Positions 1-64,000 of a DNA stretch of 64,000 nucleotides are shown here, piece by piece. Both the position numbers and the translations under genes were made by a program. Source of the DNA: an uncultured Acidobacteriota bacterium (GTDB lineage: Bacteria > Acidobacteriota > Vicinamibacteria > Vicinamibacterales > UBA2999); the NCBI GenBank assembly GCA_963818645.1, contig CAWFTF010000018.1, positions 136,617 to 200,616 on the forward strand, given 5' to 3'. Numbering within the stretch: position 1 is the first letter of the stretch; each line of letters opens with the position of its first letter. The notes under the pieces were generated by a model. That model ran no database searches. It was not told where the DNA came from and worked only from the letters and a program-made list of their open reading frames with translations.

Positions 1-39
1 TCGTCGTAGTCCTAACGGTTATCAAAAGGATGGTCCCTA

Positions 40-2265
40 TTGATCTCGGTTTCGGCGGGTCGTGTCTTCGGGTTCTTGTTTACATTCCTGATCGTCGCGG
101 CATTCCCCCTCAGCTCTGACGCACAAACCCCTGAAGCGGGTCCCCTCGCGCGAAGGACCGTTCAGGCGACACGACTGCAAGACACCGAGCGCATTACGGT
201 TGACGGCCGCCTCGATGAAGAGGTGTGGCAGCGCGCGGTGCCGGCCTCCGAGTTCATCCAGATCGATCCCGCCAACGGCACGCCAGCCACCGAGCCCACC
301 GAGGTTCGCATCGTCTTCACCAAAGACGCCATCTACATGGGCGTCACCTGCTACGACTCGGAACCGGACAAGTGGCTCGGGTATCAGCGCCGCCGCGACG
401 AGTTCCTGCCCGCCGACGATCGGTTCATGTGGACGATCGATACATTTCTCGACGAACGTTCGGGCTACTTCTTCGAGATGAACCCATCCGGGTTGATGGC
501 CGATTCGCTCTTCGGGATCAACGGCGACAATCGCGCGTGGGACGGCATCTGGGACGCGCGCGTGCGTCATAGCGAGATCGGCTGGACGATCGAGATCGAA
601 ATCCCGTTCCGCACCCTGAACTTCGATCCCAACAACGACACGTGGGGCTTCAACTTCCAGCGCACTGTCCGCCGCAAGAACGAGGACAGCATCTGGATGG
701 GTTGGCCCCGCAATCAGGGTCTGCGCCGGATGACGAACGCGGGTCACGTCACCGGCATCACGGACGTGACGCAGGGCCTCGGTCTCGACGTGAAGCCATA
801 CGGCTTGCTGACGTCGGAATCGTTCGGCGCGCTCAACGGTGGGAGCTCGCAGGAGAAAGCGAACGCGGGGCTCGATCTCTTCTATAACCCGACGCCGGGA
901 GTCCGTGCCAACCTGACGATCAACACCGACTTCGCACAGACCGAAGTCGATCAACGGCAGGTCAACCTCACGCGCTTCTCGCTCTTCTTCCCCGAGCGCC
1001 GCGATTTCTTCCTCGACGGCGCGACGTTCTTCGACTTCGCGAGCGACAGCGCCGGCGGTCCGCAGATTCAACCGTTTTTCAGCCGGCGCATCGGGCTCAG
1101 TGCTGACGCCACACCGCAAAAGATCGACTTCGGAACGAAGTTCACCGGGCAGATGGGCGGTCAGGACGTTGGCTTCCTGCAGGTTCGCACGGGGGCCGAC
1201 GATGGTCAGTTCATTCCGGAGGACTTCCTGGTGGCGCGCGTGAAACGGCGCGTGCTGCAGCAGTCCTACTTCGGCGCGATCTACACCCGACGAGATGCCC
1301 GCACGGGCGATCGGATTGATGCGAGCCACACGGTCGGCGTCGACGCCCGCCTGGCAACGTCACAGTTCAGGGGGAACCAGAACCTGGCGGCGACCGCATG
1401 GATGCTGCACGCCGGTCCCCCGGGAGTCAGAGATCGCGCCAACGCGTTCGGCGCCGGCATCGAGTATCCGAACGACCTCTGGCAACTCCGGTTTGATGCG
1501 CGCGAAGTGCAGCGGAACTTCGACCCGTCCGTCGGCTTCGTGCTGCGCCGCGACTATCGGCGCTACCGCAGCCAGGTCTACTACGGTCCACGTCCCCAGA
1601 ACCACCGCTACATCCGCCGCACCGAGTACGACGCGAACCTCGAGGTCGTCACCGATCTGCGGAATCAGCTGCTGGAGCGCGCCCTCAACCTGACGGTCTT
1701 CAGCGCGCAGTTCCACAGCCAGGACAACGTCGGCATCGAGGTGGACCCGACCTACGTGATGCTCGACCGCCCGTTCAACATCGCCCCCGGCATTACCATG
1801 CCCGCGGGCGCCGAGTATCGCTTCACGCGACTCGCCATCCGCGGTCAGACTGCGAACCGGCGGGTGCTTGCGCTGAATGGCCGCTTCGAGACCGGAGGGT
1901 TCTACTCAGGCCATCGCGATCAGACCATCCTCGGCCTGACGGTCAGGGCGCGGCCCGGCTACATCATCAGCCTCAACGGCGAGTGGAATCAGATCGACCT
2001 GGCCGAGGGGAGCTTCGCATCGAACGTGTTCCGCGGTGTCGCCGACACGCAGTTCTCACCGTTCATGGCGCTCGTGAACATCATTCAGTACGACACGATG
2101 AGTCGCGTGCTCGGATGGCAATCACGCTATCGATGGATTTTGAAGCCCGGAAACGACCTCTATGTGGTCTACACGCACAACTGGGTGGAGGACCCGGTGC
2201 GCGACCGTTTCGGTACTCTGGACAGACGAGCCGCCTCTAAAGTGTTGTATACACAGAGGTTTTAG
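40..2265 (+). CDS. Secreted/outer-membrane protein with N-terminal CBM9-like sugar-binding domain and DUF5916-type C-terminal region
   Basis: 741-aa ORF with signal peptide, 'ITVDGRLDEEVW' CBM9-like start, 'NTDFAQTEVDQRQVNLTRFSLFFPERRDFFLDG' motif and C-terminal Phe. Confidence 0.8.
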   Translation: MISVSAGRVFGFLFTFLIVAAFPLSSDAQTPEAGPLARRTVQATRLQDTERITVDGRLDEEVWQRAVPASEFIQIDPANGTPATEPTEVRIVFTKDAIYMGVTCYDSEPDKWLGYQRRRDEFLPADDRFMWTIDTFLDERSGYFFEMNPSGLMADSLFGINGDNRAWDGIWDARVRHSEIGWTIEIEIPFRTLNFDPNNDTWGFNFQRTVRRKNEDSIWMGWPRNQGLRRMTNAGHVTGITDVTQGLGLDVKPYGLLTSESFGALNGGSSQEKANAGLDLFYNPTPGVRANLTINTDFAQTEVDQRQVNLTRFSLFFPERRDFFLDGATFFDFASDSAGGPQIQPFFSRRIGLSADATPQKIDFGTKFTGQMGGQDVGFLQVRTGADDGQFIPEDFLVARVKRRVLQQSYFGAIYTRRDARTGDRIDASHTVGVDARLATSQFRGNQNLAATAWMLHAGPPGVRDRANAFGAGIEYPNDLWQLRFDAREVQRNFDPSVGFVLRRDYRRYRSQVYYGPRPQNHRYIRRTEYDANLEVVTDLRNQLLERALNLTVFSAQFHSQDNVGIEVDPTYVMLDRPFNIAPGITMPAGAEYRFTRLAIRGQTANRRVLALNGRFETGGFYSGHRDQTILGLTVRARPGYIISLNGEWNQIDLAEGSFASNVFRGVADTQFSPFMALVNIIQYDTMSRVLGWQSRYRWILKPGNDLYVVYTHNWVEDPVRDRFGTLDRRAASKVLYTQRF

Positions 2266-2276
2266 GCGGATCCGGG

Positions 2277-2473
2277 AGGGGCCGACTGGGATATGCTGGA
2301 TCTCGGGTTGGCCGGGCGCAAGTCGCCTTCTCCTGGGCGGCACCCTCATACCTTCCCTCGACCGGCTTGGATTTCTGAGCCTGTCGAGGGGCAGCGTCCG
2401 TCCGATTCCGACGCGGACTCAGCCGGCGGCTTCGCCCCGCTGGCTGAGCAACCGCGCTTACCCCAGTCGCCCC
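2277..2473. ncRNA. Candidate structured RNA or palindromic element between convergent genes
   Basis: Ends ggggccgactggg and cccagtcgcccc are complementary; internal hairpins ccctcgac..gtcgaggg and ctcagcc..ggctgag; no credible ORF; family not recognised. Confidence 0.4.
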
Positions 2474-2490
2474 ATCTTGATCTTGCCCAA

Positions 2491-2862
2491 CTAGTGAACC
2501 GTCGTTCCCGCAGTGGGCATCGCCGCACGTTCCGCGGCCATCACTCGCTGAATCATCGCGGTCAAGTCGCGCTCCGCGACGTCGAAGGGTCCGGCGATGA
2601 CCGCACCGAGTGACAACTCGAGCGCGATCACCACGCCACCTCCGTCGTACGGATTCACGATCCAGCTGAAACCTCGCATCGCCACCCGCCGATGCTCGTC
2701 GGCGTCAGGATTCTTCGCCTGCTCGAGCGCGCGCAACATCCCCACGAGCACGGCGGTCACGTCGTCATCGGTCCAACGTCCCGGCTCGCCAGTCGCCACG
2801 CTGATGACGTGACTCGTGGCGTGAACCTCGCCACGCAGCCAGATGTCCAGGGGGATCTCCAT
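2491..2862 (-). CDS. Hypothetical protein (123 aa)
   Basis: Protein-like composition, ATG start, co-directional with the upstream YyaL-like gene. Confidence 0.7.
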   Translation of the reverse strand: MEIPLDIWLRGEVHATSHVISVATGEPGRWTDDDVTAVLVGMLRALEQAKNPDADEHRRVAMRGFSWIVNPYDGGGVVIALELSLGAVIAGPFDVAERDLTAMIQRVMAAERAAMPTAGTTVH

Positions 2863-2868
2863 CTCTCT

Positions 2869-2938
2869 AATTCAAAATGCAAAAGGCAAAATGCAAATGC
2901 AGCGTTCCCTTTGCATTTTGAATTTTGCCTTTTGCATT
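2869..2938. repeat. Inverted pair of AT-rich heptamer arrays, (AATGCAA)n / (TTGCATT)n
   Basis: aattcaa-aatgcaa-aaggcaa-aatgcaa, a spacer, then ttgcatt-ttgaatt-ttgcctt-ttgcatt. Confidence 0.9.
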
Positions 2939-5052
2939 ACGTCCTGTCCAGTGCTCTTCCAAGCTCACCGGCATCCGTCGTCGGTGCCTCGCATGCGAAG
3001 TCACGACACAGATACGCCGTCGCCCGCCCATCGACCTCCTTCATGCTCGTGGTCCATGGGAGCAACTCGGAAATTCTGGCCCGTGCCGCAGGCGCGAGCG
3101 GAACGACGATGGTCGTCGGGAGATAGCGGTGGATGACGACTTCACGGAGCGCTCTTGTGTCGTCAGCCGATGGGTCGCCGGTGATGACCAACTGGGGTGT
3201 ACCGGCGTGATAGGTGGAGAGCGCAGCCAGCATCATAGGCGCCGCCCGCCCTGACTGCGCGAGCCGCGATGCGAACACGCCAAGCGTGCGCGTAATCTGC
3301 CCCGAAAAATCCCCGACGCCGAGATGCGAGAGCACCAGGAGGTTCATGACGCTCACCGAACTCGCCGCGGGCTCTGCGCCGTCGTAGTCCTCCTTGAGGC
3401 GCAGCAGCACTGATTCGTCCTTGCCCGTCGTGCTGAACCATCCGCCATCGTTCGCATCCCAGAACAACTCGTCCTGGCGCCGCTGCAGTGTGGTCGCCCA
3501 CTCCAACCAGTCTGGATCGCCATTTGCCTGAAACAATTCGAGCAGGCCGAAGATCAAATAGGCATAGTCCTCGGCGTACGCGTCCACACCGGAGGATCCC
3601 TCCCGATAGCGCCTCAGGAGTGTCTGGCTCGACGACTGCCATAGGTGCTCGCGGACGAAACGCGCGGCCTTCTGCGCGTCTTCGAGGTAAGACTCGGCGC
3701 CGTCAATAGTGCGGGCTACGCGTGCAAAGGCCGCGATCATCAGCCCGTTCCATGCAGTGAGCACCTTGTCGTCGAGGTGCGGACGGGGCCGCGACCCCCG
3801 GCGCGCCATCAACAGGGGCCGCGCGCGCCGTAGCGCGTCCATGACTCCTTCGACGGGTCGACCCGTGATCGACGCGACGTCGTCGAGCGATCGGGCCGTA
3901 TAGAGCAGGTTCTTCTCCGTGAACTCGCCCTGGGGATCGTTCGGCGCGTTGCCATCCGGCAGGATGCCGAACCGAGCCCGGAACACCGCGGCATCATCGC
4001 CGAGGACATCCTGAATCTCGTCGTCGCCCCAGATGTAGAACGCGCCCTCCATCTTGTGGGGCCGCGGCTCGTGCGCGTGTTCCGGTGGAACGCTGTCGGC
4101 ATCCTCGGCGGAAAAGAATCCGCCGCCGGGCGAGGTCAGATCGCGTCGGACGTAGTCGAGCGTGTCGAGGGCCACGTCGGCATAGAAACGATCGCCGGTG
4201 ATCTGCGCGGCTTCGGCGAATGCGAGGACGAGCTGCGCCTGGTCGTAGAGCATCTTCTCGAAATGGGGCACGCGCCAGTCGGCATCAACTGAGTACCGGT
4301 GGAATCCTCCGCCGAGGTGGTCGCGCATTCCGCCCAGCGCCATGGCACGCAGGGTCACCAGCGCCATGTCTCGTCGCATTGGCCGCGCCGGTTCGCGCAT
4401 ATTCGCGGAGAAGGAACAACAGCTCGCTCGGCCGTGGAAACTTCGGTGCCCCCCCGAAGCCGCCGCGTCGCGAATCGAACGACGAGGCGAACTCTCCCAC
4501 CGTGCGGCTCAGTACGCCGGCATCGGGTACAGCGTCGGGCCCGCCAGCCGAGCGCATGCTCTGAAGGCGTCCCAGGATCGCCATCGCCGACTGCTCGACC
4601 TTCGGCTGTTCCTCGCGCCAGACTCGCGCGATCTCTTCGAGAATCTCGACGAAGCCCGGTCGTCCCCATCGTGCCTCGGGCGGGAAATATGTCCCGCCGT
4701 AGAAGGGCTCGAGGGTTGGCGTGAGCCAGACGCTCATCGGCCACCCGCCGGATCCGGTCGTGGCCTGGACGAACGTCATGTAGACGCGGTCCACGTCCGG
4801 GCGCTCCTCTCGATCGACCTTGATTGAAACGAAGTAGCGCGAGAGCACCTCGGCAATCACCGGGTTCTCGAAGCTCTCATGCTCCATCACGTGGCACCAG
4901 TGACACGTCGAGTAACCAACCGACAGAAAGATCGGTTTGTTCTCACGGCGCGCCAGGTCGAACGCGTCCTGGCCCCATGGGTACCAGTCGACCGGGTTGT
5001 CCTTGTGCTGGAGAAGATAGGGACTCTGTTCTGCGGCGAGACGATTCGGCAC
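2937..5052 (-). CDS. Thioredoxin-domain protein of the YyaL/DUF255/SPATA20 family (frameshift near 4380)
   Basis: '[24 protein letters not shown]', '[12 protein letters not shown]' and '[25 protein letters not shown]' spread over ORFs 4285-5052 and 2937-4400. Confidence 0.92.
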
Positions 5053-5053
5053 T

Positions 5054-5876
5054 TCAGCGATTATCCCCCGACCGCGAGGTGGTCACGCGGACGAGATGCG
5101 CTTTGACGGATCGATACCGCTCGCTGTCGCGCGTACCGCCCTTCTGTCTCTTCACCTGGGCTGCGAGACTGTCGATGCGATCCTGCGGCGATGGATGGCT
5201 CGAGAGGAAGGCATCGACGCTACTCCGGTCGCGACTCGCCTCTCGTGCGAGCATCTGGAACAACTCGACCATCCCGCGTCCACTCCACCCGGAGCGCGTG
5301 AGGATCGTCATCCCTGCTTCGTCGGCCTCGCGTTCTTCGGCGCGGTTGAACTTCAGAAAGACGCCGCCGGTCAGCACACTGGCCGCGGCCTGCGCAGTTC
5401 CCGCACCGCCGGTGTTGCCGAGTAGTGCCCCCAACAGACCAAGGCCCCACTTCGCGACCATGCCCTGCGTGAGCCGGTCCGCGCCATGGCGCTTGGCGAT
5501 ATGCGCGACCTCGTGCGCCAGAACGGCCGCCACTTGCGACTCGTTCGCCGCCTTGCTCAGCACTCCGCGGTTGATCCACACGGGGCCGCCTGGGAGCGAG
5601 AACGCGTTGATCTCCGGCAAATCGGCAACGGCGAACGTGTATGGATATTTCGCTCCTGGCGCCGCGCGAACGAGCCGCTTTCCGACATCCCGAACGTAAC
5701 GGGTCACCATGGAATCCTTGAACTCTGGCACCTGCTTGCGTACCTGCTCGTTTGCGGTGCGCCCGATTTCGATCTCCTCCTCGACCGACACCAGCGCCAT
5801 GGCTGCCACGCTCGTCGAGGCCACGAACAAACAACCACAAGCCCAGAGCCCAGAGCCTGATAGCCCGCTGTCTCAT
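5054..5876 (-). CDS. M48-family zinc metallopeptidase (BepA/YfgC-like protease domain); 5' end out of frame or starts at TTG 5830
   Basis: 'NAFSLPGG', HEVAH zinc motif, 'EREADEAG', 'FLSSHP'; the ATG at 5876 overlaps the yihY stop and gives a signal-like [15 protein letters not shown]. Confidence 0.85.
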
Positions 5877-6760
5877 GTCCTCGGGCTGGCCGCCGCGGGC
5901 ATCGTCTCGGTTCGATGCCGACGGAGTCGCGCGTACGCCGCCGTGAACTCTACGCCGTACATCAGGATGACTGACGAGATGTAGATCCAGAGCAGGAAGA
6001 CGACGACGGTAGTGATCGACCCGTGAATCATGCTGAGTCGCTGGTTCTGGCGGACGTACCACGAGAAGCCCGAGAGCGCGACTCGCCACAGCAGCCCGGT
6101 CAGGATGGCGCCAACCCACACGTCGCGAAACCGCGTGCGTGCGTTGGGAATGAAATAGAAGACAAGGCCGGTGCCGACCATCAGGAGCACCATCGCCAGA
6201 TACCTGAACACGAATGTCTGCAGTGCCACGAACCACGGTGCGCCGGCCAGCAGTTGCCCGACGCGCGACGTCTCCGCCACCTGAATGAAGCTGACGACGA
6301 CCAACGCCACGGCCATGGCCACCGTCGCTGCCACCAGCAACAGGAACGATACGAGTCGATGCTTCCAGAAGCTTCGCTGCTTCTCGACTCCCCAGGCCTC
6401 GTTTACGGCACTCGTGACCGCACCGAAGAACCCGAGTGATGCCCACACAAGCCCGAGCCCGCCGGCCACACCGATGCGAATGCTGTCCGCACGAAAGGCG
6501 TCCAGCTGGTCGGTCATGAAGTCGAGCCGCGTCGGGAAATAACGGAAGATGAAACCGAGGACCCGCGCCCGGTCGTCTTCATCAGCCGTCACGACTCCAA
6601 GGATTGAGAGGAGGAGGAGGAGAAACGGAAAGAGCGACAGCAGCGAGTAGTACGCGATCGAAGCGGCGTGCGTCAGGTCGTTCCTGCTGACGAGCCCGAT
6701 CAGGGCCCGCCACGCGGCCTGTCCCCAGAGACGCAGTTCGCGGCGTAGTGGACGCCACAA
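5873..6760 (-). CDS. YihY/virulence factor BrkB family membrane protein
   Basis: 'AASIAYYSLLSLFPFLL', 'LLWIYISSVILMYGVEF', multiple transmembrane segments. Confidence 0.9.
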   Translation of the reverse strand: MWRPLRRELRLWGQAAWRALIGLVSRNDLTHAASIAYYSLLSLFPFLLLLLSILGVVTADEDDRARVLGFIFRYFPTRLDFMTDQLDAFRADSIRIGVAGGLGLVWASLGFFGAVTSAVNEAWGVEKQRSFWKHRLVSFLLLVAATVAMAVALVVVSFIQVAETSRVGQLLAGAPWFVALQTFVFRYLAMVLLMVGTGLVFYFIPNARTRFRDVWVGAILTGLLWRVALSGFSWYVRQNQRLSMIHGSITTVVVFLLWIYISSVILMYGVEFTAAYARLRRHRTETMPAAASPRT

Positions 6761-6777
6761 CCGCGTCCACTCGAGAG

Positions 6778-8236
6778 TCAGCGCTGTGCGGCCTCCCGCC
6801 GCGAGGCCCGGTTGTCGCGGATCTCGTGCTTCTTCATCTTGCTGTAAAGGGTGGGGCGATAGAGACCCAGGATCTGCGCCGCCTCCTGCTTATTCCAGTT
6901 CGTGCGCTGAAGCGTCTGCAGGATGGCCATACGCTCGATCTCGGCCAGCGTGCGATGCGGCGGGATGGTGAACTCGCGCGCGCTGGCGGCGCTGTCGCGC
7001 ACGGAGTCCGGGAGATCCGCGGGTGTGATCTCTCCTGTCTTACACACCAGCACCGCACGCTCGATCGCGTTCTCGAGCTCGCGGACGTTGCCTGCCCACC
7101 GGTTGCGAATCAGCAGGTGATACACGGATGGCGAGACGGAGCGAATCGACTTCTGATACCGCTGGTTGAACTTCGAGAGGAAGTGATTGCACAGCAGCGG
7201 GATGTCTTCCGTCCGCTCGCGAAGCGGCGGCACGCGCACGCTGATCGTGTTGATGCGGAAGTACAGGTCCTCGCGCAGGCGGCCCTCACGCAGTGCCACT
7301 TCGAGGTCGACGTTGGTCGCGCAGATCAATCTGAAATCGACCGCAACCACGACGATCGCTGCCGATCGGACGATACTCACGCTCTTGAAGGACGCGCAGC
7401 AGTTTCGTCTGCAGGTACGCCGGCATCTCGCCGATCTCGTCGAGCAGCAACGAGCCGCCCTCCGCCATCTCGACGAGCCCGATCTTGTCGGCGGCCGCAC
7501 CGGTGAACGCGCCCTTCTTGTAGCCAAACAGCTCGCTCTCGATCAGGTCTCTCGGAATGGACGCGCAGTTGATCTTGATGAAGGGACCGCTCGCACGATG
7601 CGAGTTGTAGTGAATGGCGTTGGCGATCAGTTCCTTGCCGGTGCCGTTCTCGCCTTGAATCAGGATGTTGGCGTCGCTCGCTGCGACGCTTTCCACCAGC
7701 TCGAACAGCGTCATCATGGCCGAGCTCTGACCGATCACGCTCGCAAAGCTGTATTGCCCTCGCAGTCGATCCTTGAGCTGTTGATGTTCGACGCGCTCGT
7801 CGATGCGGCCGACAGCCTTTCCCAACAGGTCGACCAGACCGTCTTCCGATACCGGGCGCTCGAGAAAGAAGAAGGCGCCCGCTCGTCCAGCTTCGACGGC
7901 TCGGGTAATCGTTCCCTGTCCGCCGACCACGATCACCTCGGGCTCGGGGTCCAACTGCTTGAGCCGACGTAACAACTCGATGCCGTCCATGTCCGGCAGA
8001 GACAGATCCGTCAAAACCACGTCGGGACGCCACTGCTTGTAGACTTCTGCGCCATCGGCTCCCGTCCGGGCCCCGCGCACGTCGTAGCGTTCGGCTTCGG
8101 CGACGGCTTGAAGCAAGCCGGTCATCGAGCTCTGCTCGTCGATCGCGAGCACTCGACGGCGACGTCTGTTCGAAAATGGGTGCGTAGAAATAAGCAAAAT
8201 CCCCCCGGCGGTTACACTAGCACAGGCCGTCTTCAA
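6778..8236 (-). CDS. Sigma-54-dependent response regulator (NtrC family: REC, AAA+, Fis HTH); frameshift near 7350
   Basis: Receiver 'DLSLPDMDG', Walker A 'GENGTGKE', '[15 protein letters not shown]', '[13 protein letters not shown]', C-terminal HTH. Confidence 0.93.
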
Positions 8237-8317
8237 TCAATACACAACTGGGCACGGACGAGTCAAATCAGACAGTTTGTAACAACTACACGCACGTAAT
8301 AGGCCTGAGAACACTCC

Positions 8318-8323
8318 TATAAT
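8318..8323 (+). promoter_or_regulatory. Putative sigma-70 -10 box (TATAAT) for the carboxylase operon
   Basis: Perfect TATAAT 13 nt upstream of ATG 8337 in a divergent intergenic region. Confidence 0.45.
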
Positions 8324-8336
8324 CGCGAACAGTTTT

Positions 8337-9944
8337 ATGGATCTCCTCGACACGCAGATCAATCCGGCTGACGCCGAGTTCCGCGGCAACGCGAGTCGAA
8401 TGGAGAGCCTGGTAGCCGAGCTTCGAGCGCAACTGACCCAAGCCAGGGCCGGCGGCGGAGAACGCTACCTCCAGCGTCACCGCGAACAGGGCAAACTGCC
8501 GGCCCGGGAACGCATCAGCCGACTGCTCGACCCGGGTTCTCCCCTGCTGGAGTTATCGGCACTGGCGGCCTGGGACATGTACGACAACGAAGCTCCTGGT
8601 GCCGGATTGGTGACCGGAATTGGCCGGGTCTCTGGTCGCGAAGTGATGATCGTGGCCAACGACGCCACGGTGAAGGGCGGCACCTACTATCCGATCACCG
8701 TGAAGAAGCACGTGCGAGCGCAGCAGATCGCCCTCGAGAACCGCCTGCCGTGCGTCTATCTAGTGGACTCTGGCGGTGCGTTCCTGCCGTTGCAGGCCGA
8801 GGTCTTCCCCGACCGCGATCACTTTGGCCGCATCTTCTACAACCAGGCTCGAATGTCTGCGCTCGGCATTCCGCAGATCGCCGTCGTCATGGGGTCGTGC
8901 ACAGCCGGTGGCGCCTATGTGCCGGCGATGTCCGACGAAACGATCATCGTGAAAGGAACAGGGACGATTTTTCTGGGAGGTCCCCCACTTGTGAAGGCGG
9001 CGACAGGAGAGGACGTAACTGCGGAGGAACTTGGCGGCGCCGACGTCCACACCCGGCTGTCCGGCGTCGCCGACTATCTCGCTGAAGACGATGACCACGC
9101 GCTGAGGCAGACGCGAACAATCATCGGCACCCTCAACACGCAGAAGAGTCTTCCTGCGGATATGACGGCGCCCGAGGAGCCGGCGTACGACCCTCAGGAG
9201 ATTTACGGAATCGTCAACGCCGATGTCCGCAAGCCGTACGACGTGCGGGACGTGATCGCGCGCATGGTGGACGGATCGCGCTTCGACGAGTTCAAGCAAC
9301 GCTACGCGACGACGCTGGTCACTGGCTTCGCCCGGCTGCATGGCTTCCTCGTCGGGATCGTCGCCAACAACGGTGTGCTGTTTTCCGAGTCTGCGCTCAA
9401 GGCGACACACTTCATCGAGTTGTGCAATCAGCGCGGCGTCCCGCTTGTCTTCCTCCAGAACATCACCGGCTTCATCGTCGGGCGGCAATACGAACGAGGC
9501 GGCATCGCGAAGGACGGAGCGAAGATGGTGCACGCCGTCGCCAACTCGGTCGTCCCGAAATTTACTGTCGTCATTGGCGGCTCGTTTGGCGCCGGCAACT
9601 ACGGAATGTGCGGACGTGCGTACGATCCGCGCTTTCTCTGGATGTGGCCCAATGCCCGCATCTCTGTCATGGGTGGAGAGCAGGCCGCGGGCGTGTTGAC
9701 CACCGTGAAGCGCGACCAGCTCGCGCGCGAGGGCAAGTCGCTCAGCCCCGAAGAGGAGCAGGCCATCCGCGGTCCGATCCTCGACAAGTACGAGCGCGAA
9801 GGGTCGCCCTACTACTCGACCGCCCGGCTCTGGGACGATGGCATCCTGGACCCGGTGGACACACGACAGGCACTCGCGCTCGGAATCTCGGCGGCGTATA
9901 ACGCGCCGATTCCGGAAGCGAAGTACGGCATCTTCCGGATGTAA
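8337..9944 (+). CDS. mccB: Methylcrotonyl-CoA carboxylase beta (carboxyltransferase) subunit
   Basis: '[13 protein letters not shown]', 'VDSGGAFLP', '[16 protein letters not shown]', '[14 protein letters not shown]', C-terminal 'GIFRM'. Confidence 0.92.
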
Positions 9945-9947
9945 CCG

Positions 9948-11457
<1,510 letters not shown>

Positions 11458-11465
<8 letters not shown>

Positions 11466-11914
11466 TTCCGACGATCCAACCGAGGTGAGTCCCGCTCGGG
11501 AACGGCCGCTATCAGGTCACTCGCGGGACGAAGCGAACGATCGCATTTGCCGTCGCCGGGCGCGATACGTGGGTGTTCCTCGACGGCCGCACCTACATCG
11601 TCAGCGACACGCCTGACGGCTCGCCGCGACGATCGCGCGTGGACGAACAGGGCGCGCTCACGGCACCGATGCCTGCCACCGTGCTCAAGATCAACGCCAC
11701 CACGGGTCAGCAGGTGAAGCGCAACGATGTCGTGATGGTGCTCGAAGCAATGAAGATGGAACTGCCGATTCGCTCGCCGCGCGATGGCGTGGTGAAGGCG
11801 ATCCGATGCGAGGCCGGCGAGCTGGTTCAGCCGGGCACCACGCTCCTCGAGCTCGAAGATGACCCTTCGACCCTTCGGCAGCCTCAGGGTCGTCCCGAGC
11901 AACGTCGAGGGTGA
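11458..11914 (+). CDS. Biotin carboxyl carrier protein (frameshift near 11490; C-terminus extended by a palindromic repeat)
   Basis: 'LTAPMPATV' and the biotinylation motif 'LEAMKME'; GTG at 11458 overlaps the end of the previous gene. Confidence 0.88.
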
Positions 11915-11926
11915 GAAGATAGAACG

Positions 11927-12196
11927 GTGAGCGAGAAGGTTCCCGCAGAGATCGCGGCGATTCTCACCGAGTTCGTCGAGAAGGTGGGACTGCTGCGCCG
12001 CGACATGCAGCACAAGAAGGAACTCGAGAAGTACGAGGCCCGGATGCAGCGCATCGAGCAGAAGCTCTCCGCGCTGGCCGAGCGAGTGTCAGTGGACGAT
12101 CCGGATCTCGCCAAGGCGATACGGACCGCGTGGCAAATGCCGGCCCGCAGCCTCGCGTTCCGGAACGCCACGCATCAAAAGCCGGAGGGTGGTTAG
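11927..12196 (+). CDS. Hypothetical helical protein (89 aa)
   Basis: Coiled-coil-like ORF directly after the BCCP gene, with typical codon usage. Confidence 0.65.
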   Translation: MSEKVPAEIAAILTEFVEKVGLLRRDMQHKKELEKYEARMQRIEQKLSALAERVSVDDPDLAKAIRTAWQMPARSLAFRNATHQKPEGG

Positions 12197-12266
12197 TGGT
12201 TGGTGGTCAGTGGACAGAACCGAACGCTGAACTTAACCACCCACCACCTACCACCATCCACCAACC
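12188..12266. repeat. Inverted pair of heptamer arrays, (RGTGGTT)n / (nACCACC)n, between convergent genes
   Basis: ggtggtt-agtggtt-ggtggtc-agtggac ... aaccacc-caccacc-taccacc-atccacc. Confidence 0.8.
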
Positions 12267-12269
12267 GTC

Positions 12270-12746
12270 TTAGCCTTTGGGCCCCACCGTCTGATTCGAC
12301 AAGTAGCGCTCGTACCCCATCTCCTTGATCTGATGGAGCTGCGCCTCGAGCCAGTCCACGTGCTCTTCCTCGTCCTTCAGAAGCTTCGAGAACAGCTCGC
12401 GTGACTGGTCGTCACCGGCGTCGCGCGAGATCTGGACGGCCTTGTTGTACATCGCGACGGCGTTCGTCTCGAGCTGGAGGTCGGCTTCGAGTTGATTCTT
12501 GACGTTCGTGCCGACCTTGAGCTCCATGTATTCCATCGTCGGCGTGGCGTCGAGGAACAGGATGCGCTCGATGAGCTCTTCGGCGTGCTTCATCTCGTCG
12601 ATCGACTGCTTTCTGATGAAGTCGCCCAGGCCGTGATAGCCCCAGTTGTGACACATCTCCGCATGCAGGAAATACTGGTTGATCGCCGTCAGTTCTTCCT
12701 TGAGTGCGTGATTGAGCTGAGCGATGACCTGAGCGTTACCGCGCAT
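12270..12746 (-). CDS. bfr: Bacterioferritin
   Basis: 158 aa, 'ELTAINQYFLHA', 'SIDEMKHA..LIERILFL', 'DEEEHVDWLE'; SD AAGGAGG upstream. Confidence 0.96.
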   Translation of the reverse strand: MRGNAQVIAQLNHALKEELTAINQYFLHAEMCHNWGYHGLGDFIRKQSIDEMKHAEELIERILFLDATPTMEYMELKVGTNVKNQLEADLQLETNAVAMYNKAVQISRDAGDDQSRELFSKLLKDEEEHVDWLEAQLHQIKEMGYERYLSNQTVGPKG

Positions 12747-12894
12747 TAATGCCGCCTCCTTTGCGCGTGTGCCGATCACACAGCGCGGGGACATCGTACG
12801 CTGAACAATGCCCGCGGCTCAAATAGCTGAGTATCCTGCGACTGCGACTCGCTCTCACAACGGTCGAGTCTCCTCCCTGCCGTACAATCGATCC

Positions 12895-13503
12895 ATGAGG
12901 GCGATCATGAGAACCCGACTGACAGCGCTTGCGATATTGCTGATTCCCACCGCAGTCCTGGCGCAGGATCCCGGCCAGATACAGCGGCTCTTCGAGTCGG
13001 GGAAATATCAGCAGGTCGTCGATTCCACCACGCCAGACTCGCCGCCCGATGTGCTCTACACGACGGCGCAGAGCCAGCAGAAACTCGGCGCCAACGATCA
13101 GGCGGCGCAGACATTCAGTCGCCTGGCCGAGCGTCCCGAGGCAGACCCATGGCACTTCATCGGGTTGTCTGGGCGTCAACTCGTGGAAGGGAATCCCGAC
13201 GCCGCGATCGCGTCGGCGCGTCAAGCAGTCGACGATGGCACCGGAACTTCCCTACGCGCACTTTCAGCTCGGTCTTGTGCTCGCCCGCCAGCAGCGTGGG
13301 CGGAGGCCGCCGCCGAATTCGACGAGGTCAGTGCTCGGCAGCCGACCAACGCCTACGCGTACTACTACGGCGGCATGATGCACTACCGCGCCAGTCGAGT
13401 CGATCAGATGGCGGTGCACTTCGAGCAGTTCCTCAAGCTCGCGCCCGAGGCGCCCGAGCGGCCGGAGGTGCTCTCGATCATGCGAACGCTTCAAAGACGG
13501 TAA
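12895..13503 (+). CDS. Secreted TPR protein (two compensating frameshifts near 13235-13295; start at 12895 or 12907)
   Basis: Signal peptide MRTRLTALAILLIPTAVLA; TPR-like helices, with 'APELPYAHFQLGLVLA' in the alternative frame. Confidence 0.8.
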   Translation: MRAIMRTRLTALAILLIPTAVLAQDPGQIQRLFESGKYQQVVDSTTPDSPPDVLYTTAQSQQKLGANDQAAQTFSRLAERPEADPWHFIGLSGRQLVEGNPDAAIASARQAVDDGTGTSLRALSARSCARPPAAWAEAAAEFDEVSARQPTNAYAYYYGGMMHYRASRVDQMAVHFEQFLKLAPEAPERPEVLSIMRTLQRR

Positions 13504-13529
13504 GAACTCCGTTGGGAGTTGGGCGTTTC

Positions 13530-16500
13530 CTAGAACGTCTGTCCGATTCCGAAGACCCATCGTCCGGTGTCGGCGACAGGCCGATTCCAGATGGTCTTCC
13601 CGTAATCCACGCGGAACAACGCGAACGGCGTCACAAGGCGCAAGCCAAATCCTGATGACCCTACGAGATCGCCGAGACGCACATCGGAGACCGTGGGAAA
13701 GACGTTGCCCGTGTCGATGAACACCACACCCCGAAGCCATCGATAGACCGGAAACCGCACCTCCTGGTTCAACGTCAGCAGCCCGCGGCCCCCGACGGGG
13801 TCTCCGTTGAAGTCGAGCCCTCCGAGGCTGTCTTCGGGCACGCCCCTGACGGTGCGGGCACCACCTGCAAAGAAGCGCAGATCGGAGACCAGCGCCTGTC
13901 CCTCGAGCGGCTTGACGGCACCGTATCTCGCCGCAGATGCGAGGACGACCCTTTTCCAGGGCCTGAAGTAATAGGCCTGTGTGAGCGACCTCAGGAACAG
14001 CAGATCGGAGTTGAGCAGTGCTGTGCCGTGCTCGAGGCTGGTGGAGACAAACGTCCCGCGCGTGGTGTCAGACGGATCGTCGCGCGTGTCCCATGTGGCA
14101 CTCGACGTGAAACGGCCGATGTGGGCCGTGACGTCGAACGCGAAATCCGGATCGCTTGGCTGAGTATCGAACGTCCGGTTTCGCTCGGAGCGAAGCCCGT
14201 ACGACAGCGTCAGCTTTCTTCCATCGGCCACGCTGCTCCCACGCCGCCGTCGTGCGATTGGTCACGAGAGTGTCTATGCGTGACTCCTCACGCGATCGCT
14301 CGAGCGTCAATGACGACTGCACGGAACGTCCGAAGAATGTCGGCGTGCTCACGAATACGCGACCGAGTCGCTCGAGGCTTTCGTACTGCGCGGCGGCGCC
14401 GACGGTGATCGCACGTCCGAACAACGTGCGGCGCGTCAGGTCGCCCGACACGCCCGGGACGAGGTCGCGCCCGTTGACGTTTTCTTCCGGCCGCTCTTCA
14501 GAAACCTGGAAGCCGTAGCGCAGGCGCAGCGCCGGCCACTCCTCGACGGTGACGCGAAGACTGACGGGCGCGGTATCGGCCGCCCCCTGCTGCGGTTCGA
14601 CCGCGATATCGACGCGTCTGAACAGACCACTCTCGAAGAGGCGGCGGCGGGCATCGAGCCAGTCGTCCGTTCGCAGTCCGTCGCCAGCCTTCAAGCGCAC
14701 GGTTCGTCTGACCACCTCTTCGTTGACCGACTGCAGGCCGCTGATCGTGATCTCCTGGATGACCTGACGCGGGCCTTCCTTGACCGCAAAGATCACGTCG
14801 ACGAGGCCGTCAGCGGCGCGAACGTTTTCGCGCGCCTCGAACGAGGCGGCCGTGAAGCCTTCGCGCCGATACCGCGTCTGCAATCGCATCCGCGCTGTCT
14901 CCACGTCCGCGGCGCGATACAGCGCGCCCTTCTCGAGCGCGGCTTCAGCCTGCAGATCCTCCACCTTGACGCCGTTCGCCCGCTCGAAGGTCACGTCGCC
15001 GATGCGGAATTGCGTGCCGGCCTTCACTGCCACCGGAACCGTCGCCACTTCCTCATCGAACATCGGGACGCCGACGCTCACGGTCGCCTGCGGATATCCC
15101 AACGAATGCAGAACGGCGAGCACCATGCGCTCGTATTCGGCCGGGCTGGTGAGCGCCTGCACGGCCTGTGTCCGGTCGCCCGCTCGATCGACGAGTTCCT
15201 TCTTCAACTTGTCGTCGACACCCTCGAAGCGCACTTCGATGCGATCGGCCCGCGGCGTCGGCGTCACGTCGATGACCAACGTGCGGACGGCCTCGTCGCC
15301 TTCGACCTTCACTGCGAGCATCGGCTCATACGTGGCCTGCAGGGCGAGCTCACGCCGGACGATGCCCTCCGCTTCCTCGATCAGGAATCCTTCGAACACA
15401 GACCGCGTCCAGGCGGTCTGAATTTCCTCGAGCACGCTCCGGCGAAGCGAGACGCCCATGACACGAACATGTGTCTCGGGCCCGGCGTCGATCGTGTACG
15501 TCAACTCGACGCCCGCACCCGACTCGGCTCGATTCGTGGTGATGCGGGCCGCCCAGTGCTGTTGACGCTGATAGAAGCGCTCGATCCGGTCGCGATCCTC
15601 CTGCCAGTTGATGAAGTCGAATCGATCGCCCTCGTTGAGGCGAAGCACGCCGCGCACCTGCGTCTCGGGGAAATGGAGGTCTCCCATCACGCGCACCGCC
15701 GACACATGCGGCTGCTTCACCTCGCGTGAGGCGTCGCCGGACCGAACCGCGTTGGGCGCGTTTCCGAAGGTCACGTCGTGGCGGAACTCGTACGACCGCA
15801 GTTCCTGGTCGTCCTGGACAAATCGCAGCGCGATTCGACGGACCGGCAGATAGTCGACGATCCACGTCTGCTCGTTGCTCTCGACGAGGCTCTGCGACAG
15901 CGTGACGTCAACTTTGTGGCCCAGGCTCTTGCCGAAGGTGACCCGCGAAGTCGGGTCGGTCTCGGACGCCAGGTCGGCTGGATCGCGTGGATTGGTCTCC
16001 ACGCCGCCGAAACGAAGCGTGTCGAGACCTACGCTACGCCCGGCGACGCCAAGAACATCGCCAGCAAGACTGCCGAGCACCTGCGCTCCGACGGCGGCGG
16101 CCTGTTGTTCCCCAAGTTCATCCATCTTCCGGCCCGTCAGCAGCAACGAGGTCAGCTCGGACTGCGACTTGTCGAGCTCCGGATCGGAGGGCGAGCTCAG
16201 CTCCGTCATCAGGCTGTCCGGCGTGCCAGTGATGCGGATGTCGATGTCGGTGCCCGACACTCTGGTCGACGCCTCAATGCCGAGCATCGGTTCGATCGTC
16301 GAGGGATTGGCAAAGTCGATCGTCCCGTTCTGAACGACGTAGACATTCCGGCCGAGGAAGAGCTGACCACCTTCTCGCAACTCCAGGCGACCGGAGAGCG
16401 CGGGCGACGCAGCCACGTTGATCAGCCGCAGGTCGGCACCGAGCTGTGCCTTCGCGACGTTGTTGTCGATCAGCAGGTCCTCGTCCGTGATCACGCGAAC

Positions 16501-19500
16501 GTCGAGCGTCAGCGATTGAAGAAATGGCGACGGGGGAGCGCCGGTCGTCGTGCCCGCACGCTGGAGGTTGTTCAACAGTCCTGTCACGAGTGCCAGAGGC
16601 TCGCGGTACGCGCCGCGCTTGATGGTGACGAGCCCGCTCAAACGATTCGCCTGCGCGCCGTCCTCGACCGTGGTCGTCAACTCAATCGAGCTGTCGACTT
16701 CGGTGCGCAGCCCTTCCGGGAAGTTCATCGCCATCCCGCTGACGTTTGCCATGAACTGTCCGCGCAGTTCCGGGGCGTATTGGACCTGACCCGATCCGCT
16801 CAGCTTGCCGCCGTTGACGGTACCACTCAGCGACGTGATGAACGCGTTGCTGCGCGCGAGCACCGCCACCGCGTTCAGCTCGCTGGCCACGACGCGTGGC
16901 TCGCGCAGGCGAAGTTCTCCGTTGGCCAGGCGGACCTCGCCGTTGATCGTCGGCGCATTCAACACACCAGTGACGGACAGACGCGTGTCCACTTGTCCGG
17001 CAGTGCTGATGCCGCTGACGCCAAGGAACGGCGTGAGCAGCCGGGCGTCGAGCGTGCCGTTCGCCAGAATCGCGGCCTGCTGATCGCTGAGGCGAACCTG
17101 TCCGCTGACATCGACCGACGACCCCTCGCTTTCCCACGTCCAGCTTTCAATTCGGGCAATGCCGTCTCGAGCCACGACGCGAGTCGGCATCCGCTGCGTG
17201 ACGGGCAGATCGGCGACGGTGAGGTTCAACCGGTCAAGAACGACTTCTCCTTGAGCGTCATTGAGGTTCAGCGACGGGCTCGAGAGATCGAGCCGCGCGT
17301 CGAGCGACCCCGCAACCTGAGCGATCGTGGACGGGTCAACGAACGGTGCGAGAACAGCGGACGTCACACCAACTGCCGTCGCCTTCAGCACCGCGCCGCC
17401 ATCAGACGGGGCGGCTCCTTTGCTGGTGAACAGTGCCACCGGCGCCTGCCCTGTCGCCGTGACGTTGGCGCCGTGATAGCTGCCCGTGAGATCGCGAAGC
17501 TCGACGAGCCCGTTCTCGACGTGCGCGCGGACGCGCAGGTTCTCGACCGGCGCGAGATCCGATCGCGCCTGAACCATCCCTGGCCCCAGCTCGAGATCAG
17601 CAGCGTAGGCCGGCGACTCGAGCGACCCGGTAATGCGTGCCAGCAACACGAGCGGGCCCTTGCCGGCGGCGATCGGCGCCTCCGTTGTGGTTCGCGTCGT
17701 GTCGGCGGCCACGGCCGCCGCAACCGCTACGTCATAGAGATCGCCAGACAATGTCGCGAGCAGTGCATCGCTGCCCGACGCGGTCGACAGAGGCAAAGCA
17801 CCGGCCGCAGAAACCGACGTCTTTCCAACCGAACCCTCCAACCGCTCGACCACGACTCGGCCGTTGTCGTACTGCACTCGCGCCGGCTCGCGCAGCGCGA
17901 TGGGCAATGTCTGAACGTGACCGTCGAGTGCCGCCACCTGCAGCGAGGCCCGGCCGTCGCGCCATCGCTCCAGTGGTCCCTGCGCTTCGACACGAAGGTC
18001 GGCTGTACCATCGAGCGACACCGGCAGTCGAATGCCGCTCACGGCTCGCGCAAGATTCAGTGCCTGAGCATTGGCATTCAGCGTCGTCTGATAGGGCGCA
18101 TCGAATCGAATGTTCGCGTCTGCGACTGCGTTGAACTCTGGAGCTTGAGCCGTGATGTTGGCGTGGTCACCTTGAAGGTCTGCATCCGCGACGATCTCTC
18201 CGAGCGCAATGTCCTGTGACACCGTGAGACTGGAAACGAGGTGCGCCTTGCCAAACACCATTCGTCCACGACCGTTGCCGGAATAGTCGAGGCCCACGAG
18301 TCCTGAGAGCGGAAGATCGGGTGTCGGATCAAGGCGCCACGAGGTGAGGCCGACAGTCCCGGTGTAACCCTGGTCCTTCAGATTGAACTGACCCGCGGCT
18401 CGCACTCGGCCTGTGGTCCCTTCCCCGCTCGCGCCCGCAGGCTGCGCAGCCGATAACTCCTCGAGATCGAGCATCGATCCATCGAGCCGGCCGCGAGCCT
18501 GTACGTCGACGATCTCCTGTCCCGATACCACGGCTTTGTCGCTGTCCACGACGAAATGGAGGACCGGGCGCCCGATCGTTCCCTCGACATCGGCACTGGC
18601 CCGGATGGATCCGGTAACCAGATCCTGCTGAACGGACGCCAGCCCCGACTCGTCGAGCATCTGGAAGATCGCCTGCAGGTCACTCTCCGAAGCGTGCAGC
18701 GTTCCCATGACGGTCGAATCGGCAAAGTTGTCCCCACGCAGGCGGCCCATCAGCGACACATCGATCGGGGTGACGTCTCCGACTCGATGACGTGCCTCGA
18801 GTCCCCACTGCCCTCTCGCGAGACGGAAGCGCGCTTCTCCTGGCGCAGGAATGCGTCCGCGTCCGCGCTGCCCACCGGCCAGCGAGACTCGGGCGTCGAC
18901 GTCCCATCCTTCGATCGACTCGATCGCTCCGCTCGCCTTCAGCTCACCCGACGCTCGTCCCGACGGACCCACGCGTGCGTCGCCGATCGTCGTCAGCAGG
19001 CGCGCGGCGTCGAGGTCGCGCCACGACGCGTCCACACGCGCGCGGTTGTCTTGCCACGTGATACCTCCCGTCGCCGCCACGCTGCCACCCGCGATCCCGG
19101 CCGACGACTCTCCTATCTCGAGGCTGTCGCCATTGAGTTGAATGCGCGCGGCGACGTTCGCGACCTCCAGTCGCTGCCAGGAGATCCCGTTCGACGAGAG
19201 TTGCAGATTGGCAGTGGGCTCGCTCAACGGCCCGCTCACGGTGCCTTCGAGATGCACGCCGCCTCGCGGCGCATCATCCGCCTGGCCCCACCACTTCGCC
19301 GCGTTCTGGAGTTCACTGTCGCTGACCACTCGCACGTCGATCGACGGATGTTGCCTGATGAGCGCAAGCATGCCGTCGATCACTCCGCGAAGTTCCGGTG
19401 CGCTGAACTCCAGGTTCATCAACTGCAGATCGCGTCCGTCGAACGAGATGTCGCTCTGAAGCGTGTCGATGCGTGTGCTCGTCGAACCAATAGTCAGATC

Positions 19501-20049
19501 GAGTGGCGCATCCAGCGCGAGACGCCCGCGAGACGACAGGTCAACCGTGAGCGCTGGTGCGCTGAGCGTGATGTTCGCGGCCTCGTCTCTGTACTCGACG
19601 GCCAGTCGAGGCACGTTGATTCGCGCGATCGGCAACGGCGCCGGATCGCCGGTTCCGCCTCCCGACGACTTCGGAAGATTCGTCGTCCCATCGGCGCGCC
19701 GCACGATGTGCACGGCTCCGTTCGTAACCGTCACCTCGTCTATCGCCACTTCTCCGAAAAACACCCGATACGAGGCAGCGGCCACGACGTTGTCCGCAGT
19801 GAAGAACGGCTGAGCATCCCCGGCGGCCGACACTTTCACATTGGCCAGTCGAACGCGGCGTGTCGCGAGGTTGTAGTTGAGACGAGTCGCGTCGATCTGC
19901 ACTCCACGACTCAGCGCGGCACGGATCACGAAGCGGAGCGCGTAGGACCTGACAGGCGGTGTGTGCACGGCGACCACACCGACCAGTACGAGCAGCAGGA
20001 ATGCGAGACAGACAATGACGAACCGCCGACGCATCGGGTCCTGTCCCAT
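13530..20049 (-). CDS. TamB (AsmA-like/DUF490) plus POTRA plus Omp85/TamA beta-barrel fusion, about 2170 aa (frameshift near 14220)
   Basis: N-terminal membrane anchor, long beta-rich TamB-like region with a DUF490-like end, POTRA repeats ('VKEGPRQVIQEITISG', 'RRLFESGLFRRVDI'), barrel 'RFFAGGARTVRG' and beta-signal 'WVFGIGQTF'. Confidence 0.88.
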
Positions 20050-20158
20050 GCTACGCCACGGCTAGCGATCCCATGTGCGCGCGTAACAGGAGGAACTGCT
20101 GATGTGTTAACCTAACAGGGTCATACAGGCGGCGGCGCCGGGTGACTCCCGTTTTTTG

Positions 20159-21217
20159 ATGGCCGAGAAACCACTCGACCTCACACTCGAGCTAGCCCCG
20201 AAGGCGCGATTCGACGTCGTCGATTTGCGATCCCATTTTTCAGCCGAGCATCAGGCACTCGGGCCGTACCCGCATTGCCTCTATTGGTCGTTTCATACGA
20301 CTGCCGGCTTCCTCGATCGCAGTCTTGCGGCACGCCTGAGCGCTGAGCGGATCCCCGGATACGTCGACGCGTTCCGCGCGCTCTTCCCCGAGGGCGCGGG
20401 CTACGCGCACGACAGCCTCGAACAGCGCGGCGATCTCGACGCCGCCCAGCGCGCCATTGAGCCGCGCAACGCCGACTCACACCTGGCGTTCATTGCCGGT
20501 GGTTTGCTCACGAGCGTCATGCATCCGAACCGCGCCGGCGAAGAGGTGTGCTGGATCGATCTCGACGGCATGAATCACGGAAAGCCGCGCCGCCGGTTGA
20601 CGCGACTGATCGCCTTCCACCGCGAACGCGTCGTCCGCAACACGCGCATCGAGGTCCCGGTCTCCGCGCATCCGATCGACTCGATCAATCTCAAGGACCC
20701 GCGACTCGGCATCTACGCGCAGCTCACGCAGTTCGTCAAAGACGCGGGCATGTCGACCGGGCGCCTGCGCATCGCGCTCGATCCGGTGGAGCGGCATTCA
20801 GCGCTCACCGTCAACGAGTACGAAACGCTGCTCATGCGGCACGACCTCGCCGAGGTGCTGCGCAACCCGCTTCGCTTCGTTGCCGAGAAGTCACGCCATG
20901 CCCTGGCAAACCCGTTCGCCGTGCCGGCCCGGACACTCGACTACGCGAAATACGATTTCGTGCGCGTCCTCAACAAGGGGCTCGACGCGTTCGGTCTTCG
21001 CGGATCGATCATCGAGAAAGTGATGGCGCGAACGCTCGCCGTGCCGGCCGCACGCTTCTTCCGCATGCGCCGGTCTGTCAGCCTGCTCGTGTCAGCGGAC
21101 GACCATGGCGCGCCGACGATTGTGGCAGGGATGTATCAGAGTCCGATCCTGGTGCAGTGGCAGCACGCGCCGCGACGGTCCCGCGTCCTCGACGTCACAC
21201 TCACTGAGATTCGCTAG
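20159..21217 (+). CDS. Hypothetical protein with a YjbQ/UPF0047-like domain, possibly tandem-duplicated
   Basis: 'HTTAGF', 'YAHD', 'NADSHL', 'IDLDG' match YjbQ motifs; second half has 'HSALTVNE' and 'GMYQSPILVQW...R'. Confidence 0.65.
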   Translation: MAEKPLDLTLELAPKARFDVVDLRSHFSAEHQALGPYPHCLYWSFHTTAGFLDRSLAARLSAERIPGYVDAFRALFPEGAGYAHDSLEQRGDLDAAQRAIEPRNADSHLAFIAGGLLTSVMHPNRAGEEVCWIDLDGMNHGKPRRRLTRLIAFHRERVVRNTRIEVPVSAHPIDSINLKDPRLGIYAQLTQFVKDAGMSTGRLRIALDPVERHSALTVNEYETLLMRHDLAEVLRNPLRFVAEKSRHALANPFAVPARTLDYAKYDFVRVLNKGLDAFGLRGSIIEKVMARTLAVPAARFFRMRRSVSLLVSADDHGAPTIVAGMYQSPILVQWQHAPRRSRVLDVTLTEIR

Positions 21218-21240
21218 CTACGCCGCGGGCTCGGGGGACG

Positions 21241-22620
21241 TTACCGCGGAAGCCTCTCCGGCATCTCTGCCACCGCGTACGCCATGACGGCAACAGCGGC
21301 AGAGGCCCTCGACACTTCCTCAGGCAAGATGCGATCGACGGTGTCCGCCGCAGTGTGGTGGATCACGAAGTAGCGCGCGGCATCTCCTACATACGCCATC
21401 GTCGGAACTCTTCCGGCCTGGGCGATGGGACCGATGTCAGCGCCGCCGCCTCCCGCTGTGATCTCGGGAAAGTTCAGCGGCTCGAGCAGCAGACCTATCT
21501 GTCCGATCATGGCGCGCGCCGCCATGCTGCCGGAGAATCCGAGCGCCGCCGGCGCGAACACTCCGAGATCCGATTCGAGTGCGAAGACATGATCGGAAGC
21601 TGTTGAGGCGTGGCGTTCGGCGTACGCTGCCGCGCCGCGCAGTCCGTTTTCCTCGTTCGTCCACAGCACCACGCGAACCGTACGCCGTGGACGAAGCCCC
21701 AGCTTCATCATCAGGCGTGCTGCCTCCCACGTGATGATGCATCCCACGCCATCGTCCGACGCGCCCGTTCCGACGTCCCACGAATCGAGATGTCCGCCGA
21801 GCAGCACGATCTCGTTCGGCTTCTCGCGTCCGATGATCTCGCCGACGACGTTGGCGGACTCGACGTCGGCCTCGCGACGCCCTTCGAGCAGAAGCCGCAG
21901 GCGTACGCGGCGGCCGGTGCGAGCGAGACGTACGAGGCGGTTGGCGTCCTCGGCTGCGAGTGCGGCAGCGGGAATTGCGGTCACTTCCGGGATGTAGTTC
22001 ACGCTGCCGGTGTGCGCCGTTCGCAATCCGACCGGCCCGATCGATCGCACGAGCACCGCGAGGGCGCCCTGCTGTGCCGCGGCACGCGCACCCCCGTTGC
22101 GGTACGTGACGGTTTCCGCGTAGCCGCCGTACGCGACATCGAACAGCACGATCTTGCCGCGCGCCTCTGACGCGCGACTGCGGAGATCTTCAAAGCTGCT
22201 GACCACCAGCAGATCGGCCTCGAGGCCACCGGGCGGCGTCGCCACGGTTCCACCGAGCCCGAGAATCGCCAGGTCCTGATGCGGCGGATCGACAATCTCC
22301 GCCTGCTCGCGACCTCGCACCCATTTGGGGACCATCACCGGCTCGGTGTGCACGTTCTCGAGCCCGTCAGCCGTCATCGTCTGAACGGACCACCGGATCG
22401 CTCTGGCGAGATTCTGAGAGCCACTCAATCGCGCGCCAAACGTATCCGTGAGTTCGGCGAGGCGCCGCCATGCGAAGTCGTCCGCCGTTGCGGCCTTGAT
22501 CAACTGGTCTGCATCGGCCTTCAACGGTGTCGAAACGGAGTGCGTGCTCTGGGCTTCGAGGGAGATGGCAACCGCTATGGCGCAGGCCAGCGCAACCAGG
22601 TGGGACAACGACAGCCGCAT
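21241..22620 (-). CDS. Secreted M28 peptidase (carboxypeptidase Q-like, PA domain)
   Basis: 'GGHLDSWDVGTGASDDGVG', 'TNEENGLRG', 'ESDLG', 'HHTAADTVD'; signal peptide. Confidence 0.92.
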   Translation of the reverse strand: MRLSLSHLVALACAIAVAISLEAQSTHSVSTPLKADADQLIKAATADDFAWRRLAELTDTFGARLSGSQNLARAIRWSVQTMTADGLENVHTEPVMVPKWVRGREQAEIVDPPHQDLAILGLGGTVATPPGGLEADLLVVSSFEDLRSRASEARGKIVLFDVAYGGYAETVTYRNGGARAAAQQGALAVLVRSIGPVGLRTAHTGSVNYIPEVTAIPAAALAAEDANRLVRLARTGRRVRLRLLLEGRREADVESANVVGEIIGREKPNEIVLLGGHLDSWDVGTGASDDGVGCIITWEAARLMMKLGLRPRRTVRVVLWTNEENGLRGAAAYAERHASTASDHVFALESDLGVFAPAALGFSGSMAARAMIGQIGLLLEPLNFPEITAGGGGADIGPIAQAGRVPTMAYVGDAARYFVIHHTAADTVDRILPEEVSRASAAVAVMAYAVAEMPERLPR

Positions 22621-22653
22621 GCAGATCTACTTTAGCGCAGGGGGCTTACGCGG

Positions 22654-22688
22654 GGCTCTCGACTCTGGGCTCTGGGCGTTGGGCGTTG
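22654..22688. repeat. Heptamer array (GGCTCTG/GGCGTTG)x5
   Basis: ggctctc-gactctg-ggctctg-ggcgttg-ggcgttg. Confidence 0.8.
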
Positions 22689-22692
22689 GACA

Positions 22693-23973
22693 TCACGCCA
22701 CCGGTTTGAAGTACTCCGGAAGATCGCGTTTGGTCTCGAGCAGGATCGAGATAATCGCCTTGCGATCTGCCGGAGCCAGGCCCTTGTAGCGAGGAGACAT
22801 GTCCTTGCCGGACAGCACTTCCCAGAGACGCGAGTAGACCGCGCTCTTGGCTGCCGGCGGAAGGGCATCGAATGCCGGCGTGTAGATCATGTAGCTGCAC
22901 GGATACTTGAACAGCCGGCGACGCAGATCGAACTCGCGCAGCGAACGGCCCTGGCCATCGCGCGGGCCTCTGGCGACGAACGACTCGGCGAACCCGGACG
23001 TGCCTTTCACCACGCCTGTCAGCGGCGCCTCGTCCACAAAGAGCATGTAGTCGACGAGGTCGCGTGCGGCCTCGGTGACACGCGTCGAGGCGGCCTGGCT
23101 CGGCGATGCTGCGGCCAGCCTCGCTTCCCATCCTGTGCGCGTGATCAGGTTCGTCATGTTGGCCTGATGGTCGATGACGAGCAACGCCACGACATCGCTG
23201 TACGGAGCGGCGTACCCCTTCAGGTCGAAGAGTCCGTCGAGCGACGGCAGCGCGCGCGTCGGAGCTGCCAGCTTCGATCCCTTGTCGTTGTACATGACCG
23301 ACACGTTGCCGATGTGCTTCGCGCCGCCCGGATCGCCGGTCACCCACCATCCACCCCAGCGCTGTTCGAGCGGACTGCCGTGAACGGTCGTGAAGCCGTT
23401 GGCGTACGAGTTTTCGTCGCGCAGGGGATAGACGCTCTGCACCATCAAGCCGGGAACGCCCAGCGTCTCCCACGACAAGTGACATGCGAGGCACTCGTTG
23501 CTGCGCTTGAAGGCCGGCTTCGCTCCGGCATCCTGTGCGACCTCATAGAAGACAACGCCCTGCGACGGATCCTGTGAGGCGACTTCGATGATCTTGGCGC
23601 CGCGGATGTATCCGACTGCGACCGTGTCGTTGAAGAACACGGCACGCGGGTTGTGCATCCGGATGAGCGACGCCTGGAAACTGGTCTGCGAGAAGACCAT
23701 CATCTGCGACTCGACAGGCACGTTCAGCGCGTCGAGCACCGACCGGAGGTAACCCGTGGACTCGTCGTACTTCAGCGTCGCCGCCCCGTTGGCGAGCCTG
23801 GCGTTGAGCGCCGATACCGCGTCCGACGTCGCGCCAGTCGAATAGGCGATGGCCGGGTGATCGCGCGACTCCACGTAAGCGTCGCGCCGCTGGGCAACGG
23901 CCAGCAGGCTGCAACCGAAGATGGCGGCCACGACGAGCAGGAGAAGAGATGGAACCCGGGCTGGAGGAGCCAC
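22693..23973 (-). CDS. Secreted hypothetical protein with a single CXXCH motif (possible c-type cytochrome)
   Basis: Signal peptide, 'ECLACH', 'RWGGWWVTG', 'SLREFDLRRRLFKYPCSYMIY'. Confidence 0.75.
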   Translation of the reverse strand: MAPPARVPSLLLLVVAAIFGCSLLAVAQRRDAYVESRDHPAIAYSTGATSDAVSALNARLANGAATLKYDESTGYLRSVLDALNVPVESQMMVFSQTSFQASLIRMHNPRAVFFNDTVAVGYIRGAKIIEVASQDPSQGVVFYEVAQDAGAKPAFKRSNECLACHLSWETLGVPGLMVQSVYPLRDENSYANGFTTVHGSPLEQRWGGWWVTGDPGGAKHIGNVSVMYNDKGSKLAAPTRALPSLDGLFDLKGYAAPYSDVVALLVIDHQANMTNLITRTGWEARLAAASPSQAASTRVTEAARDLVDYMLFVDEAPLTGVVKGTSGFAESFVARGPRDGQGRSLREFDLRRRLFKYPCSYMIYTPAFDALPPAAKSAVYSRLWEVLSGKDMSPRYKGLAPADRKAIISILLETKRDLPEYFKPVA

Positions 23974-24063
23974 ACCTGAAGGCTACGATCGGTAACCGCA
24001 GCACTGCAAGCGCGTCTACGGGGATATGATGGGGGTTCCCGCCATTGAGGCCGGGCGCCGCAT

Positions 24064-26212
24064 ATGAATCAGGCCGTCACACTCAGCGTCGACCAGGGCG
24101 TCGCGCTCATTCGCATCGACAACCCACCCGTCAACGCGCTCAGTCCCGAGGTGATCGACGGCCTCGGCGCCTCACTCGATCGCGCGTCTCGAGACGACTC
24201 GGTTCAGGCGATCGTCATCATCGGCGCGGGCCGGACGTTCATCGCAGGCGCAGACATCAAAGGACTCGAACAACTGGCGTGGGGCAGCGATTCCGGCGCA
24301 CCGGAGATGCACGATCTGCTGCAGAAGATGGAAGACACCCCCAAGCCGGTCGTCATGGCGATGCACGGCACCGCGCTCGGCGGGGGCCTCGAGGTCGCGA
24401 TGGCCGGGCACTACCGTGTCGCCGTGCCGGACGCGCAGATGGGACAGCCCGAGGTGAATCTCGGCATCATCCCTGGCGCCGAAGGAACGCAGCGACTTCC
24501 GCGGCTCGTGGGTCTCGAGAAAGCGATCGAGATGTGCGTCTCCGGCAAGCCGATCAAGGCCGCTGACGCGCTGAGCGCCGGGCTCATCGATCGCATCATC
24601 GAAGGCGACCTCGCCACCGGTGCGTCGGGCTTCGCGCGAGAGATGGCGGCACGCAAAGGTGCGTTGCCAAAGACGCGAGAGCGACAGGACAAGCTTCCAC
24701 CCGCAAGCGCGATCCCCGGGCTTGCTCGCAGCCGGTCGCGATCTCGCGCGCAAGACGCGACGCAACCTCGAAGCTCCCGTGGCGGCCGTCGACGCGCTCG
24801 AAGCTGCAGCCACGCTTCCGTTCGCCGAAGGGTGCGCACGCGAGCGGGACATCTTCTTTCAGCTCGCGAAGTCTGAACAGGCCAAGGCGCTCATCCACGC
24901 GTTCTTTGCCGAGCGCGGCGTTTCGAAGGTACCCGGCGTGTCGAAGGACACCGTCGCCGCACCGGTGAATCGCGTCGGCATCATTGGTGCGGGCACGATG
25001 GGTGGCGGCATCGCGATGGCGTGCGCCAATGCAGGAATCTCGGTGCGCCTCACGGATACCTCGCAAGAGGCGCTCGACAGAGGCATCGCCACGATTCGCA
25101 AGAACTACGACGTCTCCGTGAAACGCGGACGCTTCACCCCGGCGATGGTCGAAGAACGAATGAAGCGAATCTCCCCGCAGGTCGGCTACGACGCATTTGG
25201 CGACCTCGATCTGATCGTCGAAGCCGTGTTCGAGAACATGGCGCTCAAGACACAAATCGCCGGCTCGGTCGCCTCGTTGGGCAAACCGGAGCAGGTGTTT
25301 GCCACCAACACATCCACGCTCGACATCGACGAGATCGCCGCCGCAACCGGACGCGCGCCGAGCGTGCTCGGCCTGCACTTCTTCAGCCCGGCGAACGTCA
25401 TGCGCCTCGTGGAGATCGTCCGCGGCAAGGCCACGAGCCCCGAAACGCTGGCGACCGCCATGGCCGTCGCCAAGAAGCTCGGTAAAGTCGGCGTGGTCGT
25501 CGGCAACGGCCCGGGGTTCGTCGGCAATCGCATGATGTTCCCCTACATGTACGAGGCGCAGTTCCTCGTCGAAGACGGGGCGACGCCACAGCAGGTCGAT
25601 GACGCACTGACCGGCTTCGGCATGGCGATGGGCATGTTCGCCGTTGACGACATGGCCGGGCTCGACGTGGCATGGCGGGTGCGGCAGGAGCTGAATCAGT
25701 TCAGCGAACCGGGTGCGCGCAAGCCGCTCGTTGCCGATCGTCTGTGCGAAATGGGACGCTTCGGACAGAAGACCGGCAGGGGCTGGTACCTCTACGGCGA
25801 CGATCGCAAGCCGCAACCCGACCCTGAGGTCCTCGCGCTCATCGAGCAGCTTGCCGTAGCGAACGGCATCCGCCGGCGCTCGTTCACCAACGAAGAGATC
25901 ATCGAGCGGACGATCTACGCGCTGATCAACGAAGGCGCGCGCGTGCTGGACGAGGGCTATGCGCTTCGCGCGGCCGACATCGACGTCATTTACACCAACG
26001 GCTACGGCTTCCCCGCCTGGCGCGGCGGACCGATGTTCTACGCCGACCGCGTCGGCCTGAAGAAGATCTACGACCGTGTGTCTGCGTTCCATCAGGAACT
26101 GGGTCAGCGCTGGGCACCTGCGCCGCTCCTTGCAAAGCTGGCAAAGGAAGGGACCACGTTCAAGGAGCTGGACAAACGTCGCGCCGGCTCATTGGTTGGA
26201 GCGACCTCGTAG
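24064..26212 (+). CDS. Bifunctional enoyl-CoA hydratase / 3-hydroxyacyl-CoA dehydrogenase (FadB/PimF-like); frameshift near 24710
   Basis: 'DNPPVNAL', 'ALGGGLE', 'PEVNLGIIPGAEGTQRLPR', then 'GAGTMGGGIA', 'EAVFE', 'HFFSPANVM'. Confidence 0.93.
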
Positions 26213-26220
26213 CGGATTCC

Positions 26221-28079
26221 ATGGAATCCACCGCCCGCCGAATCAGGTCGGTCAACATCACCCCAATCGAGACGACGATCCGCCATGGATCCGATGGGGT
26301 CGTCTATCTATCGTCGCCGCAGGCGCTCGGCCCGTATCCCGATCGGATCACCGATCGACTCGAGCACTGGGCCAGAGAAGCTCCGGGCCGGGTCTTTCTC
26401 GCGCAGCGCGATCTGACTGGCGGCTGGCGCACGCTGACTTACGCGGACGCGTTCGACAGCGTCGGACGCATCTCGCAGTCGTTGCTCAATCGGAAGCTGT
26501 CGCCCGAACGGCCGATCCTGATCCTGTCGGGGAATGGGATCGATCATGCCCTGCTGGCGCTGGCGGCAATGCACGTCGGCGTTCCCTATGCGCCAATCGC
26601 GCCCGCGTACGCTCTGCAAGCCAGGGATTACGGCACGCTTCAGCAGATCTTCCATCGGCTCAAGCCCGGTCTCGTGTTCGCGGCCGAAGGCGCGGCTTTC
26701 GAGCGCGCGCTGTCTCAGGTGCTGCCGGCAGGCGTCGAGCTCGTGGTCTCGTCATCGTCGCCTGCAACCCTTGCGTCGACACCGTTCAGTGAGCTTCTCG
26801 CAACATCAGGAACAGGCATCGGTCAACGAGGCAAGGAATCTCGTCGGCCCCGACACCATCGCAAAGATCCTGTTCACCTCGGGATCCACCGGGAATCCGA
26901 AGGGTGTCATCAACACACAGCGGATGCTCTGCTCGAATCAGGAAATGATTCGAACCGTGATGGCGTTCCTCGCGGACGAGCCGCCAACGCTCTGTTGCTG
27001 GCTGCCGTGGAACCACACCGCCGGCGGCAACCACAACTTCGGCATCGTGCTCTACAACGGCGGCACGTTCTATATCGACGAAGGCAAGCCGACGCCGGGA
27101 CTCTTCGACGTGACGCTGCGCAACCTGCGTGAGATTCCTGCCGTCGCGCACTTCACCGTGCCGCGGACGTACGAGATGCTGCTGCCTCACCTCCGCAGCG
27201 ATGCCGTGCTCCGAGAGACCTTCTTCAAGAAGCTCAAACTCTATTTCTACGCCGCCGCCGGACTCGGCCAGCGATTCTGGGACGAGCTACGCGACCTGGC
27301 GATCGACGCGTGCGGCGAAGAGCTGCTGATCGTCACCGGCTTCGGCGCAACAGAGACCGCGCCCTTCGCCCTGACCACCGGCGGCTATGGCGCCGTCTCC
27401 GGCATGATCGGGTTGCCGTGCCCGGGCATGGAGCTCAAGCTCGCGCCGGCCGGCTCGAAAAAGGAAGCACGCGTGCGCGGCCCCAACATCACGCCTGGCT
27501 ACTGGGGCGATGAAGCCATGACGCAGGCGGCCTTCGACGAAGAGGGCTTACTACAAGCTGGGCGACGCGATGGACTTCGTCGATCCCGCCGATCCCAACA
27601 AGGGATTGATGTTCAACGGACGCCTGGCCGAGGACTTCAAGCTCTCCACCGGAACCTGGGTCAGCGTCGGGCCGTTGCGCTCGAAGATCCTGATGCAGGC
27701 CGCCGGCCTCGCTCAGGACGTCGTCATCGCGGGACACGACAGAGACTTTGCCGCAGCGATGGTCTTTCCAAACCTCGCGCGCTGCCGTGAGCTCGCCGGC
27801 AGCGTCTCTCCCGATGCTCCCGCGAGCGAGGTGCTTCGACACCCGGCGGTCGTCTCGCGATTCCAGACAATCTTCGACGAGCTCGCGCGACAGGCCACCG
27901 GGAGCTCCACATTCGTGTCGCGCGCGGCGCTTCTCGATGTGCCGCCGTCGCTCGACGCGCGAGAGATCACGGACAAAGGCTCGATCAATCAGAGGGCGGT
28001 GCTGCGCAATCGCGCCGCGCTCGTCGATGACATCTACTCCACTCCCCCGCCTGCGCACGTGATCCGGAGTGGGGTCTGA
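26221..28079 (+). CDS. fcs: Feruloyl-CoA synthetase (frameshifts near 26815 and 27545)
   Basis: 'LFTSGSTGNPKGVINTQRMLCSNQ', 'WLPWNHTAGGNHN', 'EDFKLSTGTWVSVG', 'EITDKGSINQRAVL'. Confidence 0.9.
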
Positions 28080-28083
28080 CCCC
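28071..28083. repeat. Short REP-like palindrome GGGGTCTGACCCC overlapping the fcs stop codon
   Basis: Perfect 6-bp inverted repeat around a single base. Confidence 0.5.
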
Positions 28084-28106
28084 TTCACACTTTTCCAGCG
28101 AGAGCG

Positions 28107-28976
28107 ATGATGGCACCCGCAGCGATCGACGTCGACCGAATAGTGGCGTTCGACGTCCACGTCCACCTCGAACACACCGGCGAGCAGACTGACGCCGACA
28201 AACACGCGGCCGCGTATTTCAAGGGCGGAGGCGCACGCGACGCCGCATCGCTGGCGGAGTATTACCGCTCTCGCAACATGGCGTGCGTCATCTTCACCGT
28301 GGACGAAACGCTCACCGGCACGCCGCGGCTCTCGAACGACGAGGTCGTCGAGTTCGCGCAGAAGAACGCCGACATCGCAATCCCGTTTGCCAGCATCAAC
28401 CCGACGCGCGGCGCCGAAGCCGTGCGCGAAGCGCGACGTCTGGTCAGCGCGGGAGCGATACGCGGTCTCAAGCTTCATCCACCGATTCAGGAGTTCTTCC
28501 CGAACGATCGCATCGCGTATCCGTTGTACGAAGTCTTCGCCGAAGCGAAGCTTCCGGTCGTCTTTCACACCGGACACAGCGGCATCGGCACGGGCATGCG
28601 GGGTGGCGGCGGTATCCGGTTGAAGTATGGCGACCCAATGCCAATCGACGATGTGGCGGTGGACTTTCCGGATATGCCGATCATCATGGCGCACCCGTCG
28701 TTCCCGTGGCAGGACGAGGCGATCTCGATCTGTCTGCACAAGCCGCAGGTCTACATCGACCTCTCAGGGTGGTCGCCGAAGTACTTCTCGCCGACGCTGG
28801 TGCAGTACGCGAACACGCTGCTGAAGAACAAGGTGATGTTCGGGTCGGACTATCCGCTGCTGACGCCTGACCGCTGGCTCGCGGACTTCGAGAAGCTGCC
28901 GATGCGGGATGAAGTGCGTCCGTTGATCCTGAAAGAGAACGCTATTCGATTGTTGGGATTGCGCGCAGCTTCGTAA
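28107..28976 (+). CDS. Amidohydrolase_2 family, CouO-like 4-hydroxyphenyl-beta-ketoacyl-CoA hydrolase
   Basis: 'DVHVH', 'KLHP', 'FHTGHSGIGTG', 'AHPSFPWQDEA', 'DLSGWSPKYF', 'FGSDYP'; follows fcs. Confidence 0.85.
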   Translation: MMAPAAIDVDRIVAFDVHVHLEHTGEQTDADKHAAAYFKGGGARDAASLAEYYRSRNMACVIFTVDETLTGTPRLSNDEVVEFAQKNADIAIPFASINPTRGAEAVREARRLVSAGAIRGLKLHPPIQEFFPNDRIAYPLYEVFAEAKLPVVFHTGHSGIGTGMRGGGGIRLKYGDPMPIDDVAVDFPDMPIIMAHPSFPWQDEAISICLHKPQVYIDLSGWSPKYFSPTLVQYANTLLKNKVMFGSDYPLLTPDRWLADFEKLPMRDEVRPLILKENAIRLLGLRAAS

Positions 28977-29081
28977 CCATGACCATGCGAATCCGACGAA
29001 CGCTGTCAAGCCAAGTCAGCGTGAATCGCCCGAAAAACAGGACATAATGCATCCGGACCTGCGAGGCTGGAGACACGCGAG

Positions 29082-29885
29082 ATGCTGACACGAGTAGACC
29101 GTCTGTTCACGATCCTGGCGTGCATTGGCATCGCTGTGGCGCTCACTTTCGTCGACACGTCCGCACAGTACTTGAAGTATCGCGACCCGAAGACGCCGCG
29201 CAACGCCGACGGCACACCGAACATGACGGCGCCGGCGCCGCGACTCGCGGATGGCAAGCCGGATCTCGGCGGGCTGTGGAACGCGACCGACGGTCGATTC
29301 CTGACCAACCTCAGTAAGCGCGCAGGGATCGATCCAGGGTTCACGCCATGGGCGGCGGCGCTCTTCAAGGAGCGCCAGGAAAACGAAGGACGCGACCGGC
29401 CCGCAGGTCGATGCCTGCCGCACACGATTCCCAACGCCATGCTGGTGCCGAACTATCCGTGGAAGGTCGTTCAGACACCGGGGCTCACGATCATCCTGTT
29501 CGAGAACTTCACCCAGTACCGTCAGATCTTCACCGACGGGCGCGACTACCCCACTGAACGTCAGCCCGCGTGGTTCGGCTACTCCCTCGGCAAATGGGAC
29601 GGCGACACGTTCGTGGTCGAGACTCTCGGGTTCAACGACCAGAGCTGGCTCGATGACGGGGGGCATCCACGCAGTGAGGAGATGCGGACGACGGAGCGGT
29701 TCCGCCGCATCGACTACGGCCACCTCGAGGTGGAGTTCACGTTCAACGATCCCAAGGCGTACACGAAGCCATGGTCGGTGACCGTGCCGTTCATCCTGCT
29801 GCCTGATACCGACATCATCGAGAACATCTGCGAGAACGAGAAGGACGTCGAACACGTCTTCTTCGGGGGCCTGAAGCCGAAGTAG
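29082..29885 (+). CDS. Secreted conserved hypothetical protein (paralogue of 50695-51468)
   Basis: Signal peptide; 'DGKPDLGGLW', 'RQIFTDGR', 'GYSLGKWDGDTFVVET.GF', 'ERFRR', 'ENICENE'. Confidence 0.85.
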   Translation: MLTRVDRLFTILACIGIAVALTFVDTSAQYLKYRDPKTPRNADGTPNMTAPAPRLADGKPDLGGLWNATDGRFLTNLSKRAGIDPGFTPWAAALFKERQENEGRDRPAGRCLPHTIPNAMLVPNYPWKVVQTPGLTIILFENFTQYRQIFTDGRDYPTERQPAWFGYSLGKWDGDTFVVETLGFNDQSWLDDGGHPRSEEMRTTERFRRIDYGHLEVEFTFNDPKAYTKPWSVTVPFILLPDTDIIENICENEKDVEHVFFGGLKPK

Positions 29886-29897
29886 TGGTCTCGACGC

Positions 29898-30614
29898 ATG
29901 CAGGTTCTGGTTCTCAGCCTTCTTCTCGCCGCCGCACCGGGCTTCGCGCAGACCGACGGCAAGGACCCCGACAAGCTGTACGCCGATCGCGAGCAGTTGT
30001 CGAGCGCGCGGCAAGCCGCTGATATCTGGGAGGCGCGACTCACCGCCAACCCGAAAGACTTCGAGTCTGCGTGGAAGCTGGCGCGCGCGTGCTACTGGCT
30101 GGGTGGGCACGTTCCCGCTGACGAACAAAAGCAGCAGTACGAGCGCGGCATCACGGCGGCGACACGCGCCGTCGAGCTCGAGCCCAACAAACCCGATGGC
30201 CATTTCTGGATGGCCGCGGACATGGGAGCGATGGCCGAGTCGTTCGGTCTGCGCGCCGGAATCCGCTATCGCGGTCCCATCAAGAACGAGCTCGAGACGG
30301 TGCTCAAGCTCGATCCCTCCTATCAGCAGGGATCGGCGGATCGAGCGCTCGGACGCTGGTACTTCCGCGTCCCTCGCCTGTTCGGCGGCAGCAGGGACAA
30401 GGCCGTCGAACACCTGAAGCAGTCGCTGACGCACGCCCCGCAGAGCACCGCCACGCACTTCTTTCTCGCCGAAACCTATCTCGATATGGACAAGCAGGAC
30501 GATGCGCGTCGCGAGGCCCAGATCGTGCTCGACGCCCCGCTCCACCCCGATTGGTCGCCCGAGGATCGCGAGTTCAAGCAGAAGGCGAAGGACCTGCTCC
30601 AGAAGATCAAGTAG
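29898..30614 (+). CDS. Secreted TPR protein (TatT-component-like)
   Basis: Signal peptide, TPR helices, 'RALGRWYFRVPRLFGGS'. Confidence 0.75.
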   Translation: MQVLVLSLLLAAAPGFAQTDGKDPDKLYADREQLSSARQAADIWEARLTANPKDFESAWKLARACYWLGGHVPADEQKQQYERGITAATRAVELEPNKPDGHFWMAADMGAMAESFGLRAGIRYRGPIKNELETVLKLDPSYQQGSADRALGRWYFRVPRLFGGSRDKAVEHLKQSLTHAPQSTATHFFLAETYLDMDKQDDARREAQIVLDAPLHPDWSPEDREFKQKAKDLLQKIK

Positions 30615-30679
30615 ACGCGAGCCCCGGGGTTGAATTCCTGCCCAAAGCGTGAAATCGTACGCGCCCCAGGGGAGGCATC

Positions 30680-31138
30680 ATGACTCGAGCGACTCGCGTA
30701 CTGGCTCTCGCACTCTCCACGCTGATGCTCGCACCGGCACTTGGCTCGGCGCAGCAGACCGTCGGCCCAGGCGTGGAATTCACCGCACCCGACAAGATCA
30801 AGTGGGTCAAGAACGCGGCCGGCACACAGGAAACGGCCGTTCTGGCCGGCGACCCCGACAAGGCCGGCCCGTACGTGATCCGACTGCGATGGCTGCCCGG
30901 CAACATGAGCCGTCCGCACTTCCACCCCAACGATCGCCACTTCGTGGTCGTCGAGGGCACGTGGTGGCTCGGCGCAGGTGAGAAATACGACCCCGACCAC
31001 ACCACGCCGGTGGGTCCTGGCACGTATGTGTTCCACAAAGCCGGCGCGATCCACTACGACGGCGCCAAGAAGGAACCGGTCGTCATCCAGGTGTGGGGAA
31101 TGGGTCCGAACACCTCGACCCCTGCCGAAAAGAAGTGA
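30680..31138 (+). CDS. Secreted cupin-domain protein (DUF4437-like)
   Basis: 'PHFHPNDR', 'VVEGTWWLG', 'IHYDG'; signal peptide; SD GGAGG. Confidence 0.85.
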   Translation: MTRATRVLALALSTLMLAPALGSAQQTVGPGVEFTAPDKIKWVKNAAGTQETAVLAGDPDKAGPYVIRLRWLPGNMSRPHFHPNDRHFVVVEGTWWLGAGEKYDPDHTTPVGPGTYVFHKAGAIHYDGAKKEPVVIQVWGMGPNTSTPAEKK

Positions 31139-31146
31139 CCATCGTT

Positions 31147-31226
31147 AACTGCCAACTCCCAACTTCCAACTCCCAAGGGCTCGTGTTGGGAGTTGGGACA
31201 AGAATCAGATTGGGCGTTGGGAGTTG
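31147..31226. repeat. Inverted pair of heptamer arrays, (AACTCCC)n / (TTGGGAG)n
   Basis: aactgcc-aactccc-aacttcc-aactccc ... ttgggag-ttgggac ... ttgggcg-ttgggag-ttg. Confidence 0.88.
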
Positions 31227-32529
31227 ACAAGTTCTCGGTCCCCGACGACCGCCCTCCTTCTCGGGCTCGTCATCACGCTCGCAACGGTCGTCGCGTATTC
31301 CTGGTACATCTCCGGCCAGATCTCTGGCCTCCGTCGTCTTCAGACCGAGCTCACCGATCGCAATCGTCGCGACTCGCTGCAACTGCTGCGCATTCAGAAC
31401 GATCTCAATCAGCTCGCGCTCGCCATGCGCGACATGCTCGATGCCGCCGAGCCCTATCCCCTCACCGCGTGGTCCACGCAATTCGATCGCATTCGCCTCG
31501 ATTTGGACGATGCATTGAAGCAGCAGGGAGCGGTGGCACTGGCGCGTCAGACACCGGAGCAGAGTGAGTTCCTGGCCACCTCGCTCAAGCAGTTCTGGGA
31601 CGCATCGGATCGCATCTTCGAGCTCGCGCGCACGAACGAAGCGGAAGCGCGTACGCAGATTCAGCTGTCGCTTCAAGCGCGACAAGCCGCTCTCAGCACT
31701 GCTGTCGCCCGGCTGCTCGTGCGGAACAACGAGGCCGAAGAGCAAACGGCGCAGCAGGTGCAGGACATCTACCGCCGGGTGCAGCGCCAGGTCTACTGGT
31801 TCCTCGCCGCAACGCTGGCGGCCATCGTCGCAACGAGCCTCTACCTGATTCGCTCGAATCGCCTGCTGTTCGCACGTCTCGCGACGCTCTCGGACGAGCG
31901 GCGCGAGCTGGCGCAGACCCTGATCGCCACGCGCGAGTCGACGCTCCGTGAGATCTCGCGCGAGCTTCACGACGAGTTCGGACAGATTCTCACCGCCATC
32001 GGCTCGATGCTCGGGAGGGCCGGCAAACACGCGCCCGAAGGGTCGACGCTGCGAGCCGACCTGCGCGAAATCGGCGAGGTGGCTCAGACGGCGCTCGACA
32101 ACGTCCGCGGTCTGTCACAGACGCTGCATCCGTCCATCCTCGAGGAACTCGGCCTCGCCAGCACGATCGACTGGTATCTCTCGACGGTCGAGAAGCAGCT
32201 CGGTATTCACGTCGCGCTCGAGACAGCGGGGCACGTCGCGGCAGGTCGATTCGACCAGGGCCATCCACGTGTATCGCGTGCTGCAGGAGGCGTTGAGCAA
32301 TGTGGCGCGCCACTCCGGCACCGATCGCGCGGTCGTGCGCCTGGGCTTCGAGCCGGATAGACTGGAGATGGACGTCGAAGACCACGGCAAGGGGATCAAT
32401 CCGGATACCGCGCGGCGTGGGCTTGGCCTGGTGGCGATGCGCGAGCGCGCGGCCATCGTCGGTGGCACGATCGACTTCCTGACACCTTCGCAGGGCGGCA
32501 CGCTGGTTCGATTCTCGATGCCGTTGTAG
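31224..32529 (+). CDS. Membrane sensor histidine kinase (HisKA_3/NarX-type); frameshift near 32235
   Basis: Two transmembrane segments, 'RELHDEFGQ' H-box, 'QEALSNVARHS', 'DHGKG', 'GLGLVAMRERA'. Confidence 0.92.
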
Positions 32530-32531
32530 AG

Positions 32532-33168
32532 ATGACTGACAGGATCACCGTTCTTCTGGCAGACGATCACGCGCTCGTTCGACGGGGATTTCGGCGCATC
32601 CTCGAGGACGATCCCTCCATCGAAGTCGTTGGCGAGGCGAGCAACGGCGAAGAAGCCATTCGACTCTTCGGCGAGCTCAAGCCGAAAGTCGTGGTCATGG
32701 ACGCCGCCATGCCGGGGACAGGCGGTCTCGCCGCGACGCGCACCATTCTTTCGAGCCAGCCTGACGCGACGATCCTCATGCTGAGCATGCACTCCGAGGA
32801 GACGCTCGTGAAACAGGCCATGGCCGCAGGGGCGCGCGGTTACATCCTGAAGAACGCTGTCGACCTCGATCTCGCTGCGGCGGTCAAACGTGCCGCGGCC
32901 GGCGAAACGGTTCTCGATCCCGACAGTCGTCAAGCCTGCGCCCCTGGCGGGCGAGCGCGCACGGCGTCTGACGCCGCGCGAAACAGAAGTGCTCCAGTTG
33001 ATTTGTAACGGGCTCTCGAATCGCGAGATTGCTGCGCAGCTCGACCTCAGCGTGAACACCGTCGCCGTGCATCGCGCCAACATCATGAACGCGCTGGGTG
33101 TCCACAAGACTGCCGAGCTCGTCGTCTACGCACTGCAGCACGGCCTCGTCAACCCACTGCAACAGTGA
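32532..33168 (+). CDS. NarL/LuxR-family response regulator; frameshift near 32920
   Basis: 'LADDHALVRRG', 'GYILK', HTH 'LTPRETEVLQLI..GLSNREIA..L'. Confidence 0.93.
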
Positions 33169-34874
33169 CCCTTCGACATACTCAGGGTCACTCCGACCGG
33201 CGCGATTTCCTGCGTCATGTCACCGCTGGAGCGGCGGCGGCGCTGCTGCCGGCTTCTCTTCACGCTCAGACCCTCGGCTTTCGGCTCGTTGACGCAACGG
33301 CGTCGGCTGGCCTCCAGTTTCGACACAACAGCGGCGCGTACGGCGGAAAGCTTCTCCCCGAGACGATGGGATCCGGGTGTGCGTTCATCGACTACGACGG
33401 CGATGGGTGGCAGGACATCCTGCTGATCAACGGCATGGACTGGCCCGGGCACGCCAAACAGCGATCGAGCCTGAAGCTCTATCGCAACAACCGGAACGGA
33501 ACGTTCACGGACGTGACACGCGCGGCGGGCCTTGACGTCGAGATGTACGGCATGGGCGTTGCCGTCGGCGATTTCAACAACGACGGGTTCCCTGACGTCT
33601 TCATCACGTGCGTTGGGCAGAACCGGCTGTTTCGCAACACGGGCAAGGGGACGTTCGTGGACGTGACGCGGGCGAGCGGCCTCGGCGGGCGCGACGCGTT
33701 CAGCACGTCGGCCATGTGGATCGACTTCGATCGCGACGGCCGCCTCGATCTCTTCGTGTGCAACTACGTCCGATGGACGGCGGCGCACGACGTGTTCTGC
33801 AGTCTTGACGGCAAGCAGAAGTCGTACTGCACGCCGGAGGCGTATCGCGGCGAGACCTGCTGGCTGTTTCGCAACCGTGGCGATGGCACCTTCGAAGACG
33901 TGACGGCGACGTGCGGCATTTTCGACTCGAGCTCCAAGTCGCTCGGCGTCGCACTGATCGATGACGACCAGGACGGGTGGCCCGATATCTTCGTCGCCAA
34001 CGACACACAGCCCAACAAGCTCTATCGCAACCTGCGCAACGGCAAGTTCCGTGACGTTGCGCTCGAAGCCGGAGTGGCCCTCAGCGAGGACGGCAAGGCA
34101 CGGGCGGGCATGGGCGTCGACGCCGCCGACTTCGATGGGAGTGGCCGGCCAGGCCTGGCCATCACGAATTTCGACAACGAGATGATCGGACTGTACCGGC
34201 CGCAGTCCGGCGGTGCGTTTCTCGATGTGTCCAGCCGGTCAGGCGTCGGGGTCGCCTCACTCACGCGGCTGGGCTTCGGCTGCGTCTTCGCCGATCTCGA
34301 TCTCGATGGTGCGCTCGATCTCGTCGTCGCCAACGGGCACATCGACGAGACCGTGAGGAACATCCGCGGAAACGTCGGCTACGCACAAGCGCCGCTGCTC
34401 TTCCTGAACCAGGGCGGCGCGACATTTCGTGACGTCGCCAGCGTGGCAGGCAGCGGCTTCGCGCAGGCACGCGTCGGTCGCGGTCTGGCGTGCGGCGATT
34501 TCGATCGCGACGGCGACGTCGATCTGTTGATGACGACCAACAACGGACCCGCCGTGCTCTTTCGCAACGACCAGTCCGCTGGCAATCGTAGCGTGCGCCT
34601 CAGGCTGATCGGCACGCAGTCCAATCGCGACGCCATCGGCGCAACCGTTCGCATCTATCACGGCGGCACGAGTCAGTCACGCGTAGTGCGCAGCGGGTCG
34701 AGCTATCTGTCGCAGTCCGAGTTACCGGTCACTTTCGGCGTCGGCAAGCGAGACGTCATCGATCGCGTCACGATCGCGTGGCCGAACGGACGAGCCGAGG
34801 AGTTCACCAAGGTCGCGACTGGGAAGCAATACGACTGTATCGAGGGCAAGGGAATCTCGGAGAGCCCACGGTAG
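33165..34874 (+). CDS. CRTAC1/ASPIC-UnbV family FG-GAP repeat protein with Tat signal
   Basis: 'DRRDFL' twin-arginine motif, repeated D-x-D-x-D-G motifs, 'SNRDAIGA', 'SYLSQS...FG'. Confidence 0.9.
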
Positions 34875-34979
34875 CAACTCCCAATTTCCAACTTCCAACT
34901 TCCAACTTCCAACTTCCAACTTCCAACTTCCAACTCCCAACTCCCAATCTCAGAACGCCAAATCCCAATTCCCAACTGC
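34875..34979 (+). repeat. 15-unit heptamer array (CAACTYC)n
   Basis: caactcc caatttc (caacttc)x6 caactcc caactcc caatctc agaacgc caaatcc caattcc caactgc, starting immediately after the TAG stop. Confidence 0.97.
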
Positions 34980-34998
34980 TGACTCTCCCAAGGTGGCT

Positions 34999-35014
34999 TG
35001 GCACTGCCGGTGCA
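34999..35014 (+). promoter_or_regulatory. Putative sigma-54 (-24/-12) motif upstream of the four-helix-bundle gene
   Basis: TGGCACTGCCGGTGCA has GG-N10-GC spacing and a TGGCAC core. Confidence 0.5.
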
Positions 35015-35021
35015 TCGATTC

Positions 35022-35399
35022 ATGGGAGCGTCAGACTGGATACCTCAGAAACCGTTCGATCTTCGTGAGCGTTTGCTCGAGTTTGCTTGTCTCATCGTCC
35101 GGGTGGTGCAGTTTCTCCACACTCGTGGTCCGGTGGCCGCGGCACTTTCGTATCAGTTGCTGAAGTGCGGCACGTCGGCCGGCGCCAACTTTGAAGAAGC
35201 AGACGATGGGAGCAGCCCTCGGGACACCGCCGCAAAACGGAAGATCACGCTTCGAGAACTTAAGGAGACCAAGTTTCGTCTTCGAGTTCTCAGACGATGT
35301 GACATGTTGACGCGGGATCAGGATCCGGTCATCAATGAATCGGACGAGCTGATCCGGATCGTCGCGACCTTGCTCCGAAATGCTCCGCCTCGAAGATGA
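35022..35399 (+). CDS. Four-helix-bundle protein (TIGR02436 / 23S rRNA intervening-sequence protein family, Avd-like)
   Basis: 125 aa, 'DLRERLLEFA..IV', 'QLLKCGTSAGANFEEA...S..D...K..I.LRELKET..RL', 'ESDELIRI'. Confidence 0.9.
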   Translation: MGASDWIPQKPFDLRERLLEFACLIVRVVQFLHTRGPVAAALSYQLLKCGTSAGANFEEADDGSSPRDTAAKRKITLRELKETKFRLRVLRRCDMLTRDQDPVINESDELIRIVATLLRNAPPRR

Positions 35400-35443
35400 G
35401 TGGTTGAGAGTTGGAAGTTGAGAGTTGAGGTTTTTGGGAGTTG
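35400..35443 (+). repeat. Heptamer array (GRAGTTG-like, about 6 units), reverse complement of 34875-34979
   Basis: gtggttg agagttg gaagttg agagttg aggtttt tgggagttg, starting directly after the TGA stop. Confidence 0.85.
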
Positions 35444-35445
35444 AC

Positions 35446-36375
35446 ATGAAGAAGTTAGGACTCGCGCTGGTTGGACTCGGCCTGACAGCAATCGGGGTGT
35501 GGGCGCAGGAAAAGCAGCCTGAGCCGTCGCCCGCTTTTGAAGTTGCGTCAGTCAAGCCGAGCAGCTCGAATACCAGCAGCCCTCTCGGCGCGATTCCGAT
35601 GGTCATGCCCGCCGCCAATGGCCGGTTCACGGCGACGAACGTCCCGCTGCGTCTGCTCGTGCGCATGGCATACGGCGTCCAGGATTTTCAGATCGACGGT
35701 GGCCCGTCGTGGCAAATGTCGCAGCGCTTCGACATCACCGCCAAAGCTGAGGACGGCTCCGCGGCAACGATGCAAGCGTTGCTTCCAATGTTGAAGACGC
35801 TGCTCGCCGATCGCTTCAAGCTGAAGGTGCACACTGAAACGAGAGAGCTGCCGGTCTTTGCGCTCGTCATCGCTAGAGAAGATGGGAAGTTGGGGCCGAG
35901 CCTCAGACCGTCCACGTCTGATTGCTCGAGCGCGCAGGCGGAAAACCAGAAGCTCGCCGAAGCGTTCGCCAGGGGTGGCCCCGGTGCGTTGGCCGGAATG
36001 CTTCCGAAGCCGGGTGAGACGCGGAAGTGCGCGATGATGCCGTCAATGGGTGCGGGCGGTTTCGGAATGAAAGCGGACGGACAGCCGCTGTCGGCGATGG
36101 TTCAACTCCTCACACAGGCCACGGGGCGGGTCGTCACCGACAAGACGGGCCTGACGGGTCTGTACGACTGGGAGATCAAGTTCGATCCACAGGTGCTCAT
36201 GCAGATCGCATCGCAGGTCGGTGTCAATTTGCCCGCCGGCGCGAACCTTCCGGCGTCGGACAACCCGTCACTCCTGACCGCCCTGCGCGAAGACCTTGGG
36301 CTCAAGCTCGAATCCGAACGCGGCCCCGTTGAGATTCTTGTCATCGACAGCGCTGAGATGCCCGAAGCGAATTAG
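35446..36375 (+). CDS. TIGR03435 family secreted protein (Acidobacteria paralogous family)
   Basis: 'AFEVASVKP', '[12 protein letters not shown]', '[11 protein letters not shown]', 'L.LGLKLE....VEILVID'. Confidence 0.92.
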
Positions 36376-36381
36376 AACAAT

Positions 36382-36484
36382 TTGGGAGTTGGGAGTTGGC
36401 GTTCTTGGGAGTTGGCAGTCAGGAATTGGGCGTTGGGAGTTGGGCGTTGCGAATTGGGAATTGGGCGTTGGGAAGTTGGGAGTT
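36382..36484 (+). repeat. About 14-unit heptamer array (TTGGGAG/TTGGGCG)n
   Basis: ttgggag ttgggag ttggcgt.. ttgggag ttggcag tcaggaa ttgggcg ttgggag ttgggcg ttgcgaa ttgggaa ttgggcg ttgggaa ttgggag. Confidence 0.95.
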
Positions 36485-36550
36485 AACGCAGGAGCAAGTA
36501 GTACTTCCCCACTATTGCCCCCTACCTGATCCGACCAGTACAGTCGCCCG

Positions 36551-37114
36551 GTGGCCCACATTCCGCTTCCTGAGGGCGCCACGGGAATCCGTGCGCTGTT
36601 TGCGTTCCGCCCCGAATCGGCCCAACCGATGGCCGACCTGGCGAACACCTTGCTCCATGCACCCAACTCGCTGACACCCGGCGAGCGTGAACTGATTGCG
36701 GCATACGTCTCGTCGTTGAACGACTGCGCCTTCTGCCTCGATAGTCATGCGGCGATCGCGTCGTGTCACTTCGGCAACGACGAGGGGCTCGTTCACTCTG
36801 TCGTCACCGATCCCGCGACCGCGGAGATTTCGGACAAGCTGAAGGCGCTCCTCCACATCGCTGCACGAGTCCAGCAGAGTGGCTCGCTCGTGCGCCCAAT
36901 CGACGTCGAACGCGCGCGCCAGCAGGGTGCGAGCGACGTGGAGATCCACGACACGGTGCTCATCGCTGCGGCCTTCTGCATGTTCAATCGTTACGTCGAC
37001 GGTCTCGGCGCGGGAGCATCCAGCGATCCCACGAGCCTGCGGGAACGCGCCCGGCTCGTCGCCGAGCACGGCTACAGCATCTCTCTCCCGCAACCGCCGA
37101 CCCTGGTAGCGTGA
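36551..37114 (+). CDS. AhpD/carboxymuconolactone decarboxylase family peroxidase-related protein
   Basis: '[22 protein letters not shown]' (ExxxxxxSxxNxCxxCxxxH) and '[12 protein letters not shown]'. Confidence 0.9.
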
Positions 37115-38055
37115 CTCCTCCTCCATCCTTCGCCTGGGACGACTGGTACGCGCTCGTCGGCGGCCGCTCGATCCGCATCGAAGAGGTCGATGACATCCTT
37201 CGCCAGATTTACAACGACCAGTACGCGCGATTCGAAGGTGAGGTCGCAGACTCCCGAGTCGAGTTCGACTCACCCGCTGAAGCCTCGCGTCACCTGAAGG
37301 ACAAGGCCACTGAGTTCGGCGCCGACATCGTCGGCATCTGCGAGATCGAACCGACGGACGTCTATCGCGGCCGGGTCGTAACCGAGAAATACGCGATTGC
37401 GGTGGGCCAACGCATGCGGTGGCGCGAGTTCCAGGTGGTGCCGTCGCGCGAGTCTGCCATCGAGTGCCTGCGCGTCTACTACACACTGGGCGAGACGGTC
37501 ATCAAGCTGGCGACGTATCTGCGATCGATCGGCTACGCCTGCAAGATAGAGCATCCGATCGGCGACAGCGACCTGCTGCACATCCCGATCGGGCTGAAGG
37601 CCGGCTTCGGCGAGCTCGGTCGGCACGGCTCCATCATCAATCCCACGCTCGGACCGCTCTTCCGCATGGGCAGCGTCGCGACATCGATTCCGCTCGCAAT
37701 CGACCATCCTATCGACGCCGGTATCGCAAAGTTCTGCGACGCCTGTCGCGCGTGCCGGAAGTTCTGTCCGGCGGACGCGATTCCGGACGAGCGCACTCCC
37801 GAAGCTGGCAAGGATCATCTCGGCTACGACCGCTACGTCATCGACACTGGCCGCTGCTTCCCCTACTTCGCGAAGCATTCGTACTGTTCGATCTGCTTGC
37901 CGGTGTGCGCCTACAACCACAAGGAGTGGGCGAAAGACTTCGACGGCTTTCACACGAAGCTGTTTCCCAATGTCCTGATGCCTGACGCCCCTGCGCCGGT
38001 TGATCTGCTGCAGGACCAGCCGCGGCATTTCTACGCGAGGATTCATCGCCCGTGA
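37111..38055 (+). CDS. Reductive-dehalogenase/QueG-like cobalamin plus 2x[4Fe-4S] protein without Tat signal
   Basis: 'LKDKATEFGADIVGI', 'AGFGELGRHG.II.P.LGP.FR..SV.T..PL..D.PID.G...FC', CDACRACRKFCP and RC-x9-CSICLPVC; GTG overlaps the upstream stop. Confidence 0.82.
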   Translation: MTPPPSFAWDDWYALVGGRSIRIEEVDDILRQIYNDQYARFEGEVADSRVEFDSPAEASRHLKDKATEFGADIVGICEIEPTDVYRGRVVTEKYAIAVGQRMRWREFQVVPSRESAIECLRVYYTLGETVIKLATYLRSIGYACKIEHPIGDSDLLHIPIGLKAGFGELGRHGSIINPTLGPLFRMGSVATSIPLAIDHPIDAGIAKFCDACRACRKFCPADAIPDERTPEAGKDHLGYDRYVIDTGRCFPYFAKHSYCSICLPVCAYNHKEWAKDFDGFHTKLFPNVLMPDAPAPVDLLQDQPRHFYARIHRP

Positions 38056-40994
38056 ACGCATTCGCCCGCACAGTCGTCACCGTGATGTTCTGTCTGATCG
38101 CCGGCCCGGTTGCCGCACAATCGGCCGTCACCCTGATCGGCCGCGTCGTCGATCAGCAAGCCGCCGCTGTGCCGGGCGCAACCATCACCGTTCGGCAGGT
38201 GTCGACATCGACAGCCTGGTCGGCCACAAGCGATGGCGAAGGGCGCTTTACGTTTCCAATGCTCGCGCCGGGCCGCTACGACTTCGAAGCGACCCTCGCG
38301 GCGTTCAATCCCTGGCGCACGAGCCTCACGCTCGAGGTCGGCCAGCAGAGGGCCCTCGATGTCGTGCTCAGCCCCGCCACCGTTCGCGTGGACGTCGTGG
38401 TGACTGGAGAGATCGATCGCCCGGTCTCGACCGCAGTCGACGGTGTGTTGTCATCCGGACGGATCGAGTCGCTGCCGCTGAACGGACGTAACTTCCTGGA
38501 GCTCGCGTTCCTGATACCCGGCAACAACCCCACTCCTGTTTTCGATCCAACGAAAACGAACAGCGTGCTCATCTCATCGGCGGGCCAGATGGGGCGCGGT
38601 GGCAACGTCAATATCGACGGGCAGGACAACAATGACGATGTGGTCGGTGGTCCGCTGCTGAATCTACCCATCGATGCCGTGCAGGAGTTCCAGATCGCCA
38701 CCAGCCGGTACGGCGCGGACATCGGGCGATCGGCATCATCGGTGATCAACGTCGTCACGCGTTCCGGCACCAACGCGATGCACGGCACCGCGGCGATCTT
38801 CGCGCGCGACGATGCGTGGCAGGCGTTGCCGCCGACGCTGGACAACCCCGACGAGGCGCCACCATTCGATCGGCAGCAGATCTCCGGCGCGCTCGGCGGG
38901 CCGCTTCGACGCGACCGCCTCTTCTGGTTTGCCTCGGGTGAGTATCGCGATCAGGACGGCGGCGTGCTGGTCGGCACGCGCGACCCGTCCACACGGACGA
39001 TCTCTCGCAGCTTCGCGCCGGCGCCTTTACGAGATCGGCTGTGGTCGCTCAGGGTCGATTCGGGCGGTGCGGCAAATCGTTACATGGCGCGCTACGCCGG
39101 GGAGTGGGCCGTCGATACGGCCGCGAGTAGTATCGAGCGCGCCATCGGTTCAGCGATCGCAGCGGCAGGACGGCACGAATCGATACAACAGCGTGCTCGC
39201 ATCATGGACGTCCGCGCCGCGTCGCCAACTTCGTCAACTCGCTGAGCGGCAGCGTCAGCACGTTCCTCAACGAGACGTTGCCGGTGACGACGGCACCGCA
39301 GCTGACGTTTCCGAGCATTCAGGATGGCGCCTCGTTTCGAATGCCGCAGGAGACGCGACAGACGCGCCTGCAGATCACGGACAGCGCCACCCTCGTCCGT
39401 GGCGCCCACAGCTTCAGGTTCGGCGGTGAGGTGCAGCGCGTGGACGCGGAGTTCAGGCTCGGCGTCTTCCAGCAGGGCCGCATCGAGTTCATTCAGGATT
39501 TCGCCACGTTCGATCACAACGGCGACGGCGTCATCAACGACAACGACCTGCTGTTCTCCGTCACGCTCCGGAGCGGCAAGCCCGATCAGGCGCTCATTCA
39601 ACCTGACGCAGACAACACGCACATCGCCGGCTTCATTCAGGACGACTGGGCAGTCTCGAACCGGCTGCAACTGAATCTTGGACTGCGCTACGAGATCGAC
39701 TCGGAGGTCAACAATCAGAGTCGCGTGGACGAGCTCAACCCGATCGTGTTGCCGTTTGTCACGGAAGAGCGGCAGCGCGATCTGAACAACTTCGGGCCGA
39801 GGGTTGGCTTTGCCTGGAACGCGACCGAACGCGGTCTCGTCGTTCGCGGCGGCTACGGCCTTTACTACGACCGCATCGTGCTCCAGATCCAGTCGCTCGA
39901 GCGCGGGCTCGACGGCCGCGCGCTCCCCATCGAGGTGCGTGCCGGCAACGTGTTCTTCCTCGATCCGGCGTCAGGACAATTTCCGCCCTTCGCTCCGAAT
40001 ATCAGCGAATCCCTTCAGCGGCTTCGTGCTGCCCGGTGCCGGCGCCTCGGGCATCAACATCATCGACCCGCACCTGCAGAACCCGTCGATTCATGAGTTC
40101 CACGTCGGCGTCGAGCAGGCCATCGCCGGCCTGCGTGCACGTGCCGATGTGATGCACAACCAGGGCATCCACTTCCTGATCGGCCGCACCGTCGGCGAGG
40201 TCTACAACCCCGTCGTCGGCGGACCCGATCGAGTCGTGAATATCGAGTCGAGCGCGAAGACGCAGTACGACGGCCTGCTGCTCTCACTCGATCGTCCGTT
40301 CAGCAAGGGCTACGGATTCCGCGTCGGATACACGCTTGCGAAGGCGTACAACTACGCCAACGACGATCAGATCCCGTTCCTGAACGGCCCGGTCGATCCG
40401 AACGACCTCGGGAAAGAATGGGGACCGACGCCGAACGATCGTCGCCATCGGCTCACGCTGACGGGCCAGACGCTGGTGTCAAGTGTGAACATCTCGGCCC
40501 TCTGGACGATCTCTTCCGGAGTGCCGATGGACATCATGATGCCGGACGCCCAGTCGCGAATCCCTGTGCTTCAGCGCAACGCCGGCGGCCGTCAGTTCCA
40601 CACGGCCGCGGAGTTGAACACGTATCTCGCCGATCTCAATGCGGGCGGTGGCGTCGACGGCGTGCTGCTTCCCCTCGTAACGGACAGCGCGCGCTTCAAC
40701 GATTCGTTCAACTCGCTCGATATCCGGGTGTCGAGGCCCTTCTCGATCAATCAACGCATTCGCGTGGAGCCGATGCTCGAGGTGTTCAACCTGTTCAACG
40801 TCACGAACATCCTCGGCTTTTCCAACGTGAACTACTCGGGGTACTCGAACGTCCTCGTCCGCGATTCGGAGGACCCGGCCAACGCGGGATATCTCCGCTC
40901 ATCGCGATTCGGTCAGCCGGTCACAACCGCCGGCGGAGTGTTCGGATCAGGAGGGCCGCGCGCCATGCAACTGGCCGCACGCGTCACCTTCTAG
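38052..40994 (+). CDS. TonB-dependent receptor with carboxypeptidase-regulatory N-domain (Oar-like); frameshifts near 39155-39240 and 40005
   Basis: Signal peptide, 'LPLNGRNFLELA', 'DAVQEFQI', 'VTRSGTN..HG', 'QDDW', 'NLGLRYE', 'PRVGFAW', C-terminal 'ARVTF'. Confidence 0.9.
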
Positions 40995-41021
40995 TCAGAT
41001 GCGCTCGCGTCGAACCGCCTC

Positions 41022-42326
41022 GTGACGGCAAACCGCTCCGCCCTGCTCGGTCCGTGGACCGCGACCGCGATGGTGGTCAGCCAGGTCGTCGGCGTCGGCA
41101 TCTTTCTCACGCCCGCAACGATGATGCGGACGCTTGGAAGCCCATGGGCCGCGCTGGCGATGTGGGGCGTGATGGGCACGCTGAGCGCAGCCGGTGCGCT
41201 CTGTTACGCCGAACTGTCCACACGTTTCCCGAAGGCCGGCGGCAGCTACGTCTACCTGCGTGAGGCGTTTGGCCCGCGATGCGCATTCGTCTACGGATGG
41301 ATGGCACTGCTCGTCATGGATCCGGGTTTGACCGCAGCGCTCGGCATCGGCTTCGCGCAGTATCTGCTCGCCACGCTTGGTGCGTCGTCCACACTGACGT
41401 CGCCCGTGGCCATTGCCGCGATCGTCGCGTTCGGGCTCATGACGCTTGCCGGCATGGGAACCAGCGCACGCGCGATGCAATGGACGGCGGTAGCAAAGCT
41501 CTCGATCGTCGTCATTCTCGTCATCGCAGCGCTCTTTCGCGTGCGCGATGCCCACGTCGCCACTGACATCGTCACACCTGCAACGCTGACACCTGCGGCG
41601 CTTGCGGCCTCGCTGATTTCCGCGTTCTTCGCGTTTGGCGGCTGGTGGGATCTCGGGCGCATGGGCGAAGAAGTGGAGTCGCCACGGCATACGATGCCGC
41701 GGGCGCTCGTGGGAGGCTTAGCGCTCGTCACGGGGATGTATGCGCTCGTCAGCGTCGCGTACATGGCGGGGGCGTCAGGGCTGGCCTCGGGTACCGACGA
41801 GGCCTTCGTGCTTCGCATCGGCGCTTCACTCTTCGGAGAAACGGCCGGGCACCTGCTGTCTGCGATGGTCGTCGTCGCCGTCGTCGGCAGCCTCGCGGCG
41901 GTGCTCCTCGGCTCTCCTCGCGTGTATGTAGCGATGGCGCGCGACGGTGTGTTCCCGGAACGGCTCGCGCGCTTCAACGTGGGCAAGGGCACGGTGCCAG
42001 CGTCAACGATCGTGCAGGTCACCCTCGCCTGCGGTCTCGTCCTCCTGGGCACCTTCAACGACATCCTTGGCTACTTCGTCCCGTGCGCTGTGTTCTTCCT
42101 GGGGCTGGCCGCAACCTCGGTGCTGATTCTTCCGAGGCCCGAGGCGCGCGCCGACGTGTTTCGAACGCCGCTCCATCCTCTTCCCGTCGTGTTGTTCCTC
42201 GTGATGGTCGTCTCTATCCTCGCCCTCTTTGTCGCCGGCCAGCCGAGACAGACACTGCTCGGCGCTCTCGTGGTGGCGCTCGGCATCCCCATCTCGCACG
42301 TCGTGCTCTCGCGCCGACGCCGCTGA
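41022..42326 (+). CDS. APC-superfamily amino acid permease
   Basis: 'GVGIFLTP', 'LCYAELSTRFPKAGGSYVYLREAFG', about 12 transmembrane segments. Confidence 0.92.
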   Translation: MTANRSALLGPWTATAMVVSQVVGVGIFLTPATMMRTLGSPWAALAMWGVMGTLSAAGALCYAELSTRFPKAGGSYVYLREAFGPRCAFVYGWMALLVMDPGLTAALGIGFAQYLLATLGASSTLTSPVAIAAIVAFGLMTLAGMGTSARAMQWTAVAKLSIVVILVIAALFRVRDAHVATDIVTPATLTPAALAASLISAFFAFGGWWDLGRMGEEVESPRHTMPRALVGGLALVTGMYALVSVAYMAGASGLASGTDEAFVLRIGASLFGETAGHLLSAMVVVAVVGSLAAVLLGSPRVYVAMARDGVFPERLARFNVGKGTVPASTIVQVTLACGLVLLGTFNDILGYFVPCAVFFLGLAATSVLILPRPEARADVFRTPLHPLPVVLFLVMVVSILALFVAGQPRQTLLGALVVALGIPISHVVLSRRRR

Positions 42327-42372
42327 TCGTTCGCTTTACCAACGTTACAGTTCTCAGGTAGTCTGCCGGGTG

Positions 42373-43238
42373 ATGCGTGTCATCGCGGCAGCGTTGCTGA
42401 TAGTCGCGTCGGCGCTGAGCGTGTCTCTGGCCAGATCCGGGCAGGATGCTCCGCCGCCCGAGACTGTCAGACGACCTCGAATCGTCACAGAGCTGTCCGA
42501 GCTCCTGACGCACTCCCCGCTCGAACACTGTCGCAAGAGCGACGCACGCACTGCCGACGCCGCAAAGCCGTTGCGCATCGGCACGTGGAACATTCGAGCC
42601 GCACTGTCAGCGCCGGTCGATATGCTCGCCGCCGAGATCCGCGCGATGCAGGTGGATGTTCTCGCGTTGCAGGAAGTGGACGTCCGCACGCGCCGCGGCG
42701 GCTTCGTCGATGAACCGGTGGAGCTCGCGACGGCTCTCGGCCTGAATTACGTCTTTGCGGCCAGCATCAAGTGGGACGAGGGGCACTACGGGCTCGCCGT
42801 TCTGTCTCGCTGGCCCCTCGTCAGCGTCGAACGACATCGGCTCAACTCCACTCCCGAGGCTGAACCCCGGATCGTCCTCGACGTAACCGTGTGTGCGGCC
42901 GGACGACCGCTGCACCTGCTCAACACTCATGCCGATCGGCGCACGGCGTCGCGTGCGCTCGGGTTTGCGGATCTTCGTCAAATCGTGAAGAACGATTTCG
43001 GCCGCGGCATTCTCGTGCTCGGTGATCTCAATGAGTATCCCGACGCTCCCGGTGTCCGGAGCTTGATCGATGCGGGCTTCGTCGATCTGAGCGCCGATAG
43101 GACGGCACACAGTCGAGCACCGGCCGCGTCGACTACCTGCTCGCCGATCCGCCACTCGCTCGACTCGCATCGACCGCGCGCGTCTGGACGACGGACAAGA
43201 GCGACCATCACGCGGTGCTTGCTGATCTGGCGTGGTGA
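42373..43238 (+). CDS. Secreted endonuclease/exonuclease/phosphatase family protein; frameshift near 43120
   Basis: 'TWNI', 'LALQEVD', 'NTH', 'GDLN', then in the shifted frame 'RVDYL' and 'SDHHAV'. Confidence 0.85.
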
Positions 43239-43250
43239 GGGTGCTGCGCC

Positions 43251-44126
43251 ATGGAATGTTCTCCGTCGCTCGATGAGCTGTTTCGTGTGGCCGTATCAGC
43301 GCTCGACGCTGGCGACGTCAGCGCACTCGAGCGCCTCGTCACCGAACATCCCAGGCTCGTCAGCGGTCGCCTCGATGCGCCCGGCGCCTGGCTGCGTGAC
43401 AAGATCGGGAATGCACTGGACGACTTCTTCCAGCGACCGTATCTGCTCTGGTTCGTGGCTGAGGATCCCGTTCGAAACGGCGCGTTGCCAGCAAACATCG
43501 CCGACGTGACGCGAACGATCATTCGTGCCGCGCAGCGTGCCGGAGCCACCAACCTGCAAGAGCAATTGGACTACGCGCTGCGACTCGTCTCGTGGTCGTG
43601 GATCGCCCGACAGTGCGGTGTTCAGATCTCGCTCATCGACGTACTGATTGATGCCGGCGCTGCGCTCGATGGCAATCCAGACAACGCACTGGTCAACAGC
43701 AACTTCGACGCGGCAGCGCATCTGGTGGCGCGAGGCGCGCCACTGACACTGTCGACCGCGCTGTGCCTTGAACGCTGGAATGATGCGCGCCGCCTCGCGA
43801 CCGACGCCACCGAACGACAGAAGCAATTCGCACTCACCCTTGCTGCGCTCAAGGGCAAAGCGGAGGCGCTGCGGCGGCTTCTGGCTGCTGGCGTCGAGGT
43901 AAACGGCGTAAGCGAGGACCTGTATTCACACGCCACCGCTCTTCATCATGCGGTCAGTTCAGGCTCGCTCGAGGCAGTCACGGTGCTTGTCGATGCCGGT
44001 GCCGACCTTCGCGCTCGTGACACGGCCTATCACGGAACGCCGCTCGGCTGGGCGGAGTACTCCAGCGGGAAGTCGCCGTACGACGAAATCGCGGCCTACC
44101 TGCGCAAACACGGAGCACCGGCGTAA
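43251..44126 (+). CDS. Ankyrin repeat protein
   Basis: 'TALHHAV..G.LEAV.VLVDAGADL', 'GTPLGWA'. Confidence 0.85.
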   Translation: MECSPSLDELFRVAVSALDAGDVSALERLVTEHPRLVSGRLDAPGAWLRDKIGNALDDFFQRPYLLWFVAEDPVRNGALPANIADVTRTIIRAAQRAGATNLQEQLDYALRLVSWSWIARQCGVQISLIDVLIDAGAALDGNPDNALVNSNFDAAAHLVARGAPLTLSTALCLERWNDARRLATDATERQKQFALTLAALKGKAEALRRLLAAGVEVNGVSEDLYSHATALHHAVSSGSLEAVTVLVDAGADLRARDTAYHGTPLGWAEYSSGKSPYDEIAAYLRKHGAPA

Positions 44127-44146
44127 CTCGTCGACTGAGGCGCACC

Positions 44147-45150
44147 ATGAACTACAGCCGAAGAGACCTCCTCGCAATGGCGTCGAGCATCGGCGTTGCG
44201 AGCCTGATGGACAGGGTGCCAACGGTTCGCGCCCAGACCGGCGCGGCGGCTCGGTCGAGAACGATCGAAACATCGGCGCTCACGATCGGATTCGAGGAGA
44301 GCGGCGATCCTCAGGGCTTCCCGATCGTTCTGCTCCACGGCTTCCCCGATGACGCGCGCGCGTACGACCGCGTCGCTCCCACCGCTTGTGACCGCAGGCT
44401 ATCGTGTCATCGTTCCCTACCTCCGCGGTTACGGCCCAACACGCATCCGCGACCCTCGCGTGCGCACGGGCGAACAGGCCGCCATCGGTCAGGACGTCAT
44501 CGACCTGATGGATGCGATCGGCGTCAAGCGGTTCGCGGTGTCGGGCTACGACTGGGGCGGTCGCGCCGCGTGCATCGCCGCTGCCCTGCATCGCGACCGT
44601 GTGCGTGCGGCGGTGCTCATCAGCGGCTACCTGATTCAGGACACGATCTCCGATCCGCAACCAGCACCGCCGGAGAGAGAGCGGGCGATCTGGTATCAGG
44701 TACTACTTCAACACCGAACGCGGCCGGCTCGGGCTCGCGGCCAATCGTCGCAGCCTGTGTCGCCTGCTCTGGGAGACATGGTCGCCGACCTGGAAGTTCA
44801 CCGACGAGGAATACAACAAGACAGCGGTGTCGTTCGACAATCCGGATTTCGTCGACGTCGTGATTCACTCGTACCGGCATCGTATTCGGAACGCACCCGG
44901 TGAACCACGCTTCGAAGAGATGGAACGCGTCCTCGCCAAGCGTCCGCCCATCGACGTCCCAACGATCGTGCTGCATCCGACCGACGATGGCGTGACCGGT
45001 CGACCATCGACGAACGCAGCGGCCGACAAGGCGAATTTCTCTCAGCTGGTCGATCGTCGCATCGTGGAGGGCGCGGGACACTTCATGCCGCGCGAGAAGC
45101 CGGACGCGGTCTCGACCGCGCTTCTCGACGTTTTGCGGGCGACGAAATAA
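44147..45150 (+). CDS. Tat-exported alpha/beta hydrolase (epoxide hydrolase/dehalogenase-like fold); frameshifts near 44380 and 44700
   Basis: 'SRRDLL', 'LLHGFPD', 'PYLRGYG', nucleophile 'GYDWGG', 'GAGHFMPRE'. Confidence 0.88.
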
Positions 45151-45158
45151 GTCGTCAG

Positions 45159-45182
45159 GCGGGTCTGAAGACCCGCTTCTAC
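45159..45182 (-). repeat. GTAG-type REP-like hairpin between convergent genes
   Basis: Minus strand reads GTAG-aa-GCGGGTC-TTCA-GACCCGC; a degenerate copy gtagcccggtcttcagtcc lies at 47422. Confidence 0.6.
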
Positions 45183-45847
45183 ATCTTTGTGAAGATGAAC
45201 AGGTGCTGCCAGGGAAGGTCGTCGTAGACGCGCGACTGCTTGAAGCCCTCGTGCTCGAGTTCCTGTTTCACCTGCGCCTTCGTCATCTTGTGATCCGGCA
45301 GGATTGGAACGTTCGGATCTTCAGCACGGTACTCGAGGAGTACGAGTCGCCCATCCGCCTTGAGCGCCGTACGAATGCGTTGGAGCATCTTCTGCGGCTC
45401 TGAGAACTCGTGATAGACGTCGACCATGATCGCGAGGTCGATGCTGTCCGCCGGCAACTTCGGATCGTCGAACGTCCCGAGCACGGGCACGACGTTGTCC
45501 ACCTTCGCTCGTGCCATGTTCTGCTGGAGCAACGTCAACATGCCCGCCTGAATATCGCTCGCGTAGACCTTGCCCATCGGGCCAACGATCTTCGCCATCC
45601 GGAGCGTGATGTAGCCGGACCCGGCGCCGATGTCCGCGACAGTTGCGCCCTTCTTGATCCGAAGCAAACGCAACGCGAGATCGGGGTTCTCCTCATCCTC
45701 GCGTTCGCGACGCTCGAGCCATGGCGCACCGTCCACGCTCATGGTCCGCGCATACACACGACCGCTGACCGGATGAACACCCGGCTGCTGCGCGATCAGC
45801 GTCACAACTGAAAACGCCAGTGCGAGAAGCGTCGTGACGAGTCTCAT
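45179..45847 (-). CDS. Secreted class I SAM-dependent methyltransferase
   Basis: 'VADIGAGSGY', 'DVYHEF', 'LPWQH'; signal peptide. Confidence 0.9.
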   Translation of the reverse strand: MRLVTTLLALAFSVVTLIAQQPGVHPVSGRVYARTMSVDGAPWLERREREDEENPDLALRLLRIKKGATVADIGAGSGYITLRMAKIVGPMGKVYASDIQAGMLTLLQQNMARAKVDNVVPVLGTFDDPKLPADSIDLAIMVDVYHEFSEPQKMLQRIRTALKADGRLVLLEYRAEDPNVPILPDHKMTKAQVKQELEHEGFKQSRVYDDLPWQHLFIFTKM

Positions 45848-45987
45848 ATGGATGCCGAAGGGTATCGTACTGATGACTCAGGACTGAACCCGCCTGACAC
45901 ACTCTGGTGACAGATTCGGACAACGCGTCGGTCTTTTGACATGGGGGCTGCGCTTCAGACTCGCGAATTGGCGTGCACTGCGGTGCC

Positions 45988-46002
45988 GGCACGCCGTTTG
46001 CT
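45988..46002 (+). promoter_or_regulatory. Possible sigma-54 motif CGGCACGCCGTTTGCT
   Basis: GG-N10-GC with GGCAC and TTGC cores in an intergenic gap of about 380 bp; coordinates approximate. Confidence 0.4.
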
Positions 46003-46229
46003 CCAGTCAATGGAGCGATGGCGAATCCTTCGGGGTCGCTGTCCTCCACTGACCGCTTCGCACTCGCCGTATGTGCCTGGTGAGGCGGTCAGCGTGGGTC
46101 GTTCCCAACCGGGCTTACATTCCCATCCCAAATTTGCTTCGCAACGGTCAGAACCTCGACCGGCCAATTGGCCGAGGTGACGGGATACCGGCTGTGCGCC
46201 CAGGTGATGGTCGAGGTGTAACGCCGAGA

Positions 46230-47033
46230 TCAGGACGCCCGGACGAGTTGCTTGCGCGTCGTCTCGAGTGTGAACGTCAGCGACTCTTTCGGGATGCTCG
46301 TCACGAACGGACCCACGATCCAGCCGAAGCCAGTCGGAATCCCTCGCGTCAAAGAGACGGACTCGCACTGAATATAGAGTCCGCCATCACGAGCGAGGAG
46401 CCGCCAGTATGTGTTGAGTCGCCACATGTAGCCGCCGTCCTTGCCAACTGGCAACTCGCTCTCGGTCGGGGTATCCGGGTTCGCCACTTCAGCAATCCGC
46501 GTGCTGTGGATCCACCCTTCGGCGCGATCGGGTCCCCGGGCGAAGAACGCCTCGTGCTCACTGTTGACGACGACGGTGATCACCTTCTTCATCATGAACC
46601 TGAGAAAGAAGCGAAATCGATCGCCGTCGCGCGACTGCAGCTTCGACTTCGCCACAGTCGGTGCGTAGATGCGTTCGTGACGGTTGTAGTCCTGGAGGAC
46701 CGACAGCGTCTGATCGATCGTGGCACCTGGTACGAACGCTGTGCCCACCCAGTGATGAATCAGGCCTCCCGGCACATCGATCTCACGCCCGCCGTCGAGT
46801 GTCTTTGGCGCCTCGATCCAGAGCTCGCCGCGGCGCATCAGTGCAAGCGCCTCTGTCCGGCGCGCTGCCGGCAGCTTGTCTACTCGTAGAAACGACTCCG
46901 TTTTGAGTTGGCTTTCAGTTGCGCTTACGTAGCGATCGAAGGCAGCAACCGTGCGCGGTTGGAGCTCGGCGGCCGTCAACGCAACACCTCCGGCCAACAC
47001 GAGCAACGTCGCGAAAAACCATCGATAGGTCAC
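46230..47033 (-). CDS. Secreted hypothetical protein (possible START/SRPBCC-like fold)
   Basis: SD AGGAGG before GTG 47033, signal peptide, 'GLIHHWVG..FVPG', 'YMWRLNTYWR', 'QCESVSLTR'. Confidence 0.8.
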   Translation of the reverse strand: MTYRWFFATLLVLAGGVALTAAELQPRTVAAFDRYVSATESQLKTESFLRVDKLPAARRTEALALMRRGELWIEAPKTLDGGREIDVPGGLIHHWVGTAFVPGATIDQTLSVLQDYNRHERIYAPTVAKSKLQSRDGDRFRFFLRFMMKKVITVVVNSEHEAFFARGPDRAEGWIHSTRIAEVANPDTPTESELPVGKDGGYMWRLNTYWRLLARDGGLYIQCESVSLTRGIPTGFGWIVGPFVTSIPKESLTFTLETTRKQLVRAS

Positions 47034-47230
47034 AGAAGCCCTCCTACCTGAGGTGCCAACTGCACGCAAAGCGGCTCACACTGGCGACCGTCTACGAAAC
47101 AGTCGACTGAGCCATGGCGTATAGCCGAGCATACCTTGAAGCTCATCATCGCGATACCGCCATTTGGTGTTCGAAACAACCGGTTCGGACGTTCTTGTCT
47201 CATAGCCGACGGACCGGATACAGACACTAC

Positions 47231-47425
47231 GTGGCAAAGCTGGGTGATTCGAAACCATGCAGCGTATGCGGAGGGGTTACTACCCTTCGGCTCGTCCAGC
47301 CCTCGATGGCCACGCTGGGCTGGGTTGACGATGGCTCCGTTCCGTACGACGTTCCGCCCGAGCTGATGTGGCAGTGTGACGACTGCGACGATCTGCAATC
47401 GCTGCGCGACGAGCTCGAGGAGTAG
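47231..47425 (+). CDS. Small putative zinc-ribbon protein (64 aa; longer start at 47114 possible)
   Basis: Two CxxC pairs (CSVC and CDDC). Confidence 0.55.
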   Translation: MAKLGDSKPCSVCGGVTTLRLVQPSMATLGWVDDGSVPYDVPPELMWQCDDCDDLQSLRDELEE

Positions 47426-47559
47426 CCCGGTCTTCAGTCCTCGAGTCTGATCCGTGACCTCCGTCCAAGCTTTGTCGGTACATTCCGCGATGGCGGGCGC
47501 AGGAACAACGACTACTCGCAGCGACAGCACGCGAGCGCAGAGCGATTTCCGGCAGGCGG

Positions 47560-48213
47560 TCAGTCCGCTTTCACTGCCAGGATCTTTCTTCCCTGAATGA
47601 TCGCTTCTGCGAAGAGCAGCGGCACCGCCCAGCAGAACCAGCTCGTGAGCCCGATGCGCTCCTGCACCGTCCCCACTTCCCACGCCTGCAACGCCGAGGA
47701 GAGCACGCGGAACCAGACGAACGCGAATGTCACGACGTAGCTGCGGAGCATCCACTCCTTGTGCTGTTCGTAGAGATGACGACGGATCGAGAGGAACGCA
47801 AGTCCCGTCGTCGTCAGCCATGCCGTGGCGAGGCCCACGAGTCCGGAGCCGAAGACCCAGCCACCATCGGTATGGAATGCCAGATAGTACGCAGCGACGG
47901 AGCTGGTCACGACGGCGCTCATGTAGATCACACCGAGCCGTCGATGAAGACGGACGTTGCGATCGCTCAATCCAAGCCAGATCTGGATCGGCCCGGAGAA
48001 CAGCGCGATCATGCCCGTGGCGATGTGAAGAAGCAGCCAACCGCGACGCGGCCAGTAGGTGCCGAACTGCGCCTCGTTCACACCGAAGTACGGCAACGCG
48101 ACGACGGCCACGAAGATCAGGGCGATGAGACTGGCAATGCCAAGCGTCGCGATGACGCCGCGACCCACTCCAGGAGAACGTCCTGGCATGTCGATGACTG
48201 TGGCCTGACTCAT
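47560..48213 (-). CDS. DUF2306-type membrane protein
   Basis: 'LLLHI..G', 'HRRLG..Y', 'HKEWMLRSY', 6 transmembrane segments; SD GGAGG. Confidence 0.85.
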   Translation of the reverse strand: MSQATVIDMPGRSPGVGRGVIATLGIASLIALIFVAVVALPYFGVNEAQFGTYWPRRGWLLLHIATGMIALFSGPIQIWLGLSDRNVRLHRRLGVIYMSAVVTSSVAAYYLAFHTDGGWVFGSGLVGLATAWLTTTGLAFLSIRRHLYEQHKEWMLRSYVVTFAFVWFRVLSSALQAWEVGTVQERIGLTSWFCWAVPLLFAEAIIQGRKILAVKAD

Positions 48214-48279
48214 TGCGTGACCTCCTATCTGCTGGATCGGGAATCGGGCTGACTCAACGATATGCCAGAATGAAGCCCC

Positions 48280-48900
48280 ATGAGCACACTCAAGATCAAA
48301 GTGATTGTCGGAAGTAGTCGAGCAAATCGGTTCAGTGAGAAACCTGCCAGCTGGATCTTCGACCTTGCGAAGAAGCGCACGGACCTGGATGTCGAACTCC
48401 TGGATCTTCGCGACTACCCTCTGCCCTTCTTCGAAGAGGCGATGCCGCCAGGGCTGGCGAAAGATCAGTACTCGAATCCGATCGTGGTGAAGTGGCGCGA
48501 CAAGATTCGTGAAGCAGACGGTTTCATCATCTGCTCACCGGAGTACAACCACGGTTATCCCGCGGTCCTCAAGAACGCGCTCGACTACACATACTTCTCA
48601 TGGGCGCGAAAGGCGGTTGCCTTTGTGAGCTGGGGTGGCGCCGGTGGCGCCCGCTGCGTGGAGCAGCTTCGACTCGTCACCATCGAGCTCGATATGGTTC
48701 CCACTCGATGGGCGGTTCATATTCCCAATCCGTGGTTCATCAAGGACGTCAGCGAGATCGATACAGAGCAGAACCGGAACAGCGCGACGGCGCTGCTCGA
48801 TCATCTGACATGGTGGGCCGGGGCGCTGAAAGCAGCACGAAGCGACGGTAGTCGAGTCGAGTGGCGGGTGCCGATCGCAGCCCAGCGACCCAGCACCTAG
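48280..48900 (+). CDS. NADPH-dependent FMN reductase
   Basis: 'GSSR', 'SPEYNHGYPAVLKNALD', 'SWGGAGGAR'. Confidence 0.92.
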   Translation: MSTLKIKVIVGSSRANRFSEKPASWIFDLAKKRTDLDVELLDLRDYPLPFFEEAMPPGLAKDQYSNPIVVKWRDKIREADGFIICSPEYNHGYPAVLKNALDYTYFSWARKAVAFVSWGGAGGARCVEQLRLVTIELDMVPTRWAVHIPNPWFIKDVSEIDTEQNRNSATALLDHLTWWAGALKAARSDGSRVEWRVPIAAQRPST

Positions 48901-48914
48901 CTTAGCAACCTGGT

Positions 48915-49340
48915 CTACCCCTCGAGCTTCGCGTCCATCGTGATCGTCGCGTTCAACACTTTCGACACAGGACAACCGGACTTGGCGTTGTTGGCGGCTG
49001 TCTCGAATGCCTGCTTGTCGGCGCCGGGAATCTTCGCGCGCACGTCGAGATGGACGGCCGTGATCGCGAATCCTCCATCTGTCTTATCCAATGAAACCGA
49101 CGCAGTGGTCTGAATCTGCTCGGCCGTCATGCCTGCGTTACCGAGCTGCGCCGAGAGCGCCATCGAGAAGCATCCCGCATGCGCCGCGGCAATCAGCTCC
49201 TCCGGATTCGTGCCTTTCCCATCTTCGAATCGCGTGCTGAATGAATACTGCGTGTTGGACAAGACACCGCTGTCGGTGGACACGGTTCCCTTGCCGTCCT
49301 TCAACCCACCTCGCCACACTGCTGAGCCGTTTCGCTTCAT
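48915..49340 (-). CDS. osmC: OsmC family peroxiredoxin
   Basis: 'AVWRGGLKDGKG', 'GTNPEELIAAAHAGCFSMALS', 'CPVSK'. Confidence 0.95.
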   Translation of the reverse strand: MKRNGSAVWRGGLKDGKGTVSTDSGVLSNTQYSFSTRFEDGKGTNPEELIAAAHAGCFSMALSAQLGNAGMTAEQIQTTASVSLDKTDGGFAITAVHLDVRAKIPGADKQAFETAANNAKSGCPVSKVLNATITMDAKLEG

Positions 49341-49388
49341 ATGACCTCGCCGGATCACTCTACTCCGGAACGTTATGATCGGAGAGAC

Positions 49389-50666
49389 GTGAGTGTGACG
49401 GACACGAATCGCGCCATCGACGCAGTCTGGCGAATCGAATCGCCCCGCCTCATCGCCGGCCTCGCTCGCATCGTCCGTGATGTCGGGCTGGCCGAAGATC
49501 TCGCGCACGACGCTCTGGTTGCCGCACTCGAGCAGTGGCCTGAGTCAGGCATTCCCCGCAATCCTGGCGCGTGGCTCATGGCAACGGCGAAACACCGAGC
49601 CATCGACCTGTTGCGACGACGGACGCTGCTCGAGCGCAAGCACCAGGAGCTCGGCTACGAGCTGGAGATTGCGCAAGACGCCTCGACACCAGACCTCGAT
49701 GCCGTACTCGACGATGACATCGGCGATGACCTGCTGCGGTTGGTCTTCACCGCGTGCCATCCCGTGCTTTCGGCAGAGGCACGCGTGGCGCTGACGCTGC
49801 GGCTGCTCGGAGGTCTCACGACCGACGAGATCGCACGCGCGTTCCTCGTGTCCGAACCGACCGTCGCGCAGCGGATCGTCAGAGCGAAGAAGACACTCGC
49901 GAAGGAGCGCGTCCCCTTCGAGGTGCCAGGCGGTGACGAGCTCGCCGGGCGACTGTCATCCGTGCTCGAAGTGATTTACCTGATCTTCAACGAGGGCTAC
50001 TCGGCGACATCGGGTGACGATTGGATGCGGCCGGCACTCTGCGAAGACGCGTTGCGTCTGGGGCGCATCCTCGCGGGCCTGATGCCGGACGAACCGGAAG
50101 TGCACGGCCTTGTCGCGTTGATGGAGATTCAGGCGTCGCGGTCGAGTGCGCGGGTCGGCACGGACGGCGCGCCCATCCTGCTTCTCGATCAGAATCGCGC
50201 GCTCTGGGATCAGGTGCTGATTCGTCGAGGTCTCGCCGCCATCGAGCACGCCGAACAGCCCAAGCGGCCACGCGGCCCATATCTGCTCCAGGCATCGATT
50301 GCCGCCTGCCACGCACGCGCGCGCCAGCCCGAAGAGACGGACTGGATAGCTATCGCGGCTCTCTACACCGAGCTCGTCGCGGTTACTCCATCGCCGGTCG
50401 TTCAGCTCAATCGTGCGGTGGCGTTCTCGATGGCGTTCGGTCCACAGGCCGGTCTGGATCTCGTGGACACGCTCGTCGACGAGCCGACGCTCGAGAACTA
50501 CCACCTGCTTCCAAGCGTGCGCGGCGACCTGTTGTTCAAGCTGGGACGCACCCAGGAGGCACGGTCTGAGTTCGAACGCGCCGCCTCACTCACGCGGAAT
50601 ACGCGTGAACGCGAACTACTTCTCGAGCGTGCCCGAGCGTGCGAGGCGTCCGCGTCGCGAGCCTAG
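49389..50666 (+). CDS. ECF sigma factor with TPR/DUF6596 C-terminal extension (ECF42-like)
   Basis: 'AEDLAHDAL..ALEQWP..G.P.NPGAWL', 'ACHPVL', 'EIARAFLVSEPTVAQRIVRAK', 'YLIFNEGY', 'LLLDQNR..WD'. Confidence 0.9.
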   Translation: MSVTDTNRAIDAVWRIESPRLIAGLARIVRDVGLAEDLAHDALVAALEQWPESGIPRNPGAWLMATAKHRAIDLLRRRTLLERKHQELGYELEIAQDASTPDLDAVLDDDIGDDLLRLVFTACHPVLSAEARVALTLRLLGGLTTDEIARAFLVSEPTVAQRIVRAKKTLAKERVPFEVPGGDELAGRLSSVLEVIYLIFNEGYSATSGDDWMRPALCEDALRLGRILAGLMPDEPEVHGLVALMEIQASRSSARVGTDGAPILLLDQNRALWDQVLIRRGLAAIEHAEQPKRPRGPYLLQASIAACHARARQPEETDWIAIAALYTELVAVTPSPVVQLNRAVAFSMAFGPQAGLDLVDTLVDEPTLENYHLLPSVRGDLLFKLGRTQEARSEFERAASLTRNTRERELLLERARACEASASRA

Positions 50667-50694
50667 CCGTTCGGCCAGATGCTAAAATCCGCGC

Positions 50695-51468
50695 ATGAAA
50701 ACGCTCCTCTTGTCGGCCTCCCTCATCGTCTTGGTGGCGGCCACGACGCTCGACGCGCAGTGGGATCCGTATCCGTGGAAGAACATGCCTCGGACTCCCG
50801 ATGGCAAAGTCGACATGAACGCGCCGGCGCGCAGGACCGCTGACGGCAAGCCCGATCTTTCCGGCTTCTGGATGCCGGTGGAGGCCGTCAAACATCTTCT
50901 GAATCTCGCCGCAGATTTGAAGCCAGGCGAGGTGCCGTTGCAGCCCTGGGCGGAGGCGCTCTACAAGGAACGCATCGAGAACAACGGGAAGGATCACCCC
51001 GGTGTGCGGTGCTGGCCCTCTGGCATCCCCGAGAAGAACAACATCCCGGACGGCCTCAAGGTCGTGCAGACACCGGACGTGATGATCGTCCTGCACGAGT
51101 CACGCACGATTTACCGGCAGATCTTCACCGATGGCCGCCCACTCCCGAAGAACGCACAGCCTACCTGGATGGGGTACTCCATCGGCCACTGGGAAGGCGA
51201 CACGTTTATCGTCGAAACGATCGGACAGAACGGCAAGACCTGGCTCGATATGCGCGGCCTGCCCGGCACCGAGTCGCTCCGCGTGATCGAGCGTTTCACC
51301 AGGCCCAACATCGGGCGCATCAACATCAACGTCACGATCGACGATCCCGCGGCGTATACGAAACCGTGGGACGTGCAACTGGCGTGGCGGCTCGTCCCTG
51401 ACACGGATCTCATCGAGAGCATCTGCGAAGAGAACAACAAAGACCTGCCGCACATGGTGGGCAAGTAG
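50695..51468 (+). CDS. Secreted conserved hypothetical protein (paralogue of 29082-29885)
   Basis: 'DGKPDLSGFW', 'RCWPSGIP', 'RQIFTDGR', 'GYSIGHWEGDTFIVET', 'ESICEEN'. Confidence 0.85.
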   Translation: MKTLLLSASLIVLVAATTLDAQWDPYPWKNMPRTPDGKVDMNAPARRTADGKPDLSGFWMPVEAVKHLLNLAADLKPGEVPLQPWAEALYKERIENNGKDHPGVRCWPSGIPEKNNIPDGLKVVQTPDVMIVLHESRTIYRQIFTDGRPLPKNAQPTWMGYSIGHWEGDTFIVETIGQNGKTWLDMRGLPGTESLRVIERFTRPNIGRININVTIDDPAAYTKPWDVQLAWRLVPDTDLIESICEENNKDLPHMVGK

Positions 51469-51469
51469 C

Positions 51470-51517
51470 CCGGGGCCCGGGATTCGGGATTCGGGATTCG
51501 GGGTTCGGGATTCGACG
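51470..51517 (+). repeat. Heptamer array (TCGGGAT)n, about 7 units
   Basis: ccggggc ccgggat tcgggat tcgggat tcggggt tcgggat tcgacga right after the stop codon. Confidence 0.9.
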
Positions 51518-51557
51518 ATCGTAGAGTGGGGTTTCGGCCCCTGCGGGAGTTCACTGC

Positions 51558-52952
51558 ATGAGATCAATTGTGAGAACATTCGCCGGCCTCGCGGCCCTCG
51601 TGCTTGCCACGAGCGTCCTCGTGGCGCAACAGAACACGACGGTGCCGCAGCCGCGCGCAGGCGCACTGCCCGCGCCTGCAACGGCAAGCCCGAAACCGAG
51701 CCGCGCGGTCTCGCGCCCCGAAGGCATGAGCCCGAAGGCGGCGAACGGCTTCACCGTGACGATGGCCGCCGATCTTCGCGCGCCACGCATGATGGTGTAC
51801 GCGCCGAACGGCGATCTGTTCGTCAGCTCACCCGGTGCGAACAACATCACCGTGCTGCGCGACGCGAACAACGACGGCGTGTTCGAATCGCAGAGCGTAT
51901 ACGCGCAGGGCGCGCCTCCTGCCCCGCGCGGCGGCGGTCCGCCTCCTAACCCTGCTGGCGGCCAGCGTGCAGGCGGACAGGGTCGGGCGGCCGGTCCGCC
52001 GCCAGGCCCCGGACGCGGCGCTCCGCCTGTTCTCGGCGCGGGCGCGCCGGCATGCACACCACCACCCGACTTCGCTGTGAAGGGCCCCGGCACACTCGCG
52101 GCGCCGTTCGGACTCGCCTTCCATGACGGCTATCTCTACGTGGGCAACACCGCGTCGCTCGTTCGCTACAAGTACACGAATGGCGATCTGCAGGCGCAGG
52201 GCGAACCTGAGAAACTGCTCGACCTGCCGAACGGTGGTCACTCCACTCGCAACATCATCTTCAATCGCGCAGGCACGAAGATGTACATCGCTGTCGGCTC
52301 GCAGTCCAACAACGACGCGGGCGAAGACTGCCGGCGCGCCGCGATCCTGGAGTTCAATCCTGACGGTACCGGATATCGCGTGTACGCCTCGGGCATCCGC
52401 AATCCGGTCGGTCTCGCGTTGCAGCCCGACACCGACATTATCTGGACCGCGATGAACGAGCGCGACAACCTCGGCGACGATCTCGTGCCCGATTACGCCA
52501 CGTCAGTGAAGGACGGCGGCTTCTACGGCTGGCCGTACTCCTATATCGGGGAGAACTACGACCCGCGCTACATCGGGTCGTTCCCCGATCTCGTCAAGCG
52601 CACCATCGTTCCGGACGTGCTGCTGCCGGCACATGCGGCGGCGCTCGGCATCACGTTCTATACCGGCAACCAGTTCCCGCAGCGCTTCCGCAATGGCGGG
52701 TTCGTCGCGCTGCATGGATCGTGGAATCGATCGGTCGCGTCGGGTTACAAGGTGGTGTTCTTCCCGATGGTCAACGGCAAGCCGGGACCGATCGAAGACT
52801 TCCTGACTGGCTTCCTGGCGAGCGATGGAGCGAACGACACGTCGATCGATCAGTGGGGTCGGCCGGTTGGTGTGACCGTCGCGCGCGACGGCTCGCTGCT
52901 CGTGTCTGACGACACCGGCAACCGAATCTGGAGAGTCAGCGCCGCGAAATAG
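51558..52952 (+). CDS. PQQ-dependent sugar / L-sorbosone dehydrogenase family beta-propeller with a Pro/Gly-rich insert
   Basis: 'GIRNPVGL', 'NERDNLGDDLVPDY', 'FYGWPY', 'HGSWNRS', 'GRPVGV...DGSLLVSDD'. Confidence 0.9.
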   Translation: MRSIVRTFAGLAALVLATSVLVAQQNTTVPQPRAGALPAPATASPKPSRAVSRPEGMSPKAANGFTVTMAADLRAPRMMVYAPNGDLFVSSPGANNITVLRDANNDGVFESQSVYAQGAPPAPRGGGPPPNPAGGQRAGGQGRAAGPPPGPGRGAPPVLGAGAPACTPPPDFAVKGPGTLAAPFGLAFHDGYLYVGNTASLVRYKYTNGDLQAQGEPEKLLDLPNGGHSTRNIIFNRAGTKMYIAVGSQSNNDAGEDCRRAAILEFNPDGTGYRVYASGIRNPVGLALQPDTDIIWTAMNERDNLGDDLVPDYATSVKDGGFYGWPYSYIGENYDPRYIGSFPDLVKRTIVPDVLLPAHAAALGITFYTGNQFPQRFRNGGFVALHGSWNRSVASGYKVVFFPMVNGKPGPIEDFLTGFLASDGANDTSIDQWGRPVGVTVARDGSLLVSDDTGNRIWRVSAAK

Positions 52953-52964
52953 CGCTTCGCGCTT

Positions 52965-53033
52965 AACTCCCAACCTCCAACTTCCAACTCCCAAGAAAAA
53001 CTGAGCACTAATTGGAATTGGAGTTGGGAGTTG
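52965..53033. repeat. Inverted pair of heptamer arrays, (AACTCCC)n / (TTGGGAG)n
   Basis: aactccc aacctcc aacttcc aactccc ... ttggaat tggag ttgggag ttg, between convergent genes. Confidence 0.9.
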
Positions 53034-53039
53034 ACGTGA

Positions 53040-53459
53040 TCACTCCTTGTAAAGCTTCGCTCCCGCGAGCGACGCGATCACAATCTCTCCCAGCCCCCAC
53101 GCGAGTCCGAGCAAAGTCAGGTGCAGTGGCATCACGCCCATTGCCACTTGAGTGCCACCGCTCCAGAACAGTGTCATGAACCAGGCGAGGACTCCGATGA
53201 TGACTGCCGTCTTCGGTCCGGGACCGAGTCGAGGCCGAACCGCGGCATAAGTCCACACGATCGCGATACCGAGCAGGAAGCACATGACGACGAAGTAGGC
53301 GATGGCACCGCCGCCGACAGCTGGAAGATTTCGCGCCCGCAGTGCCTGTTCCATCTGCGCTCCGAGGAGTGGCACATTGAGAATCGTCTCGCCGATGTTC
53401 ACGATCAGTCCGGCAACCACTCCACCGCCGATCACGCGACCCATCCGGATTCCGTTCAC
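53040..53459 (-). CDS. Small 4-TM membrane protein (hypothetical, 139 aa)
   Basis: SD GGAGGAG before GTG; 'WTYAAVRPRLGPGPKTA'; hydrophobic segments. Confidence 0.8.
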   Translation of the reverse strand: MNGIRMGRVIGGGVVAGLIVNIGETILNVPLLGAQMEQALRARNLPAVGGGAIAYFVVMCFLLGIAIVWTYAAVRPRLGPGPKTAVIIGVLAWFMTLFWSGGTQVAMGVMPLHLTLLGLAWGLGEIVIASLAGAKLYKE

Positions 53460-53477
53460 ACTCTCCTCCATCGAACT

Positions 53478-53552
53478 AACTACCAACTCCAACTTCCAAC
53501 TCCCAAAAGAACGCAGAACGATTGGGAGTTGGGAATTGGAATTTGGGAGTTG
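53478..53552. repeat. Inverted pair of heptamer arrays, (AACTYCC)n / (TTGGGAR)n
   Basis: aactacc aactcc aacttcc aactccc ... ttgggag ttgggaa ttggaat ttgggag ttg. Confidence 0.9.
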
Positions 53553-53553
53553 A

Positions 53554-55455
53554 TCACCGTGCATCCTGAAGCGTCTGCGCGATTGCGAGACTCGCCCAGC
53601 TCGTGCCCGCTGTCGAGATCCACTGATGTCGTCCGTAGGGGAATCCGCTTTCGAAATATCGCTGCACGGGGAACGAGTGCGTCCTCACCAGCCACGTCCC
53701 ATCCTGATACTGCGTGCCGAGCAGGAATGCGACACCCTTCTTGTATGTGTCGTCGGTCGCCGCGATGCCAGCACTGTGCAGTGCATAGAGGGACAGGCCA
53801 GTCGCGTAGGCATCAGGTGGCGTGCGACCGAATTGTGACCAGCCGCCGCCCGCTTCCTGCTGGTCGCGAACAGCCTTGATCGCATCGGCGACCTGCGCGC
53901 GAGAGGCGTCGGTCCATACCAGGCCCATCAGGCGCATCGCGCGTTCCTCGGCCGACTTCGGTTGCGCCGCCAGCAGCCAGCGTCGCGCGAGCCGCAGGCT
54001 GTCCTCGACCTCGCTCTTGCGACCAGGAAGCGGATACGACTTCAACCCACCTGCCGCGATCGCCGTGTGGGTGATGAGGCTGTATTCCGACGGCGGACGA
54101 TTGAGCCCGTTGCCAAGCCAGCGGCCGTCGGGCATCTGCCGCGCCATCAGCCAGTGCGTCATCGCACCGGTGGTGACGTCGAGCGGGTGTCCCTCACCGA
54201 GCAGCGCCATCTGCGCGTAGCCAGTGGTAATCGCTTCGCCGCCCACGGCCGGGTCACCGACCATCATGCGCGGGACAGCGCTCGTGAAGAACGTGAGGAT
54301 ATCGTTGAGGTTCTTCTTCGCCCTGACCTCGTCGATCTCGATCCCCTTCCGTCTGGCCGTTGCGGCCGCGAGCGCCGGCATCGCGTTGTGATGGCAGGAA
54401 ATGCAGGTGGCCTGATCGCGGAATTTCGGTGCCACCTCGGTCAGCCTCGACAGGCTGCGGCTGAGCGAGGTGCGCGCGTCGCTGATCCCACCAGTCGCCG
54501 GCGGTGCGATCTCCTCACGACGCGGTCCACGACCGCGCATCGCGCCGTACTGCTCGAGCACCTGGATCTTGGCGCGATCGCCTTTGTAGATCGCCCAGTC
54601 GAGCGGCCGCTCCCCTTCGGTCATCTCGGCATTGGGGTCCGCGCCCTTCTCGAGCAGCAGCTTCAACGTGTCGGCGCCTTCAGACTCCGACGTCACCGCG
54701 TTCATCAGCGGCGTCCGCGCGTACTGTTGCGGGAGGCTCGCGTTCACGTCGGCACCGAGTTCGATCCAATGCGCCACCACGTTCGCCGGTTGCCACGTGG
54801 CCGCAGTCCCCAGCAGATCCTGATTGGGAGTCGGGGCCTTCGACATCACGTAATCGGTGGTCGGCAGATCGTTGCGCGCAAAGCCGGCTCGACGCGAGCC
54901 AGCGGGCAGTGCATTCAGATCCAGCCCACGCTCCACGAGAAAACGGACGACGTCGACATCCGCTGAACGCACGGCGAGCGCGAGCGCCGTCGCATTCGCA
55001 CGGTCCTGCGCGCGGATATCGGCACCGCGATCGAGCAGCAGCCTCAAAACGTCAACGGTGCGGGGGTAACTCGCCGCAACGAGGAACGCTGTGCGATCGG
55101 TCTCCGAGCGCGCGTTCACATTCGCGCCGTGCTCGAGAAGCACGCGCACCTTTTCGACATTCGGAACGGCCCACATCAACGCGGTGGTACCGCCGGCTCC
55201 TGCTCGATTCGGATCCGCACCGCGTTCGATCAGGAGCTTCACGAGGGCGGTGTCGCCGAAGAGGGTCGCCGCCATCAGCGCGGGCGTGCCATCGGCATCG
55301 ACGATGTTCGGGCTGGCGCCGGCCTTCAGGAGTCGATCGGTGTCAGCAACGGAGCCGCGTCGGATGGCGGCAAAGAGCGCGTCACGCGAGGGATCGGTTT
55401 GCGCCGAAACCGCGGCGGTGAGCACAACGAGGAGCACGAGTCGTAATGACTGCAT
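53554..55455 (-). CDS. Secreted ankyrin-repeat plus prenyltransferase/squalene-cyclase-repeat protein with CXXCH
   Basis: Several ankyrin repeats ('GTTALMWA', 'GADPN'), 'CISCHH', QW-like motifs 'QMPDGRW', 'QEAGGGW', 'QYQDGTW'. Confidence 0.85.
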   Translation of the reverse strand: MQSLRLVLLVVLTAAVSAQTDPSRDALFAAIRRGSVADTDRLLKAGASPNIVDADGTPALMAATLFGDTALVKLLIERGADPNRAGAGGTTALMWAVPNVEKVRVLLEHGANVNARSETDRTAFLVAASYPRTVDVLRLLLDRGADIRAQDRANATALALAVRSADVDVVRFLVERGLDLNALPAGSRRAGFARNDLPTTDYVMSKAPTPNQDLLGTAATWQPANVVAHWIELGADVNASLPQQYARTPLMNAVTSESEGADTLKLLLEKGADPNAEMTEGERPLDWAIYKGDRAKIQVLEQYGAMRGRGPRREEIAPPATGGISDARTSLSRSLSRLTEVAPKFRDQATCISCHHNAMPALAAATARRKGIEIDEVRAKKNLNDILTFFTSAVPRMMVGDPAVGGEAITTGYAQMALLGEGHPLDVTTGAMTHWLMARQMPDGRWLGNGLNRPPSEYSLITHTAIAAGGLKSYPLPGRKSEVEDSLRLARRWLLAAQPKSAEERAMRLMGLVWTDASRAQVADAIKAVRDQQEAGGGWSQFGRTPPDAYATGLSLYALHSAGIAATDDTYKKGVAFLLGTQYQDGTWLVRTHSFPVQRYFESGFPYGRHQWISTAGTSWASLAIAQTLQDAR

Positions 55456-55476
55456 GCGTCGACCTCACTGCCCGAG

Positions 55477-56512
55477 TCATCGGGCGGCAGGAAAAATTGC
55501 GATGCGATCGCCGACAAACGATCCGACCCAGATCTGATTGCCGACCTCGACTGCCACCGTGCCGGCACCAAAAGCTGGTTTGGCTGGTTCACGGATGACG
55601 TCGCGCACGGCAAGCGTCTGCGGATTGATCTTCACGACGTTGGAGGTCTGAGCCTGGGCGCGTGCCTCCCTGCCCCGCAGCGAGCAGCGACCCATCGGCG
55701 GCCCACCTGATGTTGTCCACGCGAAATCCGAGAGGCACCTCGTCTCGCTTGGGTGGCGTCTGCCCGCGAGTCAGACGGAAGAACGACTGACTCCCCCACG
55801 CCGCCACGTAGAACCATTTCCCATCGGGCGAGATCTCGAGGCCGTTGGCGCCGGCGGCTTCGCTGCCAGGCACCTTTTTCCAGCCACTCGCGGTGTGCCA
55901 TTCCCACAACTCGCCGTTCTTTTCGCCGGCCATCATCTTGTCTCTACCGGCTGTGTCGATACCGCGTGCAAGGAAGTTGGTGGCGAAGAAGCCACCATCA
56001 GGCAGTCCGCGCACCGAGTTGAGGCCGACTGGCTCCGGCGCCACAGCGCATCCGATCCAGGTCAGCGTAGGCGTCGCGGCTCGACCGTCAACCTCGAACA
56101 CTTCCACCGACTCGCGGCTTCCGTGTGCGACGACGAAGAGTCGATGCACCGAGTTGGGCCCTGCCAGAAGGTACAGCCCGTGCGTCAGAAACTTGGCTTT
56201 TGCGGCTGCATCGGGCGGGCCGGGACAGGTCGAGTAAACCGCCTTGTCGAAACGGTCGCGCGGTGTCGTACCGGGGTACGCGAGAGTGGACACGCGATCG
56301 CTGGCGTGAATGAGATAGATCCCGCCATTGCCACCGAAGCTCGACGCGATCACCCACTGCGCGCCAGGCAATACGACCAGATCCTCGGGGCCGTTCTGAC
56401 CGCAGACGAACTGAACGTCGCCTGCTGGCTGGCAGTTCACCGGCGCTTGCGCCGAGAGTTCGAACGAGCAGACGAACGCGACGACGACCGCGGCGAGGAT
56501 CTGTTTTCTCAT
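55477..56512 (-). CDS. SMP-30/gluconolactonase/arylesterase-like beta-propeller; frameshift near 55660
   Basis: 'GPEDL', 'ANGLEISPDG', 'VDNIRW', 'IWVGSF'; signal peptide. Confidence 0.8.
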
Positions 56513-56570
56513 AGTCGACCGCGGACCAGCCTCGCGCGGGATGCGCCGGCCGGCCCGCGTCCCGTTTTGG

Positions 56571-57194
56571 TTACTTCGCTGGAGCTGTTTCGTTGCGATA
56601 GCGACCGACGTAGGCCGCCTTCGCCGTCGTCTTGCCCGCCATCGCCTTCAGGAGATCGTCACGGGTCGCGTTTGCCGGAAGATCGAGATTGGCGTTGAGA
56701 GCGTAGAGCTCGAAGACGTAGTGGTGATAGCGCGGGCCGTTGGGCGCGCCAGGCCCCATGTAGACGGGCTGCCCGGTGAGGTTGTTGCCTTGAACGCTGC
56801 CCTCGGGGAGCTTGCCTTCGGGAATGCCGCCGGCCGACGCCGGGATGTTCCACGCCAGCCAGTGCAACACGTCGCCCGTGCCGCCCTGCAGCGCGACATC
56901 GATGTCGTGGAAGATGATCGCGTAGCTGACGGTGCCCTCAGGTGCGCCGGTGAACTTGAAGCCAGGCTGTACACCACCACGGCCGGCGAACTTCTGCGGC
57001 ACGATGCCACCATCAGGGAACGCATCGGTCTGCATCAGGAGTGGCGGAAGGTTGAAACCACGACCGCCGCCACGACCGCCGCCACCAGCAGGGGCAGCCC
57101 CGCCCCCACGCTCACCTTGCTGAGCGGACATCTCCACGCCAACTGCGGTCGCGAGCATCACGACCAGAAACGACATCAACCATCGGCTTCGCAT
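56571..57194 (-). CDS. YbhB/YbcL (PEBP/Raf kinase inhibitor-like) protein
   Basis: 'HDID', 'LHWLAWNIP', 'YMGPGAP', 'HHYVFELYAL'; Gly/Arg-rich linker after the signal peptide. Confidence 0.9.
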   Translation of the reverse strand: MRSRWLMSFLVVMLATAVGVEMSAQQGERGGGAAPAGGGGRGGGRGFNLPPLLMQTDAFPDGGIVPQKFAGRGGVQPGFKFTGAPEGTVSYAIIFHDIDVALQGGTGDVLHWLAWNIPASAGGIPEGKLPEGSVQGNNLTGQPVYMGPGAPNGPRYHHYVFELYALNANLDLPANATRDDLLKAMAGKTTAKAAYVGRYRNETAPAK

Positions 57195-57240
57195 CTATCG
57201 ATACTCCTGGGTAAAGAAAGTAGGCCCCGCGATCTTAAGC

Positions 57241-58608
57241 TCACACCGCATCCGACAGCGAGGAGAAGTTGAAGTCGCGCACGCGGAGCGCCGGCATCAG
57301 CCTCCCGGCCGCGGTAGGCTCCGGCCGGCCGATGTCCTCGAGCCGGTTCAGCATCAGCAGCGGGCTCTCGTTCCAGCGGAAGTTCTTCAGCGGTCTCGTC
57401 ACGCGCCCATCTTCGATGAGAAAGGCGCCGTCTCGCGTCAACCCGGTCTGGAGCACGGTGCGCGGATCCAAGGCCCTGATGTAGAAGAAGTGCGTCACGA
57501 GGATGCCGCGGGCACAGCCGGCAATCAACTCGTCGGTGCTCCTGGTGCCACCCACGAGCGCAAGTCCGCCGAATGGAAAGCCTGTCGCCTCCTTCCCCTG
57601 CTTCTGGGCCCAAAAGCGGCTGTAGGCCAGGTTCTTCAGGATTCCTTTCTCGATCCAGACCATTCGACGGAGCGGAAGCCCCTCCGGGTCGAACGGCTGT
57701 CCGAGCAATCCGGCGTCGGCGGGATCCGAGTAGAGCGTCACACGTTCGTCAGCGACCTTCTCGCCGATACGCGTGCCACCTCCGGGCTTCGAGAAGGCGC
57801 TTCGCCCTTCGTCCGCGTTGCGTGCGTTGAGGGCGCCGGCCAACAGAGGAATCAGATCGTTGACGGCCTGAGGCTCGAGCACCGCCGTGTAGAGACCGGG
57901 CGCAATCTCCTGCGGATTCCGGCTCGCCACGGCCTTCTGCGCGGCCACGCGACCGATCGCTTCCGGATCGACGGCACTCCAGTCGCGCGCGCCGCCGTGA
58001 GCCCATCCGCTGCCCGTGCCGTCCGGTGTACGTGCGGTGACCGAGAAGTCTGCGTCCGTCGTGCGGTGGTAGGCGAACAACCCATTGCTCGTCGCTACGG
58101 CGATCGCGCGCGTGTTTGCTTCGAGGTATCCCGCCGAAAAAATCGTCCCTGCCGGCTTCCCCGCGGCGGTCGCAGCGCCGATAGCGCGTCCAATCGCTTC
58201 AGCGCGCGCTTCGGCATCGAGATCGGCGGTTGCCGCGACGAATGCCTCGACGGCCGTGTACGTCTGAGGCCCGAGTTCCGGCATCAGTTCGGGATCTTCG
58301 GGCGCCAGTTGTGCGAGGCGCGACGCCAGATCGACCGTTCGTCGTAATGACGCATCGTCGAGCACGTTGGTCGATGACGATGCCCGGCGCCTGCCGAAGG
58401 TGACGGTCACTGTCACGGACGTGTCCTGGGTGCCCCCCGACGTGGTGATGCTCCCGTCAGCGAACCGTGTGTTTCCGCTACGTTGGCTGATGACCGTCAC
58501 GCGCGTCTGGTCGGCCTTGCTGAACGACAGCACCCGCGACGTGAGCCCGCGCGCCTCGTCTCGGGACAGAAATGCTGATGCACCCGGAGCCGGCGTCGTC
58601 TGCATCAT
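57241..58608 (-). CDS. TldE/PmbA-family metalloprotease partner subunit
   Basis: 'NTRFA', '[10 protein letters not shown]', 'TGLTRDG.FLIE.G', 'KNFRWNESP', 'FSSLSDAV'; overlaps the tldD stop. Confidence 0.88.
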
Positions 58609-60194
58609 GCGCTCCGGGCCGTGTTGAGGATGTTGACGTTCCGGAAGCGGGCCGGCACACAGCCGTGGCTCACCGAGTTGCTTTGTGACGGTTCGCCCTT
58701 GCCGTCGTTGAACGCGCCGCCCATCCAGTAGGAGCTCTTGCCTCCGATCATGTCCATCGACTTCCAGAACGTCAGCGTGTTCGCCTGGTAGGCAACGTCC
58801 TTGAGCATCCCCACGATCTTGCCGTTGCGGACTTCATAGAACGCCTGGCCCGAAAACTGGAAGTTGTAGCGCTGGTGATCGATCGACCACGAGCCGCGAT
58901 TCCGGATCAGCACGCCGCGGCCGGTGTCGGCCACGATGTCCTCGGCGCGAATGTCGCGTTCACCGGGCAGGAGCGAGACGTTCGGCATGCGCTGGAACTG
59001 GACGGCGTTCCACGACTCCGCGAACGAGCAGCCGTGCGACCTGGGCACGCCGGTGAGCTTCTGAATTCGTGCGACCTGCTCGCGCGTCGTCTGGTAGTCC
59101 TTGAAAACACCGCGCTCGACGAGCAGCCACTGGTCTGCGGGCACGCCCTCGTCGTCCCACGCGACGCGGGAGAGCGAGCCTTCCTGCGTCCGATCGGCCT
59201 GGATGTTCATGAAGTCGGGGCCGTAGCGAAGCTGTCCCAGCATCTTCTCGGGCGGCGCCACGAAACTCGTGCCTGCGTAGTTGGCCTCTTCACCAATCGC
59301 ACGATCGAGCTCCGTGGCGTGACCGATGGACTCGTGGATCGTGAGCCAGAGATTGGTCGGCTCGAGAATGAGATCGTACGAACCCGCCTCCACCGACCTG
59401 GCACTGAGCTTCTCGGCTGCGAGCGATGCCCAGCGCTCTGCGTTGCCCGGCATGTCGAGCGACTGAACGTATTCCCATCCGAGGCCGCGCGGCGCGAGCT
59501 CCTCCTCGTAGCTTTGGAAATCTCCGCCGGAGGTGGCGGTGCAGGTAAACGAAGGGCCCACGCGGATCATCGTCTGCGTGACGTTTGTGCCCTCCGACGT
59601 GAGCAACGTCTTCACTTCACGGAGCAGCGCCAGCCCGGAGCTGGCAAATCGCACGTCCTTGACCTTCAGCGCCGCTTCGTTCGTGGAAAGCAGCAGCGCG
59701 ATCTTGTCTTCGATGGCCACCTCGAGCGGATCCTGCCGCACCGGCGTGATCCACGCGCCGACGACGGGCGCCACCGGCGCCAACTCGACGCGATGCTTTT
59801 GCACGGCCCGTGCAGCCTTGGACAGCGCAACGGCCTCGAGCGCCGCTTGCCTGGTGCCCGCTCGGCTCATCACGCTCGTCGCGGCAAATCCCCAACAGCC
59901 GTTGACCAGCGTTCGAACACCAATGCCGTAGGACTCGCTGTCGTTGACGCCACTGACCTGGCGCTCCCGTGTGGCGATCGTCTGGCGGCGGTAGCGTCCG
60001 ACCCTGACATCTGCGTACGACGCACCCGCCGAGCGCGCCGCGTCGAGTGCCTCTTTTGCGAGTTCCAGTGCCAGCGGATCGGCGCCCGGGGCGGCGATCG
60101 TCTGCGCCGACCCCAGATCGACCCCTGGACCCGCCACGATTGCTGCCGCCGTCGCAGCCGTCGTCTTGATGAAGTCACGTCGGGTAGGGCTCAA
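58605..60194 (-). CDS. tldD: TldD metalloprotease with Tat signal
   Basis: 'TRRDFIK', zinc motif 'HESIGH', 'QRMPNVSL', 'GKGEPSQ...SHGC'; TTG 60194 overlaps the upstream stop (the ORF track fuses it to the upstream gene via a frameshift). Confidence 0.9.
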   Translation of the reverse strand: MSPTRRDFIKTTAATAAAIVAGPGVDLGSAQTIAAPGADPLALELAKEALDAARSAGASYADVRVGRYRRQTIATRERQVSGVNDSESYGIGVRTLVNGCWGFAATSVMSRAGTRQAALEAVALSKAARAVQKHRVELAPVAPVVGAWITPVRQDPLEVAIEDKIALLLSTNEAALKVKDVRFASSGLALLREVKTLLTSEGTNVTQTMIRVGPSFTCTATSGGDFQSYEEELAPRGLGWEYVQSLDMPGNAERWASLAAEKLSARSVEAGSYDLILEPTNLWLTIHESIGHATELDRAIGEEANYAGTSFVAPPEKMLGQLRYGPDFMNIQADRTQEGSLSRVAWDDEGVPADQWLLVERGVFKDYQTTREQVARIQKLTGVPRSHGCSFAESWNAVQFQRMPNVSLLPGERDIRAEDIVADTGRGVLIRNRGSWSIDHQRYNFQFSGQAFYEVRNGKIVGMLKDVAYQANTLTFWKSMDMIGGKSSYWMGGAFNDGKGEPSQSNSVSHGCVPARFRNVNILNTARSA

Positions 60195-60899
60195 TTCTTC
60201 AACTCCGATGTCACTCCGCCCGGGAGGGGAAACTCGTCGACCACCATCATCATCGCGACCAGTTGATACGCACCGAGCGTGCCGACGAGATCCACCACGC
60301 CGCGATCGCCACCGAGCACTTGCCTCGCCGCCTGCAGCGTCGCGTCGCTCACGCGCTTCTTCGTCAGAAGTTCGTTGCAGAAGTCGTACACCGCAGCCAC
60401 GTCGGGCGTCATCTGCTGCCGGACGGCGTCCATCACGCACGCCCACGATCACCGCTTCGGGCAGCCCCGCGCGCTCCGCCGCGCGTCGATGCACGTACCA
60501 CGCGTAGTGCGCGGTCCACGCTCGCGCGCCCATGATGATCGCGAGCTCAGACAGCTTCGGCGGCACAACCGAGTACCCTTCGCGACCGGCGAAGCGCGAA
60601 TAGGCGATCGTCTTCTGCGCGAGGTCCGCGAACACCGGGCTGGCAATCATGACGCCGAGCGACCCGCTGATGTCAGGCCTGGGTCCGCTCAGCACGCTCT
60701 TGACGAACGCCTGCTGCTCCGTCGTCATCGCGTCGTAGGACGCAGGCCGCGGGATGCGCCCACCGCGGAGATCGGCAACCGCCTTCCGCATCTGCTCGAC
60801 CGTCGGCGTCTGTGGCTGCCCGGCCTGCGCCGCGACCATCACCACACCGGCCGTCACGGCAGCGCCAACGAGACCTGCGACGATCAGCTTGAAACGCAT
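60191..60899 (-). CDS. Carboxymuconolactone decarboxylase family protein with signal peptide; frameshift near 60430
   Basis: 'LSELAIIMGARAW...YAWYVH...A..AG', then 'VSDAT', 'GVVDLVGTLGAY'. Confidence 0.8.
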
Positions 60900-60965
60900 C
60901 TCTCCCCCAGACTGTCCTTCGGAGTGAAACCAGCGAGGCACGCGAATGATAACGCCGCGCTCGCC

Positions 60966-60996
60966 TTGGGAGTTGGGAGTTGGAGATTGGCAGTTG
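60966..60996 (+). repeat. Heptamer array (TTGGGAG)n in a divergent promoter region
   Basis: ttgggag ttgggag ttggaga ttggcag ttg. Confidence 0.85.
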
Positions 60997-61052
60997 ACAG
61001 GACGGAGCCATCAGAATCGCGCTATGATCGCGGCGTTTTCCAGGAGGGCCTC

Positions 61053-61997
61053 ATGAAGAGATTAGTGGTGCTGGGTATCCTGTTCTCCGCTGGCGCGCTG
61101 TCGATCTCGGCGGCGGCGTTGCAAGCGCCGGCAGGCGGCGGACAGCCCGCGCCGCGCGTGGTCACGGCCGAGAAGCTCCGCGACAACCTCTACATGATGG
61201 GTGGCCAGGGCGGTGGAGGGAACAGCGCCGTCTTCATCACGGCGGGTGGAGTCGTTGTCGTCGACACCAAGAATCCGGGCTGGGGTCAGCCGCTGCTCGA
61301 CAAGATCAAGAGCGTCACCGATCAAGCCCGGTGACGATGATCATCAACACGCACACGCACGGCGACCACGTGAGCGGCAACGTCGAGTTCCCGACAACCG
61401 TCGAGGTCGTGACGCATGAGAACACCGCCAAGAACATGGAAGCGATGCGCCCTGCCACCGGCATCACGCCGGCGCCTGGAGCGCCCGTGAACATCTTCAA
61501 GGAGAACGGTGGGCGCGGCATGCCGAAGCGGACGTTCAAGGACAAGATGACCATCGGCAAGGGTGCTGACCAGATCGAATTGCACTACTTCGGCCGTGGA
61601 CACACCAACGGCGACGCGTTCGTGGTCTTCCCCGCTCTACGCGTCATGCACGCTGGCGATATCTTCTCTGGCAAGAACATTCCGCTGCTCGACGCCAACA
61701 ACGGCGGCAGCGGCGTCGAAATCGGCAAGACGCTCGCGAAAGCAGCCGACAGCGTGAAGAACATCGATCAGATCATCACCGGTCACAGCACGGTGATGAC
61801 GGTAGCCGACCTGAAGGAGTACGCAGCGTTCAACAACGAGTTCGCCGCGGCCGTTCAGGCTGCCAAGAAGGCAGGCAAGACTCCCGACGAGGTCGCGAGC
61901 ACCTGGAAGATTCCCGCGAAGTACACCGGGTACGCGGAGCCAGCGGCGCGCGCGATTGAGAGCGAACGTCCAGATCGTCTGGGACGAGACCAAGTAA
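61053..61997 (+). CDS. Secreted MBL-fold metallo-hydrolase; frameshifts near 61325 and 61950
   Basis: SD AGGAGG, signal peptide, 'NTHTHGDHVSGN', 'GHTNGD', 'HAGD', 'TGH'. Confidence 0.9.
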
Positions 61998-62014
61998 CCA
62001 GGCTGCCCCGCGAC

Positions 62015-62410
62015 ATGCGCGGACCACTGATGGTTGCCGTCGCAATGATCCTGGGCAGTGTCGTTGCCCAGGGTCATCACTCCATATCCGCGGTATACGA
62101 CCGCGCCCGCCCTGTGACCCTCGACGGTGTTCTCGTCGAGTTCGCGATGGTTCAGCCGCATCCTTTCGTCGTCGTTGACGTCAAGAACGGACGCAGAGAC
62201 GGCCCGATGGCGCGGCGAGTTGGACAATCGCTGGGAGCTCGAGGCAATCGGCATGAACGCCGGACGCTGAAGCCAGGCGATCGCCTGGTTCTCAACGGCC
62301 AGAGCGGACGCAACCAGCCACACTCCTTGTATGTGATGCGTCTCGATCGACCTGCAGATGGTTTCTGGTACGAACAGGTCGGGATGAGTCCGAAGATTGG
62401 ATTCAGGTAG
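62015..62410 (+). CDS. DUF6152-like secreted protein (internal compensating frameshifts)
   Basis: Signal peptide followed by 'HHS...YD', 'QPH', 'LKPGD'. Confidence 0.7.
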   Translation: MRGPLMVAVAMILGSVVAQGHHSISAVYDRARPVTLDGVLVEFAMVQPHPFVVVDVKNGRRDGPMARRVGQSLGARGNRHERRTLKPGDRLVLNGQSGRNQPHSLYVMRLDRPADGFWYEQVGMSPKIGFR

Positions 62411-62444
62411 GGGCAGCATTCATCGCCACTTACAATGATCCGAC

Positions 62445-64000
62445 GTGCGGATCTCGACATGTCCTCTCTGTGAAGCGGCATGCGGCATCCTGGTCGACCT
62501 CGACGGCGAACGAATCCGCTCGATCCGCGGTGACGCCGACGATTCTTTCAGCCGCGGGTACATCTGTCCCAAAGCGGCGGCCATCGCGGATATCCACAAC
62601 GATCCCGATCGCATTCGCACGCCGCTCATCCGCGAGGGCACGCGCTGGCGTGAGGCATCCTGGGACGACGCACTCGACCGCGCCGCCGAGGGTCTTGCTC
62701 ACGTGCGACGGCAGCATGGCCGCGACGCCGTAGCTATCTATTACGGCAATCCCGTCGCGCACAGCCTCGGCCTGATCACTCACGCGCTGACGTTTGCCCG
62801 TGCGCTGCGGACGAGGAATGTCTATTCGGCCAGTTCAGCCGATCAGATTCCGCAGATGCTCGTCGCCCTTCGCATGTTCGGCCACCAGGCGCTCATCCCG
62901 GTCCCGGATCTCGACCGGACAAATTTCCTCCTCATCTTCGGCGCCAACCCGATCGTGTCGAATGGCAGCCTGATGACGGCTCCGGACATGAGGCGTCGTC
63001 TTCGCGCGATCCGCGATCGCGGGGGACGTGTGGTTGTCGTCGATCCGCGGCGGACCGAGACGGCCGAGGCAGCCGACGAGCATGTCCCGATTCGGCCGGG
63101 AACCGACGCGCTCCTGCTCGCCGCGATGCTGCATGTGGTGTTTGCGGAGCGAACGGTCGACACCGGTCGTCTCGAAGGTCGCATCAAGAACCTCGACGCG
63201 CTGGCATCGCTGGTGCGGGAACTCTCGCCAGAGCGGTTGCTCTTCGGACCGGTGTCAGCGCGGAGACGACGCGCCGCCTTGCGGCGGAGTTCGCCAGGAC
63301 CGAACGCGCGGCTTGTTACGGCCGGGTCGGGTTGTGCACGCAGCGTCACGGCACGCTTGCGTCGTGGCTCGTGCAGGCGCTCAATCTCGTCACTCGCCAT
63401 GTCGACGAGGTGGGCGGGATGATGTTCACGACGCCGGCAGTCGATGTCGTCTCGATTCTGTCGAGGATGGGACTGCGCGGGACCTACGATCGATGGCGAA
63501 GCCGCGTGCGCCATCTACCGGAATTCGGTGGCGAGCTCCCGGTCGCGACCTTGGCAGATGAAATCGAAACGCCTGGCGCCGGGCGCATTCGAGGACTGAT
63601 CACAATCGCTGGCAACCCGGTACTGTCGGCGCCCAACGGAGGACGCCTCGACCGCGCGCTCGCGTCGCTCGAGCACGTGGTTGCCGTGGATCTCTATCTC
63701 AACGAGACAACGCGCCACGCGCACGTCCTGCTGCCGCCCGCGCCGCCACTGTCACGCGGGCACTACGACCTTGCGCTCTACGCATTCGCCGTCCGCAACG
63801 TGGCGAAGTACTCGGAGCCCGTCGTCGAGCGCCAGTCATCCGAGCGTCACGATTGGGAGATTGTGGCCGACCTGAGCGCGCGGATGTTCGCACCCAGGGT
63901 GCTACGCTGGCTGGCGATTCGAGCGTTGCGTGCAGTGCACCCGGAGCGACTCCTGGATGCCGGGTCTGCGCTTCGGGCCTCATCGCCTCACGCTCGCAAA
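62445..64000 (+). CDS. Molybdopterin-dependent oxidoreductase, partial (runs off the window; frameshift near 63250)
   Basis: Fe-S motif 'CPLCEAACG', 'SRGYICPK', 'GANPIVSNGS', 'DPRRTETA', 'IRPGTD', and 'NETTRHA' in the shifted frame. Confidence 0.9.

Follow-up and report, generated by a model that had tools for sequence, protein, structure and literature searches.

REP/BIME elements and MITEs are short hairpins that occur by the hundred 3′ of genes and between cistrons, preferentially where genes converge, and are co-transcribed with the upstream gene; intergenic heptamer repeats as such are already known from Xanthomonas, cyanobacteria and Beggiatoaceae. The GGGAATC repeats of Xanthomonas and the GGGGAYT repeats of Nostoc and Anabaena form arrays of typically about four units, some of them in inverted pairs (Rehm et al. 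2015, PMC4692102). The STRR sequences of the cyanobacterium Calothrix PCC 7601, as cited in the same paper, are unrelated tandem heptanucleotides that are dispersed and of unknown function (PMC4692102). TAACTGA repeats of Beggiatoaceae, cyanobacteria and Bacteroidetes form abundant intergenic arrays of 2–6 units, mostly direct and placed immediately upstream of start codons, with one inverted set reported; their patchy occurrence across phyla suggests horizontal spread, for which no mechanism is given (MacGregor 2015, PMC4679880). A different system combines a gene with a hairpin: the ORF-bearing intervening sequences (IVSs) of 23S rRNA, for example in Coxiella burnetii, hold a PF05635/S23p gene of roughly 120–125 codons in a stem loop, the Coxiella stem being 28 bp long and formed from complementary termini. 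Their sporadic distribution is taken as horizontal transfer, and they have been viewed as possibly selfish or mobile elements, for which no mobility enzyme is known (PMC4990558).

Here, we report an analysis of tandem 7-nt arrays in a 64,000-nt stretch of DNA (the window) from the metagenome-assembled genome of a soil bacterium of the Vicinamibacterales (Acidobacteriota), whose relatives carry those names. We read the window, with a probability of about 0.5, as showing part of a single population of short-period repeat elements that extends over the whole genome, namely hairpins with tandem 7-nt arms that exist in cassette, gene-less and single forms.

By their 7-nt tandem unit, period-7 excess, intergenic site and variation between close relatives, the arrays belong among intergenic heptanucleotide simple sequence repeats. 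To our knowledge, the STRR units differ in sequence from the units found here, and the STRR host is cyanobacterial whereas ours belongs to the Acidobacteriota. The analogy with STRR that had been drawn from the sequence is nevertheless apt, as both comprise several unrelated heptanucleotides in tandem, scattered over the non-coding part of a single genome; the STRR description as cited in PMC4692102 includes neither hairpin pairing, nor a position at stop codons, nor a link to a cassette. The Xanthomonas and Nostoc repeats are likewise tandem 7-nt units over-represented between genes, vary in length and sequence at one spacer between close relatives, and have a G3-tract family in common with this genome (CGGGATT). 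Unlike them, the arrays here have an acidobacterial host and a dominant unit, AACTCCC, that is not G4-forming; half of them are hairpin pairs, with a fixed arm order in the AACTCCC family, and arms enclose PF05635 genes, a link that we did not find in that description (PMC4692102). The arrays also differ from the TAACTGA repeats, as described, in that they follow stop codons and half of them are inverted pairs (PMC4679880). As with REP/BIME elements and MITEs, hundreds of hairpin-forming elements lie in 3′ and intercistronic positions, enriched between convergent genes; here, however, there is no consensus beyond the repeat unit, the loops are unrelated, many unit families coexist and the arms are internally periodic, and, unlike for REP/BIME, no RAYT-type or other transposase partner was identified. 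We found no description in the literature of arms enclosing PF05635 genes, of clade-specific heptamers, of the fixed AACTCCC polarity or of the association between PF05635-bearing genomes and arrays.

Period 7 in the window and across the genome

Period 7 accounts for 16 of the 51 Tandem Repeats Finder (TRF) rows of the window, with two rows of period 6 and one of period 8. The period-7 rows start at 2869, 2910, 5840, 12189, 12235, 22653, 22673, 31147, 34875, 35403, 36382, 51478, 52965, 53478, 53522 and 60966; a further locus at 13505 is below the TRF length limit and was found by direct inspection of the sequence and unit matching. These results bear out the sequence-only reading, which had listed at least 12 period-7 arrays at these positions and assigned them to unrelated unit families: units of the AACTCCC, AAAATGC, AACCACC, AGAGCCC and AATCCCG types are all present. 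The sequence GGGAGTTGGGAGTT, with up to two mismatches, matches the window 31 times (0.19 expected; none of 100 shuffles reached 31). No Rfam match was found in the whole window.

A genome-wide histogram of TRF periods showed enrichment of period 7 and not of periods 5, 6 and 8. At a score of at least 30 there are 924 rows of period 7, 186 of period 6, 196 of period 8 and 7 of period 5; the counts for periods 7, 6 and 8 are 491, 12 and 20 at a score of at least 40, and 177, 4 and 8 at a score of at least 50. Periods 14 and 21 are also raised. The period-7 rows comprise 186 canonical heptamers, one of which makes up 185 of the 924 rows, and at a TRF score of at least 36 the population numbers about 650 arrays (647). 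A period of 7 with divergent units is thus real and far from the expectation of undirected slippage. The earlier proposal that the period is always 7 applies to this lineage and fails in G165, a member of another family of the order, in which arrays of the same hairpin build mostly have period 8. The same exception qualifies the claim that a constant period with divergent units reflects one mechanism and not random slippage: the distance from undirected slippage stands, and the constancy does not extend to all relatives.

Placement, pairing and folding

Among the 647 arrays, 494 are intergenic (at most 20% coding overlap) by our own, crude gene model, in a genome that is 87% coding. Arrays are densest in convergent spacers (1.75 per kb), followed by tandem (1.13) and divergent ones (0.52). 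The arrays lie at a median distance of 17 nt from the upstream stop codon and 49 nt from the next start, and in the window 12 of the 13 loci, all except 60966, are within 15 nt of a stop, in agreement with the earlier observation that arrays abut or overlap stop codons.

Five loci had been described as compact inverted pairs with no gene inside, and all five fold significantly (dG −30 to −46 kcal/mol, z −3.6 to −7.6). The hairpin at 2869–2938 (TRF rows 2869–2901 and 2910–2938) consists of (AATGCAA/AAAATGC)n, an 8-nt loop region and inverted (TTTGCAT)n, and its right arm runs into the stop codon of 2937–4400, a minus-strand gene of the ORF list (dG −31.5, z −6.3). The hairpin at 12189–12266, (GTGGTTA)n followed by (AACCACC)n, lies between convergent genes, with the TAG stop of 11927–12196 inside its first unit and its right arm ending 3 nt from the stop of the ferritin-like gene 12270–12794 (dG −35.7, z −3.6). 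The other three are of the AACTCCC type: one at 31147–31228, C-rich arm first, 8 nt 3′ of the stop of the cupin gene 30680–31138 (dG −45.6, z −5.8), one at 52965–53035, also C-rich arm first, between convergent genes (dG −30.3, z −5.4) and one at 53478–53552 that abuts the stop of the minus-strand gene 53554–55455 (dG −36.3, z −7.6). The ORF between the last two encodes an ordinary membrane protein and was ruled out as a four-helix-bundle gene. A minimal AACTCC/GGGAGTT inverted pair (13504–13530) occupies the 26-nt spacer between the convergent stops of a TPR gene and an Omp85-family gene; its fold is non-significant (z −0.7).

The remaining gene-less loci are single arrays. A short (AGCCCAG)2.6 array (5840–5857) has minus-strand genes on both sides and lies 15 nt from the stop of 5873–6760, and a composite (GGGCTCT)n(TGGGCGT)n array (22653–22689) is separated by 3 nt from the stop of 22693–23973, also a minus-strand gene, and has no stable fold (z −0.3). 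The long G-rich (TTGGGAG/TTGGGCG)n array at 36382–36484, 6 nt 3′ of the stop of a DUF3738 gene, has no stable fold of its own (z −0.2). A (CGGGATT)5 array with G3 tracts (51470–51514; TRF start 51478) directly follows the stop of 50695–51468; its G3-N4 pattern is read from the sequence only, and most families here have no G tracts. The G-rich (TTGGGAG)n array at 60966–60996 lies between divergent genes and has no stable fold (z +0.4); a small ORF with a signal peptide starts about 57 nt downstream of it, at 61053.

Genome-wide, neighbouring arrays form 101 inverted and only 4 direct pairs, and for 323 of the 647 arrays an inverted partner lies no more than 120 nt away, against 4 and 27 in two controls. 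All AACTCCC close pairs in the match list place the C-rich arm first (26 of 26 in the host genome, G000, and 24 of 24 in G003, 50 of 50 together), as do the AACTCCC hairpins of the window. The unit, the arm order and GTYAAC...GTTGAC ends recur among AACTCCC elements whose loops are unrelated, and the loops of gene-less hairpins have no sequence in common. The CGGGATT family is rarely paired (5 of 52) and has no cassette in this genome. Inverted pairs 150–1,600 nt apart are not enriched genome-wide (35 versus 27 direct), and thus no graded series of decay from cassette to empty hairpin is seen.

Intrinsic (Rho-independent) terminators were considered and rejected as an identity for the hairpins: no T tract follows them, and consensus sites occur at chance (7 found versus 6.1 expected in 29–38 kb), none of them at arrays. 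The RNA evidence consists of metatranscriptome contigs, which cannot show RNA ends. A gene for RNase III, the enzyme that cuts 23S rRNA IVSs out of the transcript, was not found in G000, an assembly that may be incomplete, and is present in 14 of 18 genomes of the genus.

The four-helix-bundle cassette and its relatives

One element of the window, at 34875–35445, encloses a gene. Its C-rich left arm, (CAACTTC/CAACTCC)n at 34875–34977, abuts the TAG stop of an FG-GAP/ASPIC gene (33165–34874). The plus-strand gene in the loop (35022–35399) encodes a 125-residue four-helix-bundle protein. The G-rich right arm, (GTTGAGA/GTTGGAA)n at 35403–35445, ends in a GGGAG unit; the DUF3738 gene starts 5 nt further on, with the ATG at 35446, and so receives a Shine–Dalgarno-like motif from the arm. 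The arms are complementary, one unit matching the minus strand at 34876–34973 and the plus strand at 35406–35426. The protein belongs to the '23S rRNA intervening sequence protein' family by both PF05635 (Pfam; 36.2 bits, cut-off 33.8, E 7.4e-09) and TIGR02436 (NCBIfam; 51.3 bits, cut-off 24, E 1.1e-13); it has 1,380 homologues, mostly of 125 residues, matches PDB 2RLD at 5.5e-14 and is about 95% conserved in G003. The cassette thus shares with the 23S rRNA IVS both an S23p/PF05635 protein and complementary arms around the ORF. Unlike the IVS, it lies between the FG-GAP/ASPIC and DUF3738 genes and not in helix 9, 25 or 45 of 23S rRNA, and, set against the IVS description, its arms are tandem 7-nt repeats and gene-less versions far outnumber gene-bearing ones (PMC4990558).

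Enclosure by arms recurs in this family. Inverted arrays flank six of the seven PF05635 loci of this genome on both sides, with a different unit at each locus. For the clade of the window gene, 19–20 of the 24 loci examined (44 were found) are enclosed, all by CCAA...TTGG-type arms, 16 of which are AACTCC[C/A]; at four loci of this clade the neighbouring genes are unrelated. A second PF05635 clade has GATTG-type arms at 10 of 12 loci, and 7 of 8 Bacteroidota homologues are enclosed by CCAAAAT-type arms. The comparison of heptamer family with gene clade was therefore positive, CCAA/TTGG-type arms going with the window clade and GATTG-type arms with the second: the heptamer type is specific to each PF05635 clade. 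The suggestion that gene-less hairpins are empty or non-autonomous cassettes holds in part. AACTCCC hairpins have unit, arm order and GTYAAC...GTTGAC ends in common with the cassette; CGGGATT-like families, however, are mostly unpaired and without a cassette, and a fresh array in G003 is single and gene-less.

We found no recombinase, transposase or reverse transcriptase associated with the elements, and no RVT_1 domain in the assembly.

Turnover between relatives and distribution across the order

We compared orthologous spacers of G000 with those of G003, G005, G012 and G014. Indels of unit number separate genomes that are 91–94% identical. The left cassette arm at 34875 differs from that of G003 by multi-unit indels, the 36382 array is about 110 nt longer in G003, and the 53478 hairpin is kept there with substitutions and small indels. 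The 31147 hairpin is kept at its site in G003 (one substitution) and in G014 (diverged units). At 51470, the number of units is lower in G003, the array is missing from G005, and its place is taken in G014 by an array of unrelated CCTGGTT/CTTCGTT units; a local CCCGGG motif, which the array-free relative also contains, marks the start of the CGGGATT array. At 52965, G003 has a right arm longer by 25 nt, G005 is array-free, and the spacer of G012 holds AGGAATC repeats that have an inverted partner. Arrays therefore turn over fast, and one spacer can hold unrelated heptamers in sister species.

The fresh array of G003, a 94%-identical relative, is single, unpaired and without a gene, and arrived as a G003-specific block of 57 nt, of which 20 nt are non-repeat; the insertion creates a GGGAG motif and an ATG. 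The genes flanking it overlap in G000, and G012 and G001 are without it. The 20-nt part occurs nowhere else in G003 or G000, so the search yielded no donor element, and this one site shows no clear target duplication.

Across the order, three tandem AACTCCC units occur in 22 of the 151 genomes; these belong, in a scattered pattern, to 7 of the 19 sampled families, and the unit is especially abundant in G000, G061, G159, G038 and G104. The window gene clade was not found at more than 100 bits in G159, G038 or G104, which have 73, 56 and 51 AACTCCC matches, and G159, a fragmented assembly that is 96% complete, has no PF05635 match at all. In 20-kb TRF samples, which are small and come from genomes related to one another, genuine period-7 arrays occur in 6 of 8 PF05635-bearing genomes (this window counted; none in 20 kb of G079 and G028) and in 0 of 7 PF05635-free genomes of the order, one of which has a period-8 array.

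Possible origin of the arrays

In the reading that we prefer, the full form would be a PF05635 gene in a hairpin loop, built like the ORF-bearing 23S rRNA IVS, and the common form would have an empty loop of 8–30 nt, alongside single unpaired arrays. What is observed is that the elements lie just behind stops, are gained as blocks, differ by multi-unit indels and are replaced within the genus by unrelated heptamers. Cassettes and their gene-less relatives may spread by copying, which would account for the unit, arm order and end motifs being fixed within a family and for the patchiness of a family across the order. Arrays would then lengthen and shorten by slipped-strand mispairing and survive in 3′ and intercistronic spacers, where their presence is least damaging. 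When transcribed, paired forms would give 25–35-bp RNA stems, possible substrates of double-strand RNases or 3′-end-protecting structures, and G-rich arms could give a GGGAG ribosome-binding motif to the next gene. For the register of 7 (8 in some relatives), our preferred guess is a protein footprint, the PF05635 oligomer being the obvious candidate. Making or reading the arrays is a candidate role for the PF05635 gene; dependence of the arrays on the cognate gene is unproven, because AACTCCC arrays are abundant in genomes in which that gene was not found. A bolder proposal, which we consider rather improbable, is that PF05635 proteins are register-specific partners of their own arms (a 7- or 8-nt unit per clade) and that cassettes and gene-less hairpins form one self-spreading class across phyla. 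If true, it would give one common cause for the intergenic heptamer excess in bacteria and the origin of the ORF-bearing 23S rRNA IVS.

The arrays might instead need no element or dedicated factor, a possible if doubtful account: replication slippage in this lineage would favour 7-nt steps, a mechanism that Mrazek and colleagues put forward for heptanucleotide repeats of bacteria, arrays would arise locally, inverted partners would form by template switching, selection would keep useful 3′ stem-loops (as terminators without a U tract or exonuclease barriers), and PF05635 genes would merely lodge or survive best inside hairpins. Heptamer over-representation and a polymerase-footprint idea have been published (as cited in PMC4679880 and PMC4692102), and unit-number indels between close genomes, unrelated heptamers at one spacer, the start of the CGGGATT array in a pre-existing motif, the 186 canonical heptamers and the arrays in genomes without the cognate clade all suit such an account, as do post-stop placement and strong folds, which fit a 3′-end role. 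An undirected origin, however, leaves the single arm order of the 50 AACTCCC hairpins unexplained. Nor does it sit well with the prominence of one heptamer that recurs in scattered families of the order, with arm types that are specific to clades and retained from Acidobacteriota to Bacteroidota, with the lack of period-7 arrays in all seven sampled PF05635-free genomes, whose replication machinery is presumably similar, with the arrival of the G003 array as a block that includes non-repeat sequence, with period 8 in some relatives, or with canonical terminator-like sites at chance. We regard it as unlikely that the arrays are regulatory binding platforms, in which every 7-nt unit would serve as a module for binding to single-stranded RNA or DNA: post-stop arrays rich in C and free of G would load Rho, cold-shock-domain proteins would bind one per heptamer, G3-tract arrays (CGGGATT) would form G-quadruplexes, and G-rich arms would sequester or present GGGAG for translational coupling. 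The 34875 array does correspond to about 100 nt of C-rich RNA free of G, immediately 3′ of a stop codon, in a genome that encodes Rho, GGGAG units precede the start codon at 35446 as well as the one newly created in G003, CGGGATT resembles the G4-forming GGGAATC and GGGGAYT repeats (PMC4692102), and heptamer binding by CspB is discussed in PMC4679880. Yet sister-species orthologues without an array, or with an unrelated one, argue against a conserved gene-specific regulatory role, the units are too diverse for a single factor, and half of the arrays are paired and hence would not be single-stranded.

An assembly or polishing artefact of the metagenome-assembled genome is refuted for practical purposes. 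Short-read assemblies do break at such repeats, very short contigs carry many of the homologues of the cassette gene, and soil contigs mapped to the window pile up in depth over the arrays. Arrays nevertheless occupy identical sites in independently assembled relatives and occur in long single-contig genomes of the order, and a 243-nt contig of the independent soil DNA run X1 contains the 31147 hairpin, bridging 31046–31288 with one difference.

Heptamer arrays in the window and its genome

An excess of 7-base tandem repeats is known in bacterial genomes of several phyla, and to our knowledge the sole explanation so far is a guess about polymerase slippage. We likewise know of no origin or function for the ORF-bearing intervening sequences (IVSs) of 23S rRNA since the 1990s. 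The genome to which the window belongs (G000; 3.93 Mb, 29 contigs, 63.5% G+C) joins both puzzles: its arrays serve as hairpin arms, and these also enclose the intervening-sequence gene family.

TRF returned 51 rows for the window, 16 of period 7, two of period 6 and one of period 8, and rows coincide with the positions at which the sequence-only reading had placed period-7 arrays; the pair at 13505, being very short, is visible by eye and pattern search only. The two-unit GGGAGTT pattern, allowing two mismatches, was observed 31 times in the window against 0.19 expected. Genome-wide, at a score of at least 30, period 7 accounts for 924 rows against 186 for period 6, 196 for period 8 and 7 for period 5, with periods 14 and 21 likewise elevated; the enrichment over neighbouring periods on which the sequence-only reading had staked its case sharpens at a score of at least 40, to 491 rows against 12 (period 6) and 20 (period 8). 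There are 186 canonical heptamers in G000, the commonest being AACTCCC (185 rows; C-rich on one strand and G-rich, GGGAGTT or TTGGGAG, on the other), ACTGCCT (55), AATCCCG (54) and AACCACC (30). Because arrays occupy matching sites in independently assembled relatives, and because a contig from an independent soil run spans the 31147 hairpin, they are not an assembly artefact, the other possibility that had been raised against them. Window positions 36500–51400, roughly 15 kb of densely packed genes, carry zero period-7 arrays, and the flanks carry one per 2–5 kb.

Placement, hairpin architecture and arm order

We placed the arrays on a crude gene model of our own for G000 (3330 genes, 87% coding), by which 494 of the 647 arrays scoring at least 36 are intergenic, 116 lie inside called genes and 37 run across gene ends. 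Array density is highest in convergent spacers (1.75 per kb), followed by tandem (1.13) and divergent (0.52) ones, and arrays in tandem spacers start a median of 17 nt from the upstream stop and end 49 nt before the next start. The proposed association with stop codons is borne out in the window, where 12 of the 13 loci are no more than 15 nt away from one. Some 57 nt downstream of the 60966 array is a 93-codon ORF (61053–61334, + strand) that the gene model missed; its AGGAGG motif is good, and its start (MKRLVVLGILFSAGALS...) resembles a signal peptide.

Among neighbouring arrays no more than 150 nt apart, 101 pairs are inverted and 4 direct, with spacers mostly of 8–30 nt. A reverse complement of at least two units lies within 120 nt of 323 of the 647 arrays (4 and 27 in two controls), and the extent of pairing varies by family, from 117 of 153 for AACTCCC to 5 of 52 for AATCCCG (CGGGATT). 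The paired elements of the window fold as RNA with ΔG of −30 to −46 kcal/mol and z scores of −3.6 to −7.6 relative to shuffles; single window arrays fold no better than shuffles. There is no T tract at the hairpins, canonical terminators and promoters around the arrays occur at chance level only, and the window contains no match to an Rfam family. Ordinary genes are not preferentially boxed by inverted arrays: at separations of 150–1600 nt there are 35 inverted and 27 direct pairs.

A hairpin of the form X...rc(X) reads identically on both strands, and the order of its arms is therefore intrinsic. By our count of the listed matches, the C-rich arm comes first in all 26 close pairs of the AACTCCC type in G000 and in all 24 in G003, a close relative compared at matching sites, and the same order holds for every AACTCCC hairpin of the window and for the cassette described below. 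Other families have their own order, with GGTGGTT first at 12189 and GATTG first around a second clade of genes (clade B). Had the hairpins arisen locally and independently, both orders would be expected; copying from a common source gives a single one.

A PF05635 gene between the arms

The ORF at 35022–35399 belongs to PF05635/TIGR02436 (the '23S rRNA intervening sequence protein' or four-helix-bundle family), and the nearest solved structure to its protein is 2RLD. It is preceded by a C-rich (CAACTTC)n arm (34875–34977) and followed by a G-rich arm (35403–35445), the last unit of which puts GGGAG 5 nt ahead of an ATG at 35446; we denote gene and arms together as the cassette. G000 has seven PF05635 matches, six of them between inverted short-unit arrays with a different unit at each, and three of the genes look truncated or frameshifted. 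The top-scoring match (L078, G000:C12:183800-185800) sits between 74-nt arms that are 82% complementary and are composed of GGTCCGA/GAGGGTC-like units; long spurious ORFs run across this locus. The ORF between the 52965 and 53478 hairpins, considered as a second four-helix-bundle gene, has no family match and is membrane-protein-like, and we rejected it.

Close homologues of the cassette gene lie on contigs labelled Vicinamibacterales, Vicinamibacteria or Acidobacteriota, and an alignment search found 44 loci of its clade in named genomes. Among the 24 that we inspected, 19–20 are boxed by inverted arrays; in all of the boxed loci a CCAA-type arm comes first and a TTGG-type arm second, the unit being AACTCC[C/A] in 16, and several loci have GTYAAC...GTTGAC ends. 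At four loci the neighbouring genes are unrelated to those of the window (for example FKBP, aldehyde dehydrogenase with MatE, and COX2), so these sites are not orthologous. The second clade, homologues of the C7 gene (37–49% identity), is boxed at 10 of 12 loci by units of 7 or 8 nt, with GATTG in nearly all, and Bacteroidota homologues (32–43% identity) are boxed at seven of eight loci by arms of the CCAAAAT/TTTTGGA type. As each of these three groups has its own arm type, arm type follows gene clade, and the suggested co-occurrence of heptamer families with particular four-helix-bundle clades is thereby confirmed. A copy of the cassette gene, 77% identical and with AACTCCC arms, is present on a lake MAG contig labelled Acidimicrobiia (L049); its position on a contig binned to an actinobacterial class reflects either a binning error or transfer between phyla.

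Distribution across the order

Of the 151 Vicinamibacterales genomes sampled, 22, scattered over 7 of the 19 sampled families, contain three tandem AACTCCC units when two mismatches are allowed, and a reversed-pattern control is near zero. The heaviest genomes are G061 (188), G000 (169), G159 (73), G038 (56) and G104 (51). Among the 151 genomes, the window's gene clade is found at more than 100 bits in only G000, G061, G087 (partial) and G030. AACTCCC arrays are thus abundant without that clade, and the present-day gene is not required for them. PF05635 of any clade is present in 108 of the 151 genomes, with 1–17 matches each, and was not found in the sampled genomes of two families (f10, 0 of 12; f12, 0 of 11) or in G159.

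We compared genomes with and without PF05635 in 20-kb TRF samples at a score of at least 36, the genomes being related, from four and five families, and the samples small. Genuine period-7 arrays are missing from the samples of all seven PF05635-free genomes (G027, G150, G047, G063, G035, G033 and G069); a single GC-only row of period 7 and a single period-8 array come from G047, and one period-8 row of 2.2 copies from G069. At the same threshold the 64-kb window has 15 period-7 rows, and the PF05635-bearing genomes gave four arrays forming two pairs (G043), two period-7 and about nine period-8 arrays, paired (G165), four plus two arrays (G097), five (G103) and one (G038), with zero in the samples of G079 and G028. 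Arrays thus occur in six of eight PF05635-bearing and none of seven PF05635-free genomes, for which a one-sided Fisher test, by our own arithmetic on these related genomes and small samples, yields p of about 0.006; with the period-8 array of G047 counted, p is 0.03. Period 7 is a minority in G165, which belongs to another family of the order, so the register varies between lineages. A region of the same genome (L108, G165:C1:100001-120000) has hairpin pairs with the 8-nt units CAGGAGAT/CTCCTGAT and ATTGGCAG/AATCTGCC, as well as CACGACGA in 12 copies.

Turnover between relatives

G003 is 91–94% identical to the window over the compared parts, and three further relatives (G014, G005 and G012) are 73–82% identical. 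Between G000 and G003 the 31147 hairpin is one base apart, the cassette gene is about 95% identical, the 53478 hairpin shows substitutions and small indels, and the arrays at 34875, 36382, 51478 and 52965 differ by multi-unit indels. The spacer after the gene at 50695–51468 holds (CGGGATT)5 in G000, two or three units in G003, 14 nt without an array in G005 and an unrelated CCTGGTT/CTTCGTT array in G014. Similarly, the spacer after 51558–52952 holds an AACTCCC hairpin in G000 and G003, none in G005, and an AGGAATC array with an inverted partner in G012. G014 has a single C-rich array after the FG-GAP gene and lacks roughly 2.2 kb present in G000 and G003 (window 34875–37114) that comprise the PF05635 cassette, a DUF3738 gene and a CMD-family gene. 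In G000 the left flank of this block is a C-rich array and the right flank a G-rich one.

A 57-nt insertion found only in G003 (L002:9651-9707; window 37114/37115) parts a pair of genes whose ends share a GTGA overlap in G000. Its components are a unique 20-nt segment, four units of the TTGGGAG type and TTGATG, and they equip the downstream gene with a GGGAG motif as well as a new ATG. The insertion is derived, because G012 and another relative, G001, are contiguous at this point; it represents the recent birth of an array, with rewiring of a translational coupling. The unique part has no second copy in G003 or G000 that could mark a donor.

Possible origins and significance

Two host factors were considered as causes. 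An origin of the arrays by reverse transcription was rejected, the RVT_1 domain not being found in the G000 assembly, as was loss of mismatch repair: MutS domain I is not found in G000 or G003, yet is present in array-bearing relatives such as G012 and G014. The RNase III domain (PF14622, PF00636) is likewise not found in G000 or G003. Both RNase III and MutS domain I are present in 14 of 18 genomes of the genus and in all 12 other genera sampled (tallies that include the unpublished G009), and their absence may be an assembly gap rather than a loss, given the much smaller size of G000 (3.9 Mb, against 4–8.7 Mb in its relatives). Rho is encoded in G000. We also overlaid two metatranscriptome and two DNA runs on 29000–38000, all as contigs, in which RNA ends and levels are not readable; one RNA-library contig spans from the gene end at 34873 into a shortened form of the array and a second one ends at 31138, both being contig rather than RNA ends. 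Contig joints skipping 34951–35408 or 34947–36382 have sides of only 18–25 nt within repeats; their most likely source is other loci or organisms.

Intergenic heptamer repeats are already known, and the arrays belong to that kind; the host is new. Heptamer over-representation and the idea of a polymerase footprint go back to Mrazek 2007, as cited in PMC4679880 and PMC4692102. These papers describe arrays of GGGAATC and GGGGAYT in intergenic DNA, usually four units long, strain-variable and some in inverted pairs (PMC4692102), and TAACTGA arrays upstream of start codons, patchy over phyla (PMC4679880). The Coxiella IVS, according to PMC4990558, is 428 nt long, carries an S23p ORF and has a terminal stem of 28 bp that RNase III cuts; the element is sporadic among bacteria and suspected to be selfish or once mobile. 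A literature search, with most subscription journals outside its reach, found no link between PF05635 genes and heptamer arrays. Published descriptions do not extend to the hairpin design, the fixed polarity or the link with the IVS gene family, and together these form a hypothesis for the 7-base register that is specific and testable. It may be that the protein or the cassette makes or moves the arrays, although part of the data opposes this. If the link is causal, the PF05635 protein becomes a named candidate to test for the 7-base register, and the arrays would make up a large class, so far unnamed, of small dispersed elements shaping operon 3′ ends and spacers.

In practical terms, the arrays break assemblies and alter ribosome-binding sites, which matters for the annotation of soil metagenomes. 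When soil and rhizosphere contigs were mapped on window positions 31107–31407 and 34719–35019, depth rose 10- to 100-fold exactly at the AACTCCC arrays, which means that the repeat is also carried by many other loci or organisms of these soils.

Follow-up and report, generated by a model that had tools for sequence, protein, structure and literature searches.

Organization of the locus

The window, a stretch of 64,000 nucleotides from the genome of an uncultured Acidobacteriota bacterium (contig CAWFTF010000018.1 of assembly GCA_963818645.1), contains a small gene of the TIGR02436/PF05635 family that lies between two protein-coding genes and is enclosed by inverted tandem arrays of a heptanucleotide. 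The features of this locus are as follows:

33165..34874, + strand: upstream host gene encoding a 569-aa FG-GAP/ASPIC protein (ORF; Pfam FG-GAP_3 6e-52, UnbV_ASPIC 3e-19)
34875..34977, + strand: 5' arm, a tandem array of 15 heptamer registers with a GC content of 45.6% (sequence, TRF; paired with the 3' arm in the predicted fold)
34978..35021, + strand: leader from the 5' arm to the ATG of the small ORF (sequence)
35022..35399, + strand: four-helix-bundle protein gene of the TIGR02436/PF05635 family, 125 aa (ATG 35022, TGA 35399; profile matches, fold)
35400..35443, + strand: 3' arm of about six reverse-complement, GRAGTTG-like registers (sequence, TRF, predicted fold)
35446..36375, + strand: downstream host gene of the TIGR03435/DUF3738 family (ATG 35446; family profile matches)
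36382..36484, + strand: extra array of 14 TTGGGAG-type units directly past the TIGR03435 stop (TRF; inverted pair with the 5' arm at a distance of 1430)

The arrays directly abut coding sequence: the 5' arm, and with it the cassette, begins at the base following the TAG stop of the FG-GAP/ASPIC gene (34872-34874), and the first base of the 3' arm adjoins the stop of the small ORF. Nine of the 15 registers of the 5' arm are exact copies of CAACTYC and the distal five are degenerate, with TRF delineating a period-7 array of 10.4 copies and 93% matches at 34875-34947. This bears out the original prediction, which had been made from the sequence alone and had described 15 such units starting at the first base past the upstream stop. 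It had also placed about six GRAGTTG units right past the stop of the small gene; their position is correct, but the count is generous, given that exact GRAGTTG is present in only two registers, the others being GAGAGTTG-like, and that TRF recovers 3.9 copies with 80% matches (35403-35429). The flanking genes are, as it stated, unrelated to each other and co-directional, and the GC content of the small ORF is indeed lower than theirs, although the difference is modest (56.3% as against 64.3% for FG-GAP/ASPIC and 62.2% for TIGR03435); the corresponding GC3 values are 60%, 81% and 63%. An alternative TTG start at 34998 would extend the product of the small ORF to 133 aa. The 5' arm could alternatively pair with the array past the TIGR03435 stop, 1.4 kb away, to which it is likewise complementary.

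The four-helix-bundle protein

The small ORF is recovered by both the TIGR02436 profile (51.3 bits, cut-off 24) and the PF05635 profile (36.2 bits, cut-off 33.8), in agreement with its earlier identification as a 125-aa TIGR02436-type gene bracketed by inverted heptamer arrays. It encodes a divergent member of the family, with 15-24% identity to the proteins of 28 relatives. A phmmer search matched it to PDB 2RLD (E 6e-14), a structure deposited with five chains, and the AF2 model predicts four helices with a pLDDT of 96.1. Foldseek comparisons with this model (TM 0.91 to 2RLD and 0.88 to 2GSC) point to the same four-helix-bundle fold as in these solved members. Comparison of the small ORF with its counterpart in another genome (G003) yields a dN of 0.018 and a dS of 0.140 (dN/dS ~0.13); hence the gene is under purifying selection. 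No catalytic domain is recognizable in the four-helix-bundle protein, and phage records contained no match to any protein of the family.

Empty sites and a relic at the orthologous position

Orthologues of the FG-GAP/ASPIC gene are present in 20 congeners with 76-97% identity (one genome, G009, being left out). The original prediction had suggested a search for empty sites in relatives, and these were found in three genomes (G023, G012 and G029), where the stop of the FG-GAP/ASPIC gene overlaps the start of the TIGR03435 gene in an ATGA and neither arrays nor the small gene are present. A further relative, G030, retains at the orthologous site a decayed relic of the cassette with an internal deletion. 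In the tree the filled and relic sites group in one clade (97/96) and the empty sites in another (100/99). Thus, the cassette is evidently an insertion between two genes that overlap in the sister clade, and it has been present at this site since before the split of this genome (G000) from G030 and is decaying in the latter. In two other genomes, G022 and G024, AACTCCC-type arrays follow right after the FG-GAP/ASPIC stop and the small gene is absent; array-bearing sites in close relatives also show rearranged downstream contexts. No target-site duplication was evident when filled and empty junctions were compared by eye, a comparison of limited power, and no transposase is encoded in or near the cassette.

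Inverted arms around family genes

Arms were scored by locally aligning the 350 nt left of a gene with the reverse-complemented 350 nt on its right. The locus at 35022-35399 scores 37 by this measure; among 3000 random 320-bp intervals drawn from the genome, 11 score at least 34 and none reaches 40. The original prediction had proposed that the flanks of family genes be checked for inverted period-7 arrays, and such arrays are strongly enriched: six of the seven family genes in this genome score at least 35, each with a different arm unit, and arms are found at 22 of 27 family loci of relatives (G009 again left out) and at 56 of 78 family loci across phyla, as against 1 of 134 control intervals. 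In the genomes G017 and G008 arms flank 15 of 17 and 12 of 15 family loci, respectively. Overall, 103 of 136 unique family loci are armed, with a period of 7 in 86, 8 in 11, 9 in five and 10 in one. Published sequences with armed examples include those of Nostoc punctiforme (pNPUN01, NPUN_RS33770), Calothrix, Gemmatirosa and Azospirillum; in Picosynechococcus PCC 7003 an armed family gene lies between cas10 and cmr3, and on pANA02 of Anabaena sp. 90 between cas6 and cas4. BT_0352 of Bacteroides thetaiotaomicron is a further candidate.

It could be argued that in a genome full of intergenic heptamers the gene merely happens to lie between two of them. Period-7 TRF rows number 924 in 3.93 Mb, and about a dozen ordinary small genes are bracketed as well, among them genes for DinB, AhpC/TSA, Sel1, an amino-acid kinase, a cytochrome c, AHSA1 and a disulphide isomerase. 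Such a chance juxtaposition is contradicted by the bracketing of nearly all paralogues by their own units at scores rarely seen in random intervals, by the recurrence of the layout across phyla against the low control rate, and by other sites at which this protein subfamily again occurs together with its unit, and we consider its probability negligible. In the genus itself all 11 window-type loci are armed, and those whose proteins have at least 64% identity retain CAACTCC arms of conserved handedness, in at least six genomic contexts. More generally, protein pairs with at least 60% identity have the arm unit in common in 29% of cases, against a background of 2-4%, and 57 of 66 such pairs lack any flank similarity. 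The gene and its arms have evidently travelled together to unrelated sites and across phyla, with the arm unit drifting as the protein diverges. An apparent polarity of the 5' arm relative to the gene (CAGT in 27 loci, ACTG in none) turned out to be the handedness of the inverted repeat, and is uninformative regarding gene orientation because an inverted repeat reads alike on both strands.

Predicted RNA fold and transcription

The claim that the two arrays pair in RNA and loop out the ORF is supported by the predicted MFE fold (-218.2 kcal/mol, z -3.4), and the centroid fold likewise pairs both arms around the ORF. As a whole, the interpretation offered in the original prediction is partly supported. 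No sigma-70-like promoter was detected in a scan of 34600-36600, and a single sequence within the ORF (35066-35079) resembles a terminator, fewer than the 2.1 such matches that chance alone would give. In 49 of 61 loci the neighbouring gene upstream has the same direction as the cassette gene, with orientation assigned by a GC3 heuristic rather than by annotation, showing that such cassettes are usually located downstream of a co-directional gene.

Taken together, our preferred reading, to which we assign a probability of roughly 0.6, is that this 570-bp stretch is a copy of a widespread class of cassettes, in which a promoter-less PF05635/TIGR02436 gene is enclosed by inverted heptamer arrays in the architecture of an intervening sequence (IVS), occupies an operon spacer and shares a transcript with the gene before it. 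Transcription would read into the cassette from the FG-GAP/ASPIC gene, and the arrays would pair in several registers to form a stem of ~40-50 bp that loops out the ORF. RNase III would then cut this stem, as in rRNA IVSs, uncoupling the host cistrons and releasing a stem-capped mRNA for the small protein, which would make the insertion cheap for the host. The small protein itself probably acts on the nucleic acid of its own element, i.e. on the repeats. A search of this 91.7%-complete assembly for an RNase III gene found none; 10 of 12 congeners have one. Two metatranscriptome contig sets contain no contig over the small gene, a result that bears neither way on transcription, processing or excision; in these and two DNA contig sets the arrays are covered hundreds-fold by other loci. 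Candidate joints from ~34947 to ~36381-36454, considered as excision products, have other letters in between and correspond to other AACTCCC hairpins.

Among the arm mismatches of 81 loci there is no sense-strand G.U excess (86 G.U versus 115 A.C), and therefore no sign of selection on pairing in the sense RNA. The function of the arms could lie at the DNA level, or a copying process could maintain their similarity. The lack of a G.U signal would also fit an invertible or recombining segment, in which recombination between the arms flips or deletes the promoter-less gene and thereby switches it on or off relative to upstream transcription. In one pair of loci (L075 and L076) the flanks are shared but have traded places around the gene, as an inversion between the arms would bring about, and the rearranged contexts downstream of array-bearing sites in close relatives point in the same direction. 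On the other hand, the predominance of co-directional upstream neighbours is hard to reconcile with a gene that often flips, the cassette has no linked recombinase, and contigs of four runs, whose cover of the locus is poor, contain no inverted form of it, all of which makes such a switch very improbable.

Relationship to known repeat-associated systems

ORF-bearing IVSs of 23S rRNA genes are known from Coxiella, Leptospira and other bacteria, and the product of their ORF is termed S23p; it was within such elements that the present protein family was originally recognized. The original prediction had likened the present locus to these elements, and the comparison is apt: as described in the available text on the Coxiella IVS, that element combines an ORF with a 28-bp terminal stem, which is cut by RNase III in vitro, and with two to three tandem GACAGAT heptamers 5' of the ORF, whose copy number varies between strains (PMC4990558). 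Both kinds of element have a gene of the same protein family within terminal inverted repeats that form a long stem, here formed by the predicted pairing of the arms, and both are marked by decaying ORFs, the lack of a transposase and a sporadic distribution (PMC4990558, in the portion available), the last being evident here from the three empty sites and the relic. There are also clear differences. The rRNA elements occur in helix 25 or 45, whereas the cassette described here lies between two protein-coding genes; neither the window nor any of 20 other loci gave an rRNA match in Rfam searches, which eliminates an rRNA context for it. The arms are much longer arrays, of up to 15 units, and the ORF is under purifying selection, while the authors of the Coxiella study, in the text available, think that the product of their ORF is not made (PMC4990558). 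Likewise, RNase III cutting, which that text documents for the rRNA elements (PMC4990558), would apply to the present cassette by analogy.

A second relationship is with Avd, the accessory protein of diversity-generating retroelements (DGRs), near whose reverse transcriptases PF05635 is the commonest accessory family, according to the available text of one survey (PMC10053308). The four-helix bundle of our protein resembles Avd (Foldseek TM 0.66 to 4DWL and 0.77 to the Avd chain of 8UBE), but is much closer to the stand-alone proteins 2RLD and 2GSC. The absence of transposases and reverse transcriptases noted in the original prediction extends beyond the window, with neither Y1_Tnp nor RVT_1 matched throughout the 91.7%-complete genome. 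No template/variable repeat pair of a DGR was seen, and a DGR remnant is rejected in view of the missing reverse transcriptase.

The layout of the locus is also reminiscent of the REP/REPIN elements and their RAYT genes, which are similarly flanked by inverted copies of a repeat that is dispersed as hairpins, and of which several paralogues occur, each with its own repeat family. The resemblance is confined to layout: the small gene does not encode a Y1 (IS200/IS605-type) transposase, and since none was found in the genome, a RAYT is rejected. Moreover, the repeats are tandem 7-nt arrays rather than single palindromes, and the genome comparisons given below speak in part against hairpins that depend on the gene. 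MITEs and their parent transposons offer a further parallel in their terminal inverted repeats, in the excess of short gene-less copies over gene-bearing ones and in internal deletion, as in the relic of G030. Unlike these, the cassettes have no transposase and no clear target-site duplication, and each has its own unit rather than a shared terminal sequence.

Known heptanucleotide repeats of bacteria include the STRR sequences of Nostocales. The available portions of two studies describe GGGAATC repeats in Xanthomonas and GGGGAYT repeats in Nostoc, along with 70 convergent inverted pairs of heptamer repeats in X. campestris (PMC4692102), and TAACTGA repeats in Beggiatoaceae (PMC4679880). Like the arrays described here, such bacterial repeats are intergenic tandem heptamers, often in convergent inverted pairs. 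Taxa rich in them are also rich in the protein family, with family matches on plasmids coming mostly from Nostocales, and the 2GSC protein from X. campestris. The main texts of these two studies, as far as available, contain no mention of a four-helix-bundle or IVS protein (PMC4692102, PMC4679880).

Dispersed hairpins and the role of the protein

Besides its seven family genes, the genome has 71 gene-less hairpins with a loop of at most 150 nt. The dispersed hairpins have the handedness of the cognate cassette in 50 cases and the opposite one in seven, showing that hairpins which lack the gene and match the cassette in unit and handedness are dispersed over the genome. These observations raise the possibility of a relationship like that between RAYTs and REPINs or between transposons and MITEs, in which each protein recognizes its own heptamer and copies or maintains a family of hairpins, the gene-bearing cassette being the autonomous member. 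This would extend the explanation as an IVS-like cassette rather than exclude it, and we advance it tentatively.

Several lines of evidence favour such a relationship. In this genome five of six cassette arm units exactly match abundant dispersed families (AACTTCC/AACTCCC, ACTGCCT, ACTGAGG, AACAATC and AACCTGG), and the handedness of these families is fixed and equal to that of the cassette. Across genomes, 15-22% of dispersed arrays exactly match the arm units of their own genome as against a median of 0% for those of other genomes; only exact matches were counted because matching with one mismatch gives 10-25% by chance. The density of period-7 arrays rises with the number of family genes (Spearman 0.76 on 18 genomes, having been 0.90 on 14), as estimated from samples of 36-200 kb per genome, those of G017 and G008 being from contigs known to carry family genes. 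Finally, the protein is under purifying selection and is predicted to have the fold of the nucleic-acid-binding Avd pentamer.

Against this, 7 of 19 congeners with no detectable window-type gene have at least 10 AACTCCC-array matches per Mb, and two genomes with such a gene have almost none, the medians for these matches being 12.1 and 6.3 per Mb (one-sided p 0.036, phylogeny ignored). Large families of this genome, such as AATCCCG (54 rows) and AACCACC (30), are not accompanied by a cognate gene, the correlation with array density falls short of significance when restricted to the genus (rho 0.52, n=10), and the protein has no recognizable catalytic domain. An AGAACGC interruption in AACTCCC arrays, examined as a mark of common descent, proved too weak (eight array-linked matches versus 0-5 for scrambled versions).

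The patterns cited in favour of hairpin copying all fit cassettes inserting into pre-existing hairpins as well. The hairpins would then be an independent host-level feature, either terminator-like or derived from simple sequence repeats, and the mobile ORF would land in their loops, so that the arms belong to the target. The great excess of gene-less hairpins over family genes, the plentiful arrays in genomes without the cognate gene and the gene-less arrays past the FG-GAP/ASPIC stop in G022 and G024 are in line with this. However, the empty sites at the present locus are wholly without arrays, and related proteins are accompanied by related arms in unrelated contexts of different phyla, such that a gene inserting into hairpins would still have to choose its own heptamer. 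Moreover, the arms of 23S rRNA IVSs lie outside the rRNA helix, and so were brought by the insert, according to the available text on Coxiella (PMC4990558). Three genomes without the family gene, sampled over ~120-200 kb each, have no heptamer excess, an observation that also favours a role of the protein in maintaining the hairpins. On balance, we regard insertion into pre-existing hairpins as unlikely.

A more far-reaching proposal, which at present we hold to be doubtful, is that the cassettes belong, as autonomous members, to a new class of mobile elements in prokaryotes that lack any known transposase or reverse transcriptase, and whose pentameric four-helix-bundle protein reads a 7-nt repeat and seeds gene-less hairpins. 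The heptanucleotide excess long observed in bacteria, as exemplified by the STRR repeats of cyanobacteria, GGGAATC of Xanthomonas and TAACTGA of Beggiatoaceae, might then stem from such elements, as might the ORF-bearing rRNA IVSs.

Implications

Among the main texts of mostly open-access papers, none was found to link this protein family to heptamer arrays in general. The Coxiella report, in its available text, is alone in noting heptamers, and does so for its own IVS (PMC4990558); lists of repeat-associated genes (PMC4692102) and a CRISPR association of "23S rRNA IVP" (PMC10910872), each available in part, are possibly relevant to this point. Our observations on the IVS-like cassette point to a widespread and little-noticed kind of insertable gene cassette in many bacterial phyla. 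In practical terms, such cassettes split operons, break assemblies at their arrays and may mimic repeat arrays in automated screens. The ORF-bearing 23S rRNA IVSs, a curiosity for 30 years, would become a special case of a general cassette that also occurs in the operon spacers of many phyla, including the CRISPR-cas operons of cyanobacteria. A family of unknown function, despite its solved structures and its relationship to Avd, would thereby be tied to a testable nucleic-acid partner in the form of paralogue-specific tandem 7-nt repeats, and, if binding proves specific, would constitute a naturally re-targetable repeat reader. The same relationship would give the surplus of heptanucleotide repeats in bacterial genomes, so far unexplained, an origin that can be tested.

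Architecture of the heptamer-bracketed locus

The window spans 136617-200616 of contig C18 in the assembly G000, and the locus under study consists of a small gene and two inverted arrays of heptamers (the arms), set between an FG-GAP/ASPIC gene and a TIGR03435 gene:

33165-34874: FG-GAP/ASPIC gene, the upstream host gene, with its TAG stop at 34872-34874
34875-34977: 5' arm, 15 registers of 7 nt (sequence and TRF), nine of them exact CAACTYC and the final five degenerate
35022 (ATG) to 35399 (TGA): small ORF of 125 aa; a TTG at 34998 is the start of a longer frame
35400-35443: 3' arm, the reverse-complement unit in about six registers, of which two read exactly GRAGTTG
35446: ATG of the TIGR03435 gene, the downstream host gene

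The original prediction of a 125-aa gene enclosed by inverted heptamer arrays, one beginning after the upstream stop and the other after the gene's own stop, is correct, as is its lower GC content (56.3% versus 64.3% and 62.2% in the neighboring genes). The count of about six right-arm units holds for registers but is generous, given that only two are exact GRAGTTG. The proposed pairing of the arrays into a stem that loops out the ORF agrees with the predicted RNA fold of 34865-35455, in which they pair around the ORF (MFE -218.2 kcal/mol, z -3.4). In 34600-36600 a promoter scan recovered no sigma-70-like promoter, and the one terminator-like match (35066-35079, within the ORF) falls below the 2.1 expected by chance. 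A 14-unit TTGGGAG array with no nearby partner lies directly 3' of the TIGR03435 stop (36382-36484); it is complementary to the cassette 5' arm, 1.4 kb upstream, and the two could possibly form a larger alternative stem enclosing both the small gene and the TIGR03435 gene.

The family to which the ORF product belongs is already known, as are its structures, its occurrence in 23S rRNA intervening sequences (IVSs) and its kinship to Avd, the accessory protein of diversity-generating retroelements. The ORF product matches TIGR02436 (51.3 bits, cut-off 24), PF05635 (36.2 bits, cut-off 33.8) and, by sequence, PDB 2RLD (E 6e-14). Its predicted structure has four helices (pLDDT 96.1) and superposes on 2RLD and 2GSC with TM scores of 0.91 and 0.88, and more poorly on Avd (0.66 for 4DWL, 0.77 for 8UBE). 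Comparison with the ORF of the related genome G003 (dN 0.018, dS 0.140) and that of G008 (dN 0.32, dS 1.64, saturated) shows it to be under purifying selection.

Association of the arrays with the four-helix-bundle family

Period-7 repeats abound in the assembly under study (3.93 Mb), with 924 TRF rows, whereas periods 6 and 8 have 186 and 196, respectively; they sort into 186 unit classes, the biggest being AACTCCC (185 rows). Most inverted array pairs are hairpins with loops below 100 nt. Searching the whole genome for inverted pairs separated by loops of about 250-950 nt recovered 26 scoring at least 40, and the array-type pairs among them also bracket DinB, AhpC/TSA, Sel1, amino-acid kinase, cytochrome c, AHSA1 and disulphide isomerase genes, indicating that bracketing of ordinary small genes also occurs and is not exclusive to this family. 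The flanks of the seven TIGR02436 matches in the assembly score 103, 59, 56, 49, 37, 35 and 19, six thus reaching at least 35, while a score of 34 is reached by 11 of 3000 random intervals and a score of 40 by none. Bracketing is enormously enriched for TIGR02436 genes in this genome, with one distinct unit per paralogue (GGTCCGA, GTTCCAG, TTGATTG, GTCCTCA, CAACTTC and GTAGGCA).

The association was borne out in related genomes and beyond. Among same-order relatives 22/27 loci score at least 34 (two G009 loci left out), and flanking arrays are present at 15/17 and 12/15 loci of the related genomes G017 and G008, respectively. A cross-phylum sample of 80 loci, with one genome per species, spans Acidobacteriota, Planctomycetota, Chloroflexota, Proteobacteria, Firmicutes, Bacteroidota, Cyanobacteria, Actinobacteria and others; here 56 of the 78 testable loci score at least 34, as against 1/134 control intervals in the same loci. 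After removal of duplicates arms are present in 103/136 loci, their period being 7 in 86, 8 in 11, 9 in five and 10 in one. Over 81 armed loci across phyla the inverted repeats show a preferred handedness: the 5' arm is G+T-rich in 64/79, and CAGT occurs there in 27 loci and ACTG in none; the subfamily of the window, with CAACTCC in its 5' arm, has the opposite handedness. The same layout is found on published plasmids of Nostoc punctiforme, Calothrix, Gemmatirosa, Azospirillum, Picosynechococcus PCC 7003 and Anabaena sp. 90. In Nostoc PCC 7120 alpha and gamma the sole remaining arm is the 3' one, adjoining a transposase gene.

Insertion, decay and transfer as a unit

Leaving out G009, 20 congeners have an orthologue of the FG-GAP/ASPIC gene, with identities of 76-97%. 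That of G003 (97% identical) is followed by the same cassette, and that of G030 (83% identical; site L052) by short arms around an internally deleted gene remnant. Empty sites, for which the original prediction had proposed a search, are present in G023, G012 and G029, where the TIGR03435 gene directly follows with an ATGA stop/start overlap and no arrays; in G022 and G024 an AACTCCC-type array past the FG-GAP/ASPIC stop leads into other DNA. In the protein tree G000 (the assembly under study), G003 and G030 fall within a clade of seven (support 97/96) and the three empty-site genomes form a separate clade (100/99). The simplest reading would be that the cassette inserted once between two translationally coupled genes and later decayed or was rearranged in some members of the clade; the alternative, a deletion precise enough to restore ATGA, appears less likely.

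Partial-profile or internally deleted family genes with their arms kept are also seen at C17:18016-18129, C16:179954-180148 and C12:202127-202369 of the assembly and likewise at the G030 site, indicating that cassettes decay in place. Two Acidobacteriota MAG contigs (L075 and L076) carry cassettes with the same arm unit and proteins of 80% identity; their outer flanks match in swapped order relative to the gene (left-to-right, right-to-left), as would be expected from cassette inversion between the arms.

Counting units with at most one mismatch as shared, 29% of protein pairs at 60-75% identity and 67% at 75% or more share their arm unit, against a background of 2-4%. Of 66 pairs with at least 60% protein identity and a like unit, 57 lack outer-flank similarity, and some cross phyla. 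The window subfamily is found in 20/36 congeners, with arms at all 11 loci examined, which occupy at least six different contexts; CAACTCC and its handedness are kept at 64% identity or more, and the loci at 58% have CAATGCC or CAAATCC.

Dispersed heptamer hairpins and arrays

The window also contains gene-less hairpins, in which a short loop separates inverted heptamer arrays and which usually sit directly after a stop codon (units AAATGCA, GTGGTTA, AACTCCC and AACTTCC), and solo arrays:

2869-2938: gene-less hairpin
12189-12266: gene-less hairpin
31147-31200: gene-less hairpin
53478-53552: gene-less hairpin
51478-51514: solo array, CGGGATT
22653-22689: solo array, GGGCTCT/TGGGCGT
60966-60996: solo array, TTGGGAG
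52965-52994: solo array, AACTCCC

Five of the six cassette units of the assembly match abundant dispersed families exactly, and 15-22% of dispersed arrays are identical in unit to a cassette of the genome in which they lie, as against a median of 0% for cassettes of other genomes. The 71 hairpins of the assembly with loops of up to 150 nt have no general handedness (5' arm GT-rich in 37, GT-poor in 34). In families with a cognate cassette the handedness is that of the cassette in 50 versus 7, most of the discordant seven being cross-matches between two similar families; this speaks for common descent of the members of each family by copying rather than for independent slippage. Period-7 density correlates with family-gene number over 18 genomes (Spearman 0.76), with no heptamer excess in the three lacking a family gene; within the genus alone the trend is not significant. 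Against strict dependence on the gene, AACTCCC arrays occur in 35/36 congeners, and of the 19 genomes in which no window-type gene was detected, 7 still reach at least 10 matches per Mb. The CGGGATT family (54 TRF rows) has no cognate four-helix-bundle gene in the assembly. A bolder possibility is that cassettes are the masters of the heptamer-hairpin families.

In soil and rhizosphere contig sets, RNA libraries included (runs X1, X2, X15 and X16), the AACTCCC-type arrays at 34839-34992 are covered hundreds to thousands-fold, and contigs of this organism break at the left array. Arrays of this kind are common in soils and cause assemblies to fragment.

Functional implications

Where a GC3 heuristic gave a call on neighbor orientation, the upstream neighbor is co-directional at 49/61 loci versus 32/61 for the downstream one, which fits a promoter-less gene riding on the upstream transcript; the small gene of the window would thus be expressed from that of FG-GAP/ASPIC. 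In PMC4990558, the Coxiella 23S IVS is described as having an ORF of the same family, a terminal stem of 28 bp that RNase III cleaves in vitro and two to three tandem heptamers ahead of the ORF in strain-variable copy number; IVS mobility is cited there as an old idea. This likeness in ORF, enclosing stem and heptamers suggests that the window cassette is an IVS-type element in mRNA, with its arm stem putatively processed as in Coxiella. This reading is weakened by arm mismatches that show no sense-strand G.U excess (86 versus 115). It is also weakened in that no RNase III gene was found in the assembly, which is 91.7% complete, although 10/12 congeners have one. The original prediction noted no transposase or reverse transcriptase in the window, and neither a Y1 transposase nor a reverse transcriptase was found in the assembly. 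Its overall reading is upheld for the array-bracketed layout and the association, and in part for the IVS-type interpretation, in which stem processing is argued from the Coxiella analogy.

Heptanucleotide excess is reported for Xanthomonas, Nostoc and Beggiatoaceae in PMC4692102 and PMC4679880, the main texts of which, by term search, do not mention the four-helix-bundle protein. In the part of the literature covered, no statement was found of inverted heptamer arrays enclosing PF05635 genes generally outside rRNA, nor any link between these genes and dispersed hairpins.

Two plasmid cassettes, family gene and heptamer arms, lie between cas genes: L289 between cas10 and cmr3 (Picosynechococcus sp. 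PCC 7003, NZ_CP016476.1), and L292 between cas6 and cas4 (Anabaena sp. 90 pANA02, NC_019429.1). A figure legend of a large clustering study (PMC10910872) gives '23S rRNA IVP' as a CRISPR-linked family, an association with which such insertions fit and which they may explain. The cassettes, read as IVS-type elements in operon spacers, are a general, cross-phylum phenomenon.
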